Part shown: positions 1-64,000 of the stretch, piece by piece | Numbering within the stretch: position 1 is the first letter of the stretch | Layout: every line of letters begins with the position of its first letter | NCBI GenBank assembly: GCA_015258925.1 | Contig: JABZHH010000002.1 | Span: 7,775-71,774 of the forward strand | Length of the DNA: 64,000 nucleotides | Direction: 5' to 3' | Source: Atopobium sp. | GTDB lineage: Bacteria; Actinomycetota; Coriobacteriia; Coriobacteriales; Atopobiaceae | Position numbers and translations under genes: made by a program | The notes under the pieces: model-generated | What the model was told of the DNA's origin: nothing | What the model saw: only the letters and a program-made list of their open reading frames with translations | Databases searched by the model: none

Positions 1-1
1 C

Positions 2-208
2 GAGTCCCTTGCTGCAAGCATTTTGAACAACCTTCCTGAGGTTGTTGAAGAGACTGTTGACGAGGAAGAGATTGCTCATCGTTGCAAGTATGTGAGCCCT
101 AACGGAACCCCTTGCCGCAATATGGCAAGACCTGGTTCTGATTTCTGTGGCATTCATGATGACATGGAGAATGCAGAGATTTCTTCCGATCCAGACTCAC
201 TGATCTAG
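2..208 (+). CDS. 3' end of a gene, probably transcription factor NusA, with a C-terminal CCCH Zn-finger-like tail (5'-truncated by the window edge)
   Basis: The frame is open from base 2 to TAG at 208 and lies directly upstream of infB-rbfA, the usual nusA position. It contains C-x9-C-x10-C-x2-H. Identity rests on synteny only. Confidence 0.55.
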   Translation, partial: ESLAASILNNLPEVVEETVDEEEIAHRCKYVSPNGTPCRNMARPGSDFCGIHDDMENAEISSDPDSLI

Positions 209-251
209 GCAACTACCTGTAACTATCCCGTCAACCGGAAGGTTTTCATAT

Positions 252-2891
252 ATGGCAAAAATGCGTGTACATGACCTTGCCAAAGAATATGGTATGCAGA
301 GCAAAGAATTGCTCGAGCACCTTGCGGACATGAAGATTCCTGCAAAGTCTGCTTCTTCTACGCTTGAAGATGCATATATCTCTATTGTTCGTAAGAAACT
401 CCAGCCTATTATGGAGGCTCGTGCCGCTGAAATTGCAGCTCAGAAGGCTGCTGAGGAAGAGGCTGCTGCCAAAGAGGCAAAGGCTGCTGCAGAGGCAGCA
501 GAGGCTGAGCGACTTGCTGCAGAGGCAAGGCGTGAGGCTGAGCGTGCTGAAGAAGAGAAGAAGCGCGCAAAGGAAGAGGCTGCTCGCAAGAAAGAAGAGG
601 AGCGCCGCCGCGCTGAGGAGGAGAAGAAGCGTCTTGAGGCTGAAGAGGCCGAGCGTAATCGCGTAAAGGATACCGCTCCTAAGGCTGCTCCTTCTTTCAA
701 TAACCTGCTTGATCAGATTGCTCAGCAGGAAGAGGTATTGAAGCAGCAGGCAGCAGAGTCTGCTGCTCAGAAGAAGGCTGAGAAGGGACCTAGAAACCAC
801 GCTCGCGCTAATGCAAGCGAGGCAAGTGGTGCTCCTTCTCGTCATAACTTCAAGAATGAGCGCGATGACGCCTCCATGTCTGATGAGCGTCCAAATGGTA
901 AGCGTAAGAAGAACCGTCGTGGCGGAGATGACGGAGAAGACCGTTATAGCCGTATGGCGCGTGAAGCTGAGGCTTACAACAGAAGTCGCGTTTTAGATGA
1001 GGCTCGCGTTGCTATTGAAGAGGCAAGCCGCGAGTCCACTGGTCGCCGTAAAAAGCGTAAAGAGCGTCGTCAGAAGCAGGCTGCAGAGGCTGCTATGGAG
1101 CAGCGTATTGAGGAAGCACTCGCAAACGACCAGGATATTTCCCAGCTTGATACCGTAAAGGTTCCTCAGGGCTCTACTGTCTCTGAACTTGCTGAGCTTC
1201 TTGGCGTTCCTGCAAACGACATTATTAAGCGCCTGTTCCTGCTTGGCAATCCTCTGACGCTTACCGAGACCATGTCTGATGAGCTTATTGAGATTGTTGC
1301 TGATGACCTTGGCCGCCAGATTAAGATCATGTCCAAGGAGGAGGAGAATTCCTTCACCTTCTACGATGATCCTAAGGACTTGAAGCCACGTCCTCCAGTA
1401 GTTACCGTTATGGGTCACGTTGACCACGGTAAGACATCGCTTCTGGACGCAATCCGTCACACTGGCGTTGCAGCTGGCGAGGCTGGTGGTATTACACAGG
1501 CAATCGGTGCTTCTCAGGTCACCATTAACGGCCGTGAGATTACCTTCATTGATACCCCAGGTCACGAGACCTTTACCGCAATGCGTGCTCGTGGTGCAAA
1601 GGTTACCGATATTGTCATCTTGATTGTTGCTGCAGACGACGGTGTTATGCCTCAGACCATTGAGTCTATCAACCACGCAAAGGCTGCTGGTGTTCCAATT
1701 GTTGTTGCAGTCAACAAGATTGATAAGCCAGGCGCAGATCCTACCCGTGTCCGTCAGGAGCTCACCGAGTACGGTGTTATTCCTGAGGAGTGGGGCGGAC
1801 AGAACATGTTTGTTGACATCTCCGCTAAGCAGAATTTGGGCATCGACGATCTTCTCGAGACCATTCTTTTGCAGGCAGATGTCCTTGAGCTAAAGGCTAA
1901 CCCAGATACCTTTGCGTCTGGTAACGTTCTTGAAGCTAAGCTTGACCGTGGTCGCGGCTCTGTTGCTACTGTTTTGGTTACACGCGGCACACTCCACATC
2001 GGCGACGCTCTTGTTGCTGGTATGGCCTTTGGACGCGTCCGTGCAATGCTTGATCCTAAGGGCAACGCAGTTACTACCGCTGGTCCTTCTGATGCAGTTG
2101 AGATTCTTGGTCTGCAGACCGTTCCTGGCGCAGGCGATGAGTTCCGTGTCTTCCAGGAGGAGCGCGACGCTCGAGAGCTTGCTGATCAGCGCGCCCTTAA
2201 GGCTCGCATTGAAGAGCAGAACCGTGTTAAGCACGTTACCCTCGAGAACCTCTTTGACACCATGGCTGACCGTGACGTCAAGGAACTCAACCTCATCATC
2301 AAGGCTGACGTTCAGGGCTCCATCGAGGCTCTCCAGGATTCCCTGGACAAGATGGACCAGTCCGAGGTTCGTATTAGTACCATCCACTCTGCCGTTGGTG
2401 GCATTACCGAGACAGACGTTGTTCTCGCTGATGCATCCAACGCAATTATCATTGGCTTTGGCGTCCGTCCAGATGCAAAGGCTAAGCTTGCTGCAGAGCG
2501 CGTAGGTGTTGAAATCAGAACATATAGCGTCATCTACAAGGCAATCGAAGAGATTGACGCTGCTCGTATTGGTATGCTTAAGCCAACTGAGCAGGAAGTC
2601 CAGACCGGCGTTGCTGAAGTTCGCGATACCTTCAAGGTACCTAAGGTTGGTATTGCTGCCGGCTGCATGATTTCTGAGGGTGAGATTTCCCGCGACGATA
2701 ACATCCGCCTCATCCGTGACGGCTTTGTTGTTTACGATGGAAAGATTGCATCGCTCAGGCGCTTCAAAGACGACGTTAAGAGCGTTAAATCCGGCTACGA
2801 ATGCGGTATTGGCCTTGAGAACTTCCAGGACATCAAGCCTGGCGACCAGCTTGAGGGCTATCGCATTGAGCAGGTGGCTCGTACCGAGTAA
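252..2891 (+). CDS. infB: Translation initiation factor IF-2
   Basis: N-terminal RVHDLAKE domain; G motifs GHVDHGKT, DTPGH, NKID; IF-2 C-terminal domains. Confidence 0.99.
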   Translation: MAKMRVHDLAKEYGMQSKELLEHLADMKIPAKSASSTLEDAYISIVRKKLQPIMEARAAEIAAQKAAEEEAAAKEAKAAAEAAEAERLAAEARREAERAEEEKKRAKEEAARKKEEERRRAEEEKKRLEAEEAERNRVKDTAPKAAPSFNNLLDQIAQQEEVLKQQAAESAAQKKAEKGPRNHARANASEASGAPSRHNFKNERDDASMSDERPNGKRKKNRRGGDDGEDRYSRMAREAEAYNRSRVLDEARVAIEEASRESTGRRKKRKERRQKQAAEAAMEQRIEEALANDQDISQLDTVKVPQGSTVSELAELLGVPANDIIKRLFLLGNPLTLTETMSDELIEIVADDLGRQIKIMSKEEENSFTFYDDPKDLKPRPPVVTVMGHVDHGKTSLLDAIRHTGVAAGEAGGITQAIGASQVTINGREITFIDTPGHETFTAMRARGAKVTDIVILIVAADDGVMPQTIESINHAKAAGVPIVVAVNKIDKPGADPTRVRQELTEYGVIPEEWGGQNMFVDISAKQNLGIDDLLETILLQADVLELKANPDTFASGNVLEAKLDRGRGSVATVLVTRGTLHIGDALVAGMAFGRVRAMLDPKGNAVTTAGPSDAVEILGLQTVPGAGDEFRVFQEERDARELADQRALKARIEEQNRVKHVTLENLFDTMADRDVKELNLIIKADVQGSIEALQDSLDKMDQSEVRISTIHSAVGGITETDVVLADASNAIIIGFGVRPDAKAKLAAERVGVEIRTYSVIYKAIEEIDAARIGMLKPTEQEVQTGVAEVRDTFKVPKVGIAAGCMISEGEISRDDNIRLIRDGFVVYDGKIASLRRFKDDVKSVKSGYECGIGLENFQDIKPGDQLEGYRIEQVARTE

Positions 2892-2902
2892 GAAGGGACA
2901 GC

Positions 2903-3313
2903 ATGAAACAGAATCAGTTTTCTCGTCGTACTAATGAGATTGCTCGAGAAAAGCTCAGCTGGATCCTTTTGTTTGAAATTTCCGACCCTGATCTCCAGCT
3001 TGTGACTGTCACAAGCTGCGAGGTCTCGGTTGATAAGTCCTTTATGCGCGCCTATGTAAGCTGTGAGCCTGATCGCTACGAGAAGGTCCTCGCAGCTCTC
3101 AAGCGTGCAAAGGGTAGGATTCGCTCGCTTTTGGGTCATGCGCTGAACTGGCGCGTAACCCCTGAGCTTGATTTCAAAATTGATACCACTACCGATGAGG
3201 CTGAGCGTATTGCTCAGGCCCTTGAGGTTGTTCCACCAACGCTTGGTGTTGAGAAAGACGAGTTTGGATACCCTCTAGCTTCTGATGAAGAGAATTCTGA
3301 CGAGGAGGCGTAA
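2903..3313 (+). CDS. rbfA: 30S ribosome-binding factor A
   Basis: Follows infB; DPDLQLVTVT and RVTPELDF motifs. Confidence 0.95.
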   Translation: MKQNQFSRRTNEIAREKLSWILLFEISDPDLQLVTVTSCEVSVDKSFMRAYVSCEPDRYEKVLAALKRAKGRIRSLLGHALNWRVTPELDFKIDTTTDEAERIAQALEVVPPTLGVEKDEFGYPLASDEENSDEEA

Positions 3314-3317
3314 GTAA

Positions 3318-4337
3318 GTGACGTCACTGAATACAAAAGTCAGTCGTCCAGAGTTTGACGAGGTTATAGCTCTGATTGAGCAGGCCTCGTCAATCGTTGT
3401 TTGCGCACATACTTCTCCTGATGGAGATGCGATTGGCTCTGGATTAGCACTTTCTTCCATTATTCAGAGAAGATGGCCTAGCAAAACTGTCACCAATCTT
3501 TTGGCAGATGCTGATGGAGAAGTACCACGTATTTACAAGTTTCTTGATGGTACTGAGAGCTTTGTCCCTGCAAATAAGTACGAGGGAACTCCAGATCTTT
3601 TTATCTGCGTAGATCTTTCTACTGCAGGTCGTTTGGCTGATGCAAAAGCGCTGATGGAGCGCTCTAAGACGGTAGCAGTGCTTGACCATCACCCTTATAA
3701 CAACGTGTATTGGAATGCAGGGCTTGTGCGTCCTGATGCAGCAGCAACTGGCGTCATTATCACCGAGTTTGCCTGTCATTTAGGTGCAGAACTTATTCCA
3801 TCTGAGGCACAATGCCTTATGTGTGCGCTGGTAACTGATACTGGTCGTTTCCAGTACCAAAACGCTGACGGCGAGGCTTTTGAGGTAGCAAGTTTGCTGG
3901 TAGAAGCAGGTGCTTCTCCATCTCAGATTGCGCTTCATGTCTACCAGAGTGATCGCTTGGCCTATCTTCATCTTGCCGCAAAGGTTATGGGTCGTATTCT
4001 CACCTTTGGTGAGGGTCGCGTTGCCTACAGCTACGTTACTACTGCAGATCTTTCTGCATCAGGTGTTCCTCTAGCAGAGATGGATGGCCTGGTAGATATT
4101 GTGCGCTGTGTTGAGGGAACAGAAATCGCACTCTTCCTTAAAGAGGTTGATGGCGGCAAAGTTCGCGGCAACCTGCGTTCAAAATCAGAGCTTGATATTT
4201 CTGGCGTAGCTCGTCAAATGGGTGGTGGTGGACACACTGCTGCTGCAGGTTTTACCGCTGAAGGCACCATTGACGATGTGTTTACCCAGATAGTCCCTCT
4301 GCTCATCGATCTTCTCGCCCTTGACAAGGAGTCATAG
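3318..4337 (+). CDS. nrnA: DHH/DHHA1 phosphoesterase (NrnA-like oligoribonuclease/pAp phosphatase)
   Basis: HTSPDGDAIGS, LDHH, DTGRF and GGGGH..AAG motifs; typical position between rbfA and truB. Confidence 0.9.
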   Translation: MTSLNTKVSRPEFDEVIALIEQASSIVVCAHTSPDGDAIGSGLALSSIIQRRWPSKTVTNLLADADGEVPRIYKFLDGTESFVPANKYEGTPDLFICVDLSTAGRLADAKALMERSKTVAVLDHHPYNNVYWNAGLVRPDAAATGVIITEFACHLGAELIPSEAQCLMCALVTDTGRFQYQNADGEAFEVASLLVEAGASPSQIALHVYQSDRLAYLHLAAKVMGRILTFGEGRVAYSYVTTADLSASGVPLAEMDGLVDIVRCVEGTEIALFLKEVDGGKVRGNLRSKSELDISGVARQMGGGGHTAAAGFTAEGTIDDVFTQIVPLLIDLLALDKES

Positions 4338-5279
4338 GTGAAGCGAGGAGCTAGTGGAATTAACGCACTTATTGCTGTTGACAAACCGCTTGGGCTGACC
4401 AGCCATGACGTGGTTTCTCGTGTTCGCCGTGCATTTGGCGAGAAACGCGTGGGGCATGCAGGCACTTTGGATCCTAATGCAAGTGGCGTGTTGGTAGTGG
4501 GCATTGGACTTGCTACAAAGCTGTTGGGCCTCCTGACGCTGGACCGAAAGGGGTATGTGGCCGATATCTCGTTTGGGGCTCGTACCTCAACCGATGATGC
4601 AGACGGTCAGGTCGTAGCCACTGCTGCTGTCCCAGAAAATCTGTGCGATGAAGAGTTTGCTCGCGCTGCATGCGCAAAGCTGGTGGGTACGGTAGACCAG
4701 CTGCCACCAGCGGTTTCCGCAATCTCTGTTGATGGCAAACGTGCCTATCAGCTTGTTCGTGAAGGTAAGACGCCAGAGCTTGCGGCTCGTAGAGTCTCTA
4801 TTTACGATGCTACGCTTTTGGCGGTGCGCAAACCTTCTACTACGGATGAATCACTGGTGTGGACGGTTGCTTTTGATGTTTCTAAAGGCACCTACATCAG
4901 AAGCATTGCTCGAGACCTGGGTCAATCTCTTGGCACAGAGGCTCATATTAGTGGCCTAAGAAGGACGTTCTCTGGTCCCATTACGCTTGGTAGCTGCGCT
5001 TCATTAGAAGAGCTTGAACAAAGCCCAGCTCAAGTGCTTGAAGCAAAACGCCTTAATCCAACTGAGGTTCTTGGTTATCCTGTGCATAGGCTGACTGGAG
5101 CAGAATACAAATGTGTTGAGGTTGGAAAGCGTTTTGGTATTCCAGAAGATCTTTCTGAGGTTACTCATAACTCGCTGGTCAGCCTTGTGTGGAATGATGC
5201 TCTTGTGGGAATTTGGACAAGGCAAGGTTCCTGTCTAGTCTGCCAGACCAACTTCTCTCAAGGTATTTTGTGTAAGTAA
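4338..5279 (+). CDS. truB: tRNA pseudouridine(55) synthase
   Basis: DKPLGLTSHDVV, GHAGTLDP and SKGTYIRS motifs. Confidence 0.97.
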   Translation: MKRGASGINALIAVDKPLGLTSHDVVSRVRRAFGEKRVGHAGTLDPNASGVLVVGIGLATKLLGLLTLDRKGYVADISFGARTSTDDADGQVVATAAVPENLCDEEFARAACAKLVGTVDQLPPAVSAISVDGKRAYQLVREGKTPELAARRVSIYDATLLAVRKPSTTDESLVWTVAFDVSKGTYIRSIARDLGQSLGTEAHISGLRRTFSGPITLGSCASLEELEQSPAQVLEAKRLNPTEVLGYPVHRLTGAEYKCVEVGKRFGIPEDLSEVTHNSLVSLVWNDALVGIWTRQGSCLVCQTNFSQGILCK

Positions 5280-5287
5280 GGACGCAC

Positions 5288-6325
5288 GTGAACAAGGTAG
5301 AGCGCATAGTACAATCCGTTTTGTATGGAAGTGAGTTGCCGGCTCCACGTGAGCTTGGTGATGCTGACTTCTATACACTGCGTTCTGACTGCTACAGGCA
5401 GCCTTGCGTGTGCGTGCTTGGTGTCTTTGACGGACTTCATGAGGGCCACCAAGGGCTTCTCGCTAGCGCAAAAAAGGACGCCGAAGCTCGCAATATACCA
5501 CTTGTTGCTGTGACGTTTTTACCAGACCCTGTTGAGGTGCTGTTTGACGGATCTCCTCGGCGATTGCTCTCGGGAGAAGATAGACTTCGTGCACTTGCCG
5601 CATGGGGAGTGGATGGCATCTTGGTGCACCACTTTACCCGCGAGTTTGCGGCATTGAGCGCTACGCAATACGTTGAGGGTAAGTTGCTTCCGAGTGTTTC
5701 GGCCGTATCCGTTCATGTGGGTTCTGACTTTGGCCTGGGCGCACAAGGAGCTGAAGGAAGCGCGTTGCTCACCTCGCTTGGGCATAAGCATGGCTTTGAA
5801 GTTCACGCCCATGAGCTCTTTTGCTCAGGTGGACAGAAAATCTCTGCAACTCGTATTAGGGATTTGCTTGAGCAGGGTAAAGTTGAGGAAGCGGCAAGTC
5901 TGTTGGGCCGCTGGCACTTTGTGGGTGGCGTGGTTAAGCACGGCCGAGGCCAAGGTACTGGTTTTGGCTTTCCAACTGCAAATGTTTCGCTCGACCTGCG
6001 TGATTGCATTCCTCAAGATGGCGTGTATGCGTGCTATGTGGTTCATGGCGCAACAGCATGGCCCGCTGCGGTTAATGTGGGAAAAGCTCCGTCATTTCAG
6101 TCTCAAACAGGACCTTTACTTGAAGCTAACCTCCTAGGTTTTAGCGGCAACTTATATGACTCGCAGGTTCAAACGGTATTTGTGAAGAGACTGAGGGAAT
6201 CTAAAAAATTTGATTCGCTTGAAGAGCTCAAGCGTGCCGTTCGTGGAAATATAGATTGGGTAGCCCAGAATCTGGGTACGACTTCATATAACTTAGGAAG
6301 CGGGGAGGTGGAAGATGATAACTGA
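5288..6325 (+). CDS. ribF: Bifunctional riboflavin kinase/FAD synthetase
   Basis: GVFDGLHEGHQ, ISATRIR and GFPTAN motifs. Confidence 0.95.
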   Translation: MNKVERIVQSVLYGSELPAPRELGDADFYTLRSDCYRQPCVCVLGVFDGLHEGHQGLLASAKKDAEARNIPLVAVTFLPDPVEVLFDGSPRRLLSGEDRLRALAAWGVDGILVHHFTREFAALSATQYVEGKLLPSVSAVSVHVGSDFGLGAQGAEGSALLTSLGHKHGFEVHAHELFCSGGQKISATRIRDLLEQGKVEEAASLLGRWHFVGGVVKHGRGQGTGFGFPTANVSLDLRDCIPQDGVYACYVVHGATAWPAAVNVGKAPSFQSQTGPLLEANLLGFSGNLYDSQVQTVFVKRLRESKKFDSLEELKRAVRGNIDWVAQNLGTTSYNLGSGEVEDDN

Positions 6326-8297
6326 CGAAGATAAAGAGCGCGTAAGACAAGCCACAGATTTTGTCACGCTTGTTTCCGAGACAGTTGAGCTAAAACCCCG
6401 AGGTCAGGACTATTGGGGATGCTGTCCTTTCCACCAAGAAAAAAGCCCTTCATTCAAGATAAATCCTTCTACGGGTCTTTGGCACTGCTTTGGCGCTTGC
6501 TCCGAAGGCGGAGACGTCTTTAGCTATGTCATGAAGCGAGAAAATCTAGATTTTCCTGACGCTATCAGATATCTTGCCGATAAAGCTGGAATTACCCTTT
6601 CAGAAGAAGCTCATGTTTCTAAGGGTCCCCGCAAGAATCGCTTAATTGAGTGTTTGACCGAGGCCGAGAATTACTTCCACTCCATGCTTATGCGCGGAAG
6701 GGGAGAAGGTCCTGAGGCGGCGCGTGCATATCTCTCTGGTCGCGGATTTGGAGCGGCTGTCTGCAAGCGCTGGAAGCTGGGATATGCACCTGGCAGAGGC
6801 GCGCTTGTAGCGCACCTGCGTAAATGTGGCTATACCACGCAAGAGATGATTGCTGCAAACCTTGCCGTTGAGCGTAACGGTCGCATCAGTGACTGGTTCT
6901 ATGATCGAGTGATGTTTCCTATTCATGATGAGCAGGGAAGAACTATTGCTTTTGGCGGGCGAATTACTAAAAAGGTAGAAAACGCTCCTAAGTACCTTAA
7001 TACCAGAGACACTTCTGTCTTTAATAAAGGTAAGCACCTCTTTGCCTACGATGTTGCAAAAGAGACTATTGCTGCCCAGTCCGAAGCCATTATTTGTGAG
7101 GGTTACACTGATGTTATTGCCATGCATGAGGCTGGTTTTACCAACACTGTGGCAGCTCTAGGTACCGCATTCACGTCTGAACACGTCAAACTCATCGATC
7201 GCCAGCGTGCGCGTAAAATTATTTGCATGTTTGATGGTGATGCAGCGGGTCAACACGCCGCAGCACGTGCTATTAAATTTATCGATAAAACAACCGCTGC
7301 GTTTCTTTGTGTTGTTTTGCCAAATAACCAGGACCCCATGGAGTTTCTCGCCGAATCAGGTGCAGATAAGCTACGTCCTATCTTAGATGCAGCTCGTCCG
7401 CTTATGGACTTTGTCTTTGATGCCACAACCGCGCAGTTTGACTTATCCGTGCCCGGTGGCCGAGTCAAGGCGCTTGAAGCTTTAGCATCCTTATTGGCTC
7501 CGCTCAAGACATCAGTGCTGCTGAGCGAGTATGCACTTCGTGTGTCCGATCTGCTTCATATTGATGTTGAGGAAGCAAAGCGCGCAATTAAAGCCGCACC
7601 TATTCAAGATGATACGTTGGATACGCGTACTTCAAAGGCAGCGCGCAAACAGCCTCAGAAGAGTGCGGCCAACTCTTCGTACAACTCAACTTCCAAGACT
7701 TCAACGTATACTGACGGTCCTTCATACGATGATGTCCCACCGTATGATGAGGTTCCATCATATGACGATCCATCTTCGTATGGTGTTCCTGTCGACGCTT
7801 ATGTATCGCACGGTTCACAGGGGCTTTCCGCAGAAGACCGCAGACAGGTCAACTCAGAACTTGAGCTTTTAAGCGCTATGGCAACAAATCTGTCCTTGGT
7901 GCGAGAGTATCAAGATCGTATTGCAGACTTTGTATGGGCTGATGCTCGCCACCAAACTATGGCATGGGCAATGCTTGCTACTCCAGAGGGAGCTACACCA
8001 GCGCGGGTAGTTGCTGCAGCTGCGGCTGTCGAACCAAATGCGGCAGCTATTCTTTCGTCTGGCCGCGTGATATCTGAGGGCAATTCCGATACACGCCGCT
8101 CACTTGAGTTTATTGTTGATACTGTTGACTACTATTCGGTGCAGCGCAAATTGCGAGAAATTCGTTCTAATTTACGCTCCAGTTCTTATGCAGGGGAGTC
8201 TTCTGACGGAACTCTGGCAGAAGAGCAGCTTGCCGCCGCACAAGCACTTCAGACACGAGCGTTGGAGTTAGGTAAGAGGCTTACTTCAGGGCAATAA
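6315..8297 (+). CDS. dnaG: DNA primase
   Basis: CPFH..C..C zinc ribbon, PKYLN, EGYTDV and TOPRIM FDGDAAG; upstream of rpoD. Confidence 0.97.
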   Translation: MITDEDKERVRQATDFVTLVSETVELKPRGQDYWGCCPFHQEKSPSFKINPSTGLWHCFGACSEGGDVFSYVMKRENLDFPDAIRYLADKAGITLSEEAHVSKGPRKNRLIECLTEAENYFHSMLMRGRGEGPEAARAYLSGRGFGAAVCKRWKLGYAPGRGALVAHLRKCGYTTQEMIAANLAVERNGRISDWFYDRVMFPIHDEQGRTIAFGGRITKKVENAPKYLNTRDTSVFNKGKHLFAYDVAKETIAAQSEAIICEGYTDVIAMHEAGFTNTVAALGTAFTSEHVKLIDRQRARKIICMFDGDAAGQHAAARAIKFIDKTTAAFLCVVLPNNQDPMEFLAESGADKLRPILDAARPLMDFVFDATTAQFDLSVPGGRVKALEALASLLAPLKTSVLLSEYALRVSDLLHIDVEEAKRAIKAAPIQDDTLDTRTSKAARKQPQKSAANSSYNSTSKTSTYTDGPSYDDVPPYDEVPSYDDPSSYGVPVDAYVSHGSQGLSAEDRRQVNSELELLSAMATNLSLVREYQDRIADFVWADARHQTMAWAMLATPEGATPARVVAAAAAVEPNAAAILSSGRVISEGNSDTRRSLEFIVDTVDYYSVQRKLREIRSNLRSSSYAGESSDGTLAEEQLAAAQALQTRALELGKRLTSGQ

Positions 8298-8417
8298 AAA
8301 TACTCATTTTATGAGGATGCTACTCATCTAATTTTTTATAAATTAAAATGAGTAGTTTGATTAGGTAGAGAAACTTTTGGGTATAAAGATTTGCGCTAAT
8401 CTATCGAAAGGATATTT

Positions 8418-9785
8418 GTGGCTGCAAAAAAGGCAAATGACGAGGTCAAACTCTCAGATGAGCTTACTAAAATTGTTGATGATCTGGTAAGTTCTTCAAA
8501 GTCTAACGGTAGTATCAGCGAAGACGATATTCAGGTTGCCATTCGTGACGTTGACGTTAACGATGATGAGCTTTCTGACCTGTATGATTCGCTGCGCGTT
8601 AAAGGTGTTGAGATTACTACCGCATCTGAAGCAACCGTTTCTTTCGCCATTGAAGATGACGCCGTAGAAGACGATTTTTCATCCGATGATGACTTGGATG
8701 ACTCTTCTGATTTTGAAGATGAAGATGATGAAGATTTTGATGCTGTAAATGAGGCGCGCGAGGTTAAAGAGGCTCTCCGCTCTGTTTCTAAGGCAAAAGT
8801 CTCCAAGCCAAAACGTTCTTCTCGCGCTCGTGCTCGCCGTTCAGACACCACTACGGTTATGCTTACCGGCGATCCTGTCCGCATGTATCTTAAAGAGATT
8901 GGTAAGGTTGACCTGCTTACTGCATCAGAAGAGGTTCACCTTGCTATGAAGATTGAGGCAGGTACTGCAGCTTCTCAGAAGCTGGAGGATTTTGAGGATG
9001 GCCTCATCGAGCTCAACCGTGCAGAGCAGCGCCGCCTTATGCGTATTGAGTCCGTAGGACTTGACGCTAAGCAGCAGCTTATCTCTGCAAACCTTCGTCT
9101 TGTCGTCTCGATTGCAAAGCGCTATGTTGGCCGTGGCATGCTGTTCCTCGATCTTATCCAGGAAGGTAACCTGGGCCTTATTCGTGCTGTCGAGAAATTC
9201 GACTACACCAAGGGCTTTAAGTTCTCAACATATGCTACCTGGTGGATTCGTCAGGCAATTACCCGTGCTATTGCAGACCAGGCACGTACCATTCGTATTC
9301 CTGTCCACATGGTAGAGACCATCAATAAGCTCATCCGTGTTCAGCGTCAGCTTCTGCAAGATCTTGGTAGAGATCCTACCCCAGAAGAGATTGGCGCAGA
9401 AATGGGTATGTCTCCTGATCGCGTTCGCGAAATCCAGAAGATTAGCCAGGAGCCTGTCTCTCTTGAGACGCCTATTGGTGAAGAAGAAGATTCCCAGCTT
9501 GGAGACTTTATTGAGGATTCTTCAGCTGTTGCTCCACCAGATGCAGCTTCTGATTCAATGCTTCGTGAGCAGCTTGAGCAGGTTCTTGACGGCCTTGCTG
9601 ATCGTGAGCGTAAGGTTATTAAGTTCCGCTTTGGTCTTGAGGATGGCCACCCTCGCACCCTTGAAGAGGTAGGCAAGGAGTTTGGAGTTACGCGCGAGCG
9701 TATTCGCCAGATTGAGTCCAAGACCTTGGCAAAGCTTCGTCATCCTTCTAGGTCCGGCCGTCTTAAGGACTATATGGAGGAGTAG
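8418..9785 (+). CDS. rpoD: RNA polymerase principal sigma factor
   Basis: [37 protein letters not shown] and region-4 TRERIRQIE. Confidence 0.98.
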
Positions 9786-9851
9786 CTTCTTGGTTTAGGT
9801 ATGCAAGAGATTGTGCAAGAAGAATTTGACTAAATTTTTTCTAAATAATGC

Positions 9852-9880
9852 TTGCATGGTTTGGAATGTCTCTCTATACT
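9852..9880 (+). promoter_or_regulatory. Sigma70-type promoter of tRNA-Asn
   Basis: TTGCAT-N17-TATACT just upstream of the tRNA. Confidence 0.7.
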
Positions 9881-9906
9881 TAAACACCGCTGAGAAGCAC
9901 ACATAT

Positions 9907-9981
9907 TCCCCGATGGCGCAGCGGTAGCGCAGCTGACTGTTAATCAGCGTGTCGCAGGTTCAAATCCTGCTCGGGGAGCCA
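9907..9981 (+). tRNA. tRNA-Asn(GTT)
   Basis: Acceptor stem TCCCCGA/TCGGGGA, anticodon arm CTGA-ctGTTaa-TCAG, T-loop GTTCAAATC, encoded CCA. Confidence 0.97.
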
Positions 9982-9990
9982 GAATTTTCA

Positions 9991-10017
9991 AGACCAGGCA
10001 ATGCCTGGTCTTTTTTT
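9991..10017 (+). terminator. Rho-independent terminator after the tRNA
   Basis: AGACCAGGCA/TGCCTGGTCT hairpin followed by a T-run. Confidence 0.85.
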
Positions 10018-10230
10018 GTAAGAAAAGCTGTCCTGCTTTTCTCGCATTAGGCAGATTTTTATTCACAGATTTGAAGCGGACGATTTTCTCGATAACTTGG
10101 CCATTTGACCGCTTTTTCTTTATTTATCCTCAAAAACTTCAAAATTGATACCGTAAAAGGTACAAAACATAACGCTTACGGTATTTCTACAACCGTTGAG
10201 CGACATCTCACAAAGAGCTGTGATGAGATT

Positions 10231-10245
10231 TGTTAACGTACTCAT
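10231..10245. promoter_or_regulatory. Putative LacI-family (GalR-like) operator upstream of mglB
   Basis: TGTTAACGTACTCAT; identical copy at 19458-19472 and a 1-mismatch inverted copy at 19645-19659; CG-centred pseudo-palindrome typical of LacI operators. Confidence 0.75.
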
Positions 10246-10276
10246 TAAGGTCAGTGTTATGCAAAAGGCATAACAA

Positions 10277-11578
10277 ATGAGAAAGGTCACTACTATGGAT
10301 GTGTCTCGTCGCAGTTTTCTAAAGTTCTGTGGTCTAGGCGTTCTTAGCGTTGGTGGATCTAGCGTTCTTGCAGCTTGCGCACCTAGCGAGAAAAAAGAGG
10401 AAGGCGCTAAAGGTGCAAAGGTAGAGAACAAGGATAAGCCTGTTGTCTTCTTCAACCGTCAGCCTTCTAACAGCTCAACCGGTGAGCTTGATACCAACAC
10501 CCTTAACTTCAACAAGGACACCTATTACGTTGGCTTTGATGCAGTTCAGGGCGCAGAGCTCCAGGGCCAGATGGTTCTTGATTACATCAAGGCTCACGCA
10601 GCTGAGCTTGATCGTAACAAGGATGGCATCATTGGTTACGTTCTTGCAATTGGTGACATCGGTCACAACGACTCTATCGCTCGTACTCGTGGTGTCCGTA
10701 AGGCACTTGGTACTGGTGTTGAGAAGGACGGCAAGATTATTTCTGATCCAGTAGGCACCAACACTGACGGCTCCGCATCTGTTGTTCAGGATGGTAAGCT
10801 TGAGGTTGGCGGCAAGTCCTACACCATCCGTGAGCTTGCTTCTCAGGAGATGAAGAACACCGCTGGTGCAACATGGGATGCTGCAACCGCTGGTAACGCA
10901 ATTGCTGCTTGGTCTTCTTCCTTCGGCGATCAGATTGATGTTGTTGTTTCCAACAACGACGGTATGGGTATGTCCATCTTCAACGCATGGTCAAAGGCTC
11001 AGAAGGTCCCAACCTTTGGTTACGACGCTAACTCTGACGCAGTTGCAGCTATTGCTGACGGCTATGCAGGCACCATTTCCCAGCACCCAGATGTCCAGGC
11101 TTACCTGACACTCCGTCTGCTCCGCAACGCTCTTGACGGTGTTGACATCAACACCGGCATTGAGACTGCAGACGAAGCTGGCGACAAGATTGACTCCAAG
11201 GACTACAAGTATGTTGCAGATCAGCGTTCTTACTACGCTCTCAACCTTGCAGTTACCGCTGAGAACTACAAGGACAACCTTGACGCAACCACTCCTTACA
11301 AGGATGCTTCTGCTCAGCTGAGCGCAGACAAGCACCCAGAGAAGAAGGTTTGGCTCAACACCTACAACTCTGGCGACAACTTCCTTGGTTCAACCTATGT
11401 TCCACTGCTCAAGAAGTATGCTCCACTGCTCAACCTCAACGTTGAGTACATCGCAGGCGATGGCCAGACTGAGTCCAACATTACCAACCGTCTTGGCAAC
11501 CCTGACGAGTACGATGCATTTGCATTCAACATGGTTAAGACCGACAACGGTTCTTCCTATACCCAGCTGCTTAAGTAA
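10277..11578 (+). CDS. mglB: Galactose/glucose ABC transporter substrate-binding lipoprotein, circularly permuted MglB type (start may be ATG 10295)
   Basis: PVVFFN, YYVG.D, GH.D..ART, WD, NNDGM and FG.DA motifs; twin-Arg-like SRRSFLK and lipobox LAAC. Confidence 0.85.
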   Translation: MRKVTTMDVSRRSFLKFCGLGVLSVGGSSVLAACAPSEKKEEGAKGAKVENKDKPVVFFNRQPSNSSTGELDTNTLNFNKDTYYVGFDAVQGAELQGQMVLDYIKAHAAELDRNKDGIIGYVLAIGDIGHNDSIARTRGVRKALGTGVEKDGKIISDPVGTNTDGSASVVQDGKLEVGGKSYTIRELASQEMKNTAGATWDAATAGNAIAAWSSSFGDQIDVVVSNNDGMGMSIFNAWSKAQKVPTFGYDANSDAVAAIADGYAGTISQHPDVQAYLTLRLLRNALDGVDINTGIETADEAGDKIDSKDYKYVADQRSYYALNLAVTAENYKDNLDATTPYKDASAQLSADKHPEKKVWLNTYNSGDNFLGSTYVPLLKKYAPLLNLNVEYIAGDGQTESNITNRLGNPDEYDAFAFNMVKTDNGSSYTQLLK

Positions 11579-11604
11579 TTAAGTAGTCGATAGCACGAAA
11601 CAAT

Positions 11605-11635
11605 ACCGGAGGGGAGACACCTGCTCTCCTCCGGT
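11605..11635 (+). other. Intercistronic stem-loop between mglB and mglA (mRNA stabiliser or partial terminator)
   Basis: ACCGGAGGGGAG...CTCTCCTCCGGT inverted repeat without a strong U-tail. Confidence 0.6.
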
Positions 11636-11682
11636 GTTCTCGCGAATAAGCGCAATAACTTAGCGAGATAAGGGGTGATTAC

Positions 11683-13191
11683 ATGGCAGATACAGAAAAC
11701 GATATCGTTCTAACAATTGATGGAATGAGCAAGTCCTTTGGACGTAACCGCGTTCTGGATCACATTTCAATGAACGTACGCCGTGGAACCGTTATGGGTC
11801 TTATGGGAGAGAACGGCGCAGGCAAATCTACCATGATGAAGTGCCTGTTTGGTACGTATCAAAAAGATGAAGGCAAGATATTTCTTGACGGCAAAGAGGT
11901 TAGTTTCTCTGGACCAAAAGACGCACTTGAGAATGGCGTCGCAATGGTTCACCAGGAGCTTAACCAGTGCCTTGATAGAAATGTTGTAGATAACTTGTTC
12001 CTTGGTCGCTATCCCGTTAATGCAATGGGTGTTGTCGACGAGGGACGCATGAAAAAAGAAGCTAATGAGCTCTTCAGGCGTCTTGGTATGACTGTAGACC
12101 TGACACAGCCTATGAAGAACATGTCAGTATCTCAGCGTCAGATGTGCGAGATTGCAAAGGCAATTTCTTACAACGCTAAGATTATTGTTCTTGATGAGCC
12201 TACTTCTTCGCTTATGACTCAAGAGGTCGAGAAACTCTTTGAGATGATTCGTATGCTCAAAGAGCAGGGAATTTCTTTGGTCTACATCTCTCACAAGATG
12301 GATGAGATCTTTGAGATTTGCGACGACATTTCAGTTCTTCGTGACGGCAAGCTTGTTATGACCAAGCGCTCTGATGAGACCAACATGAATGAACTTATCT
12401 CTGCAATGGTTGGCCGCTCACTTGAAAATCGCTTCCCAGATGTTACTAACACACCTGGTAAGACGTATCTTTCTATTCAGCACCTTTCAACTAAATATGA
12501 ACCATACCTTCAGGACGTCACCTTTGATGTAAAGAAGGGTGAGATCTTTGGTCTGTATGGTCTTGTCGGCGCCGGTAGAACAGAGCTTCTTGAGACAATC
12601 TTTGGTGTAAGAACCAGAGCTGCAGGTCGTGTCTACGTCAACGGGCACCTTATGAACTTCTCGACAGCTGCAGAGGCAATGGATCACGGCTTTGCCATGA
12701 TTACCGAGGAGCGTAAAGCAAACGGCCTGTTCCTTAAGGGCGATCTGACGTTTAACACAACCATTGCAAACTTGAATCAGTACAAGTCTGGTCCAATCCT
12801 TTCTGATCCTAAGATGACTAAGGCTACCGTCAACGAGCTCAAGGTTATGAACACCAAGGCTCAGGGTCCATCAGATTTGATTTCAAGTCTTTCTGGTGGC
12901 AATCAGCAGAAGGTCATTTTTGGTAAGTGGCTCGAGCGCTATCCTCAGGTTTTCCTGATGGACGAGCCTACTCGTGGTATTGATGTTGGTGCTAAATATG
13001 AGATCTACCAGCTCATTATTGATATGGCTAAGAGCGGTACCACTATTATCGTAGTCTCTTCGGAGATGCCAGAGATTTTGGGAATTACCAACCGTATTGG
13101 CGTTATGTCCAACGGCAGGCTCTCGGGCATCGTAAATACCAACGAGACAAATCAAGAAGAACTCCTGCGCCTCAGCGCAAAGTACCTGTAG
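11683..13191 (+). CDS. mglA: Sugar ABC transporter ATP-binding protein with two nucleotide-binding domains
   Basis: GENGAGKST, LDEPT, GLVGAGRTE, LSGGNQQK and DEPTRGIDVGAK. Confidence 0.92.
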   Translation: MADTENDIVLTIDGMSKSFGRNRVLDHISMNVRRGTVMGLMGENGAGKSTMMKCLFGTYQKDEGKIFLDGKEVSFSGPKDALENGVAMVHQELNQCLDRNVVDNLFLGRYPVNAMGVVDEGRMKKEANELFRRLGMTVDLTQPMKNMSVSQRQMCEIAKAISYNAKIIVLDEPTSSLMTQEVEKLFEMIRMLKEQGISLVYISHKMDEIFEICDDISVLRDGKLVMTKRSDETNMNELISAMVGRSLENRFPDVTNTPGKTYLSIQHLSTKYEPYLQDVTFDVKKGEIFGLYGLVGAGRTELLETIFGVRTRAAGRVYVNGHLMNFSTAAEAMDHGFAMITEERKANGLFLKGDLTFNTTIANLNQYKSGPILSDPKMTKATVNELKVMNTKAQGPSDLISSLSGGNQQKVIFGKWLERYPQVFLMDEPTRGIDVGAKYEIYQLIIDMAKSGTTIIVVSSEMPEILGITNRIGVMSNGRLSGIVNTNETNQEELLRLSAKYL

Positions 13192-13197
13192 GAGAGG

Positions 13198-14862
13198 ATG
13201 ATACAAATGCCAAAAACAGGTGGATCTGTTCTGACGGCCGAGCAGGAAAAAGAGCTGCTAAAGCCTATTGATCAGAAGATTGGTTCCATTCAGGCTCAGA
13301 TTGATGAGCTTCGCGCAAATGGTACCAACAAAGTAATTTCAACACTGAGCGCTATTGAATCAACAAAGCGCGATAAGTCTATCTCTGCTGAAGAGCGCAA
13401 TACGCTTATTGAGGGCTACAAGGCTGAGCTGGAGCTTGCAAAGAAGGTTGAGTCCGAGAACAGCGCTCAGGTCTCCAAGCTTATTGCAGAGGCCGAGGCT
13501 TATCTCAAGGAGCACTACAAGAGCGAGTATCTTGAGCCAGTTAAGGCAAGCTGTGTCGTAGAGAAGGAGCAGGCTAAGCAGAATTACGCTGCTGCTCTTG
13601 AGCGCCTCAAGAAAGAGCATGAAGAGGCTGTCAGCAAGACTTCTGATGCTCAGGAAATCAAGGACGAGAAATACGTCTATAAGAACCGCCAGTTCGACGC
13701 TAAGGTCAACTATCAGAAGGATCTTCAGCGCATCAAAGACCGCGCTCATAATGCGTTTAGTCATGAGTATCACCTCATCGACCTTCTCAGGATGTCTAAG
13801 TTCACTCCACTGGAGTCTCAGGCTCAGAAGTGGGAGAACTACAAGTACACCTTTAACACCCGTTCATTCTTGCTTCAGAACGGCCTGTACATTGTTATTC
13901 TTCTGGTATTTATTGCCCTTTGTATCATTACCCCAGCAGTTAAGGGCACTCAGCTTCTGACATACTCCAACGTCATCAACATTCTTCAGCAGGCATCTCC
14001 TCGAATGTTCCTGGCTCTTGGTGTAGCTGGATTGATTCTGCTTACCGGTACTGACCTGTCTATTGGTCGTATGGTTGGTATGGGCATGACCGCTTCAACC
14101 ATCATCATGCACCAGGGCATCAATACTGGCCAGGTCTTTGGTATCACTTTTGATTTTACTGGTGTTCCAATTCCTGTCAGAATCATCATGGCTCTGGTTA
14201 CCTGTATTGTCCTGTGCACCTGCTTTACCAGTATCGCTGGCTTCTTTACCGCTAAGTTTAAGATGCACCCATTCATCTCGACCATGGCTAACATGCTGAT
14301 TATCTTTGGTATTGTTACCTATGCAACAAAGGGTGTTTCATTCGGCGCTATTGAGCCATCCATTCCAGACATGGTTATTCCACGAATTGGTAAATTCCCA
14401 TCCATCATTTTGTGGGCAATCGCAGCTATCGCCATTGTTTGGTTCATCTGGAACAAGACTACCTTTGGTAAGAACCTCTACGCTGTAGGTGGAAACCCTG
14501 AGGCAGCAGCTGTTTCTGGTATTTCAGTCTTTAGAGTTATGGTTGGCGCCTTTGTCATGGCTGGTATCCTCTATGGATTTGGTTCATGGCTCGAGTGCAT
14601 GCGTATGGTCGGCTCCGGCTCTGCAGCTTACGGACAGGGTTGGGACATGGACGCAATCGCAGCCTGCGTTGTTGGTGGTGTTTCATTCACCGGTGGTATT
14701 GGTAAGATCTCTGGCGTTACCGTGGGTGTTCTCATCTTCACCGCACTGACTTACGCTCTGACCATTCTTGGTATCGACACCAACCTGCAGTTTGTCTTCT
14801 CGGGCGTCATTATTCTGACCGCTGTCACTCTTGACTGCCTGAAGTACGTCCAGAAGAAGTAG
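13198..14862 (+). CDS. mglC: Galactoside ABC transporter permease with a long N-terminal coiled-coil extension
   Basis: GTDLSIGR, PFISTM, YAVGGNPEAAAVSGI and DAIAACVVGGVSF motifs; about 220 charged N-terminal residues. Confidence 0.88.
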   Translation: MIQMPKTGGSVLTAEQEKELLKPIDQKIGSIQAQIDELRANGTNKVISTLSAIESTKRDKSISAEERNTLIEGYKAELELAKKVESENSAQVSKLIAEAEAYLKEHYKSEYLEPVKASCVVEKEQAKQNYAAALERLKKEHEEAVSKTSDAQEIKDEKYVYKNRQFDAKVNYQKDLQRIKDRAHNAFSHEYHLIDLLRMSKFTPLESQAQKWENYKYTFNTRSFLLQNGLYIVILLVFIALCIITPAVKGTQLLTYSNVINILQQASPRMFLALGVAGLILLTGTDLSIGRMVGMGMTASTIIMHQGINTGQVFGITFDFTGVPIPVRIIMALVTCIVLCTCFTSIAGFFTAKFKMHPFISTMANMLIIFGIVTYATKGVSFGAIEPSIPDMVIPRIGKFPSIILWAIAAIAIVWFIWNKTTFGKNLYAVGGNPEAAAVSGISVFRVMVGAFVMAGILYGFGSWLECMRMVGSGSAAYGQGWDMDAIAACVVGGVSFTGGIGKISGVTVGVLIFTALTYALTILGIDTNLQFVFSGVIILTAVTLDCLKYVQKK

Positions 14863-14884
14863 TCCACTACTACGTGCAAGTTTC

Positions 14885-14916
14885 GAGGCGTCTACTTACG
14901 TAGACGCCTCTTTTTT
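14885..14916 (+). terminator. Rho-independent terminator of mglBAC
   Basis: GAGGCGTCTAC-ttac-GTAGACGCCTC followed by TTTTTT. Confidence 0.9.
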
Positions 14917-15029
14917 CGGCAAAAAACGGTGCCTGCACGTTAAGGAAAAGTGGCTTTACGGGGAAATTACAAAGCAGCTGGTAAACTAAGGTATCTCTTC
15001 GGACATATGTCCTTTTATGATTTTCGCAC

Positions 15030-15259
15030 CACACCTATGACAGATAATCTGCAAAAATTGGCGAGAAAAGCACACCTAAGGCTGATATTCTGCAGATTTA
15101 GAGAGAAATAACACACCTATGACAGAAAATATGTTAACTATCGACAGATTATTTGACTTTGGTGTGCTTGGGTTTCTCGATACATGCAGATTATCAGTTA
15201 TAGGTGTGGTCAGAGCATTGAGCGGAGCTATTTCCGACAGATTATCCGACATAGGTGTG
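15030..15259. repeat. Mirror array of six degenerate 24-bp repeats (consensus about CACACCTATGACNGATAATCTGYM), three forward and three reverse
   Basis: Forward copies start at 15030, 15071 and 15112 (41-bp period); reverse copies end at 15166, 15208 and 15259. Confidence 0.85.
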
Positions 15260-15353
15260 CTAGAAGAGTTAACCAGATTCCACATCCAACAGAATATCCG
15301 TCTCTACGGAGCTTATACTTTTTTTAACTGTCGCAGGCTGCTGGTTTGGCGGT

Positions 15354-15388
15354 AAAAAACAAGAGGACCGATCTTCTCGGCCCTCTTG
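15354..15388 (-). terminator. Rho-independent terminator of galM-galK-galT
   Basis: On the - strand CAAGAGGGCCGA-gaaga-TCGGTCCTCTTG-TTTTTT; the one non-Watson-Crick position is a G-U pair only in this orientation. Confidence 0.8.
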
Positions 15389-15493
15389 CTGGGTGATTTA
15401 TGCGATTGCGAGATACGCTGTAGCTCGCGGTACGCTGAAGTTCGTGGCTCGCTGCAGCTGCACTGTGCAGCAACCCGCTGCGGATAGCAGCGA

Positions 15494-17113
15494 CTACAGA
15501 GACTCGAGGAAGCGATGTTGCGCGACTCGTCCTTCTTCGTCCCACTTGAATACGCCGGCGTCTTCAAGGACGTGCGAGAAGACAATACCAACCTCGTCGT
15601 AGATGTACTTCTTGAGCTGCTCGGACGAGAGGGAAGCGTTGCCCTTGCTGGATCCGTCACCCTGTTCAAGCAACTTAGCGTAAATCTGGCGTGCCCAGTC
15701 GGCGTGGGAGATGGTGGTAGAATCCGTGGTCAGCTGACCGTAGACGGCATTGGCTTTCTTGTCATTTGCCAGGCACTGCTCCATAACCGACTGAACTTTG
15801 TTGAGCTCTGGCACAAGGCGAGGAGGAAGTACAGCAAGGCCCATGACCTCGATGAGGCCGATATTCTCTTTCTTGATGTGGTGATACTCGGCATGAGGAT
15901 GGAAGATGCCAAGCGGATGCTTTTCGCTGGTAATGTTGCAGCGCAATGCAAGAAAGACCTCGTAGATGTCATCTTCCAGCTTGCGAACAACAGGAGTAAC
16001 CGTGTTGTGGAGCTCGTCATCAGTTTGCGCGTAAACAGAGACGGATTCGTCGGTATAGCCGCGCCATGCAGTGATGATAAACTCCGCAGCCTTGAGTGCT
16101 TCTTCTCGACTGGTGGAGGAGAGGCGGAGGACAGAGAGTGGCCACTTAAGAATTGCGCCCGCTACCTCGGGGAACTGCTTGAGTTCAAACTCTTCTGCAA
16201 CTTCCGCACGCATCATAGGGAACTCGTAACGTCCGCCCTGGTAGTGATCGTGCGAGAGAATCGATCCACCAACAATAGGCAGGTCGGCATTGGAGCCAAT
16301 AAAGTAGTGGGGGAATCTGTCCACAAAGTCAAAGAGATTGACGAGCGCCTCGTGATCAATGTGCATAGGAATGTGATCCGAGTTCATGGCAATGCAGTGC
16401 TCGTTAAAGTACGCGTATGGACTGTACTGGAATCCCCAACGATGCTGGTTGAGCTCAATAGGGATGATGCGCAGGTTTTGTCTGGCAGGATGAGCACCTG
16501 CGCCAGACGAAGCGCCGCGTCCGGAGTAGCCCTCGTTATCCAGGCAGAGCTGGCATGCGGGGTACTTCTCGCCAGAAGTGTTTTGAGATGTTTTAGCTGC
16601 TGCAATCTCACGAGGATCTTTTTCTGGCTTGGAGAGATTGATGGTAATCTCAAGATCTCCCCAGGTAGTTGGCGTAGTCCAGGTAATGTTTCTGGCAATG
16701 GCGCTTCTTCTGACATAGCCAGCATCACAGCAGAGTGTGTAGAACCAGTCAGTTGCAGCACGAGGTCCCTCAGAAGCGTACAACTCGTTGAAATGGCGTG
16801 CGACCTCGGAAGGCTTTGGCAGCAGAAGACCCATAACGCGCATAGCAAAAGAGTCCTCGCCACTCTGGGTGTTCTCGACAAGTCCATGAGAAACAGCTAG
16901 ACGAGCAAGCTCGGCCAGCGTCTGATCAAGATTAAACGCCGTCAGGTCAATCTTCTCCCAAGACTTAACGGGAGCTGGACCTTCGTACGAGAGCATATCC
17001 AGCAGAGCGTTATAGCACCAGGTCAGATCCTCAGTTTGAATAAGTCCGCGCTCGCATGCATACGCAACAAGCTGCTGAATGCACAGCGCGCTCTCGTTAT
17101 CTGCTACAGCCAT
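15494..17113 (-). CDS. galT: Galactose-1-phosphate uridylyltransferase (type II, Gram-positive type)
   Basis: LEITINLSKPEKDP, YP.C.LC, HPARQNLR, QYSPY.YFNEH, GSNADLPIVGGSILSHDHYQGG and HHIKKENIGLIEVMGLA; the ATG overlaps the end of galK. Confidence 0.95.
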   Translation of the reverse strand: MAVADNESALCIQQLVAYACERGLIQTEDLTWCYNALLDMLSYEGPAPVKSWEKIDLTAFNLDQTLAELARLAVSHGLVENTQSGEDSFAMRVMGLLLPKPSEVARHFNELYASEGPRAATDWFYTLCCDAGYVRRSAIARNITWTTPTTWGDLEITINLSKPEKDPREIAAAKTSQNTSGEKYPACQLCLDNEGYSGRGASSGAGAHPARQNLRIIPIELNQHRWGFQYSPYAYFNEHCIAMNSDHIPMHIDHEALVNLFDFVDRFPHYFIGSNADLPIVGGSILSHDHYQGGRYEFPMMRAEVAEEFELKQFPEVAGAILKWPLSVLRLSSTSREEALKAAEFIITAWRGYTDESVSVYAQTDDELHNTVTPVVRKLEDDIYEVFLALRCNITSEKHPLGIFHPHAEYHHIKKENIGLIEVMGLAVLPPRLVPELNKVQSVMEQCLANDKKANAVYGQLTTDSTTISHADWARQIYAKLLEQGDGSSKGNASLSSEQLKKYIYDEVGIVFSHVLEDAGVFKWDEEGRVAQHRFLESL

Positions 17114-18315
17114 TGTGCACAAGCTCCCTGGTCAGAGATGGCGTAGTGGCGGCAAGCACCTTCGCCAAACCACTGGTTCATTTGTGCGATAAAGGTCTCG
17201 ACAAGGGCGAGAGGAACAAAGCACTGGATAGAGCCGCCAAAACCGCCGCCGTGAATGCGAACGGCGCCAGAACCTTTTAAGATGCTCTCAGCCAAGCCAA
17301 GGGCAAGCATGGCCGGCTGATACGAGCCAGAAGTAGAGACGTTCTGCAGGTACATACCGGAGCTTGCACCGGAAGCGTTGGTGAGTGCGATAAAGGACTC
17401 AATATCAGAGTTCTGAAGATCTGCCCAGCGCTTATCTACCAGGTCATTTTCGTACCAGTAGTGAATAGCACGGAGAAGAGCGCGGTCTCCAAGATCTTCT
17501 CGCAGCTCATTGACGTGAGCTTGAAAGTCTTCAACGGGAACCTCAGAGAGGCGAGTCTTGCCAAAGGCCGCGGCAACTTTCTGCATCTCAACAGGAACAG
17601 CGGCATACTCATCAGTGAATGCAACATGATCGCAACCAACGTCAACAAGGCAGAGTGCATAGCCGTAATCCTCAAAGTTGAGGTCCAGCTTTTCTGCCTT
17701 GGGCTCTGCGGGATCTTCAAAGTTCATGAAGGCAAGGCCGCCAAGGCAAACAGCGAGCTGATCCATAAGACCGCACGGCTTACCAAAGTAAACGTTTTCT
17801 GTGTTCTGGCTCATTTGGGCAAGTTTTACAGCAGAAATCTCGCTGCCACCTTCCCAGAAAGCTTCCATTGCACGGCCGACTGCAGCCTCAAACGCAGCAG
17901 AGGAAGAAAGTCCACCGCCACCAGGAACATTGCTAACTACTGCCATGTCAAAGCCGTATGGCTCAAAACCAAGTTTGACCAGGTTTGCTGCCATACCGCG
18001 AACAATAGCCTTAGTGCTCAGATACTCAGCTTCGGTGGGCTCAAGATTTGTGTAGTCAACCTCAAAAGGATCATATCCCACGCTGGCTACACGAATAACG
18101 CCCAGGTTGTTAGGGGCGCAAATTGCATCAATAGCAACGTCTAGGGCACCAGCGATGACATGACCGCCCTCGTGATCTGTGTGGTTTCCTGCAATCTCGG
18201 AGCGACCAGGCGCGTGTACCGCAAGATAGCGGTCAGCTTTTCCAAACATTTGCTCAAAGTGCTCTTTTGCGCGATTGAGCTGAGCTGTGGTTTTCTCGTC
18301 AAACGTGTGAGCCAT
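17104..18315 (-). CDS. galK: Galactokinase
   Basis: APGRSEIAGNHTDH, PGGGGLSSSAA, CGLMDQ and RIHGGGFGG (GHMP kinase). Confidence 0.95.
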   Translation of the reverse strand: MAHTFDEKTTAQLNRAKEHFEQMFGKADRYLAVHAPGRSEIAGNHTDHEGGHVIAGALDVAIDAICAPNNLGVIRVASVGYDPFEVDYTNLEPTEAEYLSTKAIVRGMAANLVKLGFEPYGFDMAVVSNVPGGGGLSSSAAFEAAVGRAMEAFWEGGSEISAVKLAQMSQNTENVYFGKPCGLMDQLAVCLGGLAFMNFEDPAEPKAEKLDLNFEDYGYALCLVDVGCDHVAFTDEYAAVPVEMQKVAAAFGKTRLSEVPVEDFQAHVNELREDLGDRALLRAIHYWYENDLVDKRWADLQNSDIESFIALTNASGASSGMYLQNVSTSGSYQPAMLALGLAESILKGSGAVRIHGGGFGGSIQCFVPLALVETFIAQMNQWFGEGACRHYAISDQGACAQWL

Positions 18316-18355
18316 GGTGTTCCTTTCCCTTTAGTGCCGTGAAGCTACAGGTACC

Positions 18356-19414
18356 TTAAAAGAATCGATAAACAATTTGCGAGCTGTAAGGCTGCTCAGG
18401 CGTGCAGGTAGGCTGAGGCCACTCTGCATGGTGAGCACAATCTGGATAAAACTCGCTCTCAAATGCAAAACCAGCGTGAGGCTTGTAAATAGCGCCGTCT
18501 TTTGCGCGAGCCTCATCAATCCAGTTGCCGGTATACAGATGGGCGCCAGGAGCGGTAATTTGAATTTCTAGTGAGCGTCCGCTTTCTGATGTGGCGAGAA
18601 GGGCGGGGCGTAGCTGGCCATTTTCATAGTTAGTAATAGCGAAGCAGTGATCATAACCGCGAGCAATTTTGAGCTGCTCATTATCTGCGTCAAGATCTTT
18701 GCCAATGGTCTTAGGTGTGCGGAAATCAAAAGGAGTTCCTGCAACAGAGTCTACGGTTCCTGCAGAAACTGAGTCATCTCGTAGAGGCAGATATGAATCT
18801 GCTTGGATAGTAAGTTGGTGACCAAGAACATCACCAGAATCATGACCGTTGAGGTTAAAGTAGACATGGTTGGTCATGTTTACAAAAGTTGCAGCATCAG
18901 TTGTGCAGGTATACGTAAGATTTAGCGTTGACTGTGAGTCTTCTTCAACAAGCGTATAGGCCGCAGTAATATGACGGTTTCCTGGCAGTCCATATTCTCC
19001 ATCTACCAGGTCAATGCTAAAGGTTACCGTATTATGCGCTTCATCAATTTCTGCCTGCCAAATGCGCTTATGGATACCAGCAACTAAATCAGTGTGCAGG
19101 TTATTTTGATTGTCTGGACCGTTGTTTTTAGGAAGGTGATAGACAACTCCATTAAGCGGGATTTCTGCTTTATCTGCTCGATTAGCAGAAGGTCCAATGG
19201 ATGCGCCAAAGCAGGCGGGGTTATCTAAATATAAGTCAAACAAGCCATAGCCAAGAACGACATCTGCTTGCGTGCCATAGATATCTGGTACAGAAATGCC
19301 AAGAATGGTTGCACCAAAATTACTCAATTTAACTGCTGAATGAGCGCCGCGAATAGTATAGGTAAGCGCAGCAGGGGAGTTAACAAAACTATCAAAAGGT
19401 CGAACATCAATCAT
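18356..19414 (-). CDS. galM: Aldose 1-epimerase (galactose mutarotase)
   Basis: DVVLGY, NMTNHVYFNL, GYDHCF and LYTGN motifs; GGAGG RBS before ATG 19414. Confidence 0.93.
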   Translation of the reverse strand: MIDVRPFDSFVNSPAALTYTIRGAHSAVKLSNFGATILGISVPDIYGTQADVVLGYGLFDLYLDNPACFGASIGPSANRADKAEIPLNGVVYHLPKNNGPDNQNNLHTDLVAGIHKRIWQAEIDEAHNTVTFSIDLVDGEYGLPGNRHITAAYTLVEEDSQSTLNLTYTCTTDAATFVNMTNHVYFNLNGHDSGDVLGHQLTIQADSYLPLRDDSVSAGTVDSVAGTPFDFRTPKTIGKDLDADNEQLKIARGYDHCFAITNYENGQLRPALLATSESGRSLEIQITAPGAHLYTGNWIDEARAKDGAIYKPHAGFAFESEFYPDCAHHAEWPQPTCTPEQPYSSQIVYRFF

Positions 19415-19457
19415 CGGATACCTCCGAGATACCACTCATAGTGCATTACCCCTACTA

Positions 19458-19472
19458 TGTTAACGTACTCAT
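19458..19472. promoter_or_regulatory. Putative LacI-family operator upstream of galM
   Basis: TGTTAACGTACTCAT, identical to the site upstream of mglB. Confidence 0.75.
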
Positions 19473-19644
19473 AACGAACTAACAGGAAATTATTAAGTTT
19501 TCAGTCAGTGGTATTTTTGCGGGGGCAAACGGTTAGAGCGCAGGTCAAAAGTCCTTCTCGCCGAACGGTTCTTTTTTTACCGTGAGCGTTTAATTTGCTG
19601 ATAAATATGCAATTTTATCGCGTTATGTCAATCTGCCTGTTAGT

Positions 19645-19659
19645 ATGAGTACGTAAACA
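19645..19659. promoter_or_regulatory. Putative LacI-family operator upstream of the regulator (autoregulation)
   Basis: ATGAGTACGTAAACA, the reverse complement of the other two sites with one mismatch. Confidence 0.7.
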
Positions 19660-19680
19660 AGCAGATAATCGGAGGAATTC

Positions 19681-20709
19681 GTGACTCGCTCGCATAGTTC
19701 TAGCTCAAATAAGCGCTCTGTTTCAATGGCTGATGTAGCGCAGGTTGCTGGTGTTTCTCAACAGACCGTTTCTCGTGTTGCTAATGGCGCTCAGAACGTC
19801 AGCAAGGCCACGCGAGAAAAAGTCCAGGCAGCAATGGAGTCTATGGGCTTTAGGCCAAGCTTTGCGGGTAGGTCGTTGAGGTCTGGCTCGTATCAATCGG
19901 TGGGACTTTGCTTGTACGACATTCGCGAGTTTGGTAACTTAGCCACGCTTGATGGCATTGTTTCTGCAGCTCGTGAACACGAATATGCAATTACGATGAT
20001 TGAGAAAGGCTCCGACGACGGCTTGTGTCTGCAGGATATTTCTCATCGTATGTCCAATCTTCCCGTTGACGGCATGATTATCAGCATGAGCCTTATGGCA
20101 TCAGACTTTGAATCATTTGTGCCGCAGCCAGGCCTTGGAACTGTTCTTCTTACTATGCACGAGCATCCTTATTGCACAACCGTTGACTCAGATCAGTATG
20201 GTTGCTCAAAGCTTGTTATTGACCACCTCTATGAGCTTGGTCACCGCAAAATCCGCTTTGTAGCAGGTCCTTCATACTCCATTGACTCGCAATTTCGCGA
20301 GAAGGGCTGGCGAGATGCCATGTCTGAGTATGGTCTGGAAATTGTTGAGCCACTTGCTGGTGACTGGACTGCTAACAGCGGCTATGAAATTGGTAAAAAA
20401 CTGCGAGAAAACCGTGATTTTACTGCGGTGTATGCGGCAAATGACCAGATGGCGCTTGGTGTCATTGCTGCATTTGAAGAGGTAGGGCTCAGTGTGCCAG
20501 ATGATGTCAGCATTGTTGGTGTTGACGACTCTCTTGAAGACTATCTGCCAAACTTCTCGCTGACAACCGTTCGCTTTAACCTGCTGGAGCGTGGTCGCGT
20601 AGCCCTTGAGCATGCAATTCGTGCATCCGAGCCAGGGTATGAGCCTGAGGCAATTAGGATTGCTCCTAAACTTATTGTTCGTACCACCACAGCAGCACCA
20701 CAGAAGTAG
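19681..20709 (+). CDS. LacI-family transcriptional regulator (likely galactose regulon repressor)
   Basis: N-terminal HTH SMADVAQVAGVSQQTVSRV, plus ANDQMALG and VPDDVSIVG.D; divergent from galM. Confidence 0.92.
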   Translation: MTRSHSSSSNKRSVSMADVAQVAGVSQQTVSRVANGAQNVSKATREKVQAAMESMGFRPSFAGRSLRSGSYQSVGLCLYDIREFGNLATLDGIVSAAREHEYAITMIEKGSDDGLCLQDISHRMSNLPVDGMIISMSLMASDFESFVPQPGLGTVLLTMHEHPYCTTVDSDQYGCSKLVIDHLYELGHRKIRFVAGPSYSIDSQFREKGWRDAMSEYGLEIVEPLAGDWTANSGYEIGKKLRENRDFTAVYAANDQMALGVIAAFEEVGLSVPDDVSIVGVDDSLEDYLPNFSLTTVRFNLLERGRVALEHAIRASEPGYEPEAIRIAPKLIVRTTTAAPQK

Positions 20710-20785
20710 AGAAGTAACTTAAAAAGTCGGGTTTCTCGCCATAATCAGCTATACTGTTCAGGCAATAGTTGATTAGAGGAGTTGT

Positions 20786-21889
20786 ATGTCTGAGTCACCA
20801 AATAAAGAACTAGGCTGGTCAGTTCAGGTTTCTTTGGATACGCATGAGATTCGTGCTGGAGAGACTGTAACTGCTACTCCTAAGATTATTGGTGCAGATC
20901 CTAAGGGCTTCAAATTTCACTACGTATGGAGCTTGAATGACCGCTGGGATGAGGGTTTCTGGGATACCACAGAGCACCAGTTTGGCGACTCAATTCCTAA
21001 TACGTCGTGGACGTACACCTTCCCAGAGCCTGGCCGTTATCATCTCTACATTGATGCATTTGACACACACAACAATCCTCAAACAGTTACCGCTTGGGTA
21101 GTTGTTGCTGGTGAAGACGATTTTATGCGTCCACCACTTCCTTCTGAAGACGCAGAGACAGTTGTTGCGGTAAACGGCGTTTCAGAGATTTTTAATATTG
21201 CTTCTGAGCAGTTCAACTCGCTGAAAGAGTACTTTATTGCTTTTGCCCGTGGCGAGGTTGCTTTCAAAGAGTTCAAGGCCCTTGATGACATCTCGTTTGA
21301 GGTCAAGCGCGGCGAGGCTTTTGGTCTGGTGGGCACAAACGGCTCCGGCAAGTCCACCATGCTTAAAATCATTGCTGGTGTACTTGAGCCCTCTAAGGGA
21401 ACTTGCGAGGTCAAAGGTACTATTGCGCCTCTTATTGAGCTGGGTGCTGGCTTTGACATGGAGCTGACCGCTAAAGAGAATATCTACCTTAACGGTGCTC
21501 TTCTTGGTTACAAGAAAGAGTTTATTGATTCGCACTTTGACCAGATTGTGGAGTTTGCTGAGCTTGAGGGCTTTATGGACATGCCACTCAAGAATTACTC
21601 GTCTGGTATGGTGGCACGTATTGCCTTTGCAATTGCTACCGTTACAGAGCCTGACCTGCTTATTGTTGACGAGACACTCTCGGTTGGAGACTTCCTTTTT
21701 CAGCAAAAGTGCGAGAACCGCATCAAGGAGCTTGTTGCTTCTAATAATGTTACGGTCCTTCTGGTTTCTCACTCTATTGACCTGGTTCAGCGCATTTGTG
21801 ACCGCGCTATTTGGATTGAGAAGGGTAAGCAGCGCATGCTTGGTCCTGTAGATGAAGTTTGTGAAGCTTACGAGCACCTCAAGAGATAA
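20786..21889 (+). CDS. Polysaccharide/teichoic-acid exporter ATPase (Wzt/TagH type) with an extra N-terminal beta-rich domain
   Basis: ALDDISFEV, GTNGSGKST, GAGFDMELT..ENI, YSSGM, VDETLSVGD and VSH; about 120 extra N-terminal residues. Confidence 0.85.
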   Translation: MSESPNKELGWSVQVSLDTHEIRAGETVTATPKIIGADPKGFKFHYVWSLNDRWDEGFWDTTEHQFGDSIPNTSWTYTFPEPGRYHLYIDAFDTHNNPQTVTAWVVVAGEDDFMRPPLPSEDAETVVAVNGVSEIFNIASEQFNSLKEYFIAFARGEVAFKEFKALDDISFEVKRGEAFGLVGTNGSGKSTMLKIIAGVLEPSKGTCEVKGTIAPLIELGAGFDMELTAKENIYLNGALLGYKKEFIDSHFDQIVEFAELEGFMDMPLKNYSSGMVARIAFAIATVTEPDLLIVDETLSVGDFLFQQKCENRIKELVASNNVTVLLVSHSIDLVQRICDRAIWIEKGKQRMLGPVDEVCEAYEHLKR

Positions 21890-21937
21890 TTAAAATTCCT
21901 AACCAAAAGTTAGGTTCTGTACGAGTACAATATGTGT

Positions 21938-22031
21938 GTCTTTAAATGTGGTACGAGATACCCGTAAGGCTCATAGTCATAGTTTTGCCTTTTGGATACC
22001 TTGTGCCTGGTCAGGTGAGGTATCTTTTTTT
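21938..22031 (+). promoter_or_regulatory. Putative PyrR-binding attenuator leader with terminator
   Basis: CTTTAA...GTAAGG stem resembling a PyrR binding loop, then a GATACCT/AGGTATC hairpin with T7 just before the pyrR RBS. Confidence 0.65.
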
Positions 22032-22043
22032 ATTGGAGGCGCT

Positions 22044-22619
22044 ATGGCTCAAGAAAGTTCGCACTCTCTCATTGTGGACGAGCAGTCCCTTGACCGCATG
22101 CTTACACGAATTGCTCACGAAATTGTCGAGAATAACGATTCAATTGAAAACGTTATTCTCGTAGGCATTATTCGCCGTGGAGAAGTTTTGGCTTCTCGCC
22201 TTGCGGAAAAGATTTTGAGCTTTACCGGATGTAAGCCAAAAGTTGGCTCACTTGATATCAGTTTTTATCGCGATGATTTTAGAAGAAACACTGCACCGGT
22301 ACTTCATGCAACTAATATCGATTTTGATATTACGGGCACAAGTGTTGTGCTGGTAGATGACGTTCTTCAGACCGGAAGAACTATCAGAGCAGCGCTTGAC
22401 GCCCTCATTGATTACGGCCGCCCTGAGCGTGTCCAGCTGGCCGTAGTAGTTGATCGCGGTCACCGCGAGCTTCCTATTAGACCTGACTATGTGGGAAAGA
22501 ACGTTCCTTCATCAAAGAGCCAGGTAGTCAGCTTAAATGTTAAAGAAATTGATGGTCAGGACTGCGTCTTGCTGTATGAAGCTGACTTTTCTGACCCCTT
22601 TATTGAGGGAGGAAACTAA
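22044..22619 (+). CDS. pyrR: Bifunctional pyr operon attenuation regulator/uracil phosphoribosyltransferase
   Basis: RIAHEIVE, LDISFYRDD, VLVDDVLQTGRT and DRGHRELPIRPDYVGKN; GGAGG before ATG 22044. Confidence 0.95.
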   Translation: MAQESSHSLIVDEQSLDRMLTRIAHEIVENNDSIENVILVGIIRRGEVLASRLAEKILSFTGCKPKVGSLDISFYRDDFRRNTAPVLHATNIDFDITGTSVVLVDDVLQTGRTIRAALDALIDYGRPERVQLAVVVDRGHRELPIRPDYVGKNVPSSKSQVVSLNVKEIDGQDCVLLYEADFSDPFIEGGN

Positions 22620-23554
22620 TGCTTTCGGTTAAACATTTGATTGATACAAACAGTTTGACTCGTGACGACATCCAGCAGATTCTTGATACTGCTCAGTCGT
22701 TTGAAGCGGTAAACAACAGAGACATTAAAAAGGTGCCAGCACTTCGCGGCCGCACTATTGTCAATCTGTTTTTGGAGCCTTCTACCAGGACTCGCTCTTC
22801 ATTTGAGCTTGCCGAGAAACGCCTCTCTGCTGATGCTCTGAACATGGGAGGTTCAACCTCGTCTGTTGTTAAGGGAGAGTCGTTAGCAGACACCATTCAG
22901 ACCATCGACGCTATGAACGTTGATATGTTTATCTGCCGCGCAAGACTTGCAGGTACGCCACAGAAGATTACCGAGCACACCGATGCGGTTGTCATCAATG
23001 CTGGCGACGGTAAGCATCAGCACCCAACGCAGGCAATGCTTGACCTCTATACCATTCGCAAAAACTTTGGGCATCTTGATGGCCTTAAAGTTGCCATTGT
23101 TGGCGACCTTTCTCACAGTCGCGTTGTTGGTTCTTTGGTGCCAGCACTTAAGACTATGGGCGCAGAGGTTGTTCTGGTTGGTCCTCCAACATTCCACGTA
23201 GACGATCCAAGTTGGTTTGGTTGCTCTCAGACCTCACACTTTGATGAGGTCATTGGTGATGTGGACGTCGTGTACATGCTTCGCGTGCAGCTGGAGCGTA
23301 TGGAAGGAGCGCCTATTCCTTCTCGCCGTGAGTACAACAGACTTTGGGGCCTTGACGAGCGCCGCAGTAAGTTGATGAAGCCTGAGGCAATTATCTGCCA
23401 CCCAGGACCTATGAATCGCGGTATGGAAATTAGCAGCGAGGTGGCCGATTGTGCTCGCTCTCGCATTCTTGACCAGGTCAATGCAGGCGTTTTGACGCGC
23501 ATGGCCGCAATGTATTTGCTTCTGGGAGGAGACTCTGATGGCATTTCTGCTTAA
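22619..23554 (+). CDS. pyrB: Aspartate carbamoyltransferase catalytic subunit
   Basis: EPSTRTRSSFE, INAGDG.HQHPTQ and HPGPMNRG. Confidence 0.97.
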   Translation: MLSVKHLIDTNSLTRDDIQQILDTAQSFEAVNNRDIKKVPALRGRTIVNLFLEPSTRTRSSFELAEKRLSADALNMGGSTSSVVKGESLADTIQTIDAMNVDMFICRARLAGTPQKITEHTDAVVINAGDGKHQHPTQAMLDLYTIRKNFGHLDGLKVAIVGDLSHSRVVGSLVPALKTMGAEVVLVGPPTFHVDDPSWFGCSQTSHFDEVIGDVDVVYMLRVQLERMEGAPIPSRREYNRLWGLDERRSKLMKPEAIICHPGPMNRGMEISSEVADCARSRILDQVNAGVLTRMAAMYLLLGGDSDGISA

Positions 23555-24845
23555 GGGCGCGCGTGTTGTAGACCCGCAGCTTAATCTTGACGCAGTACTG
23601 GACGTTCGTATTGAGGGAGAAACTATTGCTGAAGTAGCAGCAACCGTTGCACCTCAAGAGGGCGATACCGTCATTGATGCAAAGGGAAAGGTGCTAGCAC
23701 CTGGCCTTGTTGATATGCACGTCCACTTTAGAGATCCCGGTTTTGAGTACAAAGAGACCATCGAGACGGGCTCTAGGGCTGCGGTTCATGGTGGCTTTAC
23801 TGATGTTGCTACTATGCCAAACACCAATCCTGTTACCGATAACGGGCCTGCTGTTCGCTTCCAGATTGACCGCGGCAATGAGGTTGGTTTGATTCATGTT
23901 CGTCCTATGGGTGCCCTTACCAAGGGTTCTAAGGGACAAGAGCTTGCTGAGATTGGCAACATGGTTGACGAGGGAGCATCCGCATTCTCTGATGACGGCC
24001 ACGGTGTCCAAAGCGCTCGTATGATGCGCACCGTTATGGAGTACGTTTCCCAGTTTGACCGCGTTGTTGCTGCTCACTGTGAGATTGAGTCCATCAGTGC
24101 TGGTGGTGTTGTCAACGAGGGCCGCGCAAGCACGCGTCTAGGTATGTTTGGTTGGCCAGCACTTGGCGAGGAGCTGGAAATTTCCAGAGATATTGATCTG
24201 TGCCGCCTTACCGGTTGCCCTCTACACATTTGCCACATTTCAACGGGCAGGGGAGCAGAGCTGGTACGTGCAGCTAAGAAGGAAGGCTTGCCTGTTACCG
24301 CAGAGGTTTGTCCTCACCATCTCTTCTTGTCTGAAGATGACATCACTGATACGTATAACACCAACCTTAAGATGAATCCACCGCTCAGAACTGCTGAGGA
24401 TGCGCTTGCTCTTCAGGCAGCGGTTGCAGACGGGACAGTTGATTGTATTGTTACTGACCATGCGCCTCATGCAGCTCACGAGAAGGACTGTGAGTGGGAA
24501 ATCTCTTACTTTGGCTGCATTGGCCTTGAGACCTCGCTGCCTTTGATGGTCACTAATATGGTGCGTACCAATAAGCTTTCTTACACTGGTCTTGTTCGCG
24601 CAATGGCCGTTAATCCTCGTCGTATTCTGCGTCTTGAGCCTGTTAAGATTGCTGCAGGTTACAAGGCTGACCTGACCCTTTTTGACCCAGAAAAGAAGGT
24701 TCAGATTACGACAGAGTATTTTGAGAGCAAGTCCAAGAACTCCGCCTTCATTGGCGCTGAGCTCTATGGTGTTGCAACAGATGTGTTTGTTGATGGTAAG
24801 CGAGTTCTTGCCAATGAAGTAGTTGTTCCTGGAGGGGAAAAGTAA
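23538..24845 (+). CDS. pyrC: Dihydroorotase (type I)
   Basis: DMHVHFRDPG, MPNT.P, KMNPPLR and TDHAPH. Confidence 0.97.
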   Translation: MAFLLKGARVVDPQLNLDAVLDVRIEGETIAEVAATVAPQEGDTVIDAKGKVLAPGLVDMHVHFRDPGFEYKETIETGSRAAVHGGFTDVATMPNTNPVTDNGPAVRFQIDRGNEVGLIHVRPMGALTKGSKGQELAEIGNMVDEGASAFSDDGHGVQSARMMRTVMEYVSQFDRVVAAHCEIESISAGGVVNEGRASTRLGMFGWPALGEELEISRDIDLCRLTGCPLHICHISTGRGAELVRAAKKEGLPVTAEVCPHHLFLSEDDITDTYNTNLKMNPPLRTAEDALALQAAVADGTVDCIVTDHAPHAAHEKDCEWEISYFGCIGLETSLPLMVTNMVRTNKLSYTGLVRAMAVNPRRILRLEPVKIAAGYKADLTLFDPEKKVQITTEYFESKSKNSAFIGAELYGVATDVFVDGKRVLANEVVVPGGEK

Positions 24846-25639
24846 TGCCACTACGTGGAAATGTACAGGTATTTGACTTTACGGTTTTGAGTAATACCCA
24901 GGTTGCCCAGAATCTGTATAGAGCCCAGCTCAAGGTACCAGGTCTTTGTAAGTCTCTAGCGCCTGGTCAGTTTGTAAACGTTAATGTTCCAGGCGATAAG
25001 CGCCACATTCTTCGCATCCCACTGTCCTTCTCGCTAGCTGATAAAGCAACCGATACGCTCGAGCTTATCTACGCAACGGTAGGCGAGGGTACACGCAGGC
25101 TTTCTCAGATGAAGCCTGGTGACGCTAGTGACATGACTGCTCCTTGCGGCCGCCCCTGGCGCCTTAACGCCTCTAGCAAGAGAAGCGTCCTGGTAGCAGG
25201 AGGTGTGGGTATCACACCAATTATCGCTGCAGCGCGCAAGCTTACAGAGCTGGGTGTTGAGTTTGACGCGGTCATTGGCGCACAAACTGCCGAGAAACTC
25301 TTTGGAGAAGAAGATCTTCTCGCCTTGGGCGCACAGAACGTGTACGTCACAACGGATGACGGTTCTAAGGGTACTAAGGGCTTTGTAACAGCAGCTTTGG
25401 AGGAACCTCTAAGTCAAGGTGTTTGGGACGCTGTGTATACCTGCGGTCCAGAGCCTATGATGAGAAGCGTGGCCAAGCTTGCAATTGCCAACAACGTTGC
25501 TTGCCAGGTTTCTATGGAGCGTATGATGAGCTGCGCCTTTGGCGCATGCAACACCTGCAATGTCCCACTTGCTAAGGGCGGCTATGCGTCTGCTTGCATG
25601 GTTGGACCTGTTTTTGAGGCAAAGGAGATCGCATGGTAG
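24845..25639 (+). CDS. pyrK: Dihydroorotate dehydrogenase electron transfer subunit
   Basis: PGQFV, LR.PLS, VAGGVG, CGPEPM and the MSCAFGACNTC...C 2Fe-2S motif. Confidence 0.93.
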   Translation: MPLRGNVQVFDFTVLSNTQVAQNLYRAQLKVPGLCKSLAPGQFVNVNVPGDKRHILRIPLSFSLADKATDTLELIYATVGEGTRRLSQMKPGDASDMTAPCGRPWRLNASSKRSVLVAGGVGITPIIAAARKLTELGVEFDAVIGAQTAEKLFGEEDLLALGAQNVYVTTDDGSKGTKGFVTAALEEPLSQGVWDAVYTCGPEPMMRSVAKLAIANNVACQVSMERMMSCAFGACNTCNVPLAKGGYASACMVGPVFEAKEIAW

Positions 25640-26559
25640 ATCAGGTAAAAATGGCCGTTAATCTGGGCGGTATCCAGATGAAAAACCCTATCAACACTGC
25701 TGCGGGTACCTTTGGCTACGGTTGGCAGTTTGAGGGTTTCTACGACGTTTCTCTGCTTGGCGCCATCACTATGAAGGGTGTTGCTCGCGTTCCTTGGGAA
25801 GGAAACCCAGCTCCTCGTATGTGCGAGCTCAACGGCGGCATGATGAACAGCGTTGGCCTTGCCAATCCTGGAGTGGACGATTTTATCGCCCACACTGATG
25901 ACTACATGAAAGATCTTGAGGGTCGTGGCACACGCGTTATCATGCAGATGGCAGCACACTCCGTGCAGGAGATGATTGACGTTGTCGAGCGCCTTGAAGA
26001 GCTTAATCCACACATCTCAGCTATTGAGCTTAACGTGAGTTGTCCAAATCTTGAGAAGGGCGGTAAGCCCCTCGGTGGTACTCCAGACCAGGCTACAGAG
26101 ATTATGAAGGCAGTTCGTCCTCTGACAAAGCTGCCCATTCTGGTTAAGATGGCCCCCGTCAACGTTGCCGAGATTGGTAAGGCTTTTGAGGCTGAAGGCG
26201 CTGATGGTCTAACGCTCATCAACTCTATTCCAGGCATGTCAATTAACGTCCACACAAGAAAGAGCAGGCTCTCTAAGCCAACTGGCGGCCTCAGTGGTCC
26301 TCTCTGCCATAATGCTGCTGTTCGCATGGTTTGGGAGTGCGCAAGTGCGGTTTCTATTCCTATTTGCGGCGTTGGTGGCGTAGAAACGGGCGAGGATGCT
26401 GCAGAGTTTATCCTTGCGGGAGCTACGGCTGTCTCGGTGGGTTCTGCAAACCTTTATGACCCAATGTGTGCTCCACGTATTCTGAACGAGCTTACTGACT
26501 GGGCAAAGTCTCAGGGAGTATCTGACATCCACGAGCTGATTGGAGCTGTTGAATGCTAA
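25633..26559 (+). CDS. pyrD: Dihydroorotate dehydrogenase family 1B catalytic subunit
   Basis: AAGTFG, GNPAPR, NSVGLANPG, ELNVSCPN and GGLSGP. Confidence 0.96.
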   Translation: MVDQVKMAVNLGGIQMKNPINTAAGTFGYGWQFEGFYDVSLLGAITMKGVARVPWEGNPAPRMCELNGGMMNSVGLANPGVDDFIAHTDDYMKDLEGRGTRVIMQMAAHSVQEMIDVVERLEELNPHISAIELNVSCPNLEKGGKPLGGTPDQATEIMKAVRPLTKLPILVKMAPVNVAEIGKAFEAEGADGLTLINSIPGMSINVHTRKSRLSKPTGGLSGPLCHNAAVRMVWECASAVSIPICGVGGVETGEDAAEFILAGATAVSVGSANLYDPMCAPRILNELTDWAKSQGVSDIHELIGAVEC

Positions 26560-27284
26560 CAGACGAGCAGGCACGCGACGCCGTTATTGTTGCGCTTGAT
26601 TGCACAAGAGAAAGAGCTCTGGAGCTCACCGATCTTCTCGCCGGCCATGCACGCTGGGTTAAGGTTGGCATGACGCTTTTTTATCGCTACGGACCCTCGA
26701 TGGTAGATGAGATGCACGCTCGCGGTTTCAAGGTGTTTCTTGACCTTAAGGTGCACGACATTCCATTCCAGGTCAAAGGCGCTGTCCACTCTGCATCGCT
26801 TTCTGGTGCAGACATCTTATCTATCCATGGCCTGGGAACCGCTCAGATGATCTCTGCTGGTCGCGAGGGTGCAGAAGAGGCTGCAGCAGAGCGTGGCGTT
26901 GATGAGTCTGGCCGCACCAAACTGGTGGCTATCTCTGTGCTTACCAGCATGGATGAGGATGCGCTTCACTCCATTGGCGTAGACGGATCTATTAAGGATG
27001 AAGTTGCTCGTTTGGCGTCTCTTTCTTATTACGCTGGTGCCGATGGAATTGTCTGCTCGCCTCAGGAAGCACAGGAGATGAGAGAGCTTTTGGGACCAAA
27101 TGCGCTCATCGTGACCCCCGGAGTACGTCCAGAAGGTGCCGAGAAGGGCGATCAGGTCAGAATTTCCACACCTTCAGCTGCAATTAAGGCTGGAGCAAGC
27201 AAATTGGTAGTTGGTAGGCCAATTACCTGCGCAAACAATCCAGTCGAAGCATTTGAATCCATCATTTCTGAGCTCAAAAATTAA
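26553..27284 (+). CDS. pyrF: Orotidine-5'-phosphate decarboxylase
   Basis: IVALD, KVG, FLDLKVHDIP, VTPGVR and VVGRPI. Confidence 0.97.
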   Translation: MLTDEQARDAVIVALDCTRERALELTDLLAGHARWVKVGMTLFYRYGPSMVDEMHARGFKVFLDLKVHDIPFQVKGAVHSASLSGADILSIHGLGTAQMISAGREGAEEAAAERGVDESGRTKLVAISVLTSMDEDALHSIGVDGSIKDEVARLASLSYYAGADGIVCSPQEAQEMRELLGPNALIVTPGVRPEGAEKGDQVRISTPSAAIKAGASKLVVGRPITCANNPVEAFESIISELKN

Positions 27285-27447
27285 CGGAAATTGTTGGAAT
27301 TGTGATGAACAGGTGGTTTTTGATGCGGAAATATTAAAAAACCCCTTGTAAATAACGTGTTATGTGGCAAACTATTTTGCTGAAGTGCAAAAGGCACATT
27401 AAATTGAGTTTCGTATATGAAGTACGAAAACGATGTTTGGAGGAACA

Positions 27448-27756
27448 ATGGCTCTACCTACACTTACCGATGAGCAGCGCAAGGCAGCACTTGAGAAGGC
27501 AGCTCAGGCTCGTCACGCTCGTGCAGAGCTTCGCGAGAAGGTTAAGACTGGTAAGGTCTCCCTTAAAGAGGTCCTTGATTCTACCGATCCTATTGCTGAG
27601 CGTATGAAGGTTTCCGCTCTTATCGAGTCCCTTCCTGGCTATGGCAAGGCAAAGGCAGCAAAGATTATGGACGAGCTCGGAATTTCCGCAACTCGCCGCG
27701 TTAAGGGCCTTGGCGCTCGTCAGCGTGAGCAGCTCCTCGAGGCACTGACCAAGTAG
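27448..27756 (+). CDS. mihF: Integration host factor, actinobacterial type
   Basis: ALP.LT.EQR.AALEKA and LPG.GKAKA motifs; pyrF-mihF-gmk-rpoZ synteny; GGAGG before ATG 27448. Confidence 0.93.
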   Translation: MALPTLTDEQRKAALEKAAQARHARAELREKVKTGKVSLKEVLDSTDPIAERMKVSALIESLPGYGKAKAAKIMDELGISATRRVKGLGARQREQLLEALTK

Positions 27757-28334
27757 TGGCTCGTTCAGCCAAACTTTTTGTAGTATCTGGACCGTCAGGT
27801 GTAGGAAAAGGAACGCTTGTCTCTCTGTTGAGGGACAAGCGCCCAAACCTAGGCCTGACGGTTTCGGCTACTACGCGCTCTCCACGACCAGGAGAAGTCG
27901 ATGGAGTTGCGTATTATTTTCTCTCCGATGAAGAATTTAAAAAGCGCGTTGATGCTGGTGAATTCCTTGAGTGGGCTCATGTTCATGGCCATTGCTATGG
28001 CACGCTCAAATCAGAGGTTGATCGCCTAATTTCTGCAGGTCAGTCTGTTGTTCTAGAGATTGACGTTCAGGGTGGACTTATGGTCCACAAACAATATCCC
28101 AACGCCATTCTCGTCTTTATTAAGCCACCTTCATTTGAAGAGCTTGAGCAGCGCCTTAGAGGCCGTGGTACAGAAGACGAGAAGACCATTTCTACGAGAC
28201 TTTCTAATGCGTCACGTGAAATGGAGTATGCAAACGACTATACTGTTTGCATTGTGAACGACAACCTTGAGACTGCTCTCAGCAAGCTCGAGGAAGTTTT
28301 TGATGACTATGAATCAGACGGAGGTCAGCTTTAA
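27756..28334 (+). CDS. gmk: Guanylate kinase
   Basis: SGPSGVGKGT, SATTRSPRPGEVDG and LEIDVQG. Confidence 0.97.
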   Translation: MARSAKLFVVSGPSGVGKGTLVSLLRDKRPNLGLTVSATTRSPRPGEVDGVAYYFLSDEEFKKRVDAGEFLEWAHVHGHCYGTLKSEVDRLISAGQSVVLEIDVQGGLMVHKQYPNAILVFIKPPSFEELEQRLRGRGTEDEKTISTRLSNASREMEYANDYTVCIVNDNLETALSKLEEVFDDYESDGGQL

Positions 28335-28618
28335 TGTCTGTTATTAAGCCTGAGATTGACAGCCTGCTTCAGAAGACTGAGCAGAATCCATTCTTGCTTT
28401 GCTCACTTGCTTCTAAGCGTGCTTGCGATATTAACAATATGCTTCACGGTCAGCACCTGCGTGTAACCGCTGTTCAGGATTTTGATGACATTACTACTGT
28501 TGCAAGTGGTAAAGATTCTGTCTCTATTGCTATGAAAGAGATTAACGACGGTACCCTTGGCTTTGTTAAAGATTCTTTTGACGAGGCAATTAAGGGCGAG
28601 AACACCATCGTTTACTAA
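28334..28618 (+). CDS. rpoZ: RNA polymerase omega subunit
   Basis: P.IDSLL...ASKRA...SIAMKEI; follows gmk. Confidence 0.85.
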   Translation: MSVIKPEIDSLLQKTEQNPFLLCSLASKRACDINNMLHGQHLRVTAVQDFDDITTVASGKDSVSIAMKEINDGTLGFVKDSFDEAIKGENTIVY

Positions 28619-28623
28619 GAGTT

Positions 28624-29868
28624 ATGACTGAAAGAGTATGTCTGGTTCACTACCACGAAATTGGTTTAAAGGGTAAGAACCGATCCACTTTTGAAAATCA
28701 GTTGGTAACAAATTTGCGACGAGCCCTCCGACACTTTCCAGTGGCGGGGGTTTCTCGCATTTCTGGCTACCTTCTTGTAGAAACCACTGATAAACAAGCA
28801 ACTGAAGAGCTGCAACATGCTGTGGCCCAGGTTCCTGGCGTTGCGCGTGCTTCTTTGGCGTATCGTTGTGGCTTAGATGAGCAGGAGTTTTGTAACGCCG
28901 CCGTGAAGGCGCTGGGGGAGTCCGGTGACTTTACTACGTTTAAAGTGCATGCTCGTCGTTCCTCAACGGTCTATCCAAAGCATTCTATTGAGATTAACCA
29001 GCTTGTAGGCGCAGTCCTTTGCGAGAATTTCCCTGATAAAAAAGTTCAGATGCATAATCCGGATATGACGGTCTATGTACACGTTGTTCAGGGTAATGCA
29101 TACGTTTACGCTGCATCTATTCACGGCGTTGGCGGTCTTCCTGTTGGTACTGCGGGTAAGGTTGTGTCGCTTCTTTCTAGCGGTATAGATTCGCCTGTTG
29201 CTACATGGATGGTTGGCCGTAGGGGAGCTACGGTTATTCCTGTTCACTTCTCTGGACGCCCCATGACTTCCGATACCAGCGAATATCTGTGCCAGGATAT
29301 CATTGAGGCTCTTGAGCCTGCTGGTCTTATTGGCAGAATGTATGTTGTGCCCTTTGGCGAGCACCAGCGTGAGATTTCCCTTGCTGTTCCACAGGCTCTT
29401 CGTGTCATTATGTATCGTCGCGTGATGTACATCATTGCACAGAAAATTGCAGAGCTTGAGGGTGCTAAAGCCCTGGTAACTGGTGAGTCACTTGGTCAAG
29501 TTGCTTCTCAGACGCTTGATAACATTGCTGCTGTCAACGAGGCAGTCACCATACCTGTTTTGAGGCCTTTGATTGGCTCTGACAAGCAAGAAATCATCCG
29601 TCGCGCCCAAGATATCAACACGTTTGATATCTCAACGCAGACGGCTCCTGATTGCTGCACATTGTTTATGCCTCGCCGTCCTGAGACTCATGCAAGAATG
29701 CGAGAAGTTCTTGAAGCATGGAATTCCTTTGATCATGAAGCCATGATTGATGACCTTATGCAGCATATTGAGTACATTGACTTTAGTCAGTGTCCTTCAT
29801 ATAAGCCACCTAAAAAGCTTGCTGCTCGTCATAAAGAACTTGCTCCTGCAGAGTTTATTGCTGACTAG
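28624..29868 (+). CDS. thiI: tRNA 4-thiouridine(8) synthase
   Basis: YHEIGLKGKNR, THUMP domain, LLSSGIDSPVA PP-loop, TGESLGQVASQT and DCC. Confidence 0.95.
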   Translation: MTERVCLVHYHEIGLKGKNRSTFENQLVTNLRRALRHFPVAGVSRISGYLLVETTDKQATEELQHAVAQVPGVARASLAYRCGLDEQEFCNAAVKALGESGDFTTFKVHARRSSTVYPKHSIEINQLVGAVLCENFPDKKVQMHNPDMTVYVHVVQGNAYVYAASIHGVGGLPVGTAGKVVSLLSSGIDSPVATWMVGRRGATVIPVHFSGRPMTSDTSEYLCQDIIEALEPAGLIGRMYVVPFGEHQREISLAVPQALRVIMYRRVMYIIAQKIAELEGAKALVTGESLGQVASQTLDNIAAVNEAVTIPVLRPLIGSDKQEIIRRAQDINTFDISTQTAPDCCTLFMPRRPETHARMREVLEAWNSFDHEAMIDDLMQHIEYIDFSQCPSYKPPKKLAARHKELAPAEFIAD

Positions 29869-29937
29869 GATATTTTTAAGTCTGAGGTATTTCTGCAGTT
29901 CAAAGGTTTTGATAGCTTTGCTCAGATACATTTTTAG

Positions 29938-29966
29938 AATCCGCTCCGTAAAAGGGCGGATTTTTT
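29938..29966 (+). terminator. Terminator after thiI
   Basis: AATCCGCTC...GGGCGGATT hairpin followed by a T-run. Confidence 0.75.
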
Positions 29967-30149
29967 ATGCGAGTGGGTTGATAATCTTATTTAGTGCAAT
30001 TCTGTTCTTGTTAGTTTGTGCAACATATCTGCTAATTGTTGATAACTGTGTCAGATTACCAGCAGTTTTTGGACAAAGCTATTAGGTGAATCTTTAAAAG
30101 TAGCGCTTCTCATTAACCTAATAGTTGAATATAAATCTGAGGTGATTGT

Positions 30150-30902
30150 ATGGCTCAGATTTCAAATAACCGCACTCAAATAATTAATAAATTGATGAGA
30201 AGGTTTAATCTATCTCAGCAACAACTCATGGCGGTTGCCGCTGTGGTTGTCCTAGCTATTGTGTCAGCGGTTGTATTTATTGGAATAATTTCTGCTGGAA
30301 CATCAGAGTCTTTTGATAGGTCACATAATCAAGCAGACTCTACGCAAGGAGTGACTGTTGCAGAAAATCCGCAACATACGCAAGAAGATAATGCTACAGA
30401 TCAGCCAGGAGCTGATCATAAGATTAAAGAAGCTTCTCCTCAAATGATGGTTCATGTTGATGGAGCTGTTAAGTCACCAGGACTTTACGCTCTACAAATG
30501 GCAAACCCACGCGTGAATGATGCTATTCAAATAGCAGGAGGTTTAACTGAAGATGCAAACGGGCAAGGGATTAATCTAGCGGCTCCTGTTGAAGATGGTC
30601 AAAAAATATATATTCCTAAAAAGGGAGAAGAGCCGCCACCAGAGATTCCACAGCCAGAGCAAAACAAAGCCACAAGCAATAAGCAAACAAATACGAAGAG
30701 AGATAAAAAGACAGTTGTAGATATTAATCGAGCAACTGTAGAAGAATTAACCAAGCTTCAAGGTGTGGGAGAAGGGCTAGCTCAGCGAATTGTTGCAGAC
30801 AGACAAAAGAACGGACCTTTTAAAACAACTGAAGATTTGATGCGTGTTTCTGGAATTGGCCAGAAAAAGTTTGATCAGCTTAAGGACAATATTCGTGTCT
30901 AA
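30150..30902 (+). CDS. comEA: Competence DNA receptor (TM, SLBB and HhH domains)
   Basis: N-terminal TM, VHVDGAV..PG, RV.DAI..AGG, DINRAT.EEL..L.GVG and V.GIG. Confidence 0.93.
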   Translation: MAQISNNRTQIINKLMRRFNLSQQQLMAVAAVVVLAIVSAVVFIGIISAGTSESFDRSHNQADSTQGVTVAENPQHTQEDNATDQPGADHKIKEASPQMMVHVDGAVKSPGLYALQMANPRVNDAIQIAGGLTEDANGQGINLAAPVEDGQKIYIPKKGEEPPPEIPQPEQNKATSNKQTNTKRDKKTVVDINRATVEELTKLQGVGEGLAQRIVADRQKNGPFKTTEDLMRVSGIGQKKFDQLKDNIRV

Positions 30903-33282
30903 GGTGATAGAACAACCCACTAGGCCTTTTATTCCGTATAGCCTTTGTATCTTGCTATTTGTTTGTGTATGGCTGCAAGTTTTTATCGCAAGAAACGTAA
31001 TGCTTGATACTATTTTGCTTCAGATTTTAGGAAGCTGCATGGCGGCGGCATTAGGACTTTGGTATGTAAAGTACGCGCATACCAGCCTTATGACTGTTGG
31101 AGTGGTTTTACTTTCACTTGTAATAATCCTAATCAGATCTTCCTTTATATATGCCAGTCAAATGGCATCGGTAGATCTTTTAGAGTCAACTGCTATACAC
31201 GATTTTGAATTAGTCGTATCAAGAGATTTAGTCTATAAAAATCATACATGGACTGGTCAGGCGTCTGTCTTTTACCAAGGTAGTTGTATTGGATTTGTGG
31301 GCATACATGCCAAGGAACCATTCTTGCGAGAAACTCATCTTTGTTGTGAAGGCAGGTTTACACACTATAAAGATAAGGAGTTTTCAGAAGAACAATTTAA
31401 GAGAGGAGTACTTGGTTCAATTCAGATAACCAAGGTGAACTCAAAAACCTATGAAGAGGGAATTATTGGAGAAGTTGCCCAATTTAGAGAAAACTGTATT
31501 TCTCAACTTCAACCAGAGCAGAGCTTTGGCCGAGCGTTAGTTGCATGCGGTCTTTGTGCCTATAGGCCTAGCTTGTATAGCTTTAACATTCCTAGAATAT
31601 TTATGCGTTGCGGTCTAATGCATCTCATTGCAATTTCTAGTTGTCACATGGTAATTCTCTCTACCTTTATTGACGCTTTTTTTAAAAAGCTAACGATAAA
31701 ACCTCTTTTAAGAGGGGTAGTGAATTTATTTTTACTCAGTAGCTACGCGCTTTTCTGTGGATTACCTGCGTCTGCAATGAGGGCAATACTTCTTGTTGAA
31801 CAAAAATACGTAATGCAATATGTGGGAAGAAAAAATCATACGCTCTCAGCAGTTTCTATCGTTGGATTATTTATGCTTTGTATAGATCCACAGCTAAGTG
31901 TGAATATTGCTTTCACTTTGTCTTTAGCATGTATTTTTGGCATGAATATTTACGGCGGTCTTGCTCAGTACTATGCAAAAATTGCTTTTCACATATCTGG
32001 ATATGGAACAATACAGAAGATTCTGAGAAAACCGTTTTCTGACGTGCGAAATACTATGTGTGCCACAACCGTTGCTCAGCTATCGTGCCTTCCAATTTCT
32101 TGCATGTACTTTGGTCATTTTTCTTTACTTGCTCCTCTTTCAAGTGCGCTGATTACAAGTTTATTTTCTCTTCTGAGCTTATTTGGAATTGGAGCAATAG
32201 CTTTATGTTGGTTTAAACCGGCTCAAGATGTTGCTTTCTGCCTTGTGGATTTTCTTGGTCAGTTTATAGAGACTCTTACTTCTTTTTTATCCGAAAGATC
32301 TTTTGCAAGCGTGTCGTTAACTGACATGAGCTGGATAGTTTCATTGCTTGTGTTTGCAGCAATGGTGGCTCTTTACGTGTTTTGGCCAAAAGGGAAAAGA
32401 GTAGTTTTATCTGGCATTTGTTTGATGGTGTTTATGCTTATTTTGGGTTTAAGTATCTACTGGAAGTTTTTCTCGCCAACAAGAATTTGTGTGATGGATA
32501 TTGGCCAAGGAGATGCCATATTGCTCAGTGACGGCGCGCATTCTCTGCTTGTAGACACGAGTGTGGGAGATGTGGTTAATGACGCTCTAGAGCGACAACA
32601 TATCTCATATCTTGATGCTATTTTGCTCACACATCTTGATGAGGATCATGCTGGTGGCGTGAGGTATATGGTTGGTTCGGTGAAGGCAGGTCGGGTATTA
32701 GTTGGAGAAGGAATAACAAAACAAGAAAAACCTGAGCTTCAGAGAGCTATTCAGAGGATTTCCGGCAGCAGCTCCTATGAAGTTTTATATGGTGATGAAT
32801 TTGATGTTGGTCGCTTTCATATTCGCGTTGTGTGGCCACATAGGGGATACAGAGCTAAAGAGGCTAATAATGCGTCAGTTGAGCTCTATGTGACATATAA
32901 CGACGGGCAAAATACCTTAACTACGCTTTTAACGGGAGACGCTGAAAGAGATCAGACAAAAGAGACGGTAGATTCAGGCGATGTAGGCGATATAGATTTC
33001 TTAAAAGTTGGACATCATGGTGCAGCAAAGTCGCTTTATCCAGAAACTGCTCGTGCGCTAAAACCCGAGGTAGCAATTGCAAGTGCTGGAAAGAATAATC
33101 GTTATGGTCATCCTAAACAGGAAGCGGTGGATATCTTAGAGGGTGTTGGCGCAAGGTTTTATTGCACAAAAGATTATGGAGACGTCACCGTATTTCCCGG
33201 AGAACATGGACCTAGGGTAAGTGTGCAACATGCTAAAGTAGATACAGATTTAGAGGAGGAAAAAGATGGCGGAGCAGGCTAA
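30895..33282 (+). CDS. comEC: DNA internalisation channel ComEC/Rec2
   Basis: Multi-TM competence domain (GLMHLIAIS, SAMRA), DIGQGDA, THLDEDH, KVGHHG and N.YGHP; the GTG overlaps the comEA stop. Confidence 0.9.
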   Translation: MSKVIEQPTRPFIPYSLCILLFVCVWLQVFIARNVMLDTILLQILGSCMAAALGLWYVKYAHTSLMTVGVVLLSLVIILIRSSFIYASQMASVDLLESTAIHDFELVVSRDLVYKNHTWTGQASVFYQGSCIGFVGIHAKEPFLRETHLCCEGRFTHYKDKEFSEEQFKRGVLGSIQITKVNSKTYEEGIIGEVAQFRENCISQLQPEQSFGRALVACGLCAYRPSLYSFNIPRIFMRCGLMHLIAISSCHMVILSTFIDAFFKKLTIKPLLRGVVNLFLLSSYALFCGLPASAMRAILLVEQKYVMQYVGRKNHTLSAVSIVGLFMLCIDPQLSVNIAFTLSLACIFGMNIYGGLAQYYAKIAFHISGYGTIQKILRKPFSDVRNTMCATTVAQLSCLPISCMYFGHFSLLAPLSSALITSLFSLLSLFGIGAIALCWFKPAQDVAFCLVDFLGQFIETLTSFLSERSFASVSLTDMSWIVSLLVFAAMVALYVFWPKGKRVVLSGICLMVFMLILGLSIYWKFFSPTRICVMDIGQGDAILLSDGAHSLLVDTSVGDVVNDALERQHISYLDAILLTHLDEDHAGGVRYMVGSVKAGRVLVGEGITKQEKPELQRAIQRISGSSSYEVLYGDEFDVGRFHIRVVWPHRGYRAKEANNASVELYVTYNDGQNTLTTLLTGDAERDQTKETVDSGDVGDIDFLKVGHHGAAKSLYPETARALKPEVAIASAGKNNRYGHPKQEAVDILEGVGARFYCTKDYGDVTVFPGEHGPRVSVQHAKVDTDLEEEKDGGAG

Positions 33283-34237
33283 GCTACTAGCTGCATATTT
33301 GGCTGTTGGCCCTGACGAGATGAAGCGTGCGAGGGCTATAGACAAGCTTAAAAGCCGTCTTAACCAGAGTTTTATTACGTTTAATCTTGATGAGATTTCT
33401 GTAAGTGCTGAGCTGACTTCAGAATCTGTTCTGTCATCCGCTCAAACACTACCTATGGGTGATTCTCGACGAATTGTTGTCATTGATGATGCAGGTAAAT
33501 TACCCAAGTCTGTGTCAGAGGCCCTTGTTGAGTATCTAAAGAACCCCAATCCAACTACTACGCTTATGCTTTCTGCAAGTAAACTTGCCAAAACAACAAG
33601 GCTTTACAAAGCAGTTGATGCCCTAGGTAAGCTCGCAGTTATTAATTGCGGTGCAATGACTAGAAAAGAATTGCCTAAATATATAGGGGATCTTGGAAGA
33701 AAGTACGGACTACAAATCCCAATTAATGTGGCCAACGAGCTTGTAAGTCGTGTTGGCGATAATACCACCATGCTCGATTCTCAGATTAAATCTCTAGCAG
33801 CTCTGTTGGGTCGTCCTGGTGCAATTGACGTTCAGTTTGTAGAAACTCATGTTGCACGAGTGGTTGAGGTCAAGCCGTGGGATTTTCTCGACAGTTTATC
33901 AGCGAGAAATGCTCAAAAGGCTTTGGAACTTTACAGTCAGATGGATGAATCGGGAGCTATTGGAAATCTGTCACTTATGACTGGACGCGTAAGAGAGCTT
34001 ATTTGCGCTAGGTCTATGGTTAAGCGAGGTACAGAACGGGAAATTGCTCCGGTTTTGGGCAAGCAGGACTGGCAAGTAAGAAATTATGCACGATGGGCGC
34101 GTCAATTTGCAGATGGCGAGCTTGAGCATATTTTGAGCCTCTGTGCAGATGCAGAACGTGGTCTTAAAAGTGGAGAAGATAAAACAACCACAACGACCAA
34201 GCTTATCTTTGCTCTGTGCGGCGTCTCAAATGTGTAG
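33266..34237 (+). CDS. holA: DNA polymerase III delta subunit
   Basis: comEC-holA-rpsT synteny; TLPM..RRIVV; C-terminal AERGLKSG. Confidence 0.9.
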   Translation: MAEQAKLLAAYLAVGPDEMKRARAIDKLKSRLNQSFITFNLDEISVSAELTSESVLSSAQTLPMGDSRRIVVIDDAGKLPKSVSEALVEYLKNPNPTTTLMLSASKLAKTTRLYKAVDALGKLAVINCGAMTRKELPKYIGDLGRKYGLQIPINVANELVSRVGDNTTMLDSQIKSLAALLGRPGAIDVQFVETHVARVVEVKPWDFLDSLSARNAQKALELYSQMDESGAIGNLSLMTGRVRELICARSMVKRGTEREIAPVLGKQDWQVRNYARWARQFADGELEHILSLCADAERGLKSGEDKTTTTTKLIFALCGVSNV

Positions 34238-34257
34238 ATTCAAAGAATTCAGGTAAG

Positions 34258-34285
34258 AAAAAACGGACTCCTAGGAGTCCGTTTT
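34258..34285. terminator. Bidirectional terminator between convergent holA and rpsT
   Basis: Perfect palindrome AAAACGGACTC-CTAG-GAGTCCGTTTT. Confidence 0.85.
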
Positions 34286-34308
34286 AAAAAGTTAAAAGTA
34301 GATAAGAA

Positions 34309-34572
34309 CTACTTAAGGGTGTTAACAAGCTTCTGAACGCCGCTCTTACGCTGAGCAGCCTGATTCTTGTGTACGATGCCCTTAGAAGCAGCCTTGTCAA
34401 GAAGGCGGGATGCCTTGTTAGCTGCAACCTGTGCGTCCTCAAGCTGGCCTGCCTCAACAGCAGTGCGAACTGCCTTAATAGCAGTCTTAAGCTCGGAACG
34501 GACAGCCTTGTTGCGCTGGCGTGCCTTCTCAGCGGTGAGAATACGCTTCTTCTGAGACTTGATGTTAGCCAC
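34309..34572 (-). CDS. rpsT: 30S ribosomal protein S20
   Basis: ANIKSQKKR and [15 protein letters not shown]. Confidence 0.98.
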
Positions 34573-34680
34573 GTGCGGTTCCTTTCGGTGTTTACTATGT
34601 GAGGCCTCTTCGCTGAGACACGTTTGAGGCAGCTGTTGAAGTATAGCACGAAGGGGGTAGTTTACGCTATTATTTTCCTT

Positions 34681-36492
34681 ATGAATACACAGGATACTTC
34701 ACATATTCGCAACTTCTCTATTGTTGCGCACATCGATCACGGTAAATCTACCATCAGTGACCGCATTTTGGAGCTTACTCATACCGTTGAAGAACGCGAT
34801 ATGGAGTCACAGCTCTTGGACACTATGGACATTGAACGTGAGCGTGGAATTACCATTAAATCAAACGCAGTCCGCGTCATGTATGACGCAGATGACGGAG
34901 AGCGTTATCAGTTCAACCTGATTGACACCCCAGGCCACGTTGACTTTACCTACGAGGTCTCAAGGTCTTTGGCTGCCTGCGAAGGAGCGGTGCTGGTTGT
35001 TGATGCAACGCAAGGCGTGGAGGCTCAAACAGTCTCAAACGCCATGCTTGCCATGAACGCCAACCTGGATATTGTTCCTGCAATCAACAAGATTGATCTT
35101 CCGTCTGCTCGTCCTGAAGAGGTTCGTGCAGAAATTGAGGATGTTCTTGCAATCCCAGCTGATGATGCCGTATGCGTCTCTGGCAAGACTGGTGAGGGTA
35201 TCCATGAGCTTCTTGAGGCTTTAGTGTATTTGGTTTCTCCTCCAAAGGGTGACCCCGCGGCACCTCTTAAGGCGCTTATTCTTGACTCGTATTTTGACCA
35301 GTTCAGAGGCGTCGTTGCAACAGTGCGTGTTTTTGATGGTTCAATCAAGGCCGGCGATCAGCTTCTTATGATGCAGGGATCTATGCCTTTTCTTGTTGAA
35401 GAAGTTGGCGCTAAGAGACCTCTTGAGATGGCAGTTGATCAGCTTTCTGTTGGTGAAGTTGGCTATGTGGTCACTGGCCTCAAAGACCCTGAAGCTGTCC
35501 GCGTTGGAGATACGCTGACCTACAAGCAAAATCCTTGTTCAGAACCACTGCCAGGTTATCGCGAGGCAAAACCAATGGTATTTACCGGTCTTTTCCCCGT
35601 AGATAACAAGCAGTACGAGAATCTCCGTGATGCACTTGATAAGTTGCACGTTAATGATCCATCTCTTACGTGGTCTCCAGAGACGTCTGTTGCTTTGGGA
35701 TTTGGCTTCAGAGTAGGCTTTTTAGGTCTTCTCCACATGGAGGTTGTCAAAGAACGTCTTGAGCGTGAGTTTGACCTGGACTTGATTGCTACCAGTCCCT
35801 CTGTTGACTATCACGTCTATAAGACCGATGGAACTATGATTGAGATTACCAGTCCTCAAGATCTTCCAGAGGTTACCAAGATTGACCGCATTGATGAGCC
35901 ATACCTAAAGGCAAAGATTATTGTGCCTCCTGAGTTTGTTGGTACGGTTATGCAGCTTGTTGTTGATCATCGTGGCGTATCTGAAGACATGGTGTATCTG
36001 TCTGATAAGTCCGTCGAGATGATCTTTAGCATTCCTTTGGCCGAGCTTATCCTGGACTTCTTTGACCAGCTTAAGAGTAGAACCAAAGGTTATGCCTCAC
36101 TTGACTATGAGTTTGATTCATATCGCACTTCTGACCTGGTTAAGCTTGATATCTTGCTTGCTGGAGACGTCGTTGATGCGCTTTCGTTTATTGTTCACAA
36201 GGACAAGGCATACGATCTTGCTCGTGGCCTTTGTGACAGACTTAAAGGCATCATTCCACAGCAGCTTTTTGAGGTTCCTATTCAGGGTGCTATTGGCAAT
36301 AAAATCATTTCTCGTTCTACCGTTCGCGCACGTAGAAAGGACGTCTTAGCTAAGTGCTACGGCGGCGACATTTCCAGAAAGCGCAAGCTGCTCGAGAAGC
36401 AAAAAGAGGGTAAGAAGCGCATGAAGCAGATAGGCTCGGTCGAAGTGCCTCAAGAGGCATTCTTGGCTGTTCTCAAGGTTGATGACGAGTAG
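34681..36492 (+). CDS. lepA: Translation elongation factor 4
   Basis: [36 protein letters not shown] and [14 protein letters not shown]. Confidence 0.98.
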
Positions 36493-36501
36493 AAGGTATC
36501 T

Positions 36502-37593
36502 GTGGAATCGCTTCAAACTATTATTGCAACCTGTGCCCCTGAAGCTGGTCTTTCTTCTCGCATTATTCCTTTTGCGTCAGGTACTTCACTTAAGGAGCGC
36601 CTGTCTGCAAATCCCGTGCTTATGGCCCCTATGGCCGGTGTCAGCGATGGCGTGTATCGCACTATGGCTCGAGCTGGCGGAGCAGGTCTTGCGTATTCAG
36701 AAATGGTTTCTGTTGCAGGAATTCATTATGGTGGCGAGAAAACCTGGGAGCTTGTAGAGCCTCTTGCAACAGAGCCTGATATTGCTGTTCAACTTTTTGG
36801 TTCAAAGCCAGATCAGTTTAAAGAAGCAGCAGCTCAGATTAGTGAGCGTTTAGGGGATAAGCTGGCTCTTATCGATATCAATATGGCTTGTCCTGTTCCT
36901 AAGGTGGTTAAAAAAGGGGAGGGTTCAGCCCTTCTAGACACCCCAGAGCTTGCTGCAGATTTGGTTAAGGCTTGTCTGTCTGAGGTTAGCGTACCTGTCA
37001 CTGTCAAGATTAGGCGTGGTAGACGTCAGGATGAGGAAGTGGCACCTGAGTTTGCTCGCGCCATGGAGGCTGCTGGAGCATCTGCCGTTGCTATTCACGG
37101 TCGCTTTGCTACCCAGATGTATCGTGGTCAGGCAGAGTGGGAGACGGTTAATAGGGTTTGCGACGCCGTTTCTATTCCGGTCATAGGCTCTGGAGACATG
37201 CTTTCTGCTGAAGCAGCAGCTCATGCTCTTACAGAGACGGGTGTGACAGCTGTAATGATTGCTCGCGGAACGTATGGAAATCCGTGGATTTTTAAAAACA
37301 CTCAAGCTTTAGTTGAGGGTCAACCTGTGCTTGTCCCAACGCTTGATCAAATGCTTGCATCTTTTATGATGCATGTAAGGTTGCTTGATGCTGCTCACAT
37401 TCATATAGCTCGCGCTAGAAGTCTTTCTACCTGGTATTTCAGAGGGATTCCAAATGCTGCGTATTGGCGTGGCAAGTCAGTGAGATGTGTTACTGCTCAA
37501 GATTTTATTGATCTTGCACTAGAGATTAAAGAAACCGTCAAGCGGCTTGAGGGTGAGCAAGAATTTCCTGAGCATAATCTACCTATGAGCTAG
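36502..37593 (+). CDS. dusB: tRNA-dihydrouridine synthase
   Basis: APMAGV, SEMV, VQLFG, DINMACP, HGR and VMIARG..GNPW. Confidence 0.9.
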   Translation: MESLQTIIATCAPEAGLSSRIIPFASGTSLKERLSANPVLMAPMAGVSDGVYRTMARAGGAGLAYSEMVSVAGIHYGGEKTWELVEPLATEPDIAVQLFGSKPDQFKEAAAQISERLGDKLALIDINMACPVPKVVKKGEGSALLDTPELAADLVKACLSEVSVPVTVKIRRGRRQDEEVAPEFARAMEAAGASAVAIHGRFATQMYRGQAEWETVNRVCDAVSIPVIGSGDMLSAEAAAHALTETGVTAVMIARGTYGNPWIFKNTQALVEGQPVLVPTLDQMLASFMMHVRLLDAAHIHIARARSLSTWYFRGIPNAAYWRGKSVRCVTAQDFIDLALEIKETVKRLEGEQEFPEHNLPMS

Positions 37594-37602
37594 TGATTTG
37601 TT

Positions 37603-38853
37603 GTGGATTCCTGGCAGTCTAAATACAACCAAACGGCCACTCCTGCACTTTACCTGCATATTCCGTTTTGCGCACAAAAATGCTTCTATTGCGATTTTTC
37701 TTCTTGGTCCACAAGACAAGACGATAATCGCATGAAAGATTACGTAAAAGCACTAAAACATCAGCTAGATGAAGCCGCTCAGCTTGGGTTGTTAGCTGCT
37801 ACTAAAACGGTCTATATGGGAGGCGGAACTCCCAGCTTGCTCGGTCAAGATGCGGTAGATTTGGCGCAGAACGTCTCAGCTCTTATGCAGCCTAGTGAGT
37901 TCAGCATGGAAGCAAATCCAGACTCACTATCTGACGATCTTCTCGCCAATCTCTCTAAAGGTGGGGTAACGAGAATTTCTTTGGGAGTTCAAAGCTTTAA
38001 CGATAATGAGCTTAAGAGTCTTGGCAGAGTTCACTCGGCAGAGCTTGCTAATGACAGGGTTTTAGCCGCAAAAGAGCGTGGCTATGACGTGTCTGTTGAC
38101 CTCATGTGTGCTATTCCCGAGCAAACAGAGCGTTCCTGGGAGTATTCGCTCTCAAGGTTTGTCTCGCTTGGAGTAGATCATGTGAGCGTTTATCCACTTA
38201 CTATTGAAGACGGCACGGCGTTGGCCAAACAAACCCAAGATAAAGACACTCCTTGGAACGCCTACGACGTGCAGGCAGATCGAATGCAAGCTGCTTCAAA
38301 GGCGCTTCAAGCAGCGGGATTTGTTCGCTACGAGGTAGCAAGTTACGCCCGCAACCAGAAGAGTTGCAAGCACAATAAGATGTACTGGACAGGGGAATCG
38401 TACCTAGGTCTAGGTACCAGCGCTGCAAGCATGCTCACCGCACCTGAGTACGATATGCTTGCGGAGCAGAATACTTCCTTACCGACGCGCCCACAAGACG
38501 CTGCTCGCGCACGACTGGTGGTCCTTGATTCTCCAAGAAAAATTGCTGAAGGTGCATCGCTCTTCTCGACAGAGTTTGATGTTGAATTTCTGACTCATAG
38601 AGAAGCTGTGGCAGAAGATTTGATGCTGCACGCTCGCCTTATGGAACCAATTTCTCCTGCGCTTTTGACTGAGTCTGAGCTGGTATTTGGCGCGTCGCGT
38701 TTACAAGATGTGTTTGATACATGCGTGCGAGACGGATTATTGGACCGTGTTGAAGCAGATGTTTTAAATGGTGCAAAAACCTATAGACCTACCGAGAAGG
38801 GCTGGCTGCTTGGAAACGAGCTCTATGGACGTCTTTGGGATTTACGTCTGTAG
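37603..38853 (+). CDS. hemW: Radical SAM heme chaperone (HemW/HemN-like)
   Basis: LYLHIPFC...C.YCDF, GGGTPS, RISLGVQSF and HN..YW; lepA-dnaJ context. Confidence 0.85.
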   Translation: MDSWQSKYNQTATPALYLHIPFCAQKCFYCDFSSWSTRQDDNRMKDYVKALKHQLDEAAQLGLLAATKTVYMGGGTPSLLGQDAVDLAQNVSALMQPSEFSMEANPDSLSDDLLANLSKGGVTRISLGVQSFNDNELKSLGRVHSAELANDRVLAAKERGYDVSVDLMCAIPEQTERSWEYSLSRFVSLGVDHVSVYPLTIEDGTALAKQTQDKDTPWNAYDVQADRMQAASKALQAAGFVRYEVASYARNQKSCKHNKMYWTGESYLGLGTSAASMLTAPEYDMLAEQNTSLPTRPQDAARARLVVLDSPRKIAEGASLFSTEFDVEFLTHREAVAEDLMLHARLMEPISPALLTESELVFGASRLQDVFDTCVRDGLLDRVEADVLNGAKTYRPTEKGWLLGNELYGRLWDLRL

Positions 38854-38947
38854 TGTGTTTGTGCTGCATTAACTTCAAAACAAGTGGGTACACTTTCAAA
38901 CGTTCTCATGATGCAGATTTAGTTATGGGTTGAATCGGAGAGATTTC

Positions 38948-40054
38948 ATGGCTGCAATGAACGAGAAGGACTATTACGCCATCCTTGGTGTCTCTGAGTC
39001 CGCGACAGCTGAAGAAATTAGAAAAGCTTTTCAAACTAAAGCTCGTAAGCTTCATCCAGACGTCAATAAAGAGCCCGATGCTGAAGAGCGTTTTAAAGAG
39101 GTTTCTGAGGCGTACGCTGTTCTGTCAGATGCCGAGAAACGCCGTCGTTATGACGCAATGAGAAGCGGCTCTTTCTATGGCGGCGGCTATGGTCCTTCTG
39201 GTTATCCCGGTGGATCTGCCTATGGGGGTTCTCCTTTTGAGGGCGGCTTCCCGTTTGGTGATATCAACTTTAATAATTGGACCACTGGATCTCAAAAGCG
39301 CTCTCGTGCATACAAGCCTCAGACTGGCGCAGATATTGTCTACGACTTAACGCTGAATGATACAGACGCTAAAAATGGCGTTAAGAAAGGCATCACGTAT
39401 CAGCGCTTTGTTACTTGTGATGCTTGTGCTGGTAAGGGATCTCAGCATAAAGCCGAGGCAACTACCTGTCCTACCTGCCATGGAACGGGCCATATTGACA
39501 TTGATCTTTCTTCCATTTTTGGAGTTGGCAAGTTTAGAGTTGACTGTCCAGAGTGTGAAGGCGCTGGACACGTTGTACAGGACCCATGCGACGTTTGTGG
39601 TGGTTCTGGACGTGTTTTGTCTGCAAGTGAAATTATGGTTGATGTACCAGCTAATTCACATGATGGTGACCAGGTCAGAGTACCTGGAATGGGAAATGCA
39701 GGAACAAATGGTTCTGCAACCGGCGACTTTATCGTAAATATCAAGGTTCCTTCAGAGCAGTTGACGTTCCGTCAGCGCGCGGGAGCTCGTATTACTGGCA
39801 TTACTGCAATGCTTTTAGTATTTGTGGCGCTTAATTTGAGGTCGCCATTATTTGCCATTGTTTTGATTCCACTTTTGATATTTGGCATTAGAAATGTTCT
39901 TGCAGATGGCGTCAAGATGAACGCCGGCTGGTGGAGAAGCTTTGCAAATGCATTTGTTTCGGGAATCATCAATGGTGCCTTCTACTCAATTATTATTATG
40001 ACTTTGTATGCTTGTACGGCCGGTTTGGGCCATGTTGGCTATATGGGAATTTAA
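38948..40054 (+). CDS. DnaJ-family co-chaperone with a hydrophobic (TM) C-terminus
   Basis: HPD J-domain, G/F region and four CxxCxGxG motifs; C-terminus hydrophobic. Confidence 0.85.
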
Positions 40055-40087
40055 GTTTTAGGTTTTACAAGGGGAGAGTTAGCAAGC

Positions 40088-41281
40088 GTGGCAGAGAAGA
40101 AAGACTTCTACGAGCTCTTAGGTGTTGCTCGTGATGCAGACCAAAAAACTATCAAGCGAGCTTTTTTAAAGCTTGCAAGAAAACTGCACCCTGATGTTTC
40201 TGATGACCCTCATGCAGAAGAAAAATTCAAAGAGGTAAACGAAGCTTATTCTGTACTTTCAGATGAGCAAAAGCGAGCCAACTATGACCGTTATGGTGAT
40301 CCTAATGGTCCATCTGGTTTTGGCGGCGGCTATGTGGATATGTCAGATATCTTTGGCGGCGGTTTTGGTGGCTTTGGAGATATCTTTGATTCCTTCTTTG
40401 GTGGCAGCCATGGTGGCCGAGGCGCTGCTCAACGCACTCGTGGTAGTGACATGGGTATCAGGCTGTCCATTACGCTGGAAGAAGCCGCAGCCGGAGTTAC
40501 TAAAACTATCTCGTATAACAGACTTTCTACCTGCGATGACTGTAACGGCACTGGTCTTGGTGAGGGCGGAAAGATTGAAGACTGTCCACGTTGTCACGGC
40601 ACGGGCACGGTGGTTCAGGTTCAAAATACTGTCTTTGGTCAGATGCAGTCTCAGACAGTTTGTCCAGAGTGCCAAGGAACAGGCAAGAAGGTTGAGCATG
40701 CCTGTGAGACCTGTGGAGGTCAGGGAAGAACTCCTGATCACGAGCGTGTTTCTGTAGAAATTCCTGCAGGTGTTCATTCTGGCCAGTCAATTTCCATTGC
40801 CGGTAAAGGTGAGGCGGGCGTTAGAGGCGACACCTCTGGTGACCTTATCGTAACCATTGAGGTTTCCCAGCATAAAGATTTTGAGCGCAGGGGAGACGAC
40901 CTCTTTACCTCAGTGAGCGTTGATTCCCTTGAGGCAATTGTTGGTACTACCGTGACCATTGACGGTATTATCAAAGATGAAACTATTGAGATTGCTATTC
41001 CAGCGGGCTGTAAGTACGGCCAACAACTGAGCGTCGCTGGTAAAGGTATGCCTCGTTTGCACACTAAGGCCCGTGGCAACCTTTACGTTCTGGTTCACAT
41101 TGAGACTTCAACTGGACTGACTAAAGATCAGTTAGAGACGCTTACCTCCCTTATTGATGAGCGCAAACAAAACTCAGCTCAAGAAACTCAAGATGAGCAG
41201 CATGATCAGAGTTCTGCAGCAGCAGATTCCTCTAATCATAATGACAAGAAAGCCAAAAAGGCTTCCAAGAAGAGGCGCTAA
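40088..41281 (+). CDS. dnaJ: Chaperone DnaJ
   Basis: HPD, G/F-rich region, four CxxCxGxG and complete C-terminal domains (GKGMP). Confidence 0.95.
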   Translation: MAEKKDFYELLGVARDADQKTIKRAFLKLARKLHPDVSDDPHAEEKFKEVNEAYSVLSDEQKRANYDRYGDPNGPSGFGGGYVDMSDIFGGGFGGFGDIFDSFFGGSHGGRGAAQRTRGSDMGIRLSITLEEAAAGVTKTISYNRLSTCDDCNGTGLGEGGKIEDCPRCHGTGTVVQVQNTVFGQMQSQTVCPECQGTGKKVEHACETCGGQGRTPDHERVSVEIPAGVHSGQSISIAGKGEAGVRGDTSGDLIVTIEVSQHKDFERRGDDLFTSVSVDSLEAIVGTTVTIDGIIKDETIEIAIPAGCKYGQQLSVAGKGMPRLHTKARGNLYVLVHIETSTGLTKDQLETLTSLIDERKQNSAQETQDEQHDQSSAAADSSNHNDKKAKKASKKRR

Positions 41282-42552
41282 TGGCTCATGGAATTGCGCT
41301 CATAAATCTTGGATGCAGGGTAAATCGCGTTGAGCTTGATTTAATGGCAGACTCTCTGCTTCGTATGGGGTGTCGCATTGTTGAAGAGGATGAAGCTCAG
41401 GCAATTGTTATCAACACCTGTGCTGTCACCGCAGAAGCCGAGGCTAAGACGAGAAAAGCCGTGCGTAAAGCAGCGCTTATGCCAGGAGCTCCTCTTGTAG
41501 TTGCAACGGGTTGTGTTGCAAGTCTTTTTGCTGACGAGCTTGCCTCTCTTGCTCCTAACGTTGTGGTAGAAGCCGAGAAGGACAAAGTTGCAGATAGAGT
41601 TCTTGAAGAGCTAGGCTTTGCTCCAGAATCCGTAAGCGACGACGGACTTGTCATCTCCAAGCCTACTCCAACAGGCCGCACGCGCCCTGGCATTAAAATC
41701 CAGGACGGTTGCGATAATCGTTGTACCTTCTGCATTGTCTGGAAGGCGCGCGGTGCGGGAAAATCCCTTGATCCTCGTGAGGTTGTTTCGCAGGTAAAAG
41801 ATGCTATGAGCAGAGGAGCTCAAGAGGTTGTTCTTACGGGAATTAATCTTGGTAGCTATAAAGCTCAACTTGAGGATGAGGGCAAGAAGACCCTCAGGCT
41901 CCCAGACCTTCTCGAGTATGTGCTTGAAAAAACAGAGGTAGGCCGCCTCAGGCTTTCTTCTCTTGAGCCACCTGATGTAAATGCTCGTTTAGTAGAGGTT
42001 ATTGCTGCTTCCAATGGAAGAATTGCACCTTTTTTGCACATCTGCCTTCAATCCGGATGTGATGCTACGCTTGCACGTATGGGCAGGGTGTATAGGACAG
42101 AGCTTTATCGCAATGCTGTTGAGGAAGCACGTTCGGTACTGCCAACCATTGCTTTGGGAACTGACCTTATCGTTGGTTTTCCTGGAGAAACTGATAAAGA
42201 ATTTGATGAGTCGTATGAGTTTTGTCGTCAGATGGGCTTTTCAAAGATGCATGTATTTAGGTATTCCAAGCGACCTGGAACGCCCGCGGCTACTGCTCCA
42301 AATCAGGTAGATCCAAAAGTGATGGCTGAGCGCGCAAAGAAAATGCGTGATCTGGGTAATGCTATGCGCTTTGATGCTGCTAAGAAGCTAGTTGGTACCT
42401 GCGATAATGTGGTGGTACAGTATCCTGGTAGGGGAATTTCTGGCGGTCTTTTTGATGTCCAGGTTGATCCTACTATTGAACTTGATGAACTTATCGCTAT
42501 GCGCTTTGATGAAGTTTTACCTAATGGAACGCTAAAAGCTACTCGTTTATAA
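41281..42552 (+). CDS. mtaB: Radical SAM methylthiotransferase, MtaB-like
   Basis: LGCRVN, INTCAVT, KIQDGCDNRCTFC and FRYSKRPGT; downstream of dnaJ. Confidence 0.8.
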   Translation: MAHGIALINLGCRVNRVELDLMADSLLRMGCRIVEEDEAQAIVINTCAVTAEAEAKTRKAVRKAALMPGAPLVVATGCVASLFADELASLAPNVVVEAEKDKVADRVLEELGFAPESVSDDGLVISKPTPTGRTRPGIKIQDGCDNRCTFCIVWKARGAGKSLDPREVVSQVKDAMSRGAQEVVLTGINLGSYKAQLEDEGKKTLRLPDLLEYVLEKTEVGRLRLSSLEPPDVNARLVEVIAASNGRIAPFLHICLQSGCDATLARMGRVYRTELYRNAVEEARSVLPTIALGTDLIVGFPGETDKEFDESYEFCRQMGFSKMHVFRYSKRPGTPAATAPNQVDPKVMAERAKKMRDLGNAMRFDAAKKLVGTCDNVVVQYPGRGISGGLFDVQVDPTIELDELIAMRFDEVLPNGTLKATRL

Positions 42553-42563
42553 ATTGGGGGAAC

Positions 42564-43523
42564 ATGGAGCCAACACAGATTCGCTTAACTATTCCTGATT
42601 CAGTGGATCCTTTATATCTGACAGGTCCAGCTGATAGTTTGCTCAGAGAAATTGAAGCGTCATGTGCGGCTCTTATTTCAGTCAGAGGCAAAGCAATCTT
42701 TTTGTCGGGAACTTCTCAAGAAATTGAGCAGTTAACGCTTATTTTTTCTCACCTAATTCAAATGGTCGAGTCTGGATCTAGGCCAACGCTTGAAGACGTA
42801 AAGTTGCTGCTTGATAGTACAAAAAGAAACGCCAGCTTAGAGCAAACGGGAACACGCACCCTGTTTGTAACTCATAAAGGCAAAGCAATTCAGCCTAAAA
42901 CACAAGGTCAAATAGCGTATACCAAGGCAATTGCAAACAATTCTATAACCTTTGGTATTGGTCCCGCGGGTACCGGCAAAACCTATTTGGCAGTTGCCAT
43001 GGCGCTTGCAGCTTTGACTTCTCAGCAAATCAGCAGAATTGTGCTAGTAAGACCTGTCGTAGAAGCAGGAGAGTCTCTCGGCTTTCTTCCAGGAACACTT
43101 CAAGAAAAGCTGGATCCCTACATTAGGCCGCTCTACGACGCTCTCTTTGATATGACCTCAATGGAGTATGCAAATAACCTTATTGAACAGGGAATCGTTG
43201 AAATTGCTCCGCTTGCATTTATGCGTGGTCGTACCATGAATGACGCGTTTGTCATTTTGGATGAGGCACAAAATACCACCCCTGAGCAGATGAAAATGTT
43301 TCTGACTCGCCTGGGTTTCTCGTCAAAGTTTGTGATAACTGGTGATGCAACACAGCGAGACCTTGTAGGAAGAAGTGGTTTGGATGTTGCTCGACAGGTG
43401 TTGGGTAATCTTGAAGACGTTGCTTTTGTTGATTTAGATAGAAATGATATTGTTCGCCACACGTTGGTTGGTAAGATAGTTGATGCATACACTGCGTATG
43501 AGAAAAAACAGCTAGGGGAGTAA
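42564..43523 (+). CDS. phoH: PhoH-family ATPase
   Basis: GPAGTGKT, LGFLPG, PLAFMRGRT and LDEAQN. Confidence 0.93.
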   Translation: MEPTQIRLTIPDSVDPLYLTGPADSLLREIEASCAALISVRGKAIFLSGTSQEIEQLTLIFSHLIQMVESGSRPTLEDVKLLLDSTKRNASLEQTGTRTLFVTHKGKAIQPKTQGQIAYTKAIANNSITFGIGPAGTGKTYLAVAMALAALTSQQISRIVLVRPVVEAGESLGFLPGTLQEKLDPYIRPLYDALFDMTSMEYANNLIEQGIVEIAPLAFMRGRTMNDAFVILDEAQNTTPEQMKMFLTRLGFSSKFVITGDATQRDLVGRSGLDVARQVLGNLEDVAFVDLDRNDIVRHTLVGKIVDAYTAYEKKQLGE

Positions 43524-43524
43524 C

Positions 43525-44034
43525 GTGGTTAACGAGTACGACATTGTGATCGAAGAGGGCGTCGAGTCGCCAATTTCTGTGGAAGAGATTGAAGCCGATT
43601 GCAACCTTGTACTCTCTGAAGAGGGTGTAGAGCGCCCTTGTACTGTGTCCATTTCCATTGTCAGTGATGAAGAGATTCAGCAGGTAAATCTTGAGTGGCG
43701 AGAAAAAAATACGCCCACAGACGTTATTTCACTTGAGGTAGAACGCCCTGATGATCCAGATTTAGCTCCCGGTGAGATGTGTGAGCTGGGAGATATTATT
43801 CTGGCTCCCAATTTTATTGCTCGACAGGCTAAAGAATATGGCACTACGGAGGCGGACGAGTTTAGGCTTATGCTCGTTCATGCCATGCTTCACCTGCTTG
43901 GATATGACCATATTGAAGATGATGAGGCAGAGGTTATGGAGGCTCGTGAAGACGCCCTTGTTGCTCTGCTTTCAACGGATAGGACTATTGAGCCAGTTGT
44001 GTTGACTCGCCACCGTGAGGGGATTGACGAGTAA
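43525..44034 (+). CDS. ybeY: rRNA maturation endoribonuclease
   Basis: TDVIS, LGDII and HAMLHLLGYDH. Confidence 0.95.
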   Translation: MVNEYDIVIEEGVESPISVEEIEADCNLVLSEEGVERPCTVSISIVSDEEIQQVNLEWREKNTPTDVISLEVERPDDPDLAPGEMCELGDIILAPNFIARQAKEYGTTEADEFRLMLVHAMLHLLGYDHIEDDEAEVMEAREDALVALLSTDRTIEPVVLTRHREGIDE

Positions 44035-44411
44035 TGATTCCGGGATCTAAGGGCAGACATCCAAGCTTTAAGCGCGGTCTTCTTTTTGCGCTACAAGGCG
44101 CACGTCAAGCGTTTGCTCAAGAGGCAAACTTGCGCCGTATGTCGGTAGCTGCTGTATTGACCGTAGTTGCGGGATTGTTTGTTGGCTTGGATGCCGTAAG
44201 CTGGGCACTTGTCCTTGCGTGTATTGGTGCGGTTTTAACCACAGAACTTCTCAATACAGCAATAGAAACTGTAGTGGACCTGGTTTCTCCTGAGTTTCAT
44301 CCTATGGCTGGTAAAGCCAAAGATATTGCGGCAGCTGCCTCATGCTGCATCAGCATCACCGCAGCTCTTATAGGACTTTTGATTTTCTTGCGTGCAATTT
44401 TTCATTGGTAA
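44034..44411 (+). CDS. dgkA: Diacylglycerol/undecaprenol kinase family protein
   Basis: ELLNTAIE.VVD and AKDIAAA; three TM segments. Confidence 0.88.
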   Translation: MIPGSKGRHPSFKRGLLFALQGARQAFAQEANLRRMSVAAVLTVVAGLFVGLDAVSWALVLACIGAVLTTELLNTAIETVVDLVSPEFHPMAGKAKDIAAAASCCISITAALIGLLIFLRAIFHW

Positions 44412-44423
44412 GTTGGAGGACAT

Positions 44424-45362
44424 ATGACCGCCAATTCAGTTTCTGAAAACACTTCATCTGATACCACTCCATTTAGGAGCGGTTTTGTTGCTTTAGTTGG
44501 TCGTCCAAGTGTTGGTAAGTCCACACTGTTAAATGCTTGCATGGGCCAGAAAGTAGCTATCGCAAGCCCTGTTGCCCAGACAACGCGCCGTCGTTTTAGG
44601 GCAGTGGTAAACGGTGAGAACTCTCAGCTGGTCATTGTAGATACCCCAGGCCTCCACAAGCCCAAAGACGCTCTTGGAAAAGAGCTCAACAAGGCAGCGC
44701 TCGGCGAGCTTAATGACGCTGATGTTATTGCTTTTTTGATTGATGCTACTAAGCCTGTTGGTCGTGGAGATGAATGGGTTGCCAATCATGTTGAGCAGGC
44801 GCATGCCGCCTTTAAGCTGCTGGTTATTACCAAGGCTGACATTGCAACTCCAGAGCAAGTAGCAGAACAGCTTGAGGCCGCACAGGCTCTTGCGCACTTT
44901 GATGACGTGCTTGTTGTTTCTGCTCCAGAAGACTTCAATATCCAGGCATTTATTGCGCTTGTTTCAGAGCATCTTCCTGAGGGTCCTATGTGGTTCCCAG
45001 AGGACATGGAGACTGACGCATTGCCAGAAGACCTGGTAGCAGAGTTTGTCCGCGAGAAGCTCTTGTTGAATCTTCGTCAGGAAGTTCCCCATTCTGTTGC
45101 CGTTGTTTGCGATTCCTATGAGGTGGCAACGGACGGCCACTTATCTATTTCTGCCACCATTTTGGTTGAGCGAGAAGGACAAAAGGGCATTGTAGTTGGC
45201 CAGGGCGGCTCTATGATTAAGCGCGTTGGCGTGGAGGCTAGAAAAGACCTGGAGAAACTGTTTGGTCGCAAGGTTTATCTTGACCTGCAGGTGCGCGTTC
45301 AGCCTCTCTGGAGGCGTGATGCCAATGAGATTAAGCGCCTGGGTTACTCAACTGAGGACTAG
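44424..45362 (+). CDS. era: GTPase Era
   Basis: GRPSVGKST, QTTR, DTPG, EVPHS and KH domain. Confidence 0.96.
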   Translation: MTANSVSENTSSDTTPFRSGFVALVGRPSVGKSTLLNACMGQKVAIASPVAQTTRRRFRAVVNGENSQLVIVDTPGLHKPKDALGKELNKAALGELNDADVIAFLIDATKPVGRGDEWVANHVEQAHAAFKLLVITKADIATPEQVAEQLEAAQALAHFDDVLVVSAPEDFNIQAFIALVSEHLPEGPMWFPEDMETDALPEDLVAEFVREKLLLNLRQEVPHSVAVVCDSYEVATDGHLSISATILVEREGQKGIVVGQGGSMIKRVGVEARKDLEKLFGRKVYLDLQVRVQPLWRRDANEIKRLGYSTED

Positions 45363-45364
45363 TT

Positions 45365-46114
45365 GTGCCTGGTAGAAAGAGCGCGCGTCTTAAAGCAATT
45401 GTGCTTGATAGAACAAAACTCGCTGAGCAAGATCTCATCTTAACCATGCTCTCCGATTCGGGAGAAGAACGTCGCGCTGTCGCAAAGGGTGCTAGAAAGC
45501 CAGGCGGCCGCTTTGCTGCTCGCGTTGAACTGTTTTGTGAGCTAGACGTACTGCTGGCAGAAGGTCGTTCGCTTGACATCTTGTCCGAGGCAATCTTGCT
45601 TGAGCCGCACGCATCGCTGCGCGGAGATCTCTCTAAGGTAGCAGCTGCGTCGGCAATCTGCGAAGTTGCACGCCTCTCGTGCATCGATGGCATTGAGGAC
45701 GCATTTCTCTATCCGCTGCTTTCACGTGCTCTCAGAGCCTGCGAAGAAGTAGATGACGAGAAACACTTAGATCTTGTTGTTGCCGCTTACGTGTTTAAGG
45801 TCTTGGCACACGAAGGCTGGCGTCCTGAGCTGGAATCGTGCATTGCCTGTGGAGATGAAGCCCTGACGTACTTCTCGCCAGCTGCTGGTGGCGCATTGTG
45901 TGGAAGTTGTGCGCATGAGATTGAGGGAGCCATTGAGGTAACTCCGCTTGAGCTCTCGTGGTTGTCGTCGCTTCTAAAACTTACTTTTGACCAGCTTGTT
46001 ATTGCTGAGATTGCTCCAGAAACTGCACTCTTTTTGCTCACAAGCGCGCATATTTGGGCAGCCACACACCTTGAAGCGCGCCTTAAAGCATTTGAATTTC
46101 TGCTCAGTATCTAG
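45365..46114 (+). CDS. recO: DNA repair protein RecO
   Basis: E.DLIL, AVAKGARK and CxxC...CxxC; follows era. Confidence 0.92.
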   Translation: MPGRKSARLKAIVLDRTKLAEQDLILTMLSDSGEERRAVAKGARKPGGRFAARVELFCELDVLLAEGRSLDILSEAILLEPHASLRGDLSKVAAASAICEVARLSCIDGIEDAFLYPLLSRALRACEEVDDEKHLDLVVAAYVFKVLAHEGWRPELESCIACGDEALTYFSPAAGGALCGSCAHEIEGAIEVTPLELSWLSSLLKLTFDQLVIAEIAPETALFLLTSAHIWAATHLEARLKAFEFLLSI

Positions 46115-46173
46115 TTGAAGTGGATTTTTGCTAGCAAAGTTCACCAGTAACTGGTATCCTTTTGTAGGTTATT

Positions 46174-46223
46174 TCCTTGTTCTTAGGGGCTAGTCACTGC
46201 CGGCTACCTTCTCAGTACAAGGA
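46174..46223 (+). promoter_or_regulatory. Structured 5' leader of rpsO (candidate S15 autoregulatory element)
   Basis: TCCTTGT/ACAAGGA closing stem with an inner TAGTC/GGCTA stem, between a TGGTATCCT extended -10 and the RBS. Confidence 0.5.
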
Positions 46224-46249
46224 GTATTCAACGCGAAAGGCGGTTTATT

Positions 46250-46528
46250 ATGGCAGTAACTAAGGATCGTAAGGCTGAGCTCATCAAGCAGTACGGCAAG
46301 GACGAGAAGGACTCCGGTTCCGCACAGGTTCAGGTTGCTCTTCTTACTGAGCGTATTCGTCAGCTCACCGACCACATGAAGTCCCACCAGAAGGACTTCC
46401 ACACTCGTCGTGGTCTTCTGATGCTCGTTGGTAAGCGTCGTCGTCTTCTTTCTTACATCAAGTCGAACGACATTGAAGAGTACCGTACTCTTATTGCTTC
46501 CCTGGGTATCCGCGACAACATCCAGTAA
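46250..46528 (+). CDS. rpsO: 30S ribosomal protein S15
   Basis: DSGS..VQVALLT.RI and [11 protein letters not shown]. Confidence 0.98.
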
Positions 46529-46539
46529 GTTGGCTTTTT

Positions 46540-46562
46540 AGGGCGCCGTCTGGCGCCCTTTA
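46540..46562 (+). terminator. Hairpin/terminator after rpsO
   Basis: AGGGCGCC-gtct-GGCGCCCT followed by a short T-run. Confidence 0.65.
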
Positions 46563-46612
46563 TGTTTGAGGCCCGTTTGCAATGGGGCAAACGGAGATAG
46601 AAGAGGAAAGAA

Positions 46613-48814
46613 ATGACTAAAGTAACTCACGAATTTGACCTCTATGGTAAGCACTACACCCTTGAGGCTGGTGAGCTCGCAAAGCAGGCAACAGGTGCCT
46701 GTATCGTTAAGTGCGGCGATTCTACCGTACTTCTCACTGCAGTGGTTTCCAAGGAGCGCAAAGATTACGACTTCTTCCCACTGACTGTTGATTTTATTGA
46801 GAAAATGTACGCAGTTGGTCGCGTTCCTGGTGGATACCTCAAGCGTGAGGCTCGTCCATCCGAGAAGGCAACCCTTACTGCTCGTATGATTGACCGTCCT
46901 CTGCGCCCATCCTTCCCAGATGGCTTCCGCAATGAGGTTCAGATTGTTGCAACTTCCCTTGTTGCTGATCAGGTAAACGCTGTTGATACCATCTCTGTCA
47001 TGGGCGCTTCTGCTGCTCTGGCCGTTGGTGGCGTTCCTTTTGAGGGACCACTTGCGTGCGTCCGTATTGGTCGCAACGCTGATACCGGCGAGTTCCTGGT
47101 TAACCCAACCTATGAAGAGCGCGATCACTCTGACCTTGACCTTGAGCTTGGCGGTTCTTCCACCTTTATTTCCATGCTTGAGGCTGGTGCAGATGAGATT
47201 TCCGAAGAGGATATGCTCTCCGCTATGGCATTTGGTCAGGAGGCAATTGCAGCCTTCTGCGAGGAGCAGAAGAAGTTTATTGCTAAGTGGGAAGAGGTTA
47301 ACGGCCCTATCGTCAAGCGCGAGTACATCCTTGACGAGCCAATCGCTGAGGTCCATGACCGCATCTTTGCTTACTATGACCAGATGAGTGCTGCTCTTAA
47401 GGACGCTGACAAGCAGTCCCGTATGCAGAAGGTTGCTGACCTGATGGACGAGATTAAGGCTCAGTTCACCGAGGAGGAGCAGGAGCTTTGGAGCCGCGCT
47501 ATTGCCGTTGAGCTCAAGGGTCTTGAGAAGCACGCTATGCGCGTCATGGTTGTTGAGACCGGCGAGCGTGTTGACGGCCGTGTTGCAGACGAGATCCGTC
47601 CAATCATGGTCAAGCCTGATTACCTGCCACTTGTTCACGGCTCTGGTCTTTTCCAGCGTGGTCAGACTCAGGTTCTCTCCATTTGTACACTTGGCATGCT
47701 CAACGAGTGGCAGCGTCTTGACACCATTGAGCCAATGGATGGCAAGCGCTACATTCACCACTACAACTTCCCACCATTCTGCACTGGTGAGACTGGCCGT
47801 ATGGGCAGTCCAAAGCGCCGCGAGATTGGTCACGGAGCTCTTGCAGAGCGCGCACTTCTGCCTGTCATTCCTTCCGAGGAAGAGTTCCCTTACACCATCC
47901 GCGTTGTCTCTGAGGTAATGGAGTCCAATGGTTCTTCTTCCATGGCTTCTACCTGCGGTTCTACGCTTTCCCTTATGGATGCAGGCGTTCCTCTAAAGCG
48001 TCCTGTTTCTGGTGTTGCAATGGGTCTTATCCAGGAGAACGGCAAGACTGTTGTTCTTACCGATATCCAGGGTCTTGAGGACTTCCTCGGTGACATGGAC
48101 TTCAAGGTCTGTGGTACCACTAAGGGCATTACTGCAATGCAGATGGACAACAAGGCAACTGGTCTTACTCCAGAGATTCTGCGCAGCGCACTTCTTCAGG
48201 CTCAAGAGGGCCGTATGTTCATTCTGAACAAGATGCTCGAGCAGATTCCTGCACCTCGTACTGAGACCAAAGAGACCGCTCCACAGATCATCTCGCTTTC
48301 TATTCCAACCGATAAGATTCGCGACGTCATTGGTTCTGGTGGCAAGGTTATCCGCGGTATCCAGGAGGATACGGGCGCAACCGTTGACATCCAGGAGGAT
48401 GGCACCGTCTTTATCGCTGGTACTAACGGTGCTGCCGAGGCTGCTGCAGAGCGCATCAAGGCTATTGTTAAGGTTCCAGAGGTAGGCGAGGAGTACACTG
48501 GTCGCGTCGTTGGTCTTCAGCCATTCGGCGCCTTTGTTGAGCTCCTTCCTGGCAAGGACGGTCTGCTTCATATTTCCCGTGTTGCACAGGGACGTGTCGA
48601 GAAGATCGAGGATGTCCTGGCTGTTGGCGACGAGGTTAAGGTTCAGGTCCTTGAGGTAGACGAGAAGGGCAAGATTTCTCTTGACCGTCTTGATAAGCCA
48701 GAGGCACCACAAGGTGCTCCAAAGAAGGACCGTGAGGAGCGTCGCCCACGTCGTCAGAACAACGACAACGGCAACTCTGAGCACAGGCAGCCACGTCGTC
48801 ACCACGACGCATAA
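46613..48814 (+). CDS. pnp: Polyribonucleotide nucleotidyltransferase (PNPase)
   Basis: DFFPLTV, RREIGHG, ESNGSSSMAS and GDMDFKV; KH and S1 domains. Confidence 0.98.
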   Translation: MTKVTHEFDLYGKHYTLEAGELAKQATGACIVKCGDSTVLLTAVVSKERKDYDFFPLTVDFIEKMYAVGRVPGGYLKREARPSEKATLTARMIDRPLRPSFPDGFRNEVQIVATSLVADQVNAVDTISVMGASAALAVGGVPFEGPLACVRIGRNADTGEFLVNPTYEERDHSDLDLELGGSSTFISMLEAGADEISEEDMLSAMAFGQEAIAAFCEEQKKFIAKWEEVNGPIVKREYILDEPIAEVHDRIFAYYDQMSAALKDADKQSRMQKVADLMDEIKAQFTEEEQELWSRAIAVELKGLEKHAMRVMVVETGERVDGRVADEIRPIMVKPDYLPLVHGSGLFQRGQTQVLSICTLGMLNEWQRLDTIEPMDGKRYIHHYNFPPFCTGETGRMGSPKRREIGHGALAERALLPVIPSEEEFPYTIRVVSEVMESNGSSSMASTCGSTLSLMDAGVPLKRPVSGVAMGLIQENGKTVVLTDIQGLEDFLGDMDFKVCGTTKGITAMQMDNKATGLTPEILRSALLQAQEGRMFILNKMLEQIPAPRTETKETAPQIISLSIPTDKIRDVIGSGGKVIRGIQEDTGATVDIQEDGTVFIAGTNGAAEAAAERIKAIVKVPEVGEEYTGRVVGLQPFGAFVELLPGKDGLLHISRVAQGRVEKIEDVLAVGDEVKVQVLEVDEKGKISLDRLDKPEAPQGAPKKDREERRPRRQNNDNGNSEHRQPRRHHDA

Positions 48815-48874
48815 GGCACGCTCAAACTCAAAGGGTTTCTCGCCACGCGAGGTCTTATAAAACATGAGGTATTG

Positions 48875-48909
48875 AAGAGAGCTTCGATGCATGTCGGAGC
48901 TCTCTTGTT
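48875..48909 (+). terminator. Terminator after pnp
   Basis: AAGAGAGCTTCGA...TCGGAGCTCTCTT hairpin with a T-rich tail. Confidence 0.7.
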
Positions 48910-49063
48910 ATTCTGTTGAGATTTTGATTCTTTGGGAATATATAGCGTAATACGTGCAGATTTTTTATATAATTAAACAACATGTAGATTTTGCAAAAAG
49001 TCTTGTAGACGGCCCTTTGGGGTGGCGTCTGTTATAGAAAGTTATTGAAAGGAAAGCGTTTTA

Positions 49064-50728
49064 ATGCCTAAGAAAGACCCAGCTCTTAAAGTCATTCCTA
49101 TGGGCGGACTTGATGGCATCGGCAAGAACATGACCGTTTTTGAATACGGTAATGATATGGTGCTTGTTGATGCTGGTTTAATGTTCCCAGATGACGAACA
49201 GCCTGGTATTGACCTAGTTTTGCCAGACTACACCTATGTACTAGAAAATGAAGATAAGCTTCGCGGTATTTTGATTACCCACGGTCACGAGGATCATATT
49301 GGTGCTCTTCCGTACCTGCTTATGGATCTTACTCGTAAGGTGCCAATCTATTCCAGCAAGCTCTCGCTTGGCTTTATTGAAGGTAAGCTTGCTGAGCACA
49401 AGATTGTGGGCACCAAGCTTCGTGAGGTTACTGATGGCTCAAAGGTCCAGCTTGGTGCCTTTGACATCACGTTCTTCTCGATGACCCACTCTATTCCTGC
49501 TGCTTTTGGTATTCATATGAAGACCCCTGCAGGAACGCTTATTCACTCCGGTGACTTCAAGCTTGATCAGACTCCAATTGATGGCGTGCGTCCAAATTAT
49601 GCGGCTATCACCAAGTTTGGCTCCGAGGGCCTTGACCTGCTGTTGTCTGACTCAACCAACGCTAATCACCCTGGTATGACCCCATCCGAGGCTTCTGTTG
49701 GTGCGGCGCTTCGTCACATCATCAAGAATGCAACTGGTCGCGTCTTTGTTGCGTCGTTCTCAAGTCACATTCACCGCCTGCAGCAGGTGTGCGATGCCTC
49801 TGTTGCGGTAAAGCGTAAGGTTGTTGTTACCGGTCGCTCTATGATTACCAACACAAAGGTGGCGCGTGAGCTTGGTTACCTCAACATTGCCGATAAAGAC
49901 ATCGTTGATGCGTATGATGTTGATAAACTCGCAGATGATCGCATTGTTGTTCTGTGCACCGGTTCCCAGGGAGAGCCTCTGAGTGCTTTGGCACGCATGG
50001 CAAACGGAGAGCACAAGTCGCTTTCCATTCGTCCTCAGGACACCGTAATCATCTCTGCAACTCCTGTTCCAGGTAACGAGAAGAGCGTTCAGTCCATCAT
50101 CAACGCGCTCTCTAAGATTGGTTGCGAGATTTACGACAAGTCAAAGGCACTTGTCCACGTTTCTGGCCATGGTAGCCAGGAAGAGCTCAAGCTTATGCTT
50201 GGTATGGCTCGTCCAAAGAACTTCATGCCTGTTCATGGTGAGGCTGTTCACCTGCGTGCTCACGCAGAACTTGCTCAGCAGATGGGTGTTCCTGCAAACC
50301 GTATTTTCATTCTTGATAACGGCGACACGCTTGAGATGAGAAATGGCAAGGTTACTCGTGGTAAGACGGTTGAGTCTGGCGTAGTGTACGTTGACGGCCT
50401 CTCTGTCACCGACGCTAACCCTGTTGTTCTTCGTGACCGTCAGCGCCTTTCTCAGGACGGCATTGTTACCGCTGTGGTAACCCTTGTTGGTCGCAACCTT
50501 AAGCCTGGTGTTGTTGAGATTTCTGGCCGTGGTGTTTCATTTGCTGATGATGATGAGCTTATGAATGACGCACAGAATCTTGTGAGAAATTCAATCGAGA
50601 AGGCCTCTAAGTCCGAAGGCGCAAACATTGAAGCAATGAGAAAGAGCGTTCGTAACGCCCTTTCTAACTTCCTTTGGAGCAAAACTCGTACTCGACCAAT
50701 GGTTATTCCGGTCATTATGGAGGTATAA
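49064..50728 (+). CDS. rnj: Ribonuclease J
   Basis: GG..IGKNM, THGHEDHIG, GDFK, TGSQGEP, HVSGH and PVHGE. Confidence 0.96.
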   Translation: MPKKDPALKVIPMGGLDGIGKNMTVFEYGNDMVLVDAGLMFPDDEQPGIDLVLPDYTYVLENEDKLRGILITHGHEDHIGALPYLLMDLTRKVPIYSSKLSLGFIEGKLAEHKIVGTKLREVTDGSKVQLGAFDITFFSMTHSIPAAFGIHMKTPAGTLIHSGDFKLDQTPIDGVRPNYAAITKFGSEGLDLLLSDSTNANHPGMTPSEASVGAALRHIIKNATGRVFVASFSSHIHRLQQVCDASVAVKRKVVVTGRSMITNTKVARELGYLNIADKDIVDAYDVDKLADDRIVVLCTGSQGEPLSALARMANGEHKSLSIRPQDTVIISATPVPGNEKSVQSIINALSKIGCEIYDKSKALVHVSGHGSQEELKLMLGMARPKNFMPVHGEAVHLRAHAELAQQMGVPANRIFILDNGDTLEMRNGKVTRGKTVESGVVYVDGLSVTDANPVVLRDRQRLSQDGIVTAVVTLVGRNLKPGVVEISGRGVSFADDDELMNDAQNLVRNSIEKASKSEGANIEAMRKSVRNALSNFLWSKTRTRPMVIPVIMEV

Positions 50729-50733
50729 GCCCA

Positions 50734-53226
50734 ATGCCCTCTAAACGCACCTCAAACGCAGCAAAAAGAAATTCTAGAAACGCCGCTTCTGCCCAGGTAG
50801 TAGGCTTGAGCCCACTGCAGAATGACATCATTGGTGTTGTTCTTGCAGTGGTTGCAATTGCTCTGTTTTTGTCCATTATTGTCCCTTCTAATGCTGTTAT
50901 TACCAGCGCAATGGGTCATGGGCTCAAGCTCTGTTTTGGTACGGGAGCGCTACTTTTTCCCATTGCAGTATTTGTCTTTGCTATGACCTTCTTTATGCGT
51001 GATGATCAGGGAATCTCTACGCGTATTGCTATTGGTCTAACGCTGGACGTTCTTGCCGCCCTTGCTCTTATTTCACTTAACTTCCCAGGTGCCGAGGCTG
51101 CTCCAGATATGCTTCTGGGCACAAAAGTCCTAGAGGCTGCCGGTGGTTATGTAGGCGGCGGTATTGCTTGGGTTTTGCTGCGCTTTGTTGGCCGCGTGGT
51201 GGGCAATGTCCTTTTGGTTGGCTTTATTATTGCAGGTGTTGTTATCTGCGGCTTCTCCATTTCTGACATGGTTGAGCGCGTAAGCTTCCGCCTGGATGAA
51301 GCGCGTGAGAATCATCGCTACCGTAAAGAAGAGCGTGCTCTTGCAAAAGAAGAGGCGCTCTACGCTGCAAATGCTCCACAGCCTGCAAAGAAGCAGGGTA
51401 GACGTGGCGCAAACAACCAGTCTTCTCTCTTTGACGAGACCGGTGAAGGGGAGACCACCTATCTGGGCAATCGCAAGACTTCTGTCATTAAGCGTGACGC
51501 CCGTCTTTATGAGGAAGAAGAGGCGCAAGAGGACGCAGGTGATGCTCCTACTACGCTCATTGATAAAGCTAAGAATAAGCTGCGCTCTAAGAAGAAAGAC
51601 CAGCCAGATGATGCAGATGTCGAGAAAAACGATGTTGCTGTAGCTGATGTTGCTCCTACAACAAAACAGGCTAAACCTAAAAGTAAAGCTAAAACGACAC
51701 CAGATTTTCTCGCCACACCTGACCAGCTCAAGAGGCCAGGTGACGACGATGAGTCGTATGAGCTGCCACCATTTACCATTCTGAAGACAAACAAGAACTC
51801 GGCCACTTCTGCCGTAAGCGATGATGAGCTTGAAGCTACTGCTCAGAGACTCCAGGCTACGCTTGAGGAGTTTGGCCTCTCTAGCCAGGTAGTTGGTTGG
51901 ACTGCGGGTCCTTCTGTCACTACGTTTAAGATTTCGATGGGCGAGGGCGAGCGCGTCAACAAGATCACCAATCTTGAGGACGATATTGCGCTTTCACTTG
52001 CGGCAAAGTCTGTTCGTATTTTTGCTCCAATTCCTGGAACTTCTCTGGTTGGTATTGAGATCCCTAACGAGAAAGCCCAGGCAGTCAATTTGGCTGACGT
52101 TCTTCCGTTTGCAAAGGGTGGTCCTCTTGAGTGCGCCTTTGGTCGTGATTCTGAGGGCAAGCCAATTGTTGTTGACCTTGCAAGTCTTCCTCACTTGCTG
52201 GTAGCAGGTACCACTGGTTCTGGTAAGTCTGTCCTGCTCAACGCCATTGTCATGTCTATGCTCATGCGCGCAACTCCTGAGCAGGTCCGCCTGATTATGG
52301 TTGACCCAAAGCGCGTTGAGTTTACGGGTTACGCTGGTCTTCCTCACCTGTACGTGCCAGTTGTTACCGAGCCAAGGCAGGCCGCAAGTGCGCTTCAGTG
52401 GGGCGTCACCGAGATGGAGCGTCGCCTTAAGGTATTTGAGCACTACAAAGTACGTGACATTAAGACGTACAACAGAAATGTTGATGGCGATAAGTACGCT
52501 GATATTGAGAATCCTCCAAAGCATATGCCGTACTTTGTCATTGTCATCGACGAGCTTGCTGACCTTATGATGGTTGCTGGCAAAGACGTTGAGTCTTCCA
52601 TTGTCCGTATTGCTCAGCTTGGTCGTGCTGCAGGTATTCACCTGATTGTTGCAACGCAGCGTCCTTCTGCAGACGTCGTAACTGGTCTGATCCGTGCAAA
52701 CATCGATAACCGTGTTGCGCTCTCAGTTGATAACTCTTTGAACTCCCGCATTATTCTGGACCAAAAGGGCGCTGAGCAACTGCTGGGTAAGGGTGACATG
52801 CTGGTTAAACTTCGTGGTAAGAAGCCTAATCGCGCACAGGGTTGCTGGGTCTCTGACGAGGAGATTGAGGAGACCGTTAAGTACATCCGCACTCAGCGCG
52901 TGGCCGAATATCACGACAACATCTTGACCGTTGCAACTCCAACACAGGCCGAAGGCGCTGGTGGAGTTGGTGGCATGGCGCAGGCAGACGACCCACTTAT
53001 TTGGGAAGCTGCACGCATTATTGTGGATTCTCAGCTAGGTTCTACATCTAGTTTGCAAAGAGCACTCTCTGTTGGGTATGCTCGTGCTGGTAGAATTATG
53101 GATATGCTTGAGGCAAAGGGTGTTGTTGGCCCAGCTAACGGATCAAAACCTCGAGAAGTTCTTATCGATAAAGATGCTCTTGAAGAGCTCAAAGTTCAAG
53201 ACGCTGCCTATAGGGAGGTAGAGTAA
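50734..53226 (+). CDS. ftsK: DNA translocase FtsK
   Basis: N-terminal TM segments, AGTTGSGKS, IDELADLM, ATQRPS and gamma-domain GYARAGRIMD; start at ATG 50734 after GGAGG. Confidence 0.96.
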   Translation: MPSKRTSNAAKRNSRNAASAQVVGLSPLQNDIIGVVLAVVAIALFLSIIVPSNAVITSAMGHGLKLCFGTGALLFPIAVFVFAMTFFMRDDQGISTRIAIGLTLDVLAALALISLNFPGAEAAPDMLLGTKVLEAAGGYVGGGIAWVLLRFVGRVVGNVLLVGFIIAGVVICGFSISDMVERVSFRLDEARENHRYRKEERALAKEEALYAANAPQPAKKQGRRGANNQSSLFDETGEGETTYLGNRKTSVIKRDARLYEEEEAQEDAGDAPTTLIDKAKNKLRSKKKDQPDDADVEKNDVAVADVAPTTKQAKPKSKAKTTPDFLATPDQLKRPGDDDESYELPPFTILKTNKNSATSAVSDDELEATAQRLQATLEEFGLSSQVVGWTAGPSVTTFKISMGEGERVNKITNLEDDIALSLAAKSVRIFAPIPGTSLVGIEIPNEKAQAVNLADVLPFAKGGPLECAFGRDSEGKPIVVDLASLPHLLVAGTTGSGKSVLLNAIVMSMLMRATPEQVRLIMVDPKRVEFTGYAGLPHLYVPVVTEPRQAASALQWGVTEMERRLKVFEHYKVRDIKTYNRNVDGDKYADIENPPKHMPYFVIVIDELADLMMVAGKDVESSIVRIAQLGRAAGIHLIVATQRPSADVVTGLIRANIDNRVALSVDNSLNSRIILDQKGAEQLLGKGDMLVKLRGKKPNRAQGCWVSDEEIEETVKYIRTQRVAEYHDNILTVATPTQAEGAGGVGGMAQADDPLIWEAARIIVDSQLGSTSSLQRALSVGYARAGRIMDMLEAKGVVGPANGSKPREVLIDKDALEELKVQDAAYREVE

Positions 53227-53228
53227 GC

Positions 53229-54737
53229 ATGCCACGCCCTCGTTTTAGTGAGATGCTCGTAGAACGTAGACGTCAGCTCGGGCTTTCTATCACTCAAGCA
53301 TCAAAGATTCTTCGCCTCAAGGAGCAGGCACTTATTGCTTTTGAGGAAGGCGATTTTAAGAATATGCCTCAGAGCGGCTATGCTCAGGGCATGCTCTCTT
53401 CGTATGCTCGCTACCTAGGACTCAATCCGCGTGAGATTGTAGACCTCTTCCAGGAGGAGAGCTACGAGTTTGAAAACGGCACCTATTCTCATGAGCTGCG
53501 TCGTCGTACGCGCGATACTCAGTCTGGTCGTGGCATTGCTGGCTATGACGTTGTAAACGAGTCTGGTAGTAGGCCAAAGGCATACGTGCAGTACCACGGT
53601 CTTCTCCCCACATCGGGAGGACCAGCTGGCGATATGGGCGCCTTTGCAACTACGTCTGGCGTTCGCTCCAGACAAACCGGTGTTCCTCTGGGTGCTCAGG
53701 CATCTGAGGAGGATGCTGGCGGCTACTCGTATTCTCGCTATGCCACAGGTCATGCGTACAATGCCGGTATTGAAGAGGCTTCTCGTCAGAAGACTATGGC
53801 AAGCCGTACGCGCGGTGGCGTTCAGCGCAAGCGTGTAGGCATTGCAGGCGTTAGCATTCCAGCTTACAAAGACGATGTAACCAGAAGAACTGTTGCTCCA
53901 AGCGATTACACTGATGACCTTCGTTATGACAATGTAACTGCTCCTTACGAGCGCGCATCAACCATTTCTGGCCGTCGTGGATCAAGAAATATTGCGCAGG
54001 TAGATAGGCCTAATGTTCGCCGTCGCCAGCCATCTGGCGCTGCTGCTCAACAACGTCGTGCTCCTCAAAGACCAGGCGTTATGGGAGCACTTCAGAATTA
54101 CTTCTCTGACACAGGACGCACTATTGCCACTGTGTTTGCTCTTGTTGTTGTGATTATTACTGCCGTTTTGCTGTTCAGCGTTCGTTCCTGCATGACAGCT
54201 CGCACTACGCCTACTACAACAAAGACAGTAAGCGTTAATAATTCAACAACTGATTCTTCAAAGAATTCCACTACTACAAATAGCAATACGGACACCTCTA
54301 AGAAGGATTCTACTGATACTTCTAAGAGCACCACTACAACTGAGCCAAAGAAGGAAGAGACTCCTAAGCAGACTACCGTAGTGGTTACTGTTGCAGATGG
54401 TCAGACCAGCTGGGTTGAGATTACCGTTGACGGCAAGAGTGTTGAGGCTGACGCTATTACCGGCCCATGGTCTCAGACGTACACCGTCACTGACTCCATG
54501 ACTGTTCTTGCAGGTACTCCTGGTGCTGTTGCGGTAACCGTTAATGGTACTGCTAAACCATTTGACGCAAATGCTTCTGGTATTGGCACCTTGACCATTC
54601 AGGGTACTAAGCCTGCTGACGGTACTGCAGCAAATGCTTCTGGAACTCAAACAAACAGCACGTCAACAAGTACTACCGGTGGAACTTCTGGCACCACTAA
54701 CAACCAGAATTCCAACAGCAATTCAAACAATAACTAA
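53229..54737 (+). CDS. RodZ-like membrane protein (HTH, long linker, TM, C-terminal beta domain)
   Basis: N-terminal XRE HTH (Y..GML.SYARYLGL), one TM, Thr/Ser-rich linker and SWVEITVDG; ftsK-rimO-pgsA context. Confidence 0.75.
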   Translation: MPRPRFSEMLVERRRQLGLSITQASKILRLKEQALIAFEEGDFKNMPQSGYAQGMLSSYARYLGLNPREIVDLFQEESYEFENGTYSHELRRRTRDTQSGRGIAGYDVVNESGSRPKAYVQYHGLLPTSGGPAGDMGAFATTSGVRSRQTGVPLGAQASEEDAGGYSYSRYATGHAYNAGIEEASRQKTMASRTRGGVQRKRVGIAGVSIPAYKDDVTRRTVAPSDYTDDLRYDNVTAPYERASTISGRRGSRNIAQVDRPNVRRRQPSGAAAQQRRAPQRPGVMGALQNYFSDTGRTIATVFALVVVIITAVLLFSVRSCMTARTTPTTTKTVSVNNSTTDSSKNSTTTNSNTDTSKKDSTDTSKSTTTTEPKKEETPKQTTVVVTVADGQTSWVEITVDGKSVEADAITGPWSQTYTVTDSMTVLAGTPGAVAVTVNGTAKPFDANASGIGTLTIQGTKPADGTAANASGTQTNSTSTSTTGGTSGTTNNQNSNSNSNNN

Positions 54738-54745
54738 ACGCCATG

Positions 54746-54767
54746 GGGCGAGAAGTACTTCTCGCCC
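54746..54767. repeat. Hairpin made of two inverted copies of the dispersed GGCGAGAA motif
   Basis: GGGCGAGAA-gtac-TTCTCGCCC, a perfect palindrome in the intergenic gap. Confidence 0.8.
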
Positions 54768-54785
54768 TGAATATACGGAGGGGAA

Positions 54786-55283
54786 ATGGCTAAAGAATCA
54801 AGCTTTGACGTTGTGTCTGAAGTAGACATGATGGAAGTTGATAATGCATTTCAGCAGGCAGCTCGTGAACTAACTCAGCGCTATGATCTTAAGGATTCCG
54901 GTGCAACTCTTGAGCTTTCTAAGAAAGAAGGTAAGTTCACTATTGAGGCTCCAGCAGATTTTGTAGCATCTCAGGTGAGGGATGTTCTTGGATCTAAGCT
55001 GGTAAAGCGTGGAATTGACCTTACGGCTATCCGTTGGGCAGATCCAATTCCTGCAGCTGGTTCTACGGTGCGCCAGATTGGCTCTATTGTTTCTGGTATT
55101 GATCAGGAGACTGCCAAGAAGATTGCTAAAGATATTCGTGATATGAAAGTTAAGGCTAAGGCAACCGTTGAGGGCGATAAGCTGCGTGTTTCTAGTGCTT
55201 CTCGCGATGTTCTTCAGTCTGTGATTGCAAGCCTTAAGGAGAAAGACTATGGCCAGCCCCTCCAGTTCAACAACTATCGATAG
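54786..55283 (+). CDS. yajQ: YajQ-family nucleotide-binding protein
   Basis: SFDVVSEVD..EVDNA, RYD.K, GD.LRVS and LQFNNYR. Confidence 0.92.
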   Translation: MAKESSFDVVSEVDMMEVDNAFQQAARELTQRYDLKDSGATLELSKKEGKFTIEAPADFVASQVRDVLGSKLVKRGIDLTAIRWADPIPAAGSTVRQIGSIVSGIDQETAKKIAKDIRDMKVKAKATVEGDKLRVSSASRDVLQSVIASLKEKDYGQPLQFNNYR

Positions 55284-56655
55284 GGGCTACAACGTCCTAT
55301 ACATCACGTTAGGATGCGCTAAAAACGAGGTTGATACAGATCGCATGCGTGCGCGTCTTTTGGCCTCTGGTTTTGGTGAAGTTGCAGATCCAGACTCAGC
55401 AGACATTGCAATTATCAACACCTGTTCATTCTTGGCTTCAGCAACAGAGGAGTCTATTGAGACTACGCTTGAGATTGCTGAGGGCGCTTCTGAGGGAGTC
55501 CGTAAGCTACCCATTATTATGTGTGGCTGCGTTCCTTCCAGGTATGGCGCAGAGCTTAACGAGCAGCTTCCTGAAGTTGCTGCGTTTGTTCCGGCAGATC
55601 AAGAAGATGGTATTGTCAGCGTTGTTGCAGACGTTCTGAATATCCCTGAGCCTACGCAGTCAATTGTTGCTGCCCATGGAATGCTGCGCACCATTGATGG
55701 CGCCAGTGCATTTGTAAAGATTTCCGAGGGCTGTGATAGATTCTGTGCCTTCTGCGCCATTCCGTACATTCGTGGTCACTATCACTCAAGGCCTGCTGAA
55801 GAGATTCTTCAAGAGGTACATGAGCTGATGGAAGGTGGTGTTCGTGAGGTCATCCTGATTGGCCAGGACACCGGTATCTGGGGCTCGGATATGCCTGATA
55901 CTGCAGATGGCCAGACGCCAACGCTTGCTAAGCTTATGCAGCAGGTTGCTGAGGTAGTTCGTCCTTATAAGGGATGGATTCGCGTTTTGTATCTGCAGCC
56001 AGAAGGTATGACCGATGAGCTCATCAGCACTATTCGCGATACACCTGAGGTTCTTCCTTACATTGATATTCCAATTCAGCACTGCAACGAGCGCATTCTT
56101 AAGCGCATGGGTCGTTCTGGCTCTACACAGGAGCTTCGTGAGCTTTTTGATCGCCTCAGAACTGAGATTCCTGGCATGGTTCTTCGAACTACGGGAATGT
56201 GTGGCTTCCCAGGCGAGACAGATGATGAATCAGATGAGCTCTACGACTTTATTCAGGAGCAGGAGTTTGATTACACTTCCGTCTTTACCTATTCGCCAGA
56301 AGAGGGAACTCTGGGCGCAAAGATGTCTGATCAGGTTCCAGACGAGGTAAAAATTGAGCGTACTCAGCGCTTGCTTGACCTTGTAGAGCAGCTTGGCTTT
56401 GCGGCAACTGCCCGTCACGTTGGCGAGCGCTGCGAGGTCATTATCGACGGAATTGAAGAATCCGACGAAGGCACTGAGCTTATTGGCCACACGTGGTTCC
56501 AGGCTCCAGACTGTGATGGCGCTGTTCACATTGCAGAGGGAGAGGCCGCAGTCGGAGATATTGTCCTTTGTGACCTGGTAGATTCTTTCTGCTATGAAAT
56601 GATTGGCGAAATTGTAGACACTACAGACACACAGTCTGGCGAGAAAACCGTTTAG
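55249..56655 (+). CDS. rimO: Ribosomal protein S12 methylthiotransferase
   Basis: LGCAKNEVD, KISEGCDRFCAFC, R.LYLQP, YIDIPIQH and QAP..DG; AAGGAG RBS before ATG 55249, overlapping the end of yajQ. Confidence 0.93.
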   Translation: MASPSSSTTIDRGYNVLYITLGCAKNEVDTDRMRARLLASGFGEVADPDSADIAIINTCSFLASATEESIETTLEIAEGASEGVRKLPIIMCGCVPSRYGAELNEQLPEVAAFVPADQEDGIVSVVADVLNIPEPTQSIVAAHGMLRTIDGASAFVKISEGCDRFCAFCAIPYIRGHYHSRPAEEILQEVHELMEGGVREVILIGQDTGIWGSDMPDTADGQTPTLAKLMQQVAEVVRPYKGWIRVLYLQPEGMTDELISTIRDTPEVLPYIDIPIQHCNERILKRMGRSGSTQELRELFDRLRTEIPGMVLRTTGMCGFPGETDDESDELYDFIQEQEFDYTSVFTYSPEEGTLGAKMSDQVPDEVKIERTQRLLDLVEQLGFAATARHVGERCEVIIDGIEESDEGTELIGHTWFQAPDCDGAVHIAEGEAAVGDIVLCDLVDSFCYEMIGEIVDTTDTQSGEKTV

Positions 56656-56668
56656 TTGGGGATAGGTC

Positions 56669-57274
56669 ATGTCATCAAAGACAATTTGGACACCTGCAAA
56701 TATTGTTACCTGTGCTCGTGTGGTCTTAGTGCCCTTTTGGCTTCTCTTGGCGCAGCTTTTAGGTGTATCTCTGGCAGATTCTCTGACAACACCTGGTTTT
56801 AAACTTGGAGCTTTTCTTGTTTTTATCGGCTATGTTGTCATTTCTTTGACCGATAAGCTTGATGGTTACCTTGCCCGTAGTAGAAATGAAGTTACTACCT
56901 TTGGCAAGTTCTTAGATCCAATTGCCGATAAACTCGCTGTTGTTGTAGCTCTTTTTGTACTTCTAGAGTGGCATATGGTTTCTCCTTGGGTGCTCTTAGT
57001 GATTGTTGCACGTGAGTTTTTGGTATCGGGTCTTAGAATGGTTGTTGCTTCAAAGGGAGTTGTTATTGCAGCTTCTGACTTGGGTAAGTGGAAGACTGCA
57101 ACAACTATGGTTGCTATCTGCGGTTTACTCTTCTTGCCAAGTATTCCTGGTGGAATGATTCAGGATGTTTTGCTCTTTATCTTCAACGCATCTATGTGGG
57201 TTGCAGTAGTTCTAACAGCCTGGTCAGGAATTGACTACTTTGTAAAGTCGTGGCAATACATTGCTGAAGTTTAA
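56669..57274 (+). CDS. pgsA: CDP-diacylglycerol--glycerol-3-phosphate 3-phosphatidyltransferase
   Basis: D.LDGYLAR...T.FGKFLDPIADK CDP-alcohol phosphatidyltransferase motif. Confidence 0.94.
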   Translation: MSSKTIWTPANIVTCARVVLVPFWLLLAQLLGVSLADSLTTPGFKLGAFLVFIGYVVISLTDKLDGYLARSRNEVTTFGKFLDPIADKLAVVVALFVLLEWHMVSPWVLLVIVAREFLVSGLRMVVASKGVVIAASDLGKWKTATTMVAICGLLFLPSIPGGMIQDVLLFIFNASMWVAVVLTAWSGIDYFVKSWQYIAEV

Positions 57275-57336
57275 CAAGATGGCGTCTCTCTGAGGCGCCG
57301 CTTTTGTATCAAATCTTATTAAAAGTAAGGAAGACC

Positions 57337-57834
57337 ATGTTCTCTGAAGAAGTTCTCAAAGAAGCTCAAAGTGTTATTTCAGATGCCCTTGCATCAGGTA
57401 TTACCGTAGCTTCTGCCGAGTCTTGTACGGGAGGACTTGTTGCAGGCGCTCTTACAGCCATCTCTGGATCATCAAGCGTACTTAAGGGCTCTGTTGTAAG
57501 CTATACCATTGAGATTAAACAAAAGGTATTAGGCGTTTCAAAAGACATTTTTGATGAACCGTCCCTTGGTGCTGTTTCTGAGCCCTGCGCAGCTCAAATG
57601 GCTTCAGGCGTTAGAGACGTTATTGGATCAGATATTGCAGTTTCCGTTACAGGAATAGCTGGCCCAACAGGAGAAGAGCCTGGTAAACCAGTTGGAACAG
57701 TTTGGTTTGGTATTAACAGCAAAAACTTTACCCATACAGTCTGCAAATATTTTTCTGGCAATAGAGAACAGGTGCGAGAAGCTGCTGTTTTGCAGGCTTT
57801 ACAATTAATTCATGAAGCTATTGTGAAGGCTTAA
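57337..57834 (+). CDS. cinA: CinA C-terminal family (PncC-like NMN deamidase)
   Basis: AESCTGG, GAVS and TGIAGP.G...KPVGTV; upstream of recA. Confidence 0.88.
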   Translation: MFSEEVLKEAQSVISDALASGITVASAESCTGGLVAGALTAISGSSSVLKGSVVSYTIEIKQKVLGVSKDIFDEPSLGAVSEPCAAQMASGVRDVIGSDIAVSVTGIAGPTGEEPGKPVGTVWFGINSKNFTHTVCKYFSGNREQVREAAVLQALQLIHEAIVKA

Positions 57835-58008
57835 AACCCGATTTTAATAGGGAAGCTCAAAACTAGTTTGTTTTGTGCTTCTTATTTTCTGCGACTATGC
57901 AGGACTTATACAGCCAAATTTGCAATTAAGAAGAAATAAGCTGTTCAAGAGCGGAAAAATAGAGGTAAGAATTCAGACAAATTCCCTCTATAGAGTATAT
58001 GTTTGACG

Positions 58009-58037
58009 TTGACATAGAACGTCTGTTCTTATATTAT
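58009..58037 (+). promoter_or_regulatory. recA promoter with LexA (SOS) box
   Basis: TTGACA-N17-TATTAT with GAAC-gtct-GTTC (58017-58028) in the spacer. Confidence 0.85.
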
Positions 58038-58066
58038 CGTGGTATCAGAAAGAGCAAGGAGTATTC

Positions 58067-59155
58067 ATGGCTAAAAAGGCAGTTTCAAAAGAGATTAAAG
58101 CTCGCACTACTGGTGACGAGAGAGATGAGGTTATCTCTTCAACCACTGCAGAGATCGAGAAGAAATTTGGTGCAGGCGCCATTATGCGTTTAGGTGAGGG
58201 TGGTCCTGCCTTTGATATTCAGGCCATTCCAACTGGCTCACTTGCTCTTGATGCAGCATTGGGTATTGGCGGCGTTCCTCGCGGCCGTATCGTAGAGATT
58301 TATGGCCCAGAGTCCTCTGGTAAGACAACTCTTTCTCTAGAAATTCTTGCAGAAGCTCAGGCACTAGGTGGTGTCGTTGCCTTTATTGACGCAGAACACG
58401 CACTAGACCCAGGTTATGCGGCTCGTATTGGCGTTGATATTGACGATGTTTTAATTTCTCAGCCAGATACTGGTGAGCAGGCTCTTGAGATTTGTGACAT
58501 GCTTGTTCGCTCAGGCGCTATTGATGTTGTAGTTGTAGACTCTGTTGCTGCTCTTGTTCCTCGTGCAGAGATTGAGGGAGAGATTGGCGATTCTAGCGTT
58601 GGCCTTCAGGCTCGTCTCATGAGTCAAGCTCTCCGTAAGTTAGCCGGCTCTCTTTCAAAGTCTAATACGCTCTGTATTTTCATTAACCAACTTAGAGAGA
58701 AGATTGGCGTAATGTTTGGAAGCCCAGAGACCACTTCTGGTGGTAGGGCTCTGAAGTTCTTCTCCACTGTCCGTATGGATATTCGCCGTGTTGACAGCAT
58801 TAAGGTAAATGGAGAAAACGTTGGCAACCGTGTTCGCGTTAAGGTTGTAAAGAACAAGGTTGCTCCACCTTTTAAGGTTGCTGAGTTTGACATTATGTAC
58901 GGTCAAGGTATCTCCAAAGAAGGCTCCATTCTTGATATGGCTGTTGATTTTGAGATTGTCAACAAGTCTGGTGCTTGGTTCACCTATGAGGGTGAGCGTC
59001 TTGGCCAGGGTAGAGAAGCTGCTAAATCTTTCCTTACTGCCAATCCAGATCTCATGGAAGAGATTGATCACAAAGTACGAGTTGCTTGTGGCCTTGTATT
59101 TGATGAAGATTCTGAAGTTGGCACTCCGGTTGCAACGGAAGATTCTGCTGAATAA
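58067..59155 (+). CDS. recA: Recombinase RecA
   Basis: [27 protein letters not shown] and GGRALKF. Confidence 0.99.
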
Positions 59156-59829
59156 TGTCAGAAATTTCTTGGACGATTGAGCTTCCAAAAAAGAAACAGG
59201 CAGTTCTAGGTCAGGCAAAGCCTAAAGCAAAGATACTTTTAGAAACTGAAGTCGGAGGGACGGAGGAATTCTTTGTCCCTCCAACAGTAGCTCGTGCTCT
59301 TCAGAACAAAGAGAAAGATGGTGTTTTTACGCCTTCTTCTCGTAATGAGTTTCTGTATGAGTTAAAAGAGATTTCAACGCAGTGCATTAAAGCTCGTATT
59401 GAGGCTTTGATTGTAAAAAGGGATTACTCTACAGCTGAGCTTCAAAAAAAGCTCATGCTTGATGGCTATCAGAAGAATGTAAGAGACTCTGCAGTGCAGA
59501 GGGCTGTTGAAGTTGGTTTGATTAATGACAGTCGTTTTGCAGACGTCTATATACGTTCTAAAATTTCGCAAGGCTGGGGTCCTCTTAAAATTAAAACTGA
59601 AATTTCTAAAAAAGGGATTGAAGTTGAGACACTCCCTGGATGGCCTGACGCTTATTTTTCTGACGTGGATGAATTTGAAGTTGCGTATTCTTTGGCCCAG
59701 AGAAAACACCTGTCGGGAAAAAATGATTATGAGAAGCTTGTCAGGTTTCTCGCTACAAAGGGATATTCATTTTCTATAGCATCATCTGTTGCTAAAAAGA
59801 TCTTGGATGAAAACGCCACATCTGAATGA
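59155..59829 (+). CDS. recX: Regulatory protein RecX
   Basis: RDYS..EL..KL, G.IND.RFA, G...I..E..KKG and L..KGY; follows recA. Confidence 0.85.
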   Translation: MSEISWTIELPKKKQAVLGQAKPKAKILLETEVGGTEEFFVPPTVARALQNKEKDGVFTPSSRNEFLYELKEISTQCIKARIEALIVKRDYSTAELQKKLMLDGYQKNVRDSAVQRAVEVGLINDSRFADVYIRSKISQGWGPLKIKTEISKKGIEVETLPGWPDAYFSDVDEFEVAYSLAQRKHLSGKNDYEKLVRFLATKGYSFSIASSVAKKILDENATSE

Positions 59830-59893
59830 ATATATTTGCTTAGCTTATAAGTCTGTTGTATTGATGTACTTTACTTTTCCTACCTGCTATTTA

Positions 59894-59922
59894 TTGACAA
59901 AAGTTACAATGCTCTATACGAT
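59894..59922 (+). promoter_or_regulatory. Sigma70-type promoter upstream of the rny leader
   Basis: TTGACA-N17-TACGAT. Confidence 0.75.
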
Positions 59923-59928
59923 AAATAT

Positions 59929-60072
59929 GCCGTGAATAGGCTCATTTCCGCTGGGCAACCAGCGTCACGTATACAGTAGGTATCTCATACATTTGATCTA
60001 TCTCTGAATGTGGCATGACCAGCCAATGAACCCTGCTCATGGCGGGTTCTTTAGATACTGTTGTGTCTAAAG
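59929..60072 (+). ncRNA. Putative structured RNA (cis-leader or small RNA) upstream of rny
   Basis: Closing stem 59929-59946/60025-60043, GCAA-tetraloop hairpin at 59949-59964, and alternative hairpins at 60028-60049 and 60049-60072. Confidence 0.55.
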
Positions 60073-60112
60073 TCTCCTGAACACTTTTGTAATCGCCATT
60101 TGAGGAGTAGGT

Positions 60113-61666
60113 ATGGAATTAGCAGCAGTAGGCATTGTTTGCCTTCTTGTGGGAGTAGGCCTTGCATACGGCGTACTCTCTAACATTAGTAATTCAAAGA
60201 TTAAAACTGCAGAACAGCAGTTAAAAGATGCTCAGACTAATGCAGATCGTATTGCTTCTGAAGCAGCTCGCCAGGCAGAAACAGTTAAAAAAGAAGCTGT
60301 TCTTGAGGCTAAAGAAGAAGTTCTTCAGCTCAAGCAGGCAGCAGAGGCAGATGAAAAAAAGCGTAAGAGTGAGCTTCGTAGCATGGAGAACCGTATTCTT
60401 CAGCGTGAAGAGTCCCTTGATCACCGTACTGATGCACTAGAGAAGCGTGAGCATCAGCTCTCTAGCCTTCAGGGCCAGCTTGATCGTCGTAAGAACGATT
60501 TGGATTCTCTTGTTTCTCAGCAGTCTCAAGAGCTTGAGCGTATTGCAGCTCTTACAAAAGATGAGGCTCATGATGAGCTTCTATCTCGTGTTCGTTCTGA
60601 AAGTGTTCGCGATGAGGCTATGATTCTTCGTGAGTCTGAGCAGCGAGTTCGTGCACAGGCAGATAAAACTGCACGTGAGATTATTTCTACCGCTATTCAG
60701 CGTGTCGCTGCAGATCAGGCTTCTGAGATTACAGTAACTTCCGTCCATATCCCATCTGATGATCTAAAGGGTAGGATTATTGGACGTGAGGGTAGAAACA
60801 TTCGTACCTTCGAGCAGGTATCTGGTGTTTCTCTTGTTATTGATGACACTCCAGAGACTGTAGTTCTTTCAAGTTTTGATCCAGTCCGTCGTGAGACCGC
60901 TCGTGTTGCACTTGAGAACCTCATTGCAGACGGTCGTATTCATCCAGCACGTATTGAGGAGCTCTACAAGAAGGCTGAGGCCCTTGTTAACGAGCGTGTT
61001 CTTGAGGCTGGCGAACAGGCTGCATTTGATTGTGGTATTCACGATCTTCATCCAGAGATCGTAAAGACTCTTGGTAAGCTTCGCTACCGTACTTCTTACG
61101 GTCAGAATGTTCTTGCTCACTCTGTTCAGGTTGCAGTACTTTGCGGCATTATGGCTGAAGAGCTTGGCCTTGAGCCTGCTCCAGCTAAGCGCGCTGGTCT
61201 GCTTCATGACCTTGGTAAGGCAATTGACCACGAGGTTGAGGGTCCACACGCTGTAATTGGTGCAGATCTTGCTCGTCGTCATGGTGAGCGCCCAGAGATT
61301 GTTCACGCCATTGAGGCCCACCATGCAGACATTGAGCCAAATACTGTTCTTGACATGCTTGTTATGGCTGCAGACGCTATTTCTGCTGCACGTCCTGGTG
61401 CTCGTCGTGAGTCCGCTGAGAACTACATCAAGCGCCTTGAGAAGCTTGAGGCTATCTCCAATGCACATGAGGGTGTTGAGCGTACGTATGCAATGCAGGC
61501 TGGCCGTGAGCTTCACGTAATGGTTGAGCCTCAGATGATTAGCGATTCCGAGGCAACTGTTCTTGCTCACGATATTGCTAAGCAGATTGAGGATGAGATG
61601 GAATATCCAGGACAGGTTCGCGTTGTTGTTATTCGCGAGTCTCGTGCTGTGGATGTTGCTAAGTAA
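60113..61666 (+). CDS. rny: Ribonuclease Y
   Basis: N-terminal TM, coiled coil, KH motif KGRIIGREGRNIR, HD motif LLHDLGK and ADAISAARPGAR. Confidence 0.97.
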   Translation: MELAAVGIVCLLVGVGLAYGVLSNISNSKIKTAEQQLKDAQTNADRIASEAARQAETVKKEAVLEAKEEVLQLKQAAEADEKKRKSELRSMENRILQREESLDHRTDALEKREHQLSSLQGQLDRRKNDLDSLVSQQSQELERIAALTKDEAHDELLSRVRSESVRDEAMILRESEQRVRAQADKTAREIISTAIQRVAADQASEITVTSVHIPSDDLKGRIIGREGRNIRTFEQVSGVSLVIDDTPETVVLSSFDPVRRETARVALENLIADGRIHPARIEELYKKAEALVNERVLEAGEQAAFDCGIHDLHPEIVKTLGKLRYRTSYGQNVLAHSVQVAVLCGIMAEELGLEPAPAKRAGLLHDLGKAIDHEVEGPHAVIGADLARRHGERPEIVHAIEAHHADIEPNTVLDMLVMAADAISAARPGARRESAENYIKRLEKLEAISNAHEGVERTYAMQAGRELHVMVEPQMISDSEATVLAHDIAKQIEDEMEYPGQVRVVVIRESRAVDVAK

Positions 61667-61669
61667 TTT

Positions 61670-62755
61670 ATGGCAGCCACTTCTACTGACTTAACAGGTT
61701 TTGTCGCCTCCATGGGAGGTGAGCGCGCACTCCGTGTCGAGGAATCCCTCGGCGCGGGGTACGTTCGTTTACGCGTAGCAGAAGCAGAGCGTAGACAGGC
61801 AAAGCACGATATCCGTTCGGTAGAAGATATTGTTATCGAGCTCTTACGTAATTCTCGCGATGCTGGTGCTCGTCACATTTATGTTGCAACCTCAAAAGAG
61901 GGTGCGCTCAGAACTATCACCATACTTGATGATGGTCAGGGTATTCCAAAAGACATGCAGGAGAAAATCTTTGAAGCTCGTGTAACTTCAAAGCTTGAGA
62001 GCATGCACATGGACCGTTGGGGAATTCATGGCCGAGGCATGGCTCTCTATTCCATCAAAGAAAACTGTGAATCAGCCCAGGTTGTAGCTTCTGCTCCGGG
62101 ACTTGGTTCTGTTATTCAGATTGTGGTAGACACTACTAAAATTTCCGAGCGAGTAGATCAGTCTACTTGGCCAACCTGTGGTTTGAATGAGGACGGACTC
62201 AAAACAACCGTTAAAGGTCCTCATAACATTATTCGTACCTGCTGTGACTTTGCGCTTGAGGTTAAAGGCTCGTGTGAGGTAATGCTGGGCTCTGCTGCAG
62301 AGGTTGCAGCTACTGCTCGTCGCAGAATTGCACAGACGCTTGATATCGCTGACCTGCTATTTGTTGAAGGCTTTGAGAACGTTCCTGTTCTCGAGCGCTT
62401 CAGGGCCGCAGCGGATGCAACAGAGCTTTCTGAGGTTTGTAAGTCTCTTGGTCTTTCAATGTCAGATAGAACTGCACATAGAATTATTGCTGAGCAGATT
62501 AAGCCTTTGCGTAGTGTGTATGCACAGGTCAGCCACACTGTTGAACCTGAAGGGGTTTCTCGCGAAATTGATCTGATGAAAGACCACCGAGGTCTCAAGA
62601 TGAGCAAAGCTGATATCAGCAGCTTTTCTCGAAAAATGGAGCAGAGTTTTGCTGAGTTGTCCGAGAAATACTACGTTTCTTTGACGGCTGAGCCTCGTGT
62701 TCGTGTAAGTAAAAACAAAATTGTTGTGACTTTTGATATTGAGTCGCAAGAGTAG
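61670..62755 (+). CDS. GHKL-family ATPase resembling the MutL N-terminal domain; function unknown
   Basis: IELLRNSRDAGA, DDGQGI, TSKL and HGRGMALYSI. Confidence 0.75.
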   Translation: MAATSTDLTGFVASMGGERALRVEESLGAGYVRLRVAEAERRQAKHDIRSVEDIVIELLRNSRDAGARHIYVATSKEGALRTITILDDGQGIPKDMQEKIFEARVTSKLESMHMDRWGIHGRGMALYSIKENCESAQVVASAPGLGSVIQIVVDTTKISERVDQSTWPTCGLNEDGLKTTVKGPHNIIRTCCDFALEVKGSCEVMLGSAAEVAATARRRIAQTLDIADLLFVEGFENVPVLERFRAAADATELSEVCKSLGLSMSDRTAHRIIAEQIKPLRSVYAQVSHTVEPEGVSREIDLMKDHRGLKMSKADISSFSRKMEQSFAELSEKYYVSLTAEPRVRVSKNKIVVTFDIESQE

Positions 62756-62782
62756 AACAAACGCACAATAATTGGAGCACTC

Positions 62783-63106
62783 ATGGGTTTGCTTAAAGTT
62801 TCGAGTAAGTCTTCACCAGCTTCTGTAGCAGGAGCTATTGCGGGCCTGGTTAAAGATAATGAACCTGTTATGCTCCAGTGCATTGGTGCTGGTGCAGTCA
62901 ACCAGGGCATCAAAGCTATTGCTATTGCGCGTGGCTTCTTGATTCCTTGCGGTCTGGATATCACCTGTGCTCCAACGTTTTCTGATATCGAAATTGCAGG
63001 GGAGAGTAGAACTGCAATTAAAATTGCTATTTATGTCCATACACTGTCTGCCCCTGATACGCAGACTCCAGCTGTTAGTTCCACTGAGTATAACGAGGTA
63101 CTTTAA
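62783..63106 (+). CDS. spoVS: SpoVS-family protein
   Basis: LKVSSKS.P.SVAGAIA and IGAGAVNQ.IKAIAIARGF. Confidence 0.93.
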   Translation: MGLLKVSSKSSPASVAGAIAGLVKDNEPVMLQCIGAGAVNQGIKAIAIARGFLIPCGLDITCAPTFSDIEIAGESRTAIKIAIYVHTLSAPDTQTPAVSSTEYNEVL

Positions 63107-63108
63107 GC

Positions 63109-64000
63109 ATGATTGAAAATTCCGAGCTCGTAGGAAAAACATATCACATCAAAACTTTTGGTTGCCAGATGAATCTGCACGATACAGAGCGAGTCTCTGG
63201 TCTGCTTGAGGCTTGTGGCTGCAATGAGGTTTCAGATACCGATGACGCAGATATTGTCATCTTTATGACCTGCAGTGTTCGTGAGAACGCTGATCAGCGT
63301 CTCTACGGTCAGGCTTCTGCCATGGTCAGCGCTCCAACGCCTCCATCAGGCAAGCGCGTTGTTGCTATTGGTGGCTGTATTGCGCAGCGTGATGGTGAGA
63401 AGCTCCGTGAAAAGGTTCCAGCCGTTGACGTTGTGTTTGGCACCAGCGCACTTGCAAGCTTGCCAGCACTTCTCACCAGTGCATTTAGGGGCGAGAATGA
63501 CCGTGTGGCTGTAGATACTTCTGAGGAGGGCAAGGGCTTCTCCACAGATCTGCCAAGTAACCGCGCTCAGCAGTATCACGCTTGGGTGCCTATCATGACC
63601 GGCTGCAATAATTTCTGCACGTATTGCATTGTTCCTTACGTTCGCGGTCGTGAACGCAGCCGCACCTTTGAGGCTGTTATTGGTGAGTGCGAGCGTCTTG
63701 TCGCAGATGGCGTTCGTGAGATTACCCTTCTTGGCCAAAATGTTAACTCATATGGTCGCGATCTCTACGGTAAGCCTCGTTTTGCAGAGCTTTTGCGTGC
63801 TGTGGGTCAGACGGGCGTTGAGCGAATCCGTTTCACTTCATCGAATCCAAAAGATCTTACTGATGAGACTATTGCGGCTATGAAGGAAACGCCAGCTGTA
63901 ATGCCTCATCTTCATCTTGCGGTTCAAAGTGGATCTACGCGTGTTCTTAAGAAGATGAACCGCAGCTATACACGAGAAGAGTACTTGGACGTGGTTTCTC
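63109..64000 (+). CDS. miaB: tRNA-i6A37 methylthiotransferase (3'-truncated by the window edge)
   Basis: Read manually from ATG 63109: KTFGCQMN..D.E, TCSVRENA, GCNNFCTYCIVPY.RGRERSR, LLGQNVNSY and QSGS. Confidence 0.93.
   Translation, partial: MIENSELVGKTYHIKTFGCQMNLHDTERVSGLLEACGCNEVSDTDDADIVIFMTCSVRENADQRLYGQASAMVSAPTPPSGKRVVAIGGCIAQRDGEKLREKVPAVDVVFGTSALASLPALLTSAFRGENDRVAVDTSEEGKGFSTDLPSNRAQQYHAWVPIMTGCNNFCTYCIVPYVRGRERSRTFEAVIGECERLVADGVREITLLGQNVNSYGRDLYGKPRFAELLRAVGQTGVERIRFTSSNPKDLTDETIAAMKETPAVMPHLHLAVQSGSTRVLKKMNRSYTREEYLDVVS

Follow-up and report, generated by a model that had tools for sequence, protein, structure and literature searches.

A motif of the form tggCGAGAARNNC, with the core CGAGAARNNC, was found throughout the genome of this Atopobium sp. 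(1,480 core sites per 1.26 Mb, or 1.2/kb). Its sites are abundant, unpolarised and even, are made and kept by point substitution, lie at permissive positions and are reused as terminator stems. Tentatively, we interpret the motif as a self-DNA transformation or uptake signal that may be the functional counterpart of DUS and USS in a Gram-positive actinobacterial family. The window, the whole stretch of 64,000 nucleotides that was analysed, contained the following features:

1848..62671, 40 on + and 33 on -: 73 dispersed CGAGAARNNC sites
1848-1857, -: first core site, inside infB
62662-62671, +: last core site of the window
63490-63497, +: 24th GGCGAGAA copy, past the last core site and without the final C of the core
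54746..54767, no strand: inverted pair in the intergenic gap separating a RodZ-like gene from yajQ, its two RNNC parts overlapping (spacing -4)
25291..25322, no strand: inverted pair with the favoured 12-bp spacing, within a dihydroorotate dehydrogenase electron-transfer gene
15059..15071, +: full 13-mer site, intergenic, flanked by convergent mglC-like and galT genes
19551..19562, -: intergenic site in the gap between galM and a LacI-family regulator gene
20729..20741, -: full 13-mer site, intergenic, 3' of the LacI-family regulator gene
48833..48845, -: full 13-mer site, intergenic, directly 3' of pnp
30048..30057, +: GTGTCAGATT box upstream of comEA, a candidate competence-regulator site, given for context and separate from the motif
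30150..30902, +: comEA (membrane anchor, SLBB and helix-hairpin-helix)
30844..33282, +: comEC (812 aa, Competence and metallo-beta-lactamase domains, frame open)
50734..53226, +: ftsK, single copy
56650..62552, no strand: motif-free stretch with pgsA, cinA, recA, recX and rny, the third-largest of the genome

All 23 positions given for GGCGAGAA in the sequence-only reading of the window were correct, and its caution that a count by hand may miss copies was justified by one missed copy (63490, +). The 24 copies compared with 1.97 expected, and 0 of 100 dinucleotide shuffles reached that number. The nine reported copies of the 10-mer TGGCGAGAAA (5 +, 4 -) were recovered against 0.25 expected, and six of the 24 GGCGAGAA copies were intergenic by our own gene calls, in agreement with the earlier figure. 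The 8-mer had been taken as the unit; it proved to be a slice of the longer motif, with 19 of the 24 window copies extending to the core and a C four bases 3' of the word in 89% of genomic copies (n=627). Copies had been described as missing from infB, rpoD, pnp, recA and rny. This held for recA and rny, and recX had no core site in the window either, whereas core sites were present in infB, rpoD and pnp. The observation was confirmed as real and larger than first reported.

Enrichment was not confined to the window: N runs aside, GGCGAGAA was the top genomic 8-mer, with 629 copies against 74 (3rd-order Markov) or 361 (5th-order) expected. Coding sites numbered 1,166 compared with 190 in synonymous-codon shuffles (6-fold), and the different frames noted by eye extended to all six, each enriched 3- to 23-fold over these shuffles. 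The claimed absence of polarity was also upheld, with replichore counts of 517:474 in the genome G000 (52%). In G163 the corresponding counts were 202:182, and forward sites were divided 45:38 between the two halves of this closed genome. The polar KOPS-like word of the genome was AGGGGAG (80:3), distinct from the motif, and GAGAAGGG showed a mild skew (50:27). Neither the terminus nor the origin of the closed genome was a focus of density. Apparent gaps of 120-135 kb in G163 were traced to one sub-word on one strand, and core density there was ordinary. The codon shuffle and replichore polarity, the two tests by which the sequence-only reading put its uptake idea at risk, did not refute it.

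Weak base preferences, independent of frame, spanned approximately 35 bp around the core; this extended footprint was present at sense, antisense and intergenic sites and absent in in-frame Glu-Lys controls. Indels occurred at 4.0% of 253 sites compared with 2.6% of random places, indicating an origin by point mutation. Columns hosting sites were less conserved (0.573 vs 0.644, p 3e-8). Between G000 and G163, which are 88.9% identical, 554 of 661 sites (84%) were retained compared with 53-64% for six control words; the differences at lost or gained sites were mostly C/T and G/A changes, and divergence near sites was not reduced, a point against the uptake reading. Non-coding DNA was favoured, with 3.6 sites/kb between convergent genes, 2.07 between tandem genes and 0.95 between divergent genes. 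There were 47 close +/- pairs, and inverted pairs were terminator-like; for the pair near yajQ an RNA hairpin was predicted at 54735-54790 (fold -20.9 kcal/mol, z -3.5). A dimer-site interpretation of the 12-bp pair spacing was rejected because self-overlap of the single-site profile predicts spacings of -4, 0, 3 and 12; a spacing of 4 is not predicted by it. Folding of the sites as single-stranded DNA was close to that of controls (-3.5 vs -3.1 kcal/mol). Five 23S rRNA copies from four genomes, together 14.7 kb, contained only one site. Sites avoided foreign-looking DNA, as judged from two stretches of atypical GC (0.62 and 0.56), the two largest motif gaps. The recA region is also among the largest gaps, which counts against the uptake reading. 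A 17-mer scan of viral contigs of unassigned host (120 loci; 80 >3 kb, median 0.08 further sites/kb) was uninformative.

Sites were spaced more regularly than under random placement, with a CV of 0.873 against 0.947+-0.025 (0/300 simulations). When pair distances up to 5 kb were separated by orientation, 514 same-orientation pairs were counted at 50-1000 bp compared with 719 expected (0.72), while opposite-orientation pairs numbered 745 compared with 747 (1.00). Label permutation gave 619.5+-17 same-orientation pairs, the lowest of 1,000 permutations being 555, and the avoidance persisted across gene borders (0.61-0.63). As sites of the same orientation avoid each other and those of opposite orientation do not, the pattern points to a strand- or direction-specific reader. 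In a toy model same-strand-only spacing was reproduced solely by per-strand saturation. Orientation-blind uptake depleted every pair class in this model, so classical uptake at the duplex level would not yield same-strand-only spacing. The effect was strong in G000 and G163 and weak elsewhere. In G043 the ratio was 0.87 for pairs 50-1000 bp apart, with P 0.057 and, by label permutation, P 0.20. It was 0.70 at 50-700 bp, a split picked after the data had been seen, and the other genera pooled gave P 0.09; beyond the genus the effect is only suggestive.

The uptake-signal reading fitted the genomic hallmarks examined and ranked first as a hypothesis, although no receptor was found. A protein of the Tad-pilus/ComEA/ComEC/DprA pathway would bind the core CGAGAARNNC and contact about 35 bp, DNA bearing sites would be taken up or recombined more often, and molecular drive would accumulate sites until halted by protein constraint. 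The spacing suggests that the benefit would saturate per strand over about 1 kb; with such saturation the word is probably read on a single imported strand, or by a protein tracking in one direction, and not in an orientation-blind manner on duplex DNA. DUS and USS have sequence-specific surface receptors, ComP and the predicted ComN. DUS and USS occur at about 1/kb in unbiased orientation with regular spacing and terminator inverted pairs, prefer non-coding DNA, originate by point mutation, are depleted from rRNA, constrained and foreign DNA, and have lineage variants (PMC1626085, PMC7811141, 10.1101/2025.10.24.684340). The motif shares this density, the lack of orientation bias, the regularity, terminator pairs, non-coding preference, point-mutation origin, depletion from rRNA, constrained and foreign DNA and lineage variants, and its extended footprint has a parallel in the flanking segments that accompany USS. 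It differs in its unrelated sequence and gapped core, in having a monoderm host whose pilus locus is of the Tad/Flp type, and perhaps in its same-strand-only spacing. Since no word is common to the core and either AAGTGCGGT or GCCGTCTGAA in the form given by PMC1626085, the motif lies outside both families and is at most an analogue. Such hallmarks are, according to PMC1939737, common to any selected or driven DNA word, which weakens the case for uptake.

A 2025 survey names only Neisseriaceae and Pasteurellaceae as carriers of uptake sequences (10.1101/2025.10.24.684340). It is conceivable, if somewhat doubtful, that recognition of self-DNA evolved independently a third time, here for the first time in a monoderm, as a strand-specific system that uses Tad pilus and ComEC and has a range of about 1 kb, reflected in the site spacing. 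We are just as hesitant to place strand-specific reading in that system either on the single strand during its import or at the recombination hand-over. Such a system would unite features until now divided between uptake sequences and Chi. If the uptake reading is true, self-DNA recognition would have re-evolved with different machinery among Gram-positive bacteria of the gut, the rumen and the mouth, and a practical genetics handle for Atopobiaceae would be gained.

The main rival, which we regard as unlikely, is a Chi-like signal: AddAB or another end-processing enzyme moving along DNA would cease degradation on reaching a first site in the right orientation, and RecA would take over, the sites being unpolarised because ends come from both sides (two-ended breaks, incoming linear DNA). 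As with Chi, the motif is an asymmetric over-represented word whose orientation may matter, with patchy lineage loss and AddAB present (AddAB-type nuclease match in 40 of 40 genomes; C30:6736-13404 in G000). The same-orientation avoidance and the fit of per-strand saturation alone in the toy model also favour it. Against it stand the longer, graded 35-bp footprint, the flank variants that differ between lineages and the terminator pairs, which to our knowledge are not among the features of Chi, together with the intergenic enrichment; the spacing effect is only suggestive outside the genus, and no AddB residue tracked the density of the motif, the best column reaching 0.60 against a permutation 95% level of 0.66. 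PMC8022716 describes Chi as normally leading-strand polarised and core-genome enriched, in contrast to the lack of leading-strand polarity here, but also reports non-polar candidate Chi motifs in 23 Vibrio species. Non-polarity had been used to set Chi aside; with these candidates and the orientation-specific spacing, a Chi-like role is kept as a candidate (PMC8022716). If true, it would name the AddAB recombination signal of the clade and show that such signals can lack polarity. Whichever reading applies, the motif has now been delimited, together with the positions essential to it, its range and the lineages that have naturally lost it, which opens the question to a direct test.

HIP1-type words show a periodicity of 10-90 kb. 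Like cyanobacterial HIP1, the motif is hyper-abundant and conserved within and between genes, and it might be the site of a chromosome-organising protein (HIP1-like or nucleoid) selected for regular occupancy, a distinctly unlikely explanation. Conservation above controls, even spacing and the long footprint agree with it, as does the comparable abundance and conservation of HIP1, for which PMC5861425 gives a proposed structural role. HIP1 is, however, a palindrome tied to orphan methyltransferases (PMC4390886), whereas the motif is asymmetric and had no shared methyltransferase (three families, five genomes). Moreover, binding of a protein would be expected to keep every site apart from its neighbours and not only those of the same orientation, density was lowest in divergent promoter regions, mIHF was near-identical between motif-rich and motif-poor genomes, and the motif was lost in several genera and, in the closed genome, was concentrated at neither terminus nor origin. 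The suggested segregation role (KOPS/matS type) found no support. We consider it very improbable that a one-strand DNA modification serves as a repair strand signal or that a repair bias creates the word. A non-palindromic mark would require each strand to have its own sites within repair range, matching the spacing, and the C/T and G/A changes fit as well. Nevertheless, none of the PF02384, PF01555 and PF00145 methyltransferases was common to five motif-rich genomes, G000 (81% complete) yielded no match to any of them, and MutS_I was found in 0/5 genomes; we know of no methyltransferase sites with graded 35-bp flanks such as those of the motif. A translocase guide of KOPS/SRS type (FtsK/SpoIIIE), a codon or dipeptide artefact and an inserted repeat (REP/MITE) are together extremely improbable. 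In favour, the core contains GAGAAR, as do SRS and Lactococcus KOPS words, 545 coding sites out of 1,166 fall in the Glu-Lys frame, and the GAGAAGGG skew points the same way. Yet KOPS or segregation was ruled out by the absent polarity, the separate polar word and the lack of a motif-linked FtsK paralogue (FtsK was single in most genomes), the artefact by the synonymous-codon shuffles with six enriched frames, and the inserted element by the absence of an indel excess and of shared sequence past the weak footprint.

For the uptake-signal reading, the search for a reader covered several proteins. No residues in TadG, TadE, DUF192, ComEA or ComEC tracked the motif beyond permutation or control-protein levels, and neither HolA nor PF13930 and PF02805 tracked it. 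A regex search of G000 gave no type IV/Flp prepilins; in this assembly the tad operon is truncated by the beginning of contig C44. Atlas and PDB searches with the TadG-like pilin and AddB gave no usable match, and a synteny check over 420 kb of a 1.8-Mb motif-poor genome gave six genes, with no evident DNA-binding protein. In the literature we found no description of the motif and no paper showing competence in the host class; six Coriobacteriia genus names were absent from the supplements of PMC4752239 that were searched.

Most sampled Atopobiaceae genera were rich in the motif and several had lost it. The flank varied by lineage (TGG, GGG, tgc), and R was mostly G in GC-rich genera. Competence genes occurred in almost every genome, with matches for ComEC (64/64), DprA (5/5) and the TadG-like pilin (60/60), and comEA, comEC, dprA and the Tad pilus were intact in motif-poor genera too. 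The architecture of comEA was ordinary and identical in motif-rich and motif-poor genomes, with no extra ComEA domain across 40 genomes. The genus with the fewest sites, g34 (97-187, under its control), had a ComEC of 577-603 aa with the C-terminal domain missing, and solely in this genus was the pilin His/Cys cluster lost (61 rows). G081 and G067 had short ComEC frames and moderate motif counts. In g47 and g46, full-length ComEC, ComEA and Tad genes were present yet sites occurred at only about 0.1-0.2/kb; this, like the counts in G081 and G067, speaks against the uptake reading. No substitute word was detected in the g47 or g34 DNA examined, and g46 carried a GGGGAGTATCC-type repeat unrelated to the motif. 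The GTGTCAGATT box recurred upstream of the tad operon, on a different contig.

The motif is real. All 23 copies of GGCGAGAA counted by eye in the sequence-only reading were present in the window, with one more at 63490, giving 24 compared to 1.97 expected; the nine copies of TGGCGAGAAA (0.25 expected) and, by the gene calls of this analysis, the six intergenic copies of GGCGAGAA were likewise recovered. The over-representation extended to the source genome, G000 (1,257,832 bases, 124 contigs, 81% complete, GC 0.49), where GGCGAGAA was the most frequent 8-mer, N runs aside, with 629 copies compared to 74 and 361 under 3rd- and 5th-order Markov models, respectively. Flank counts revealed a gapped core, CGAGAARNNC, the last C being present in 89% of 627 copies of GGCGAGAA. 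The 13-mer TGGCGAGAARNNC occurred 341 times; with this word as anchor, no alternative base at any core position exceeded 19 copies, and the three left positions were more variable (alternatives up to 29-95 copies). Weaker base preferences extended from -7 to +27 relative to frame-matched backgrounds (for example -6 A, +10 G, +11 T, +13 G, +17 T, +19 G, +21 A and +27 T). They were seen in sense, antisense and intergenic sites alike and were absent from in-frame Glu-Lys controls. G000 contained 1,480 core sites (1.2/kb), 73 of them in the window.

It is highly improbable that the motif is a KOPS, a codon product or a repeat product. Genes were called with our own hexamer model (1,135 genes, 87% coding), which makes gene-level figures approximate. 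In 30 synonymous shuffles, codon usage yielded a mean of 190 and a maximum of 211 coding core sites, compared to 1,166 observed; the coding 12-mer and 13-mer numbered 335 and 218 compared to 30 and 10, and the core was enriched in every frame. The motif had been described as non-polar, and this held in 849 kb of G000 contigs oriented by GC skew (517:474, p 0.18). The closed relative G163 gave 202:182 for the core over 420 kb, and its forward 13-mers split 45:38 between the two halves of the genome. In the oriented G000 contigs AGGGGAG and AGGGGA were distributed 80:3 and 170:19 leading:lagging, ratios that include any gene-strand bias. AGGGGAG is a KOPS-like polar word of the clade; since it is so strongly polar, the KOPS role is apparently already filled by another word. 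The core contains GAGAAR, as do the SRS and Lactococcus KOPS words. FtsK was matched in 36/36 genomes.

Same-orientation sites avoided one another. Spacing was more regular than random (CV 0.873 vs 0.947, 0/300 simulations), and at 50-1000 bp there were 514 same-orientation pairs compared to 719 expected (619.5+-17 in strand-label shuffles), whereas opposite-orientation pairs were at expectation (745 vs 747). The deficit persisted across gene borders, faded by about 1-1.5 kb, was fitted equally well by a step or a line, and was not seen in control or near-miss words. G163 showed a like deficit, but most of its sites are common with G000. The effect was weak outside the genus (in G043 a ratio of 0.87 with P 0.057, or P 0.20 by label permutation; P 0.09 for pooled 20-kb pieces). 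In a toy equilibrium model, every pair class was depleted when saturation ignored orientation, and same-orientation and +/- pairs were depleted under directional tracts; only per-strand saturation reproduced the observed pattern.

Over 305 kb aligned between G000 and G163 (88.9% identical), 554 of 661 site observations were common, compared to 53-64% for six control words. The comEC region supplied 253 sites in orthologous genes from 16 motif-rich genomes; in the columns they occupy, conservation among the motif-poor genomes was lower (0.573 vs 0.644) and indels were not in excess (4.0% vs 2.6%); 15 of 132 site positions in these genes were common to at least three genera. Lower divergence near sites was looked for and not found. 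The motif is strand-neutral, built by point mutation and under a force favouring about one site per strand per kilobase.

Core density was 1.8/kb in intergenic and 1.09/kb in genic DNA, and 3.6, 2.07 and 0.95/kb between convergent, tandem and divergent neighbours, respectively. The sixth of genes with the strongest codon adaptation had 0.81 compared to 1.0-1.21, and five 23S rRNA copies from four motif-rich genomes (14.7 kb) held one site. The 47 close +/- inverted pairs, many with adjoining T or A runs, peaked at spacings of -4, 0, 4 and 12; spacings of -4, 0, 3 and 12 are expected where the single-site profile overlaps itself. The recA-rny stretch of the window was the third-largest motif-free stretch of G000.

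TGGCGAGAAA occurred 117-244 times per genome in 24/24 same-genus genomes and 1-18 times in 16 genomes from other families. Across 200 family genomes the 12-mer ranged from 4-16 (genus g34) to 1,468 (genus g44). Among 260 order genomes, the core numbered 1,452-1,912 in the 19 of genus g1 (control 312-504), reached 3,757 in g44 and fell under control level in g34; a few genomes of other families were also core-rich. Shuffles of 40 syntenic stretches indicated a codon-driven background in GC-rich genomes. Genomes of g1 carried 10-52 inverted pairs each and those of g44 20-31, compared to 0-2 in 108 genomes of the class that belong to other families; among the 80 loci listed of 117 in a pair scan, 58 were titled Atopobium, Lancefieldella, Olsenella, Thermophilibacter or Atopobiaceae. 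As motif-poor genera were scattered on a tree of 11 proteins from 41 genomes (deep branches weakly supported), repeated loss is the simpler reading. Core counts of 1,411-2,266 were reached in scattered non-family genomes, G032 (family f9), G234 (f12), G361 (f13) and G239 (f4); G032 and G239 carry the core described here, each with its own left flank.

The force maintaining the motif would be biased DNA uptake or recombination. The leading candidate, at slightly less than even chances, is a signal for transformation, with its reader in the Tad/ComEC/DprA pathway. ComEC was matched in 64/64 genomes, DprA in 5/5, a T2SSE-family ATPase in 4/5 (the G000 operon being interrupted by a contig start) and a single-copy TadG-like pilin in 60/60 order genomes. 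The pilin is about 660-710 aa long and bears a His/Cys cluster in genera other than g34.

Positions of candidate reader loci and of other features
L013:5259-14766 (genome G010), also L015 (G058) and L233-L292: Tad/Flp locus with TadG-like pilin, TadE-like pilins and DUF192
Window 30048-30057, also comEA upstream regions of loci L018-L057: TGTCAGA-type box upstream of comEA
G000 contig C44 near 2258, minus strand: TGTCAGA-type box upstream of the tad operon
Ends of G000 contigs C22, C36, C42, C51, C69 and others, with a similar word near window 15071: repeated ends

According to PMC6668835, Micrococcus luteus transformation needs a Tad locus. ComEC is short or truncated in g34, the only genus of the order genomes compared to have lost the pilin His/Cys cluster; genera g47 and g46 are motif-poor despite intact competence and pilus genes. 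No residue of any candidate reader protein correlated with motif density. The genomic hallmarks of USS/DUS, as listed in PMC1626085, PMC7811141, 10.1101/2025.10.24.684340 and PMC1939737, are found in the motif, but its sequence is unrelated to theirs and an uptake role is a candidate one, so that it is at most an analogue, not a member. The motif is apparently undescribed so far: the openly available papers searched describe neither it nor competence among members of the family.

A Chi-like signal without polarity, recognised by AddAB, is a less probable reading. AddAB-type nuclease domains were found in 40/40 genomes. Non-polar Chi candidates are reported in PMC8022716, but by the polarity test given there the motif does not behave as Chi. 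The core claim, common to the transformation and Chi-like readings, is that word-bearing DNA recombines more often. A site for a chromosome-organising protein is unlikely, and a modification or repair signal more so: MutS_I had no match in 5/5 family genomes (G000, G163, G166, G071 and G086), and no methyltransferase of three families was common to five motif-rich genomes. The motif also differs from HIP1 in the palindrome and methyltransferase features described in PMC5861425 and PMC4390886.

The TGTCAGA-type box is a candidate competence-regulator site. Many genomes of the family have it upstream of comEA, often as repeats at intervals of about 11 bp. Motif-poor g46 carries another frequent word, GGGGAGTATCC-like (loci L200-L204 of its genome G070), possibly a repeat family; GGGGAGTA occurred 39 times compared to 2.4 expected in 158 kb of G070. 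The two largest motif-free stretches of G000, C38:4466-11076 (GC 0.62) and C80:9703-15683 (0.56), have atypical GC and ABC-transporter-like genes, and are likely recent acquisitions. The repeated ends, ACACACCTAAGTC... and AAGAAATGGGAGGCAGTTC..., form two families with dozens of copies in G000 and are probably insertion-sequence or MITE ends; by our reading, contigs C80 and C100 carry IS200-like transposase genes.
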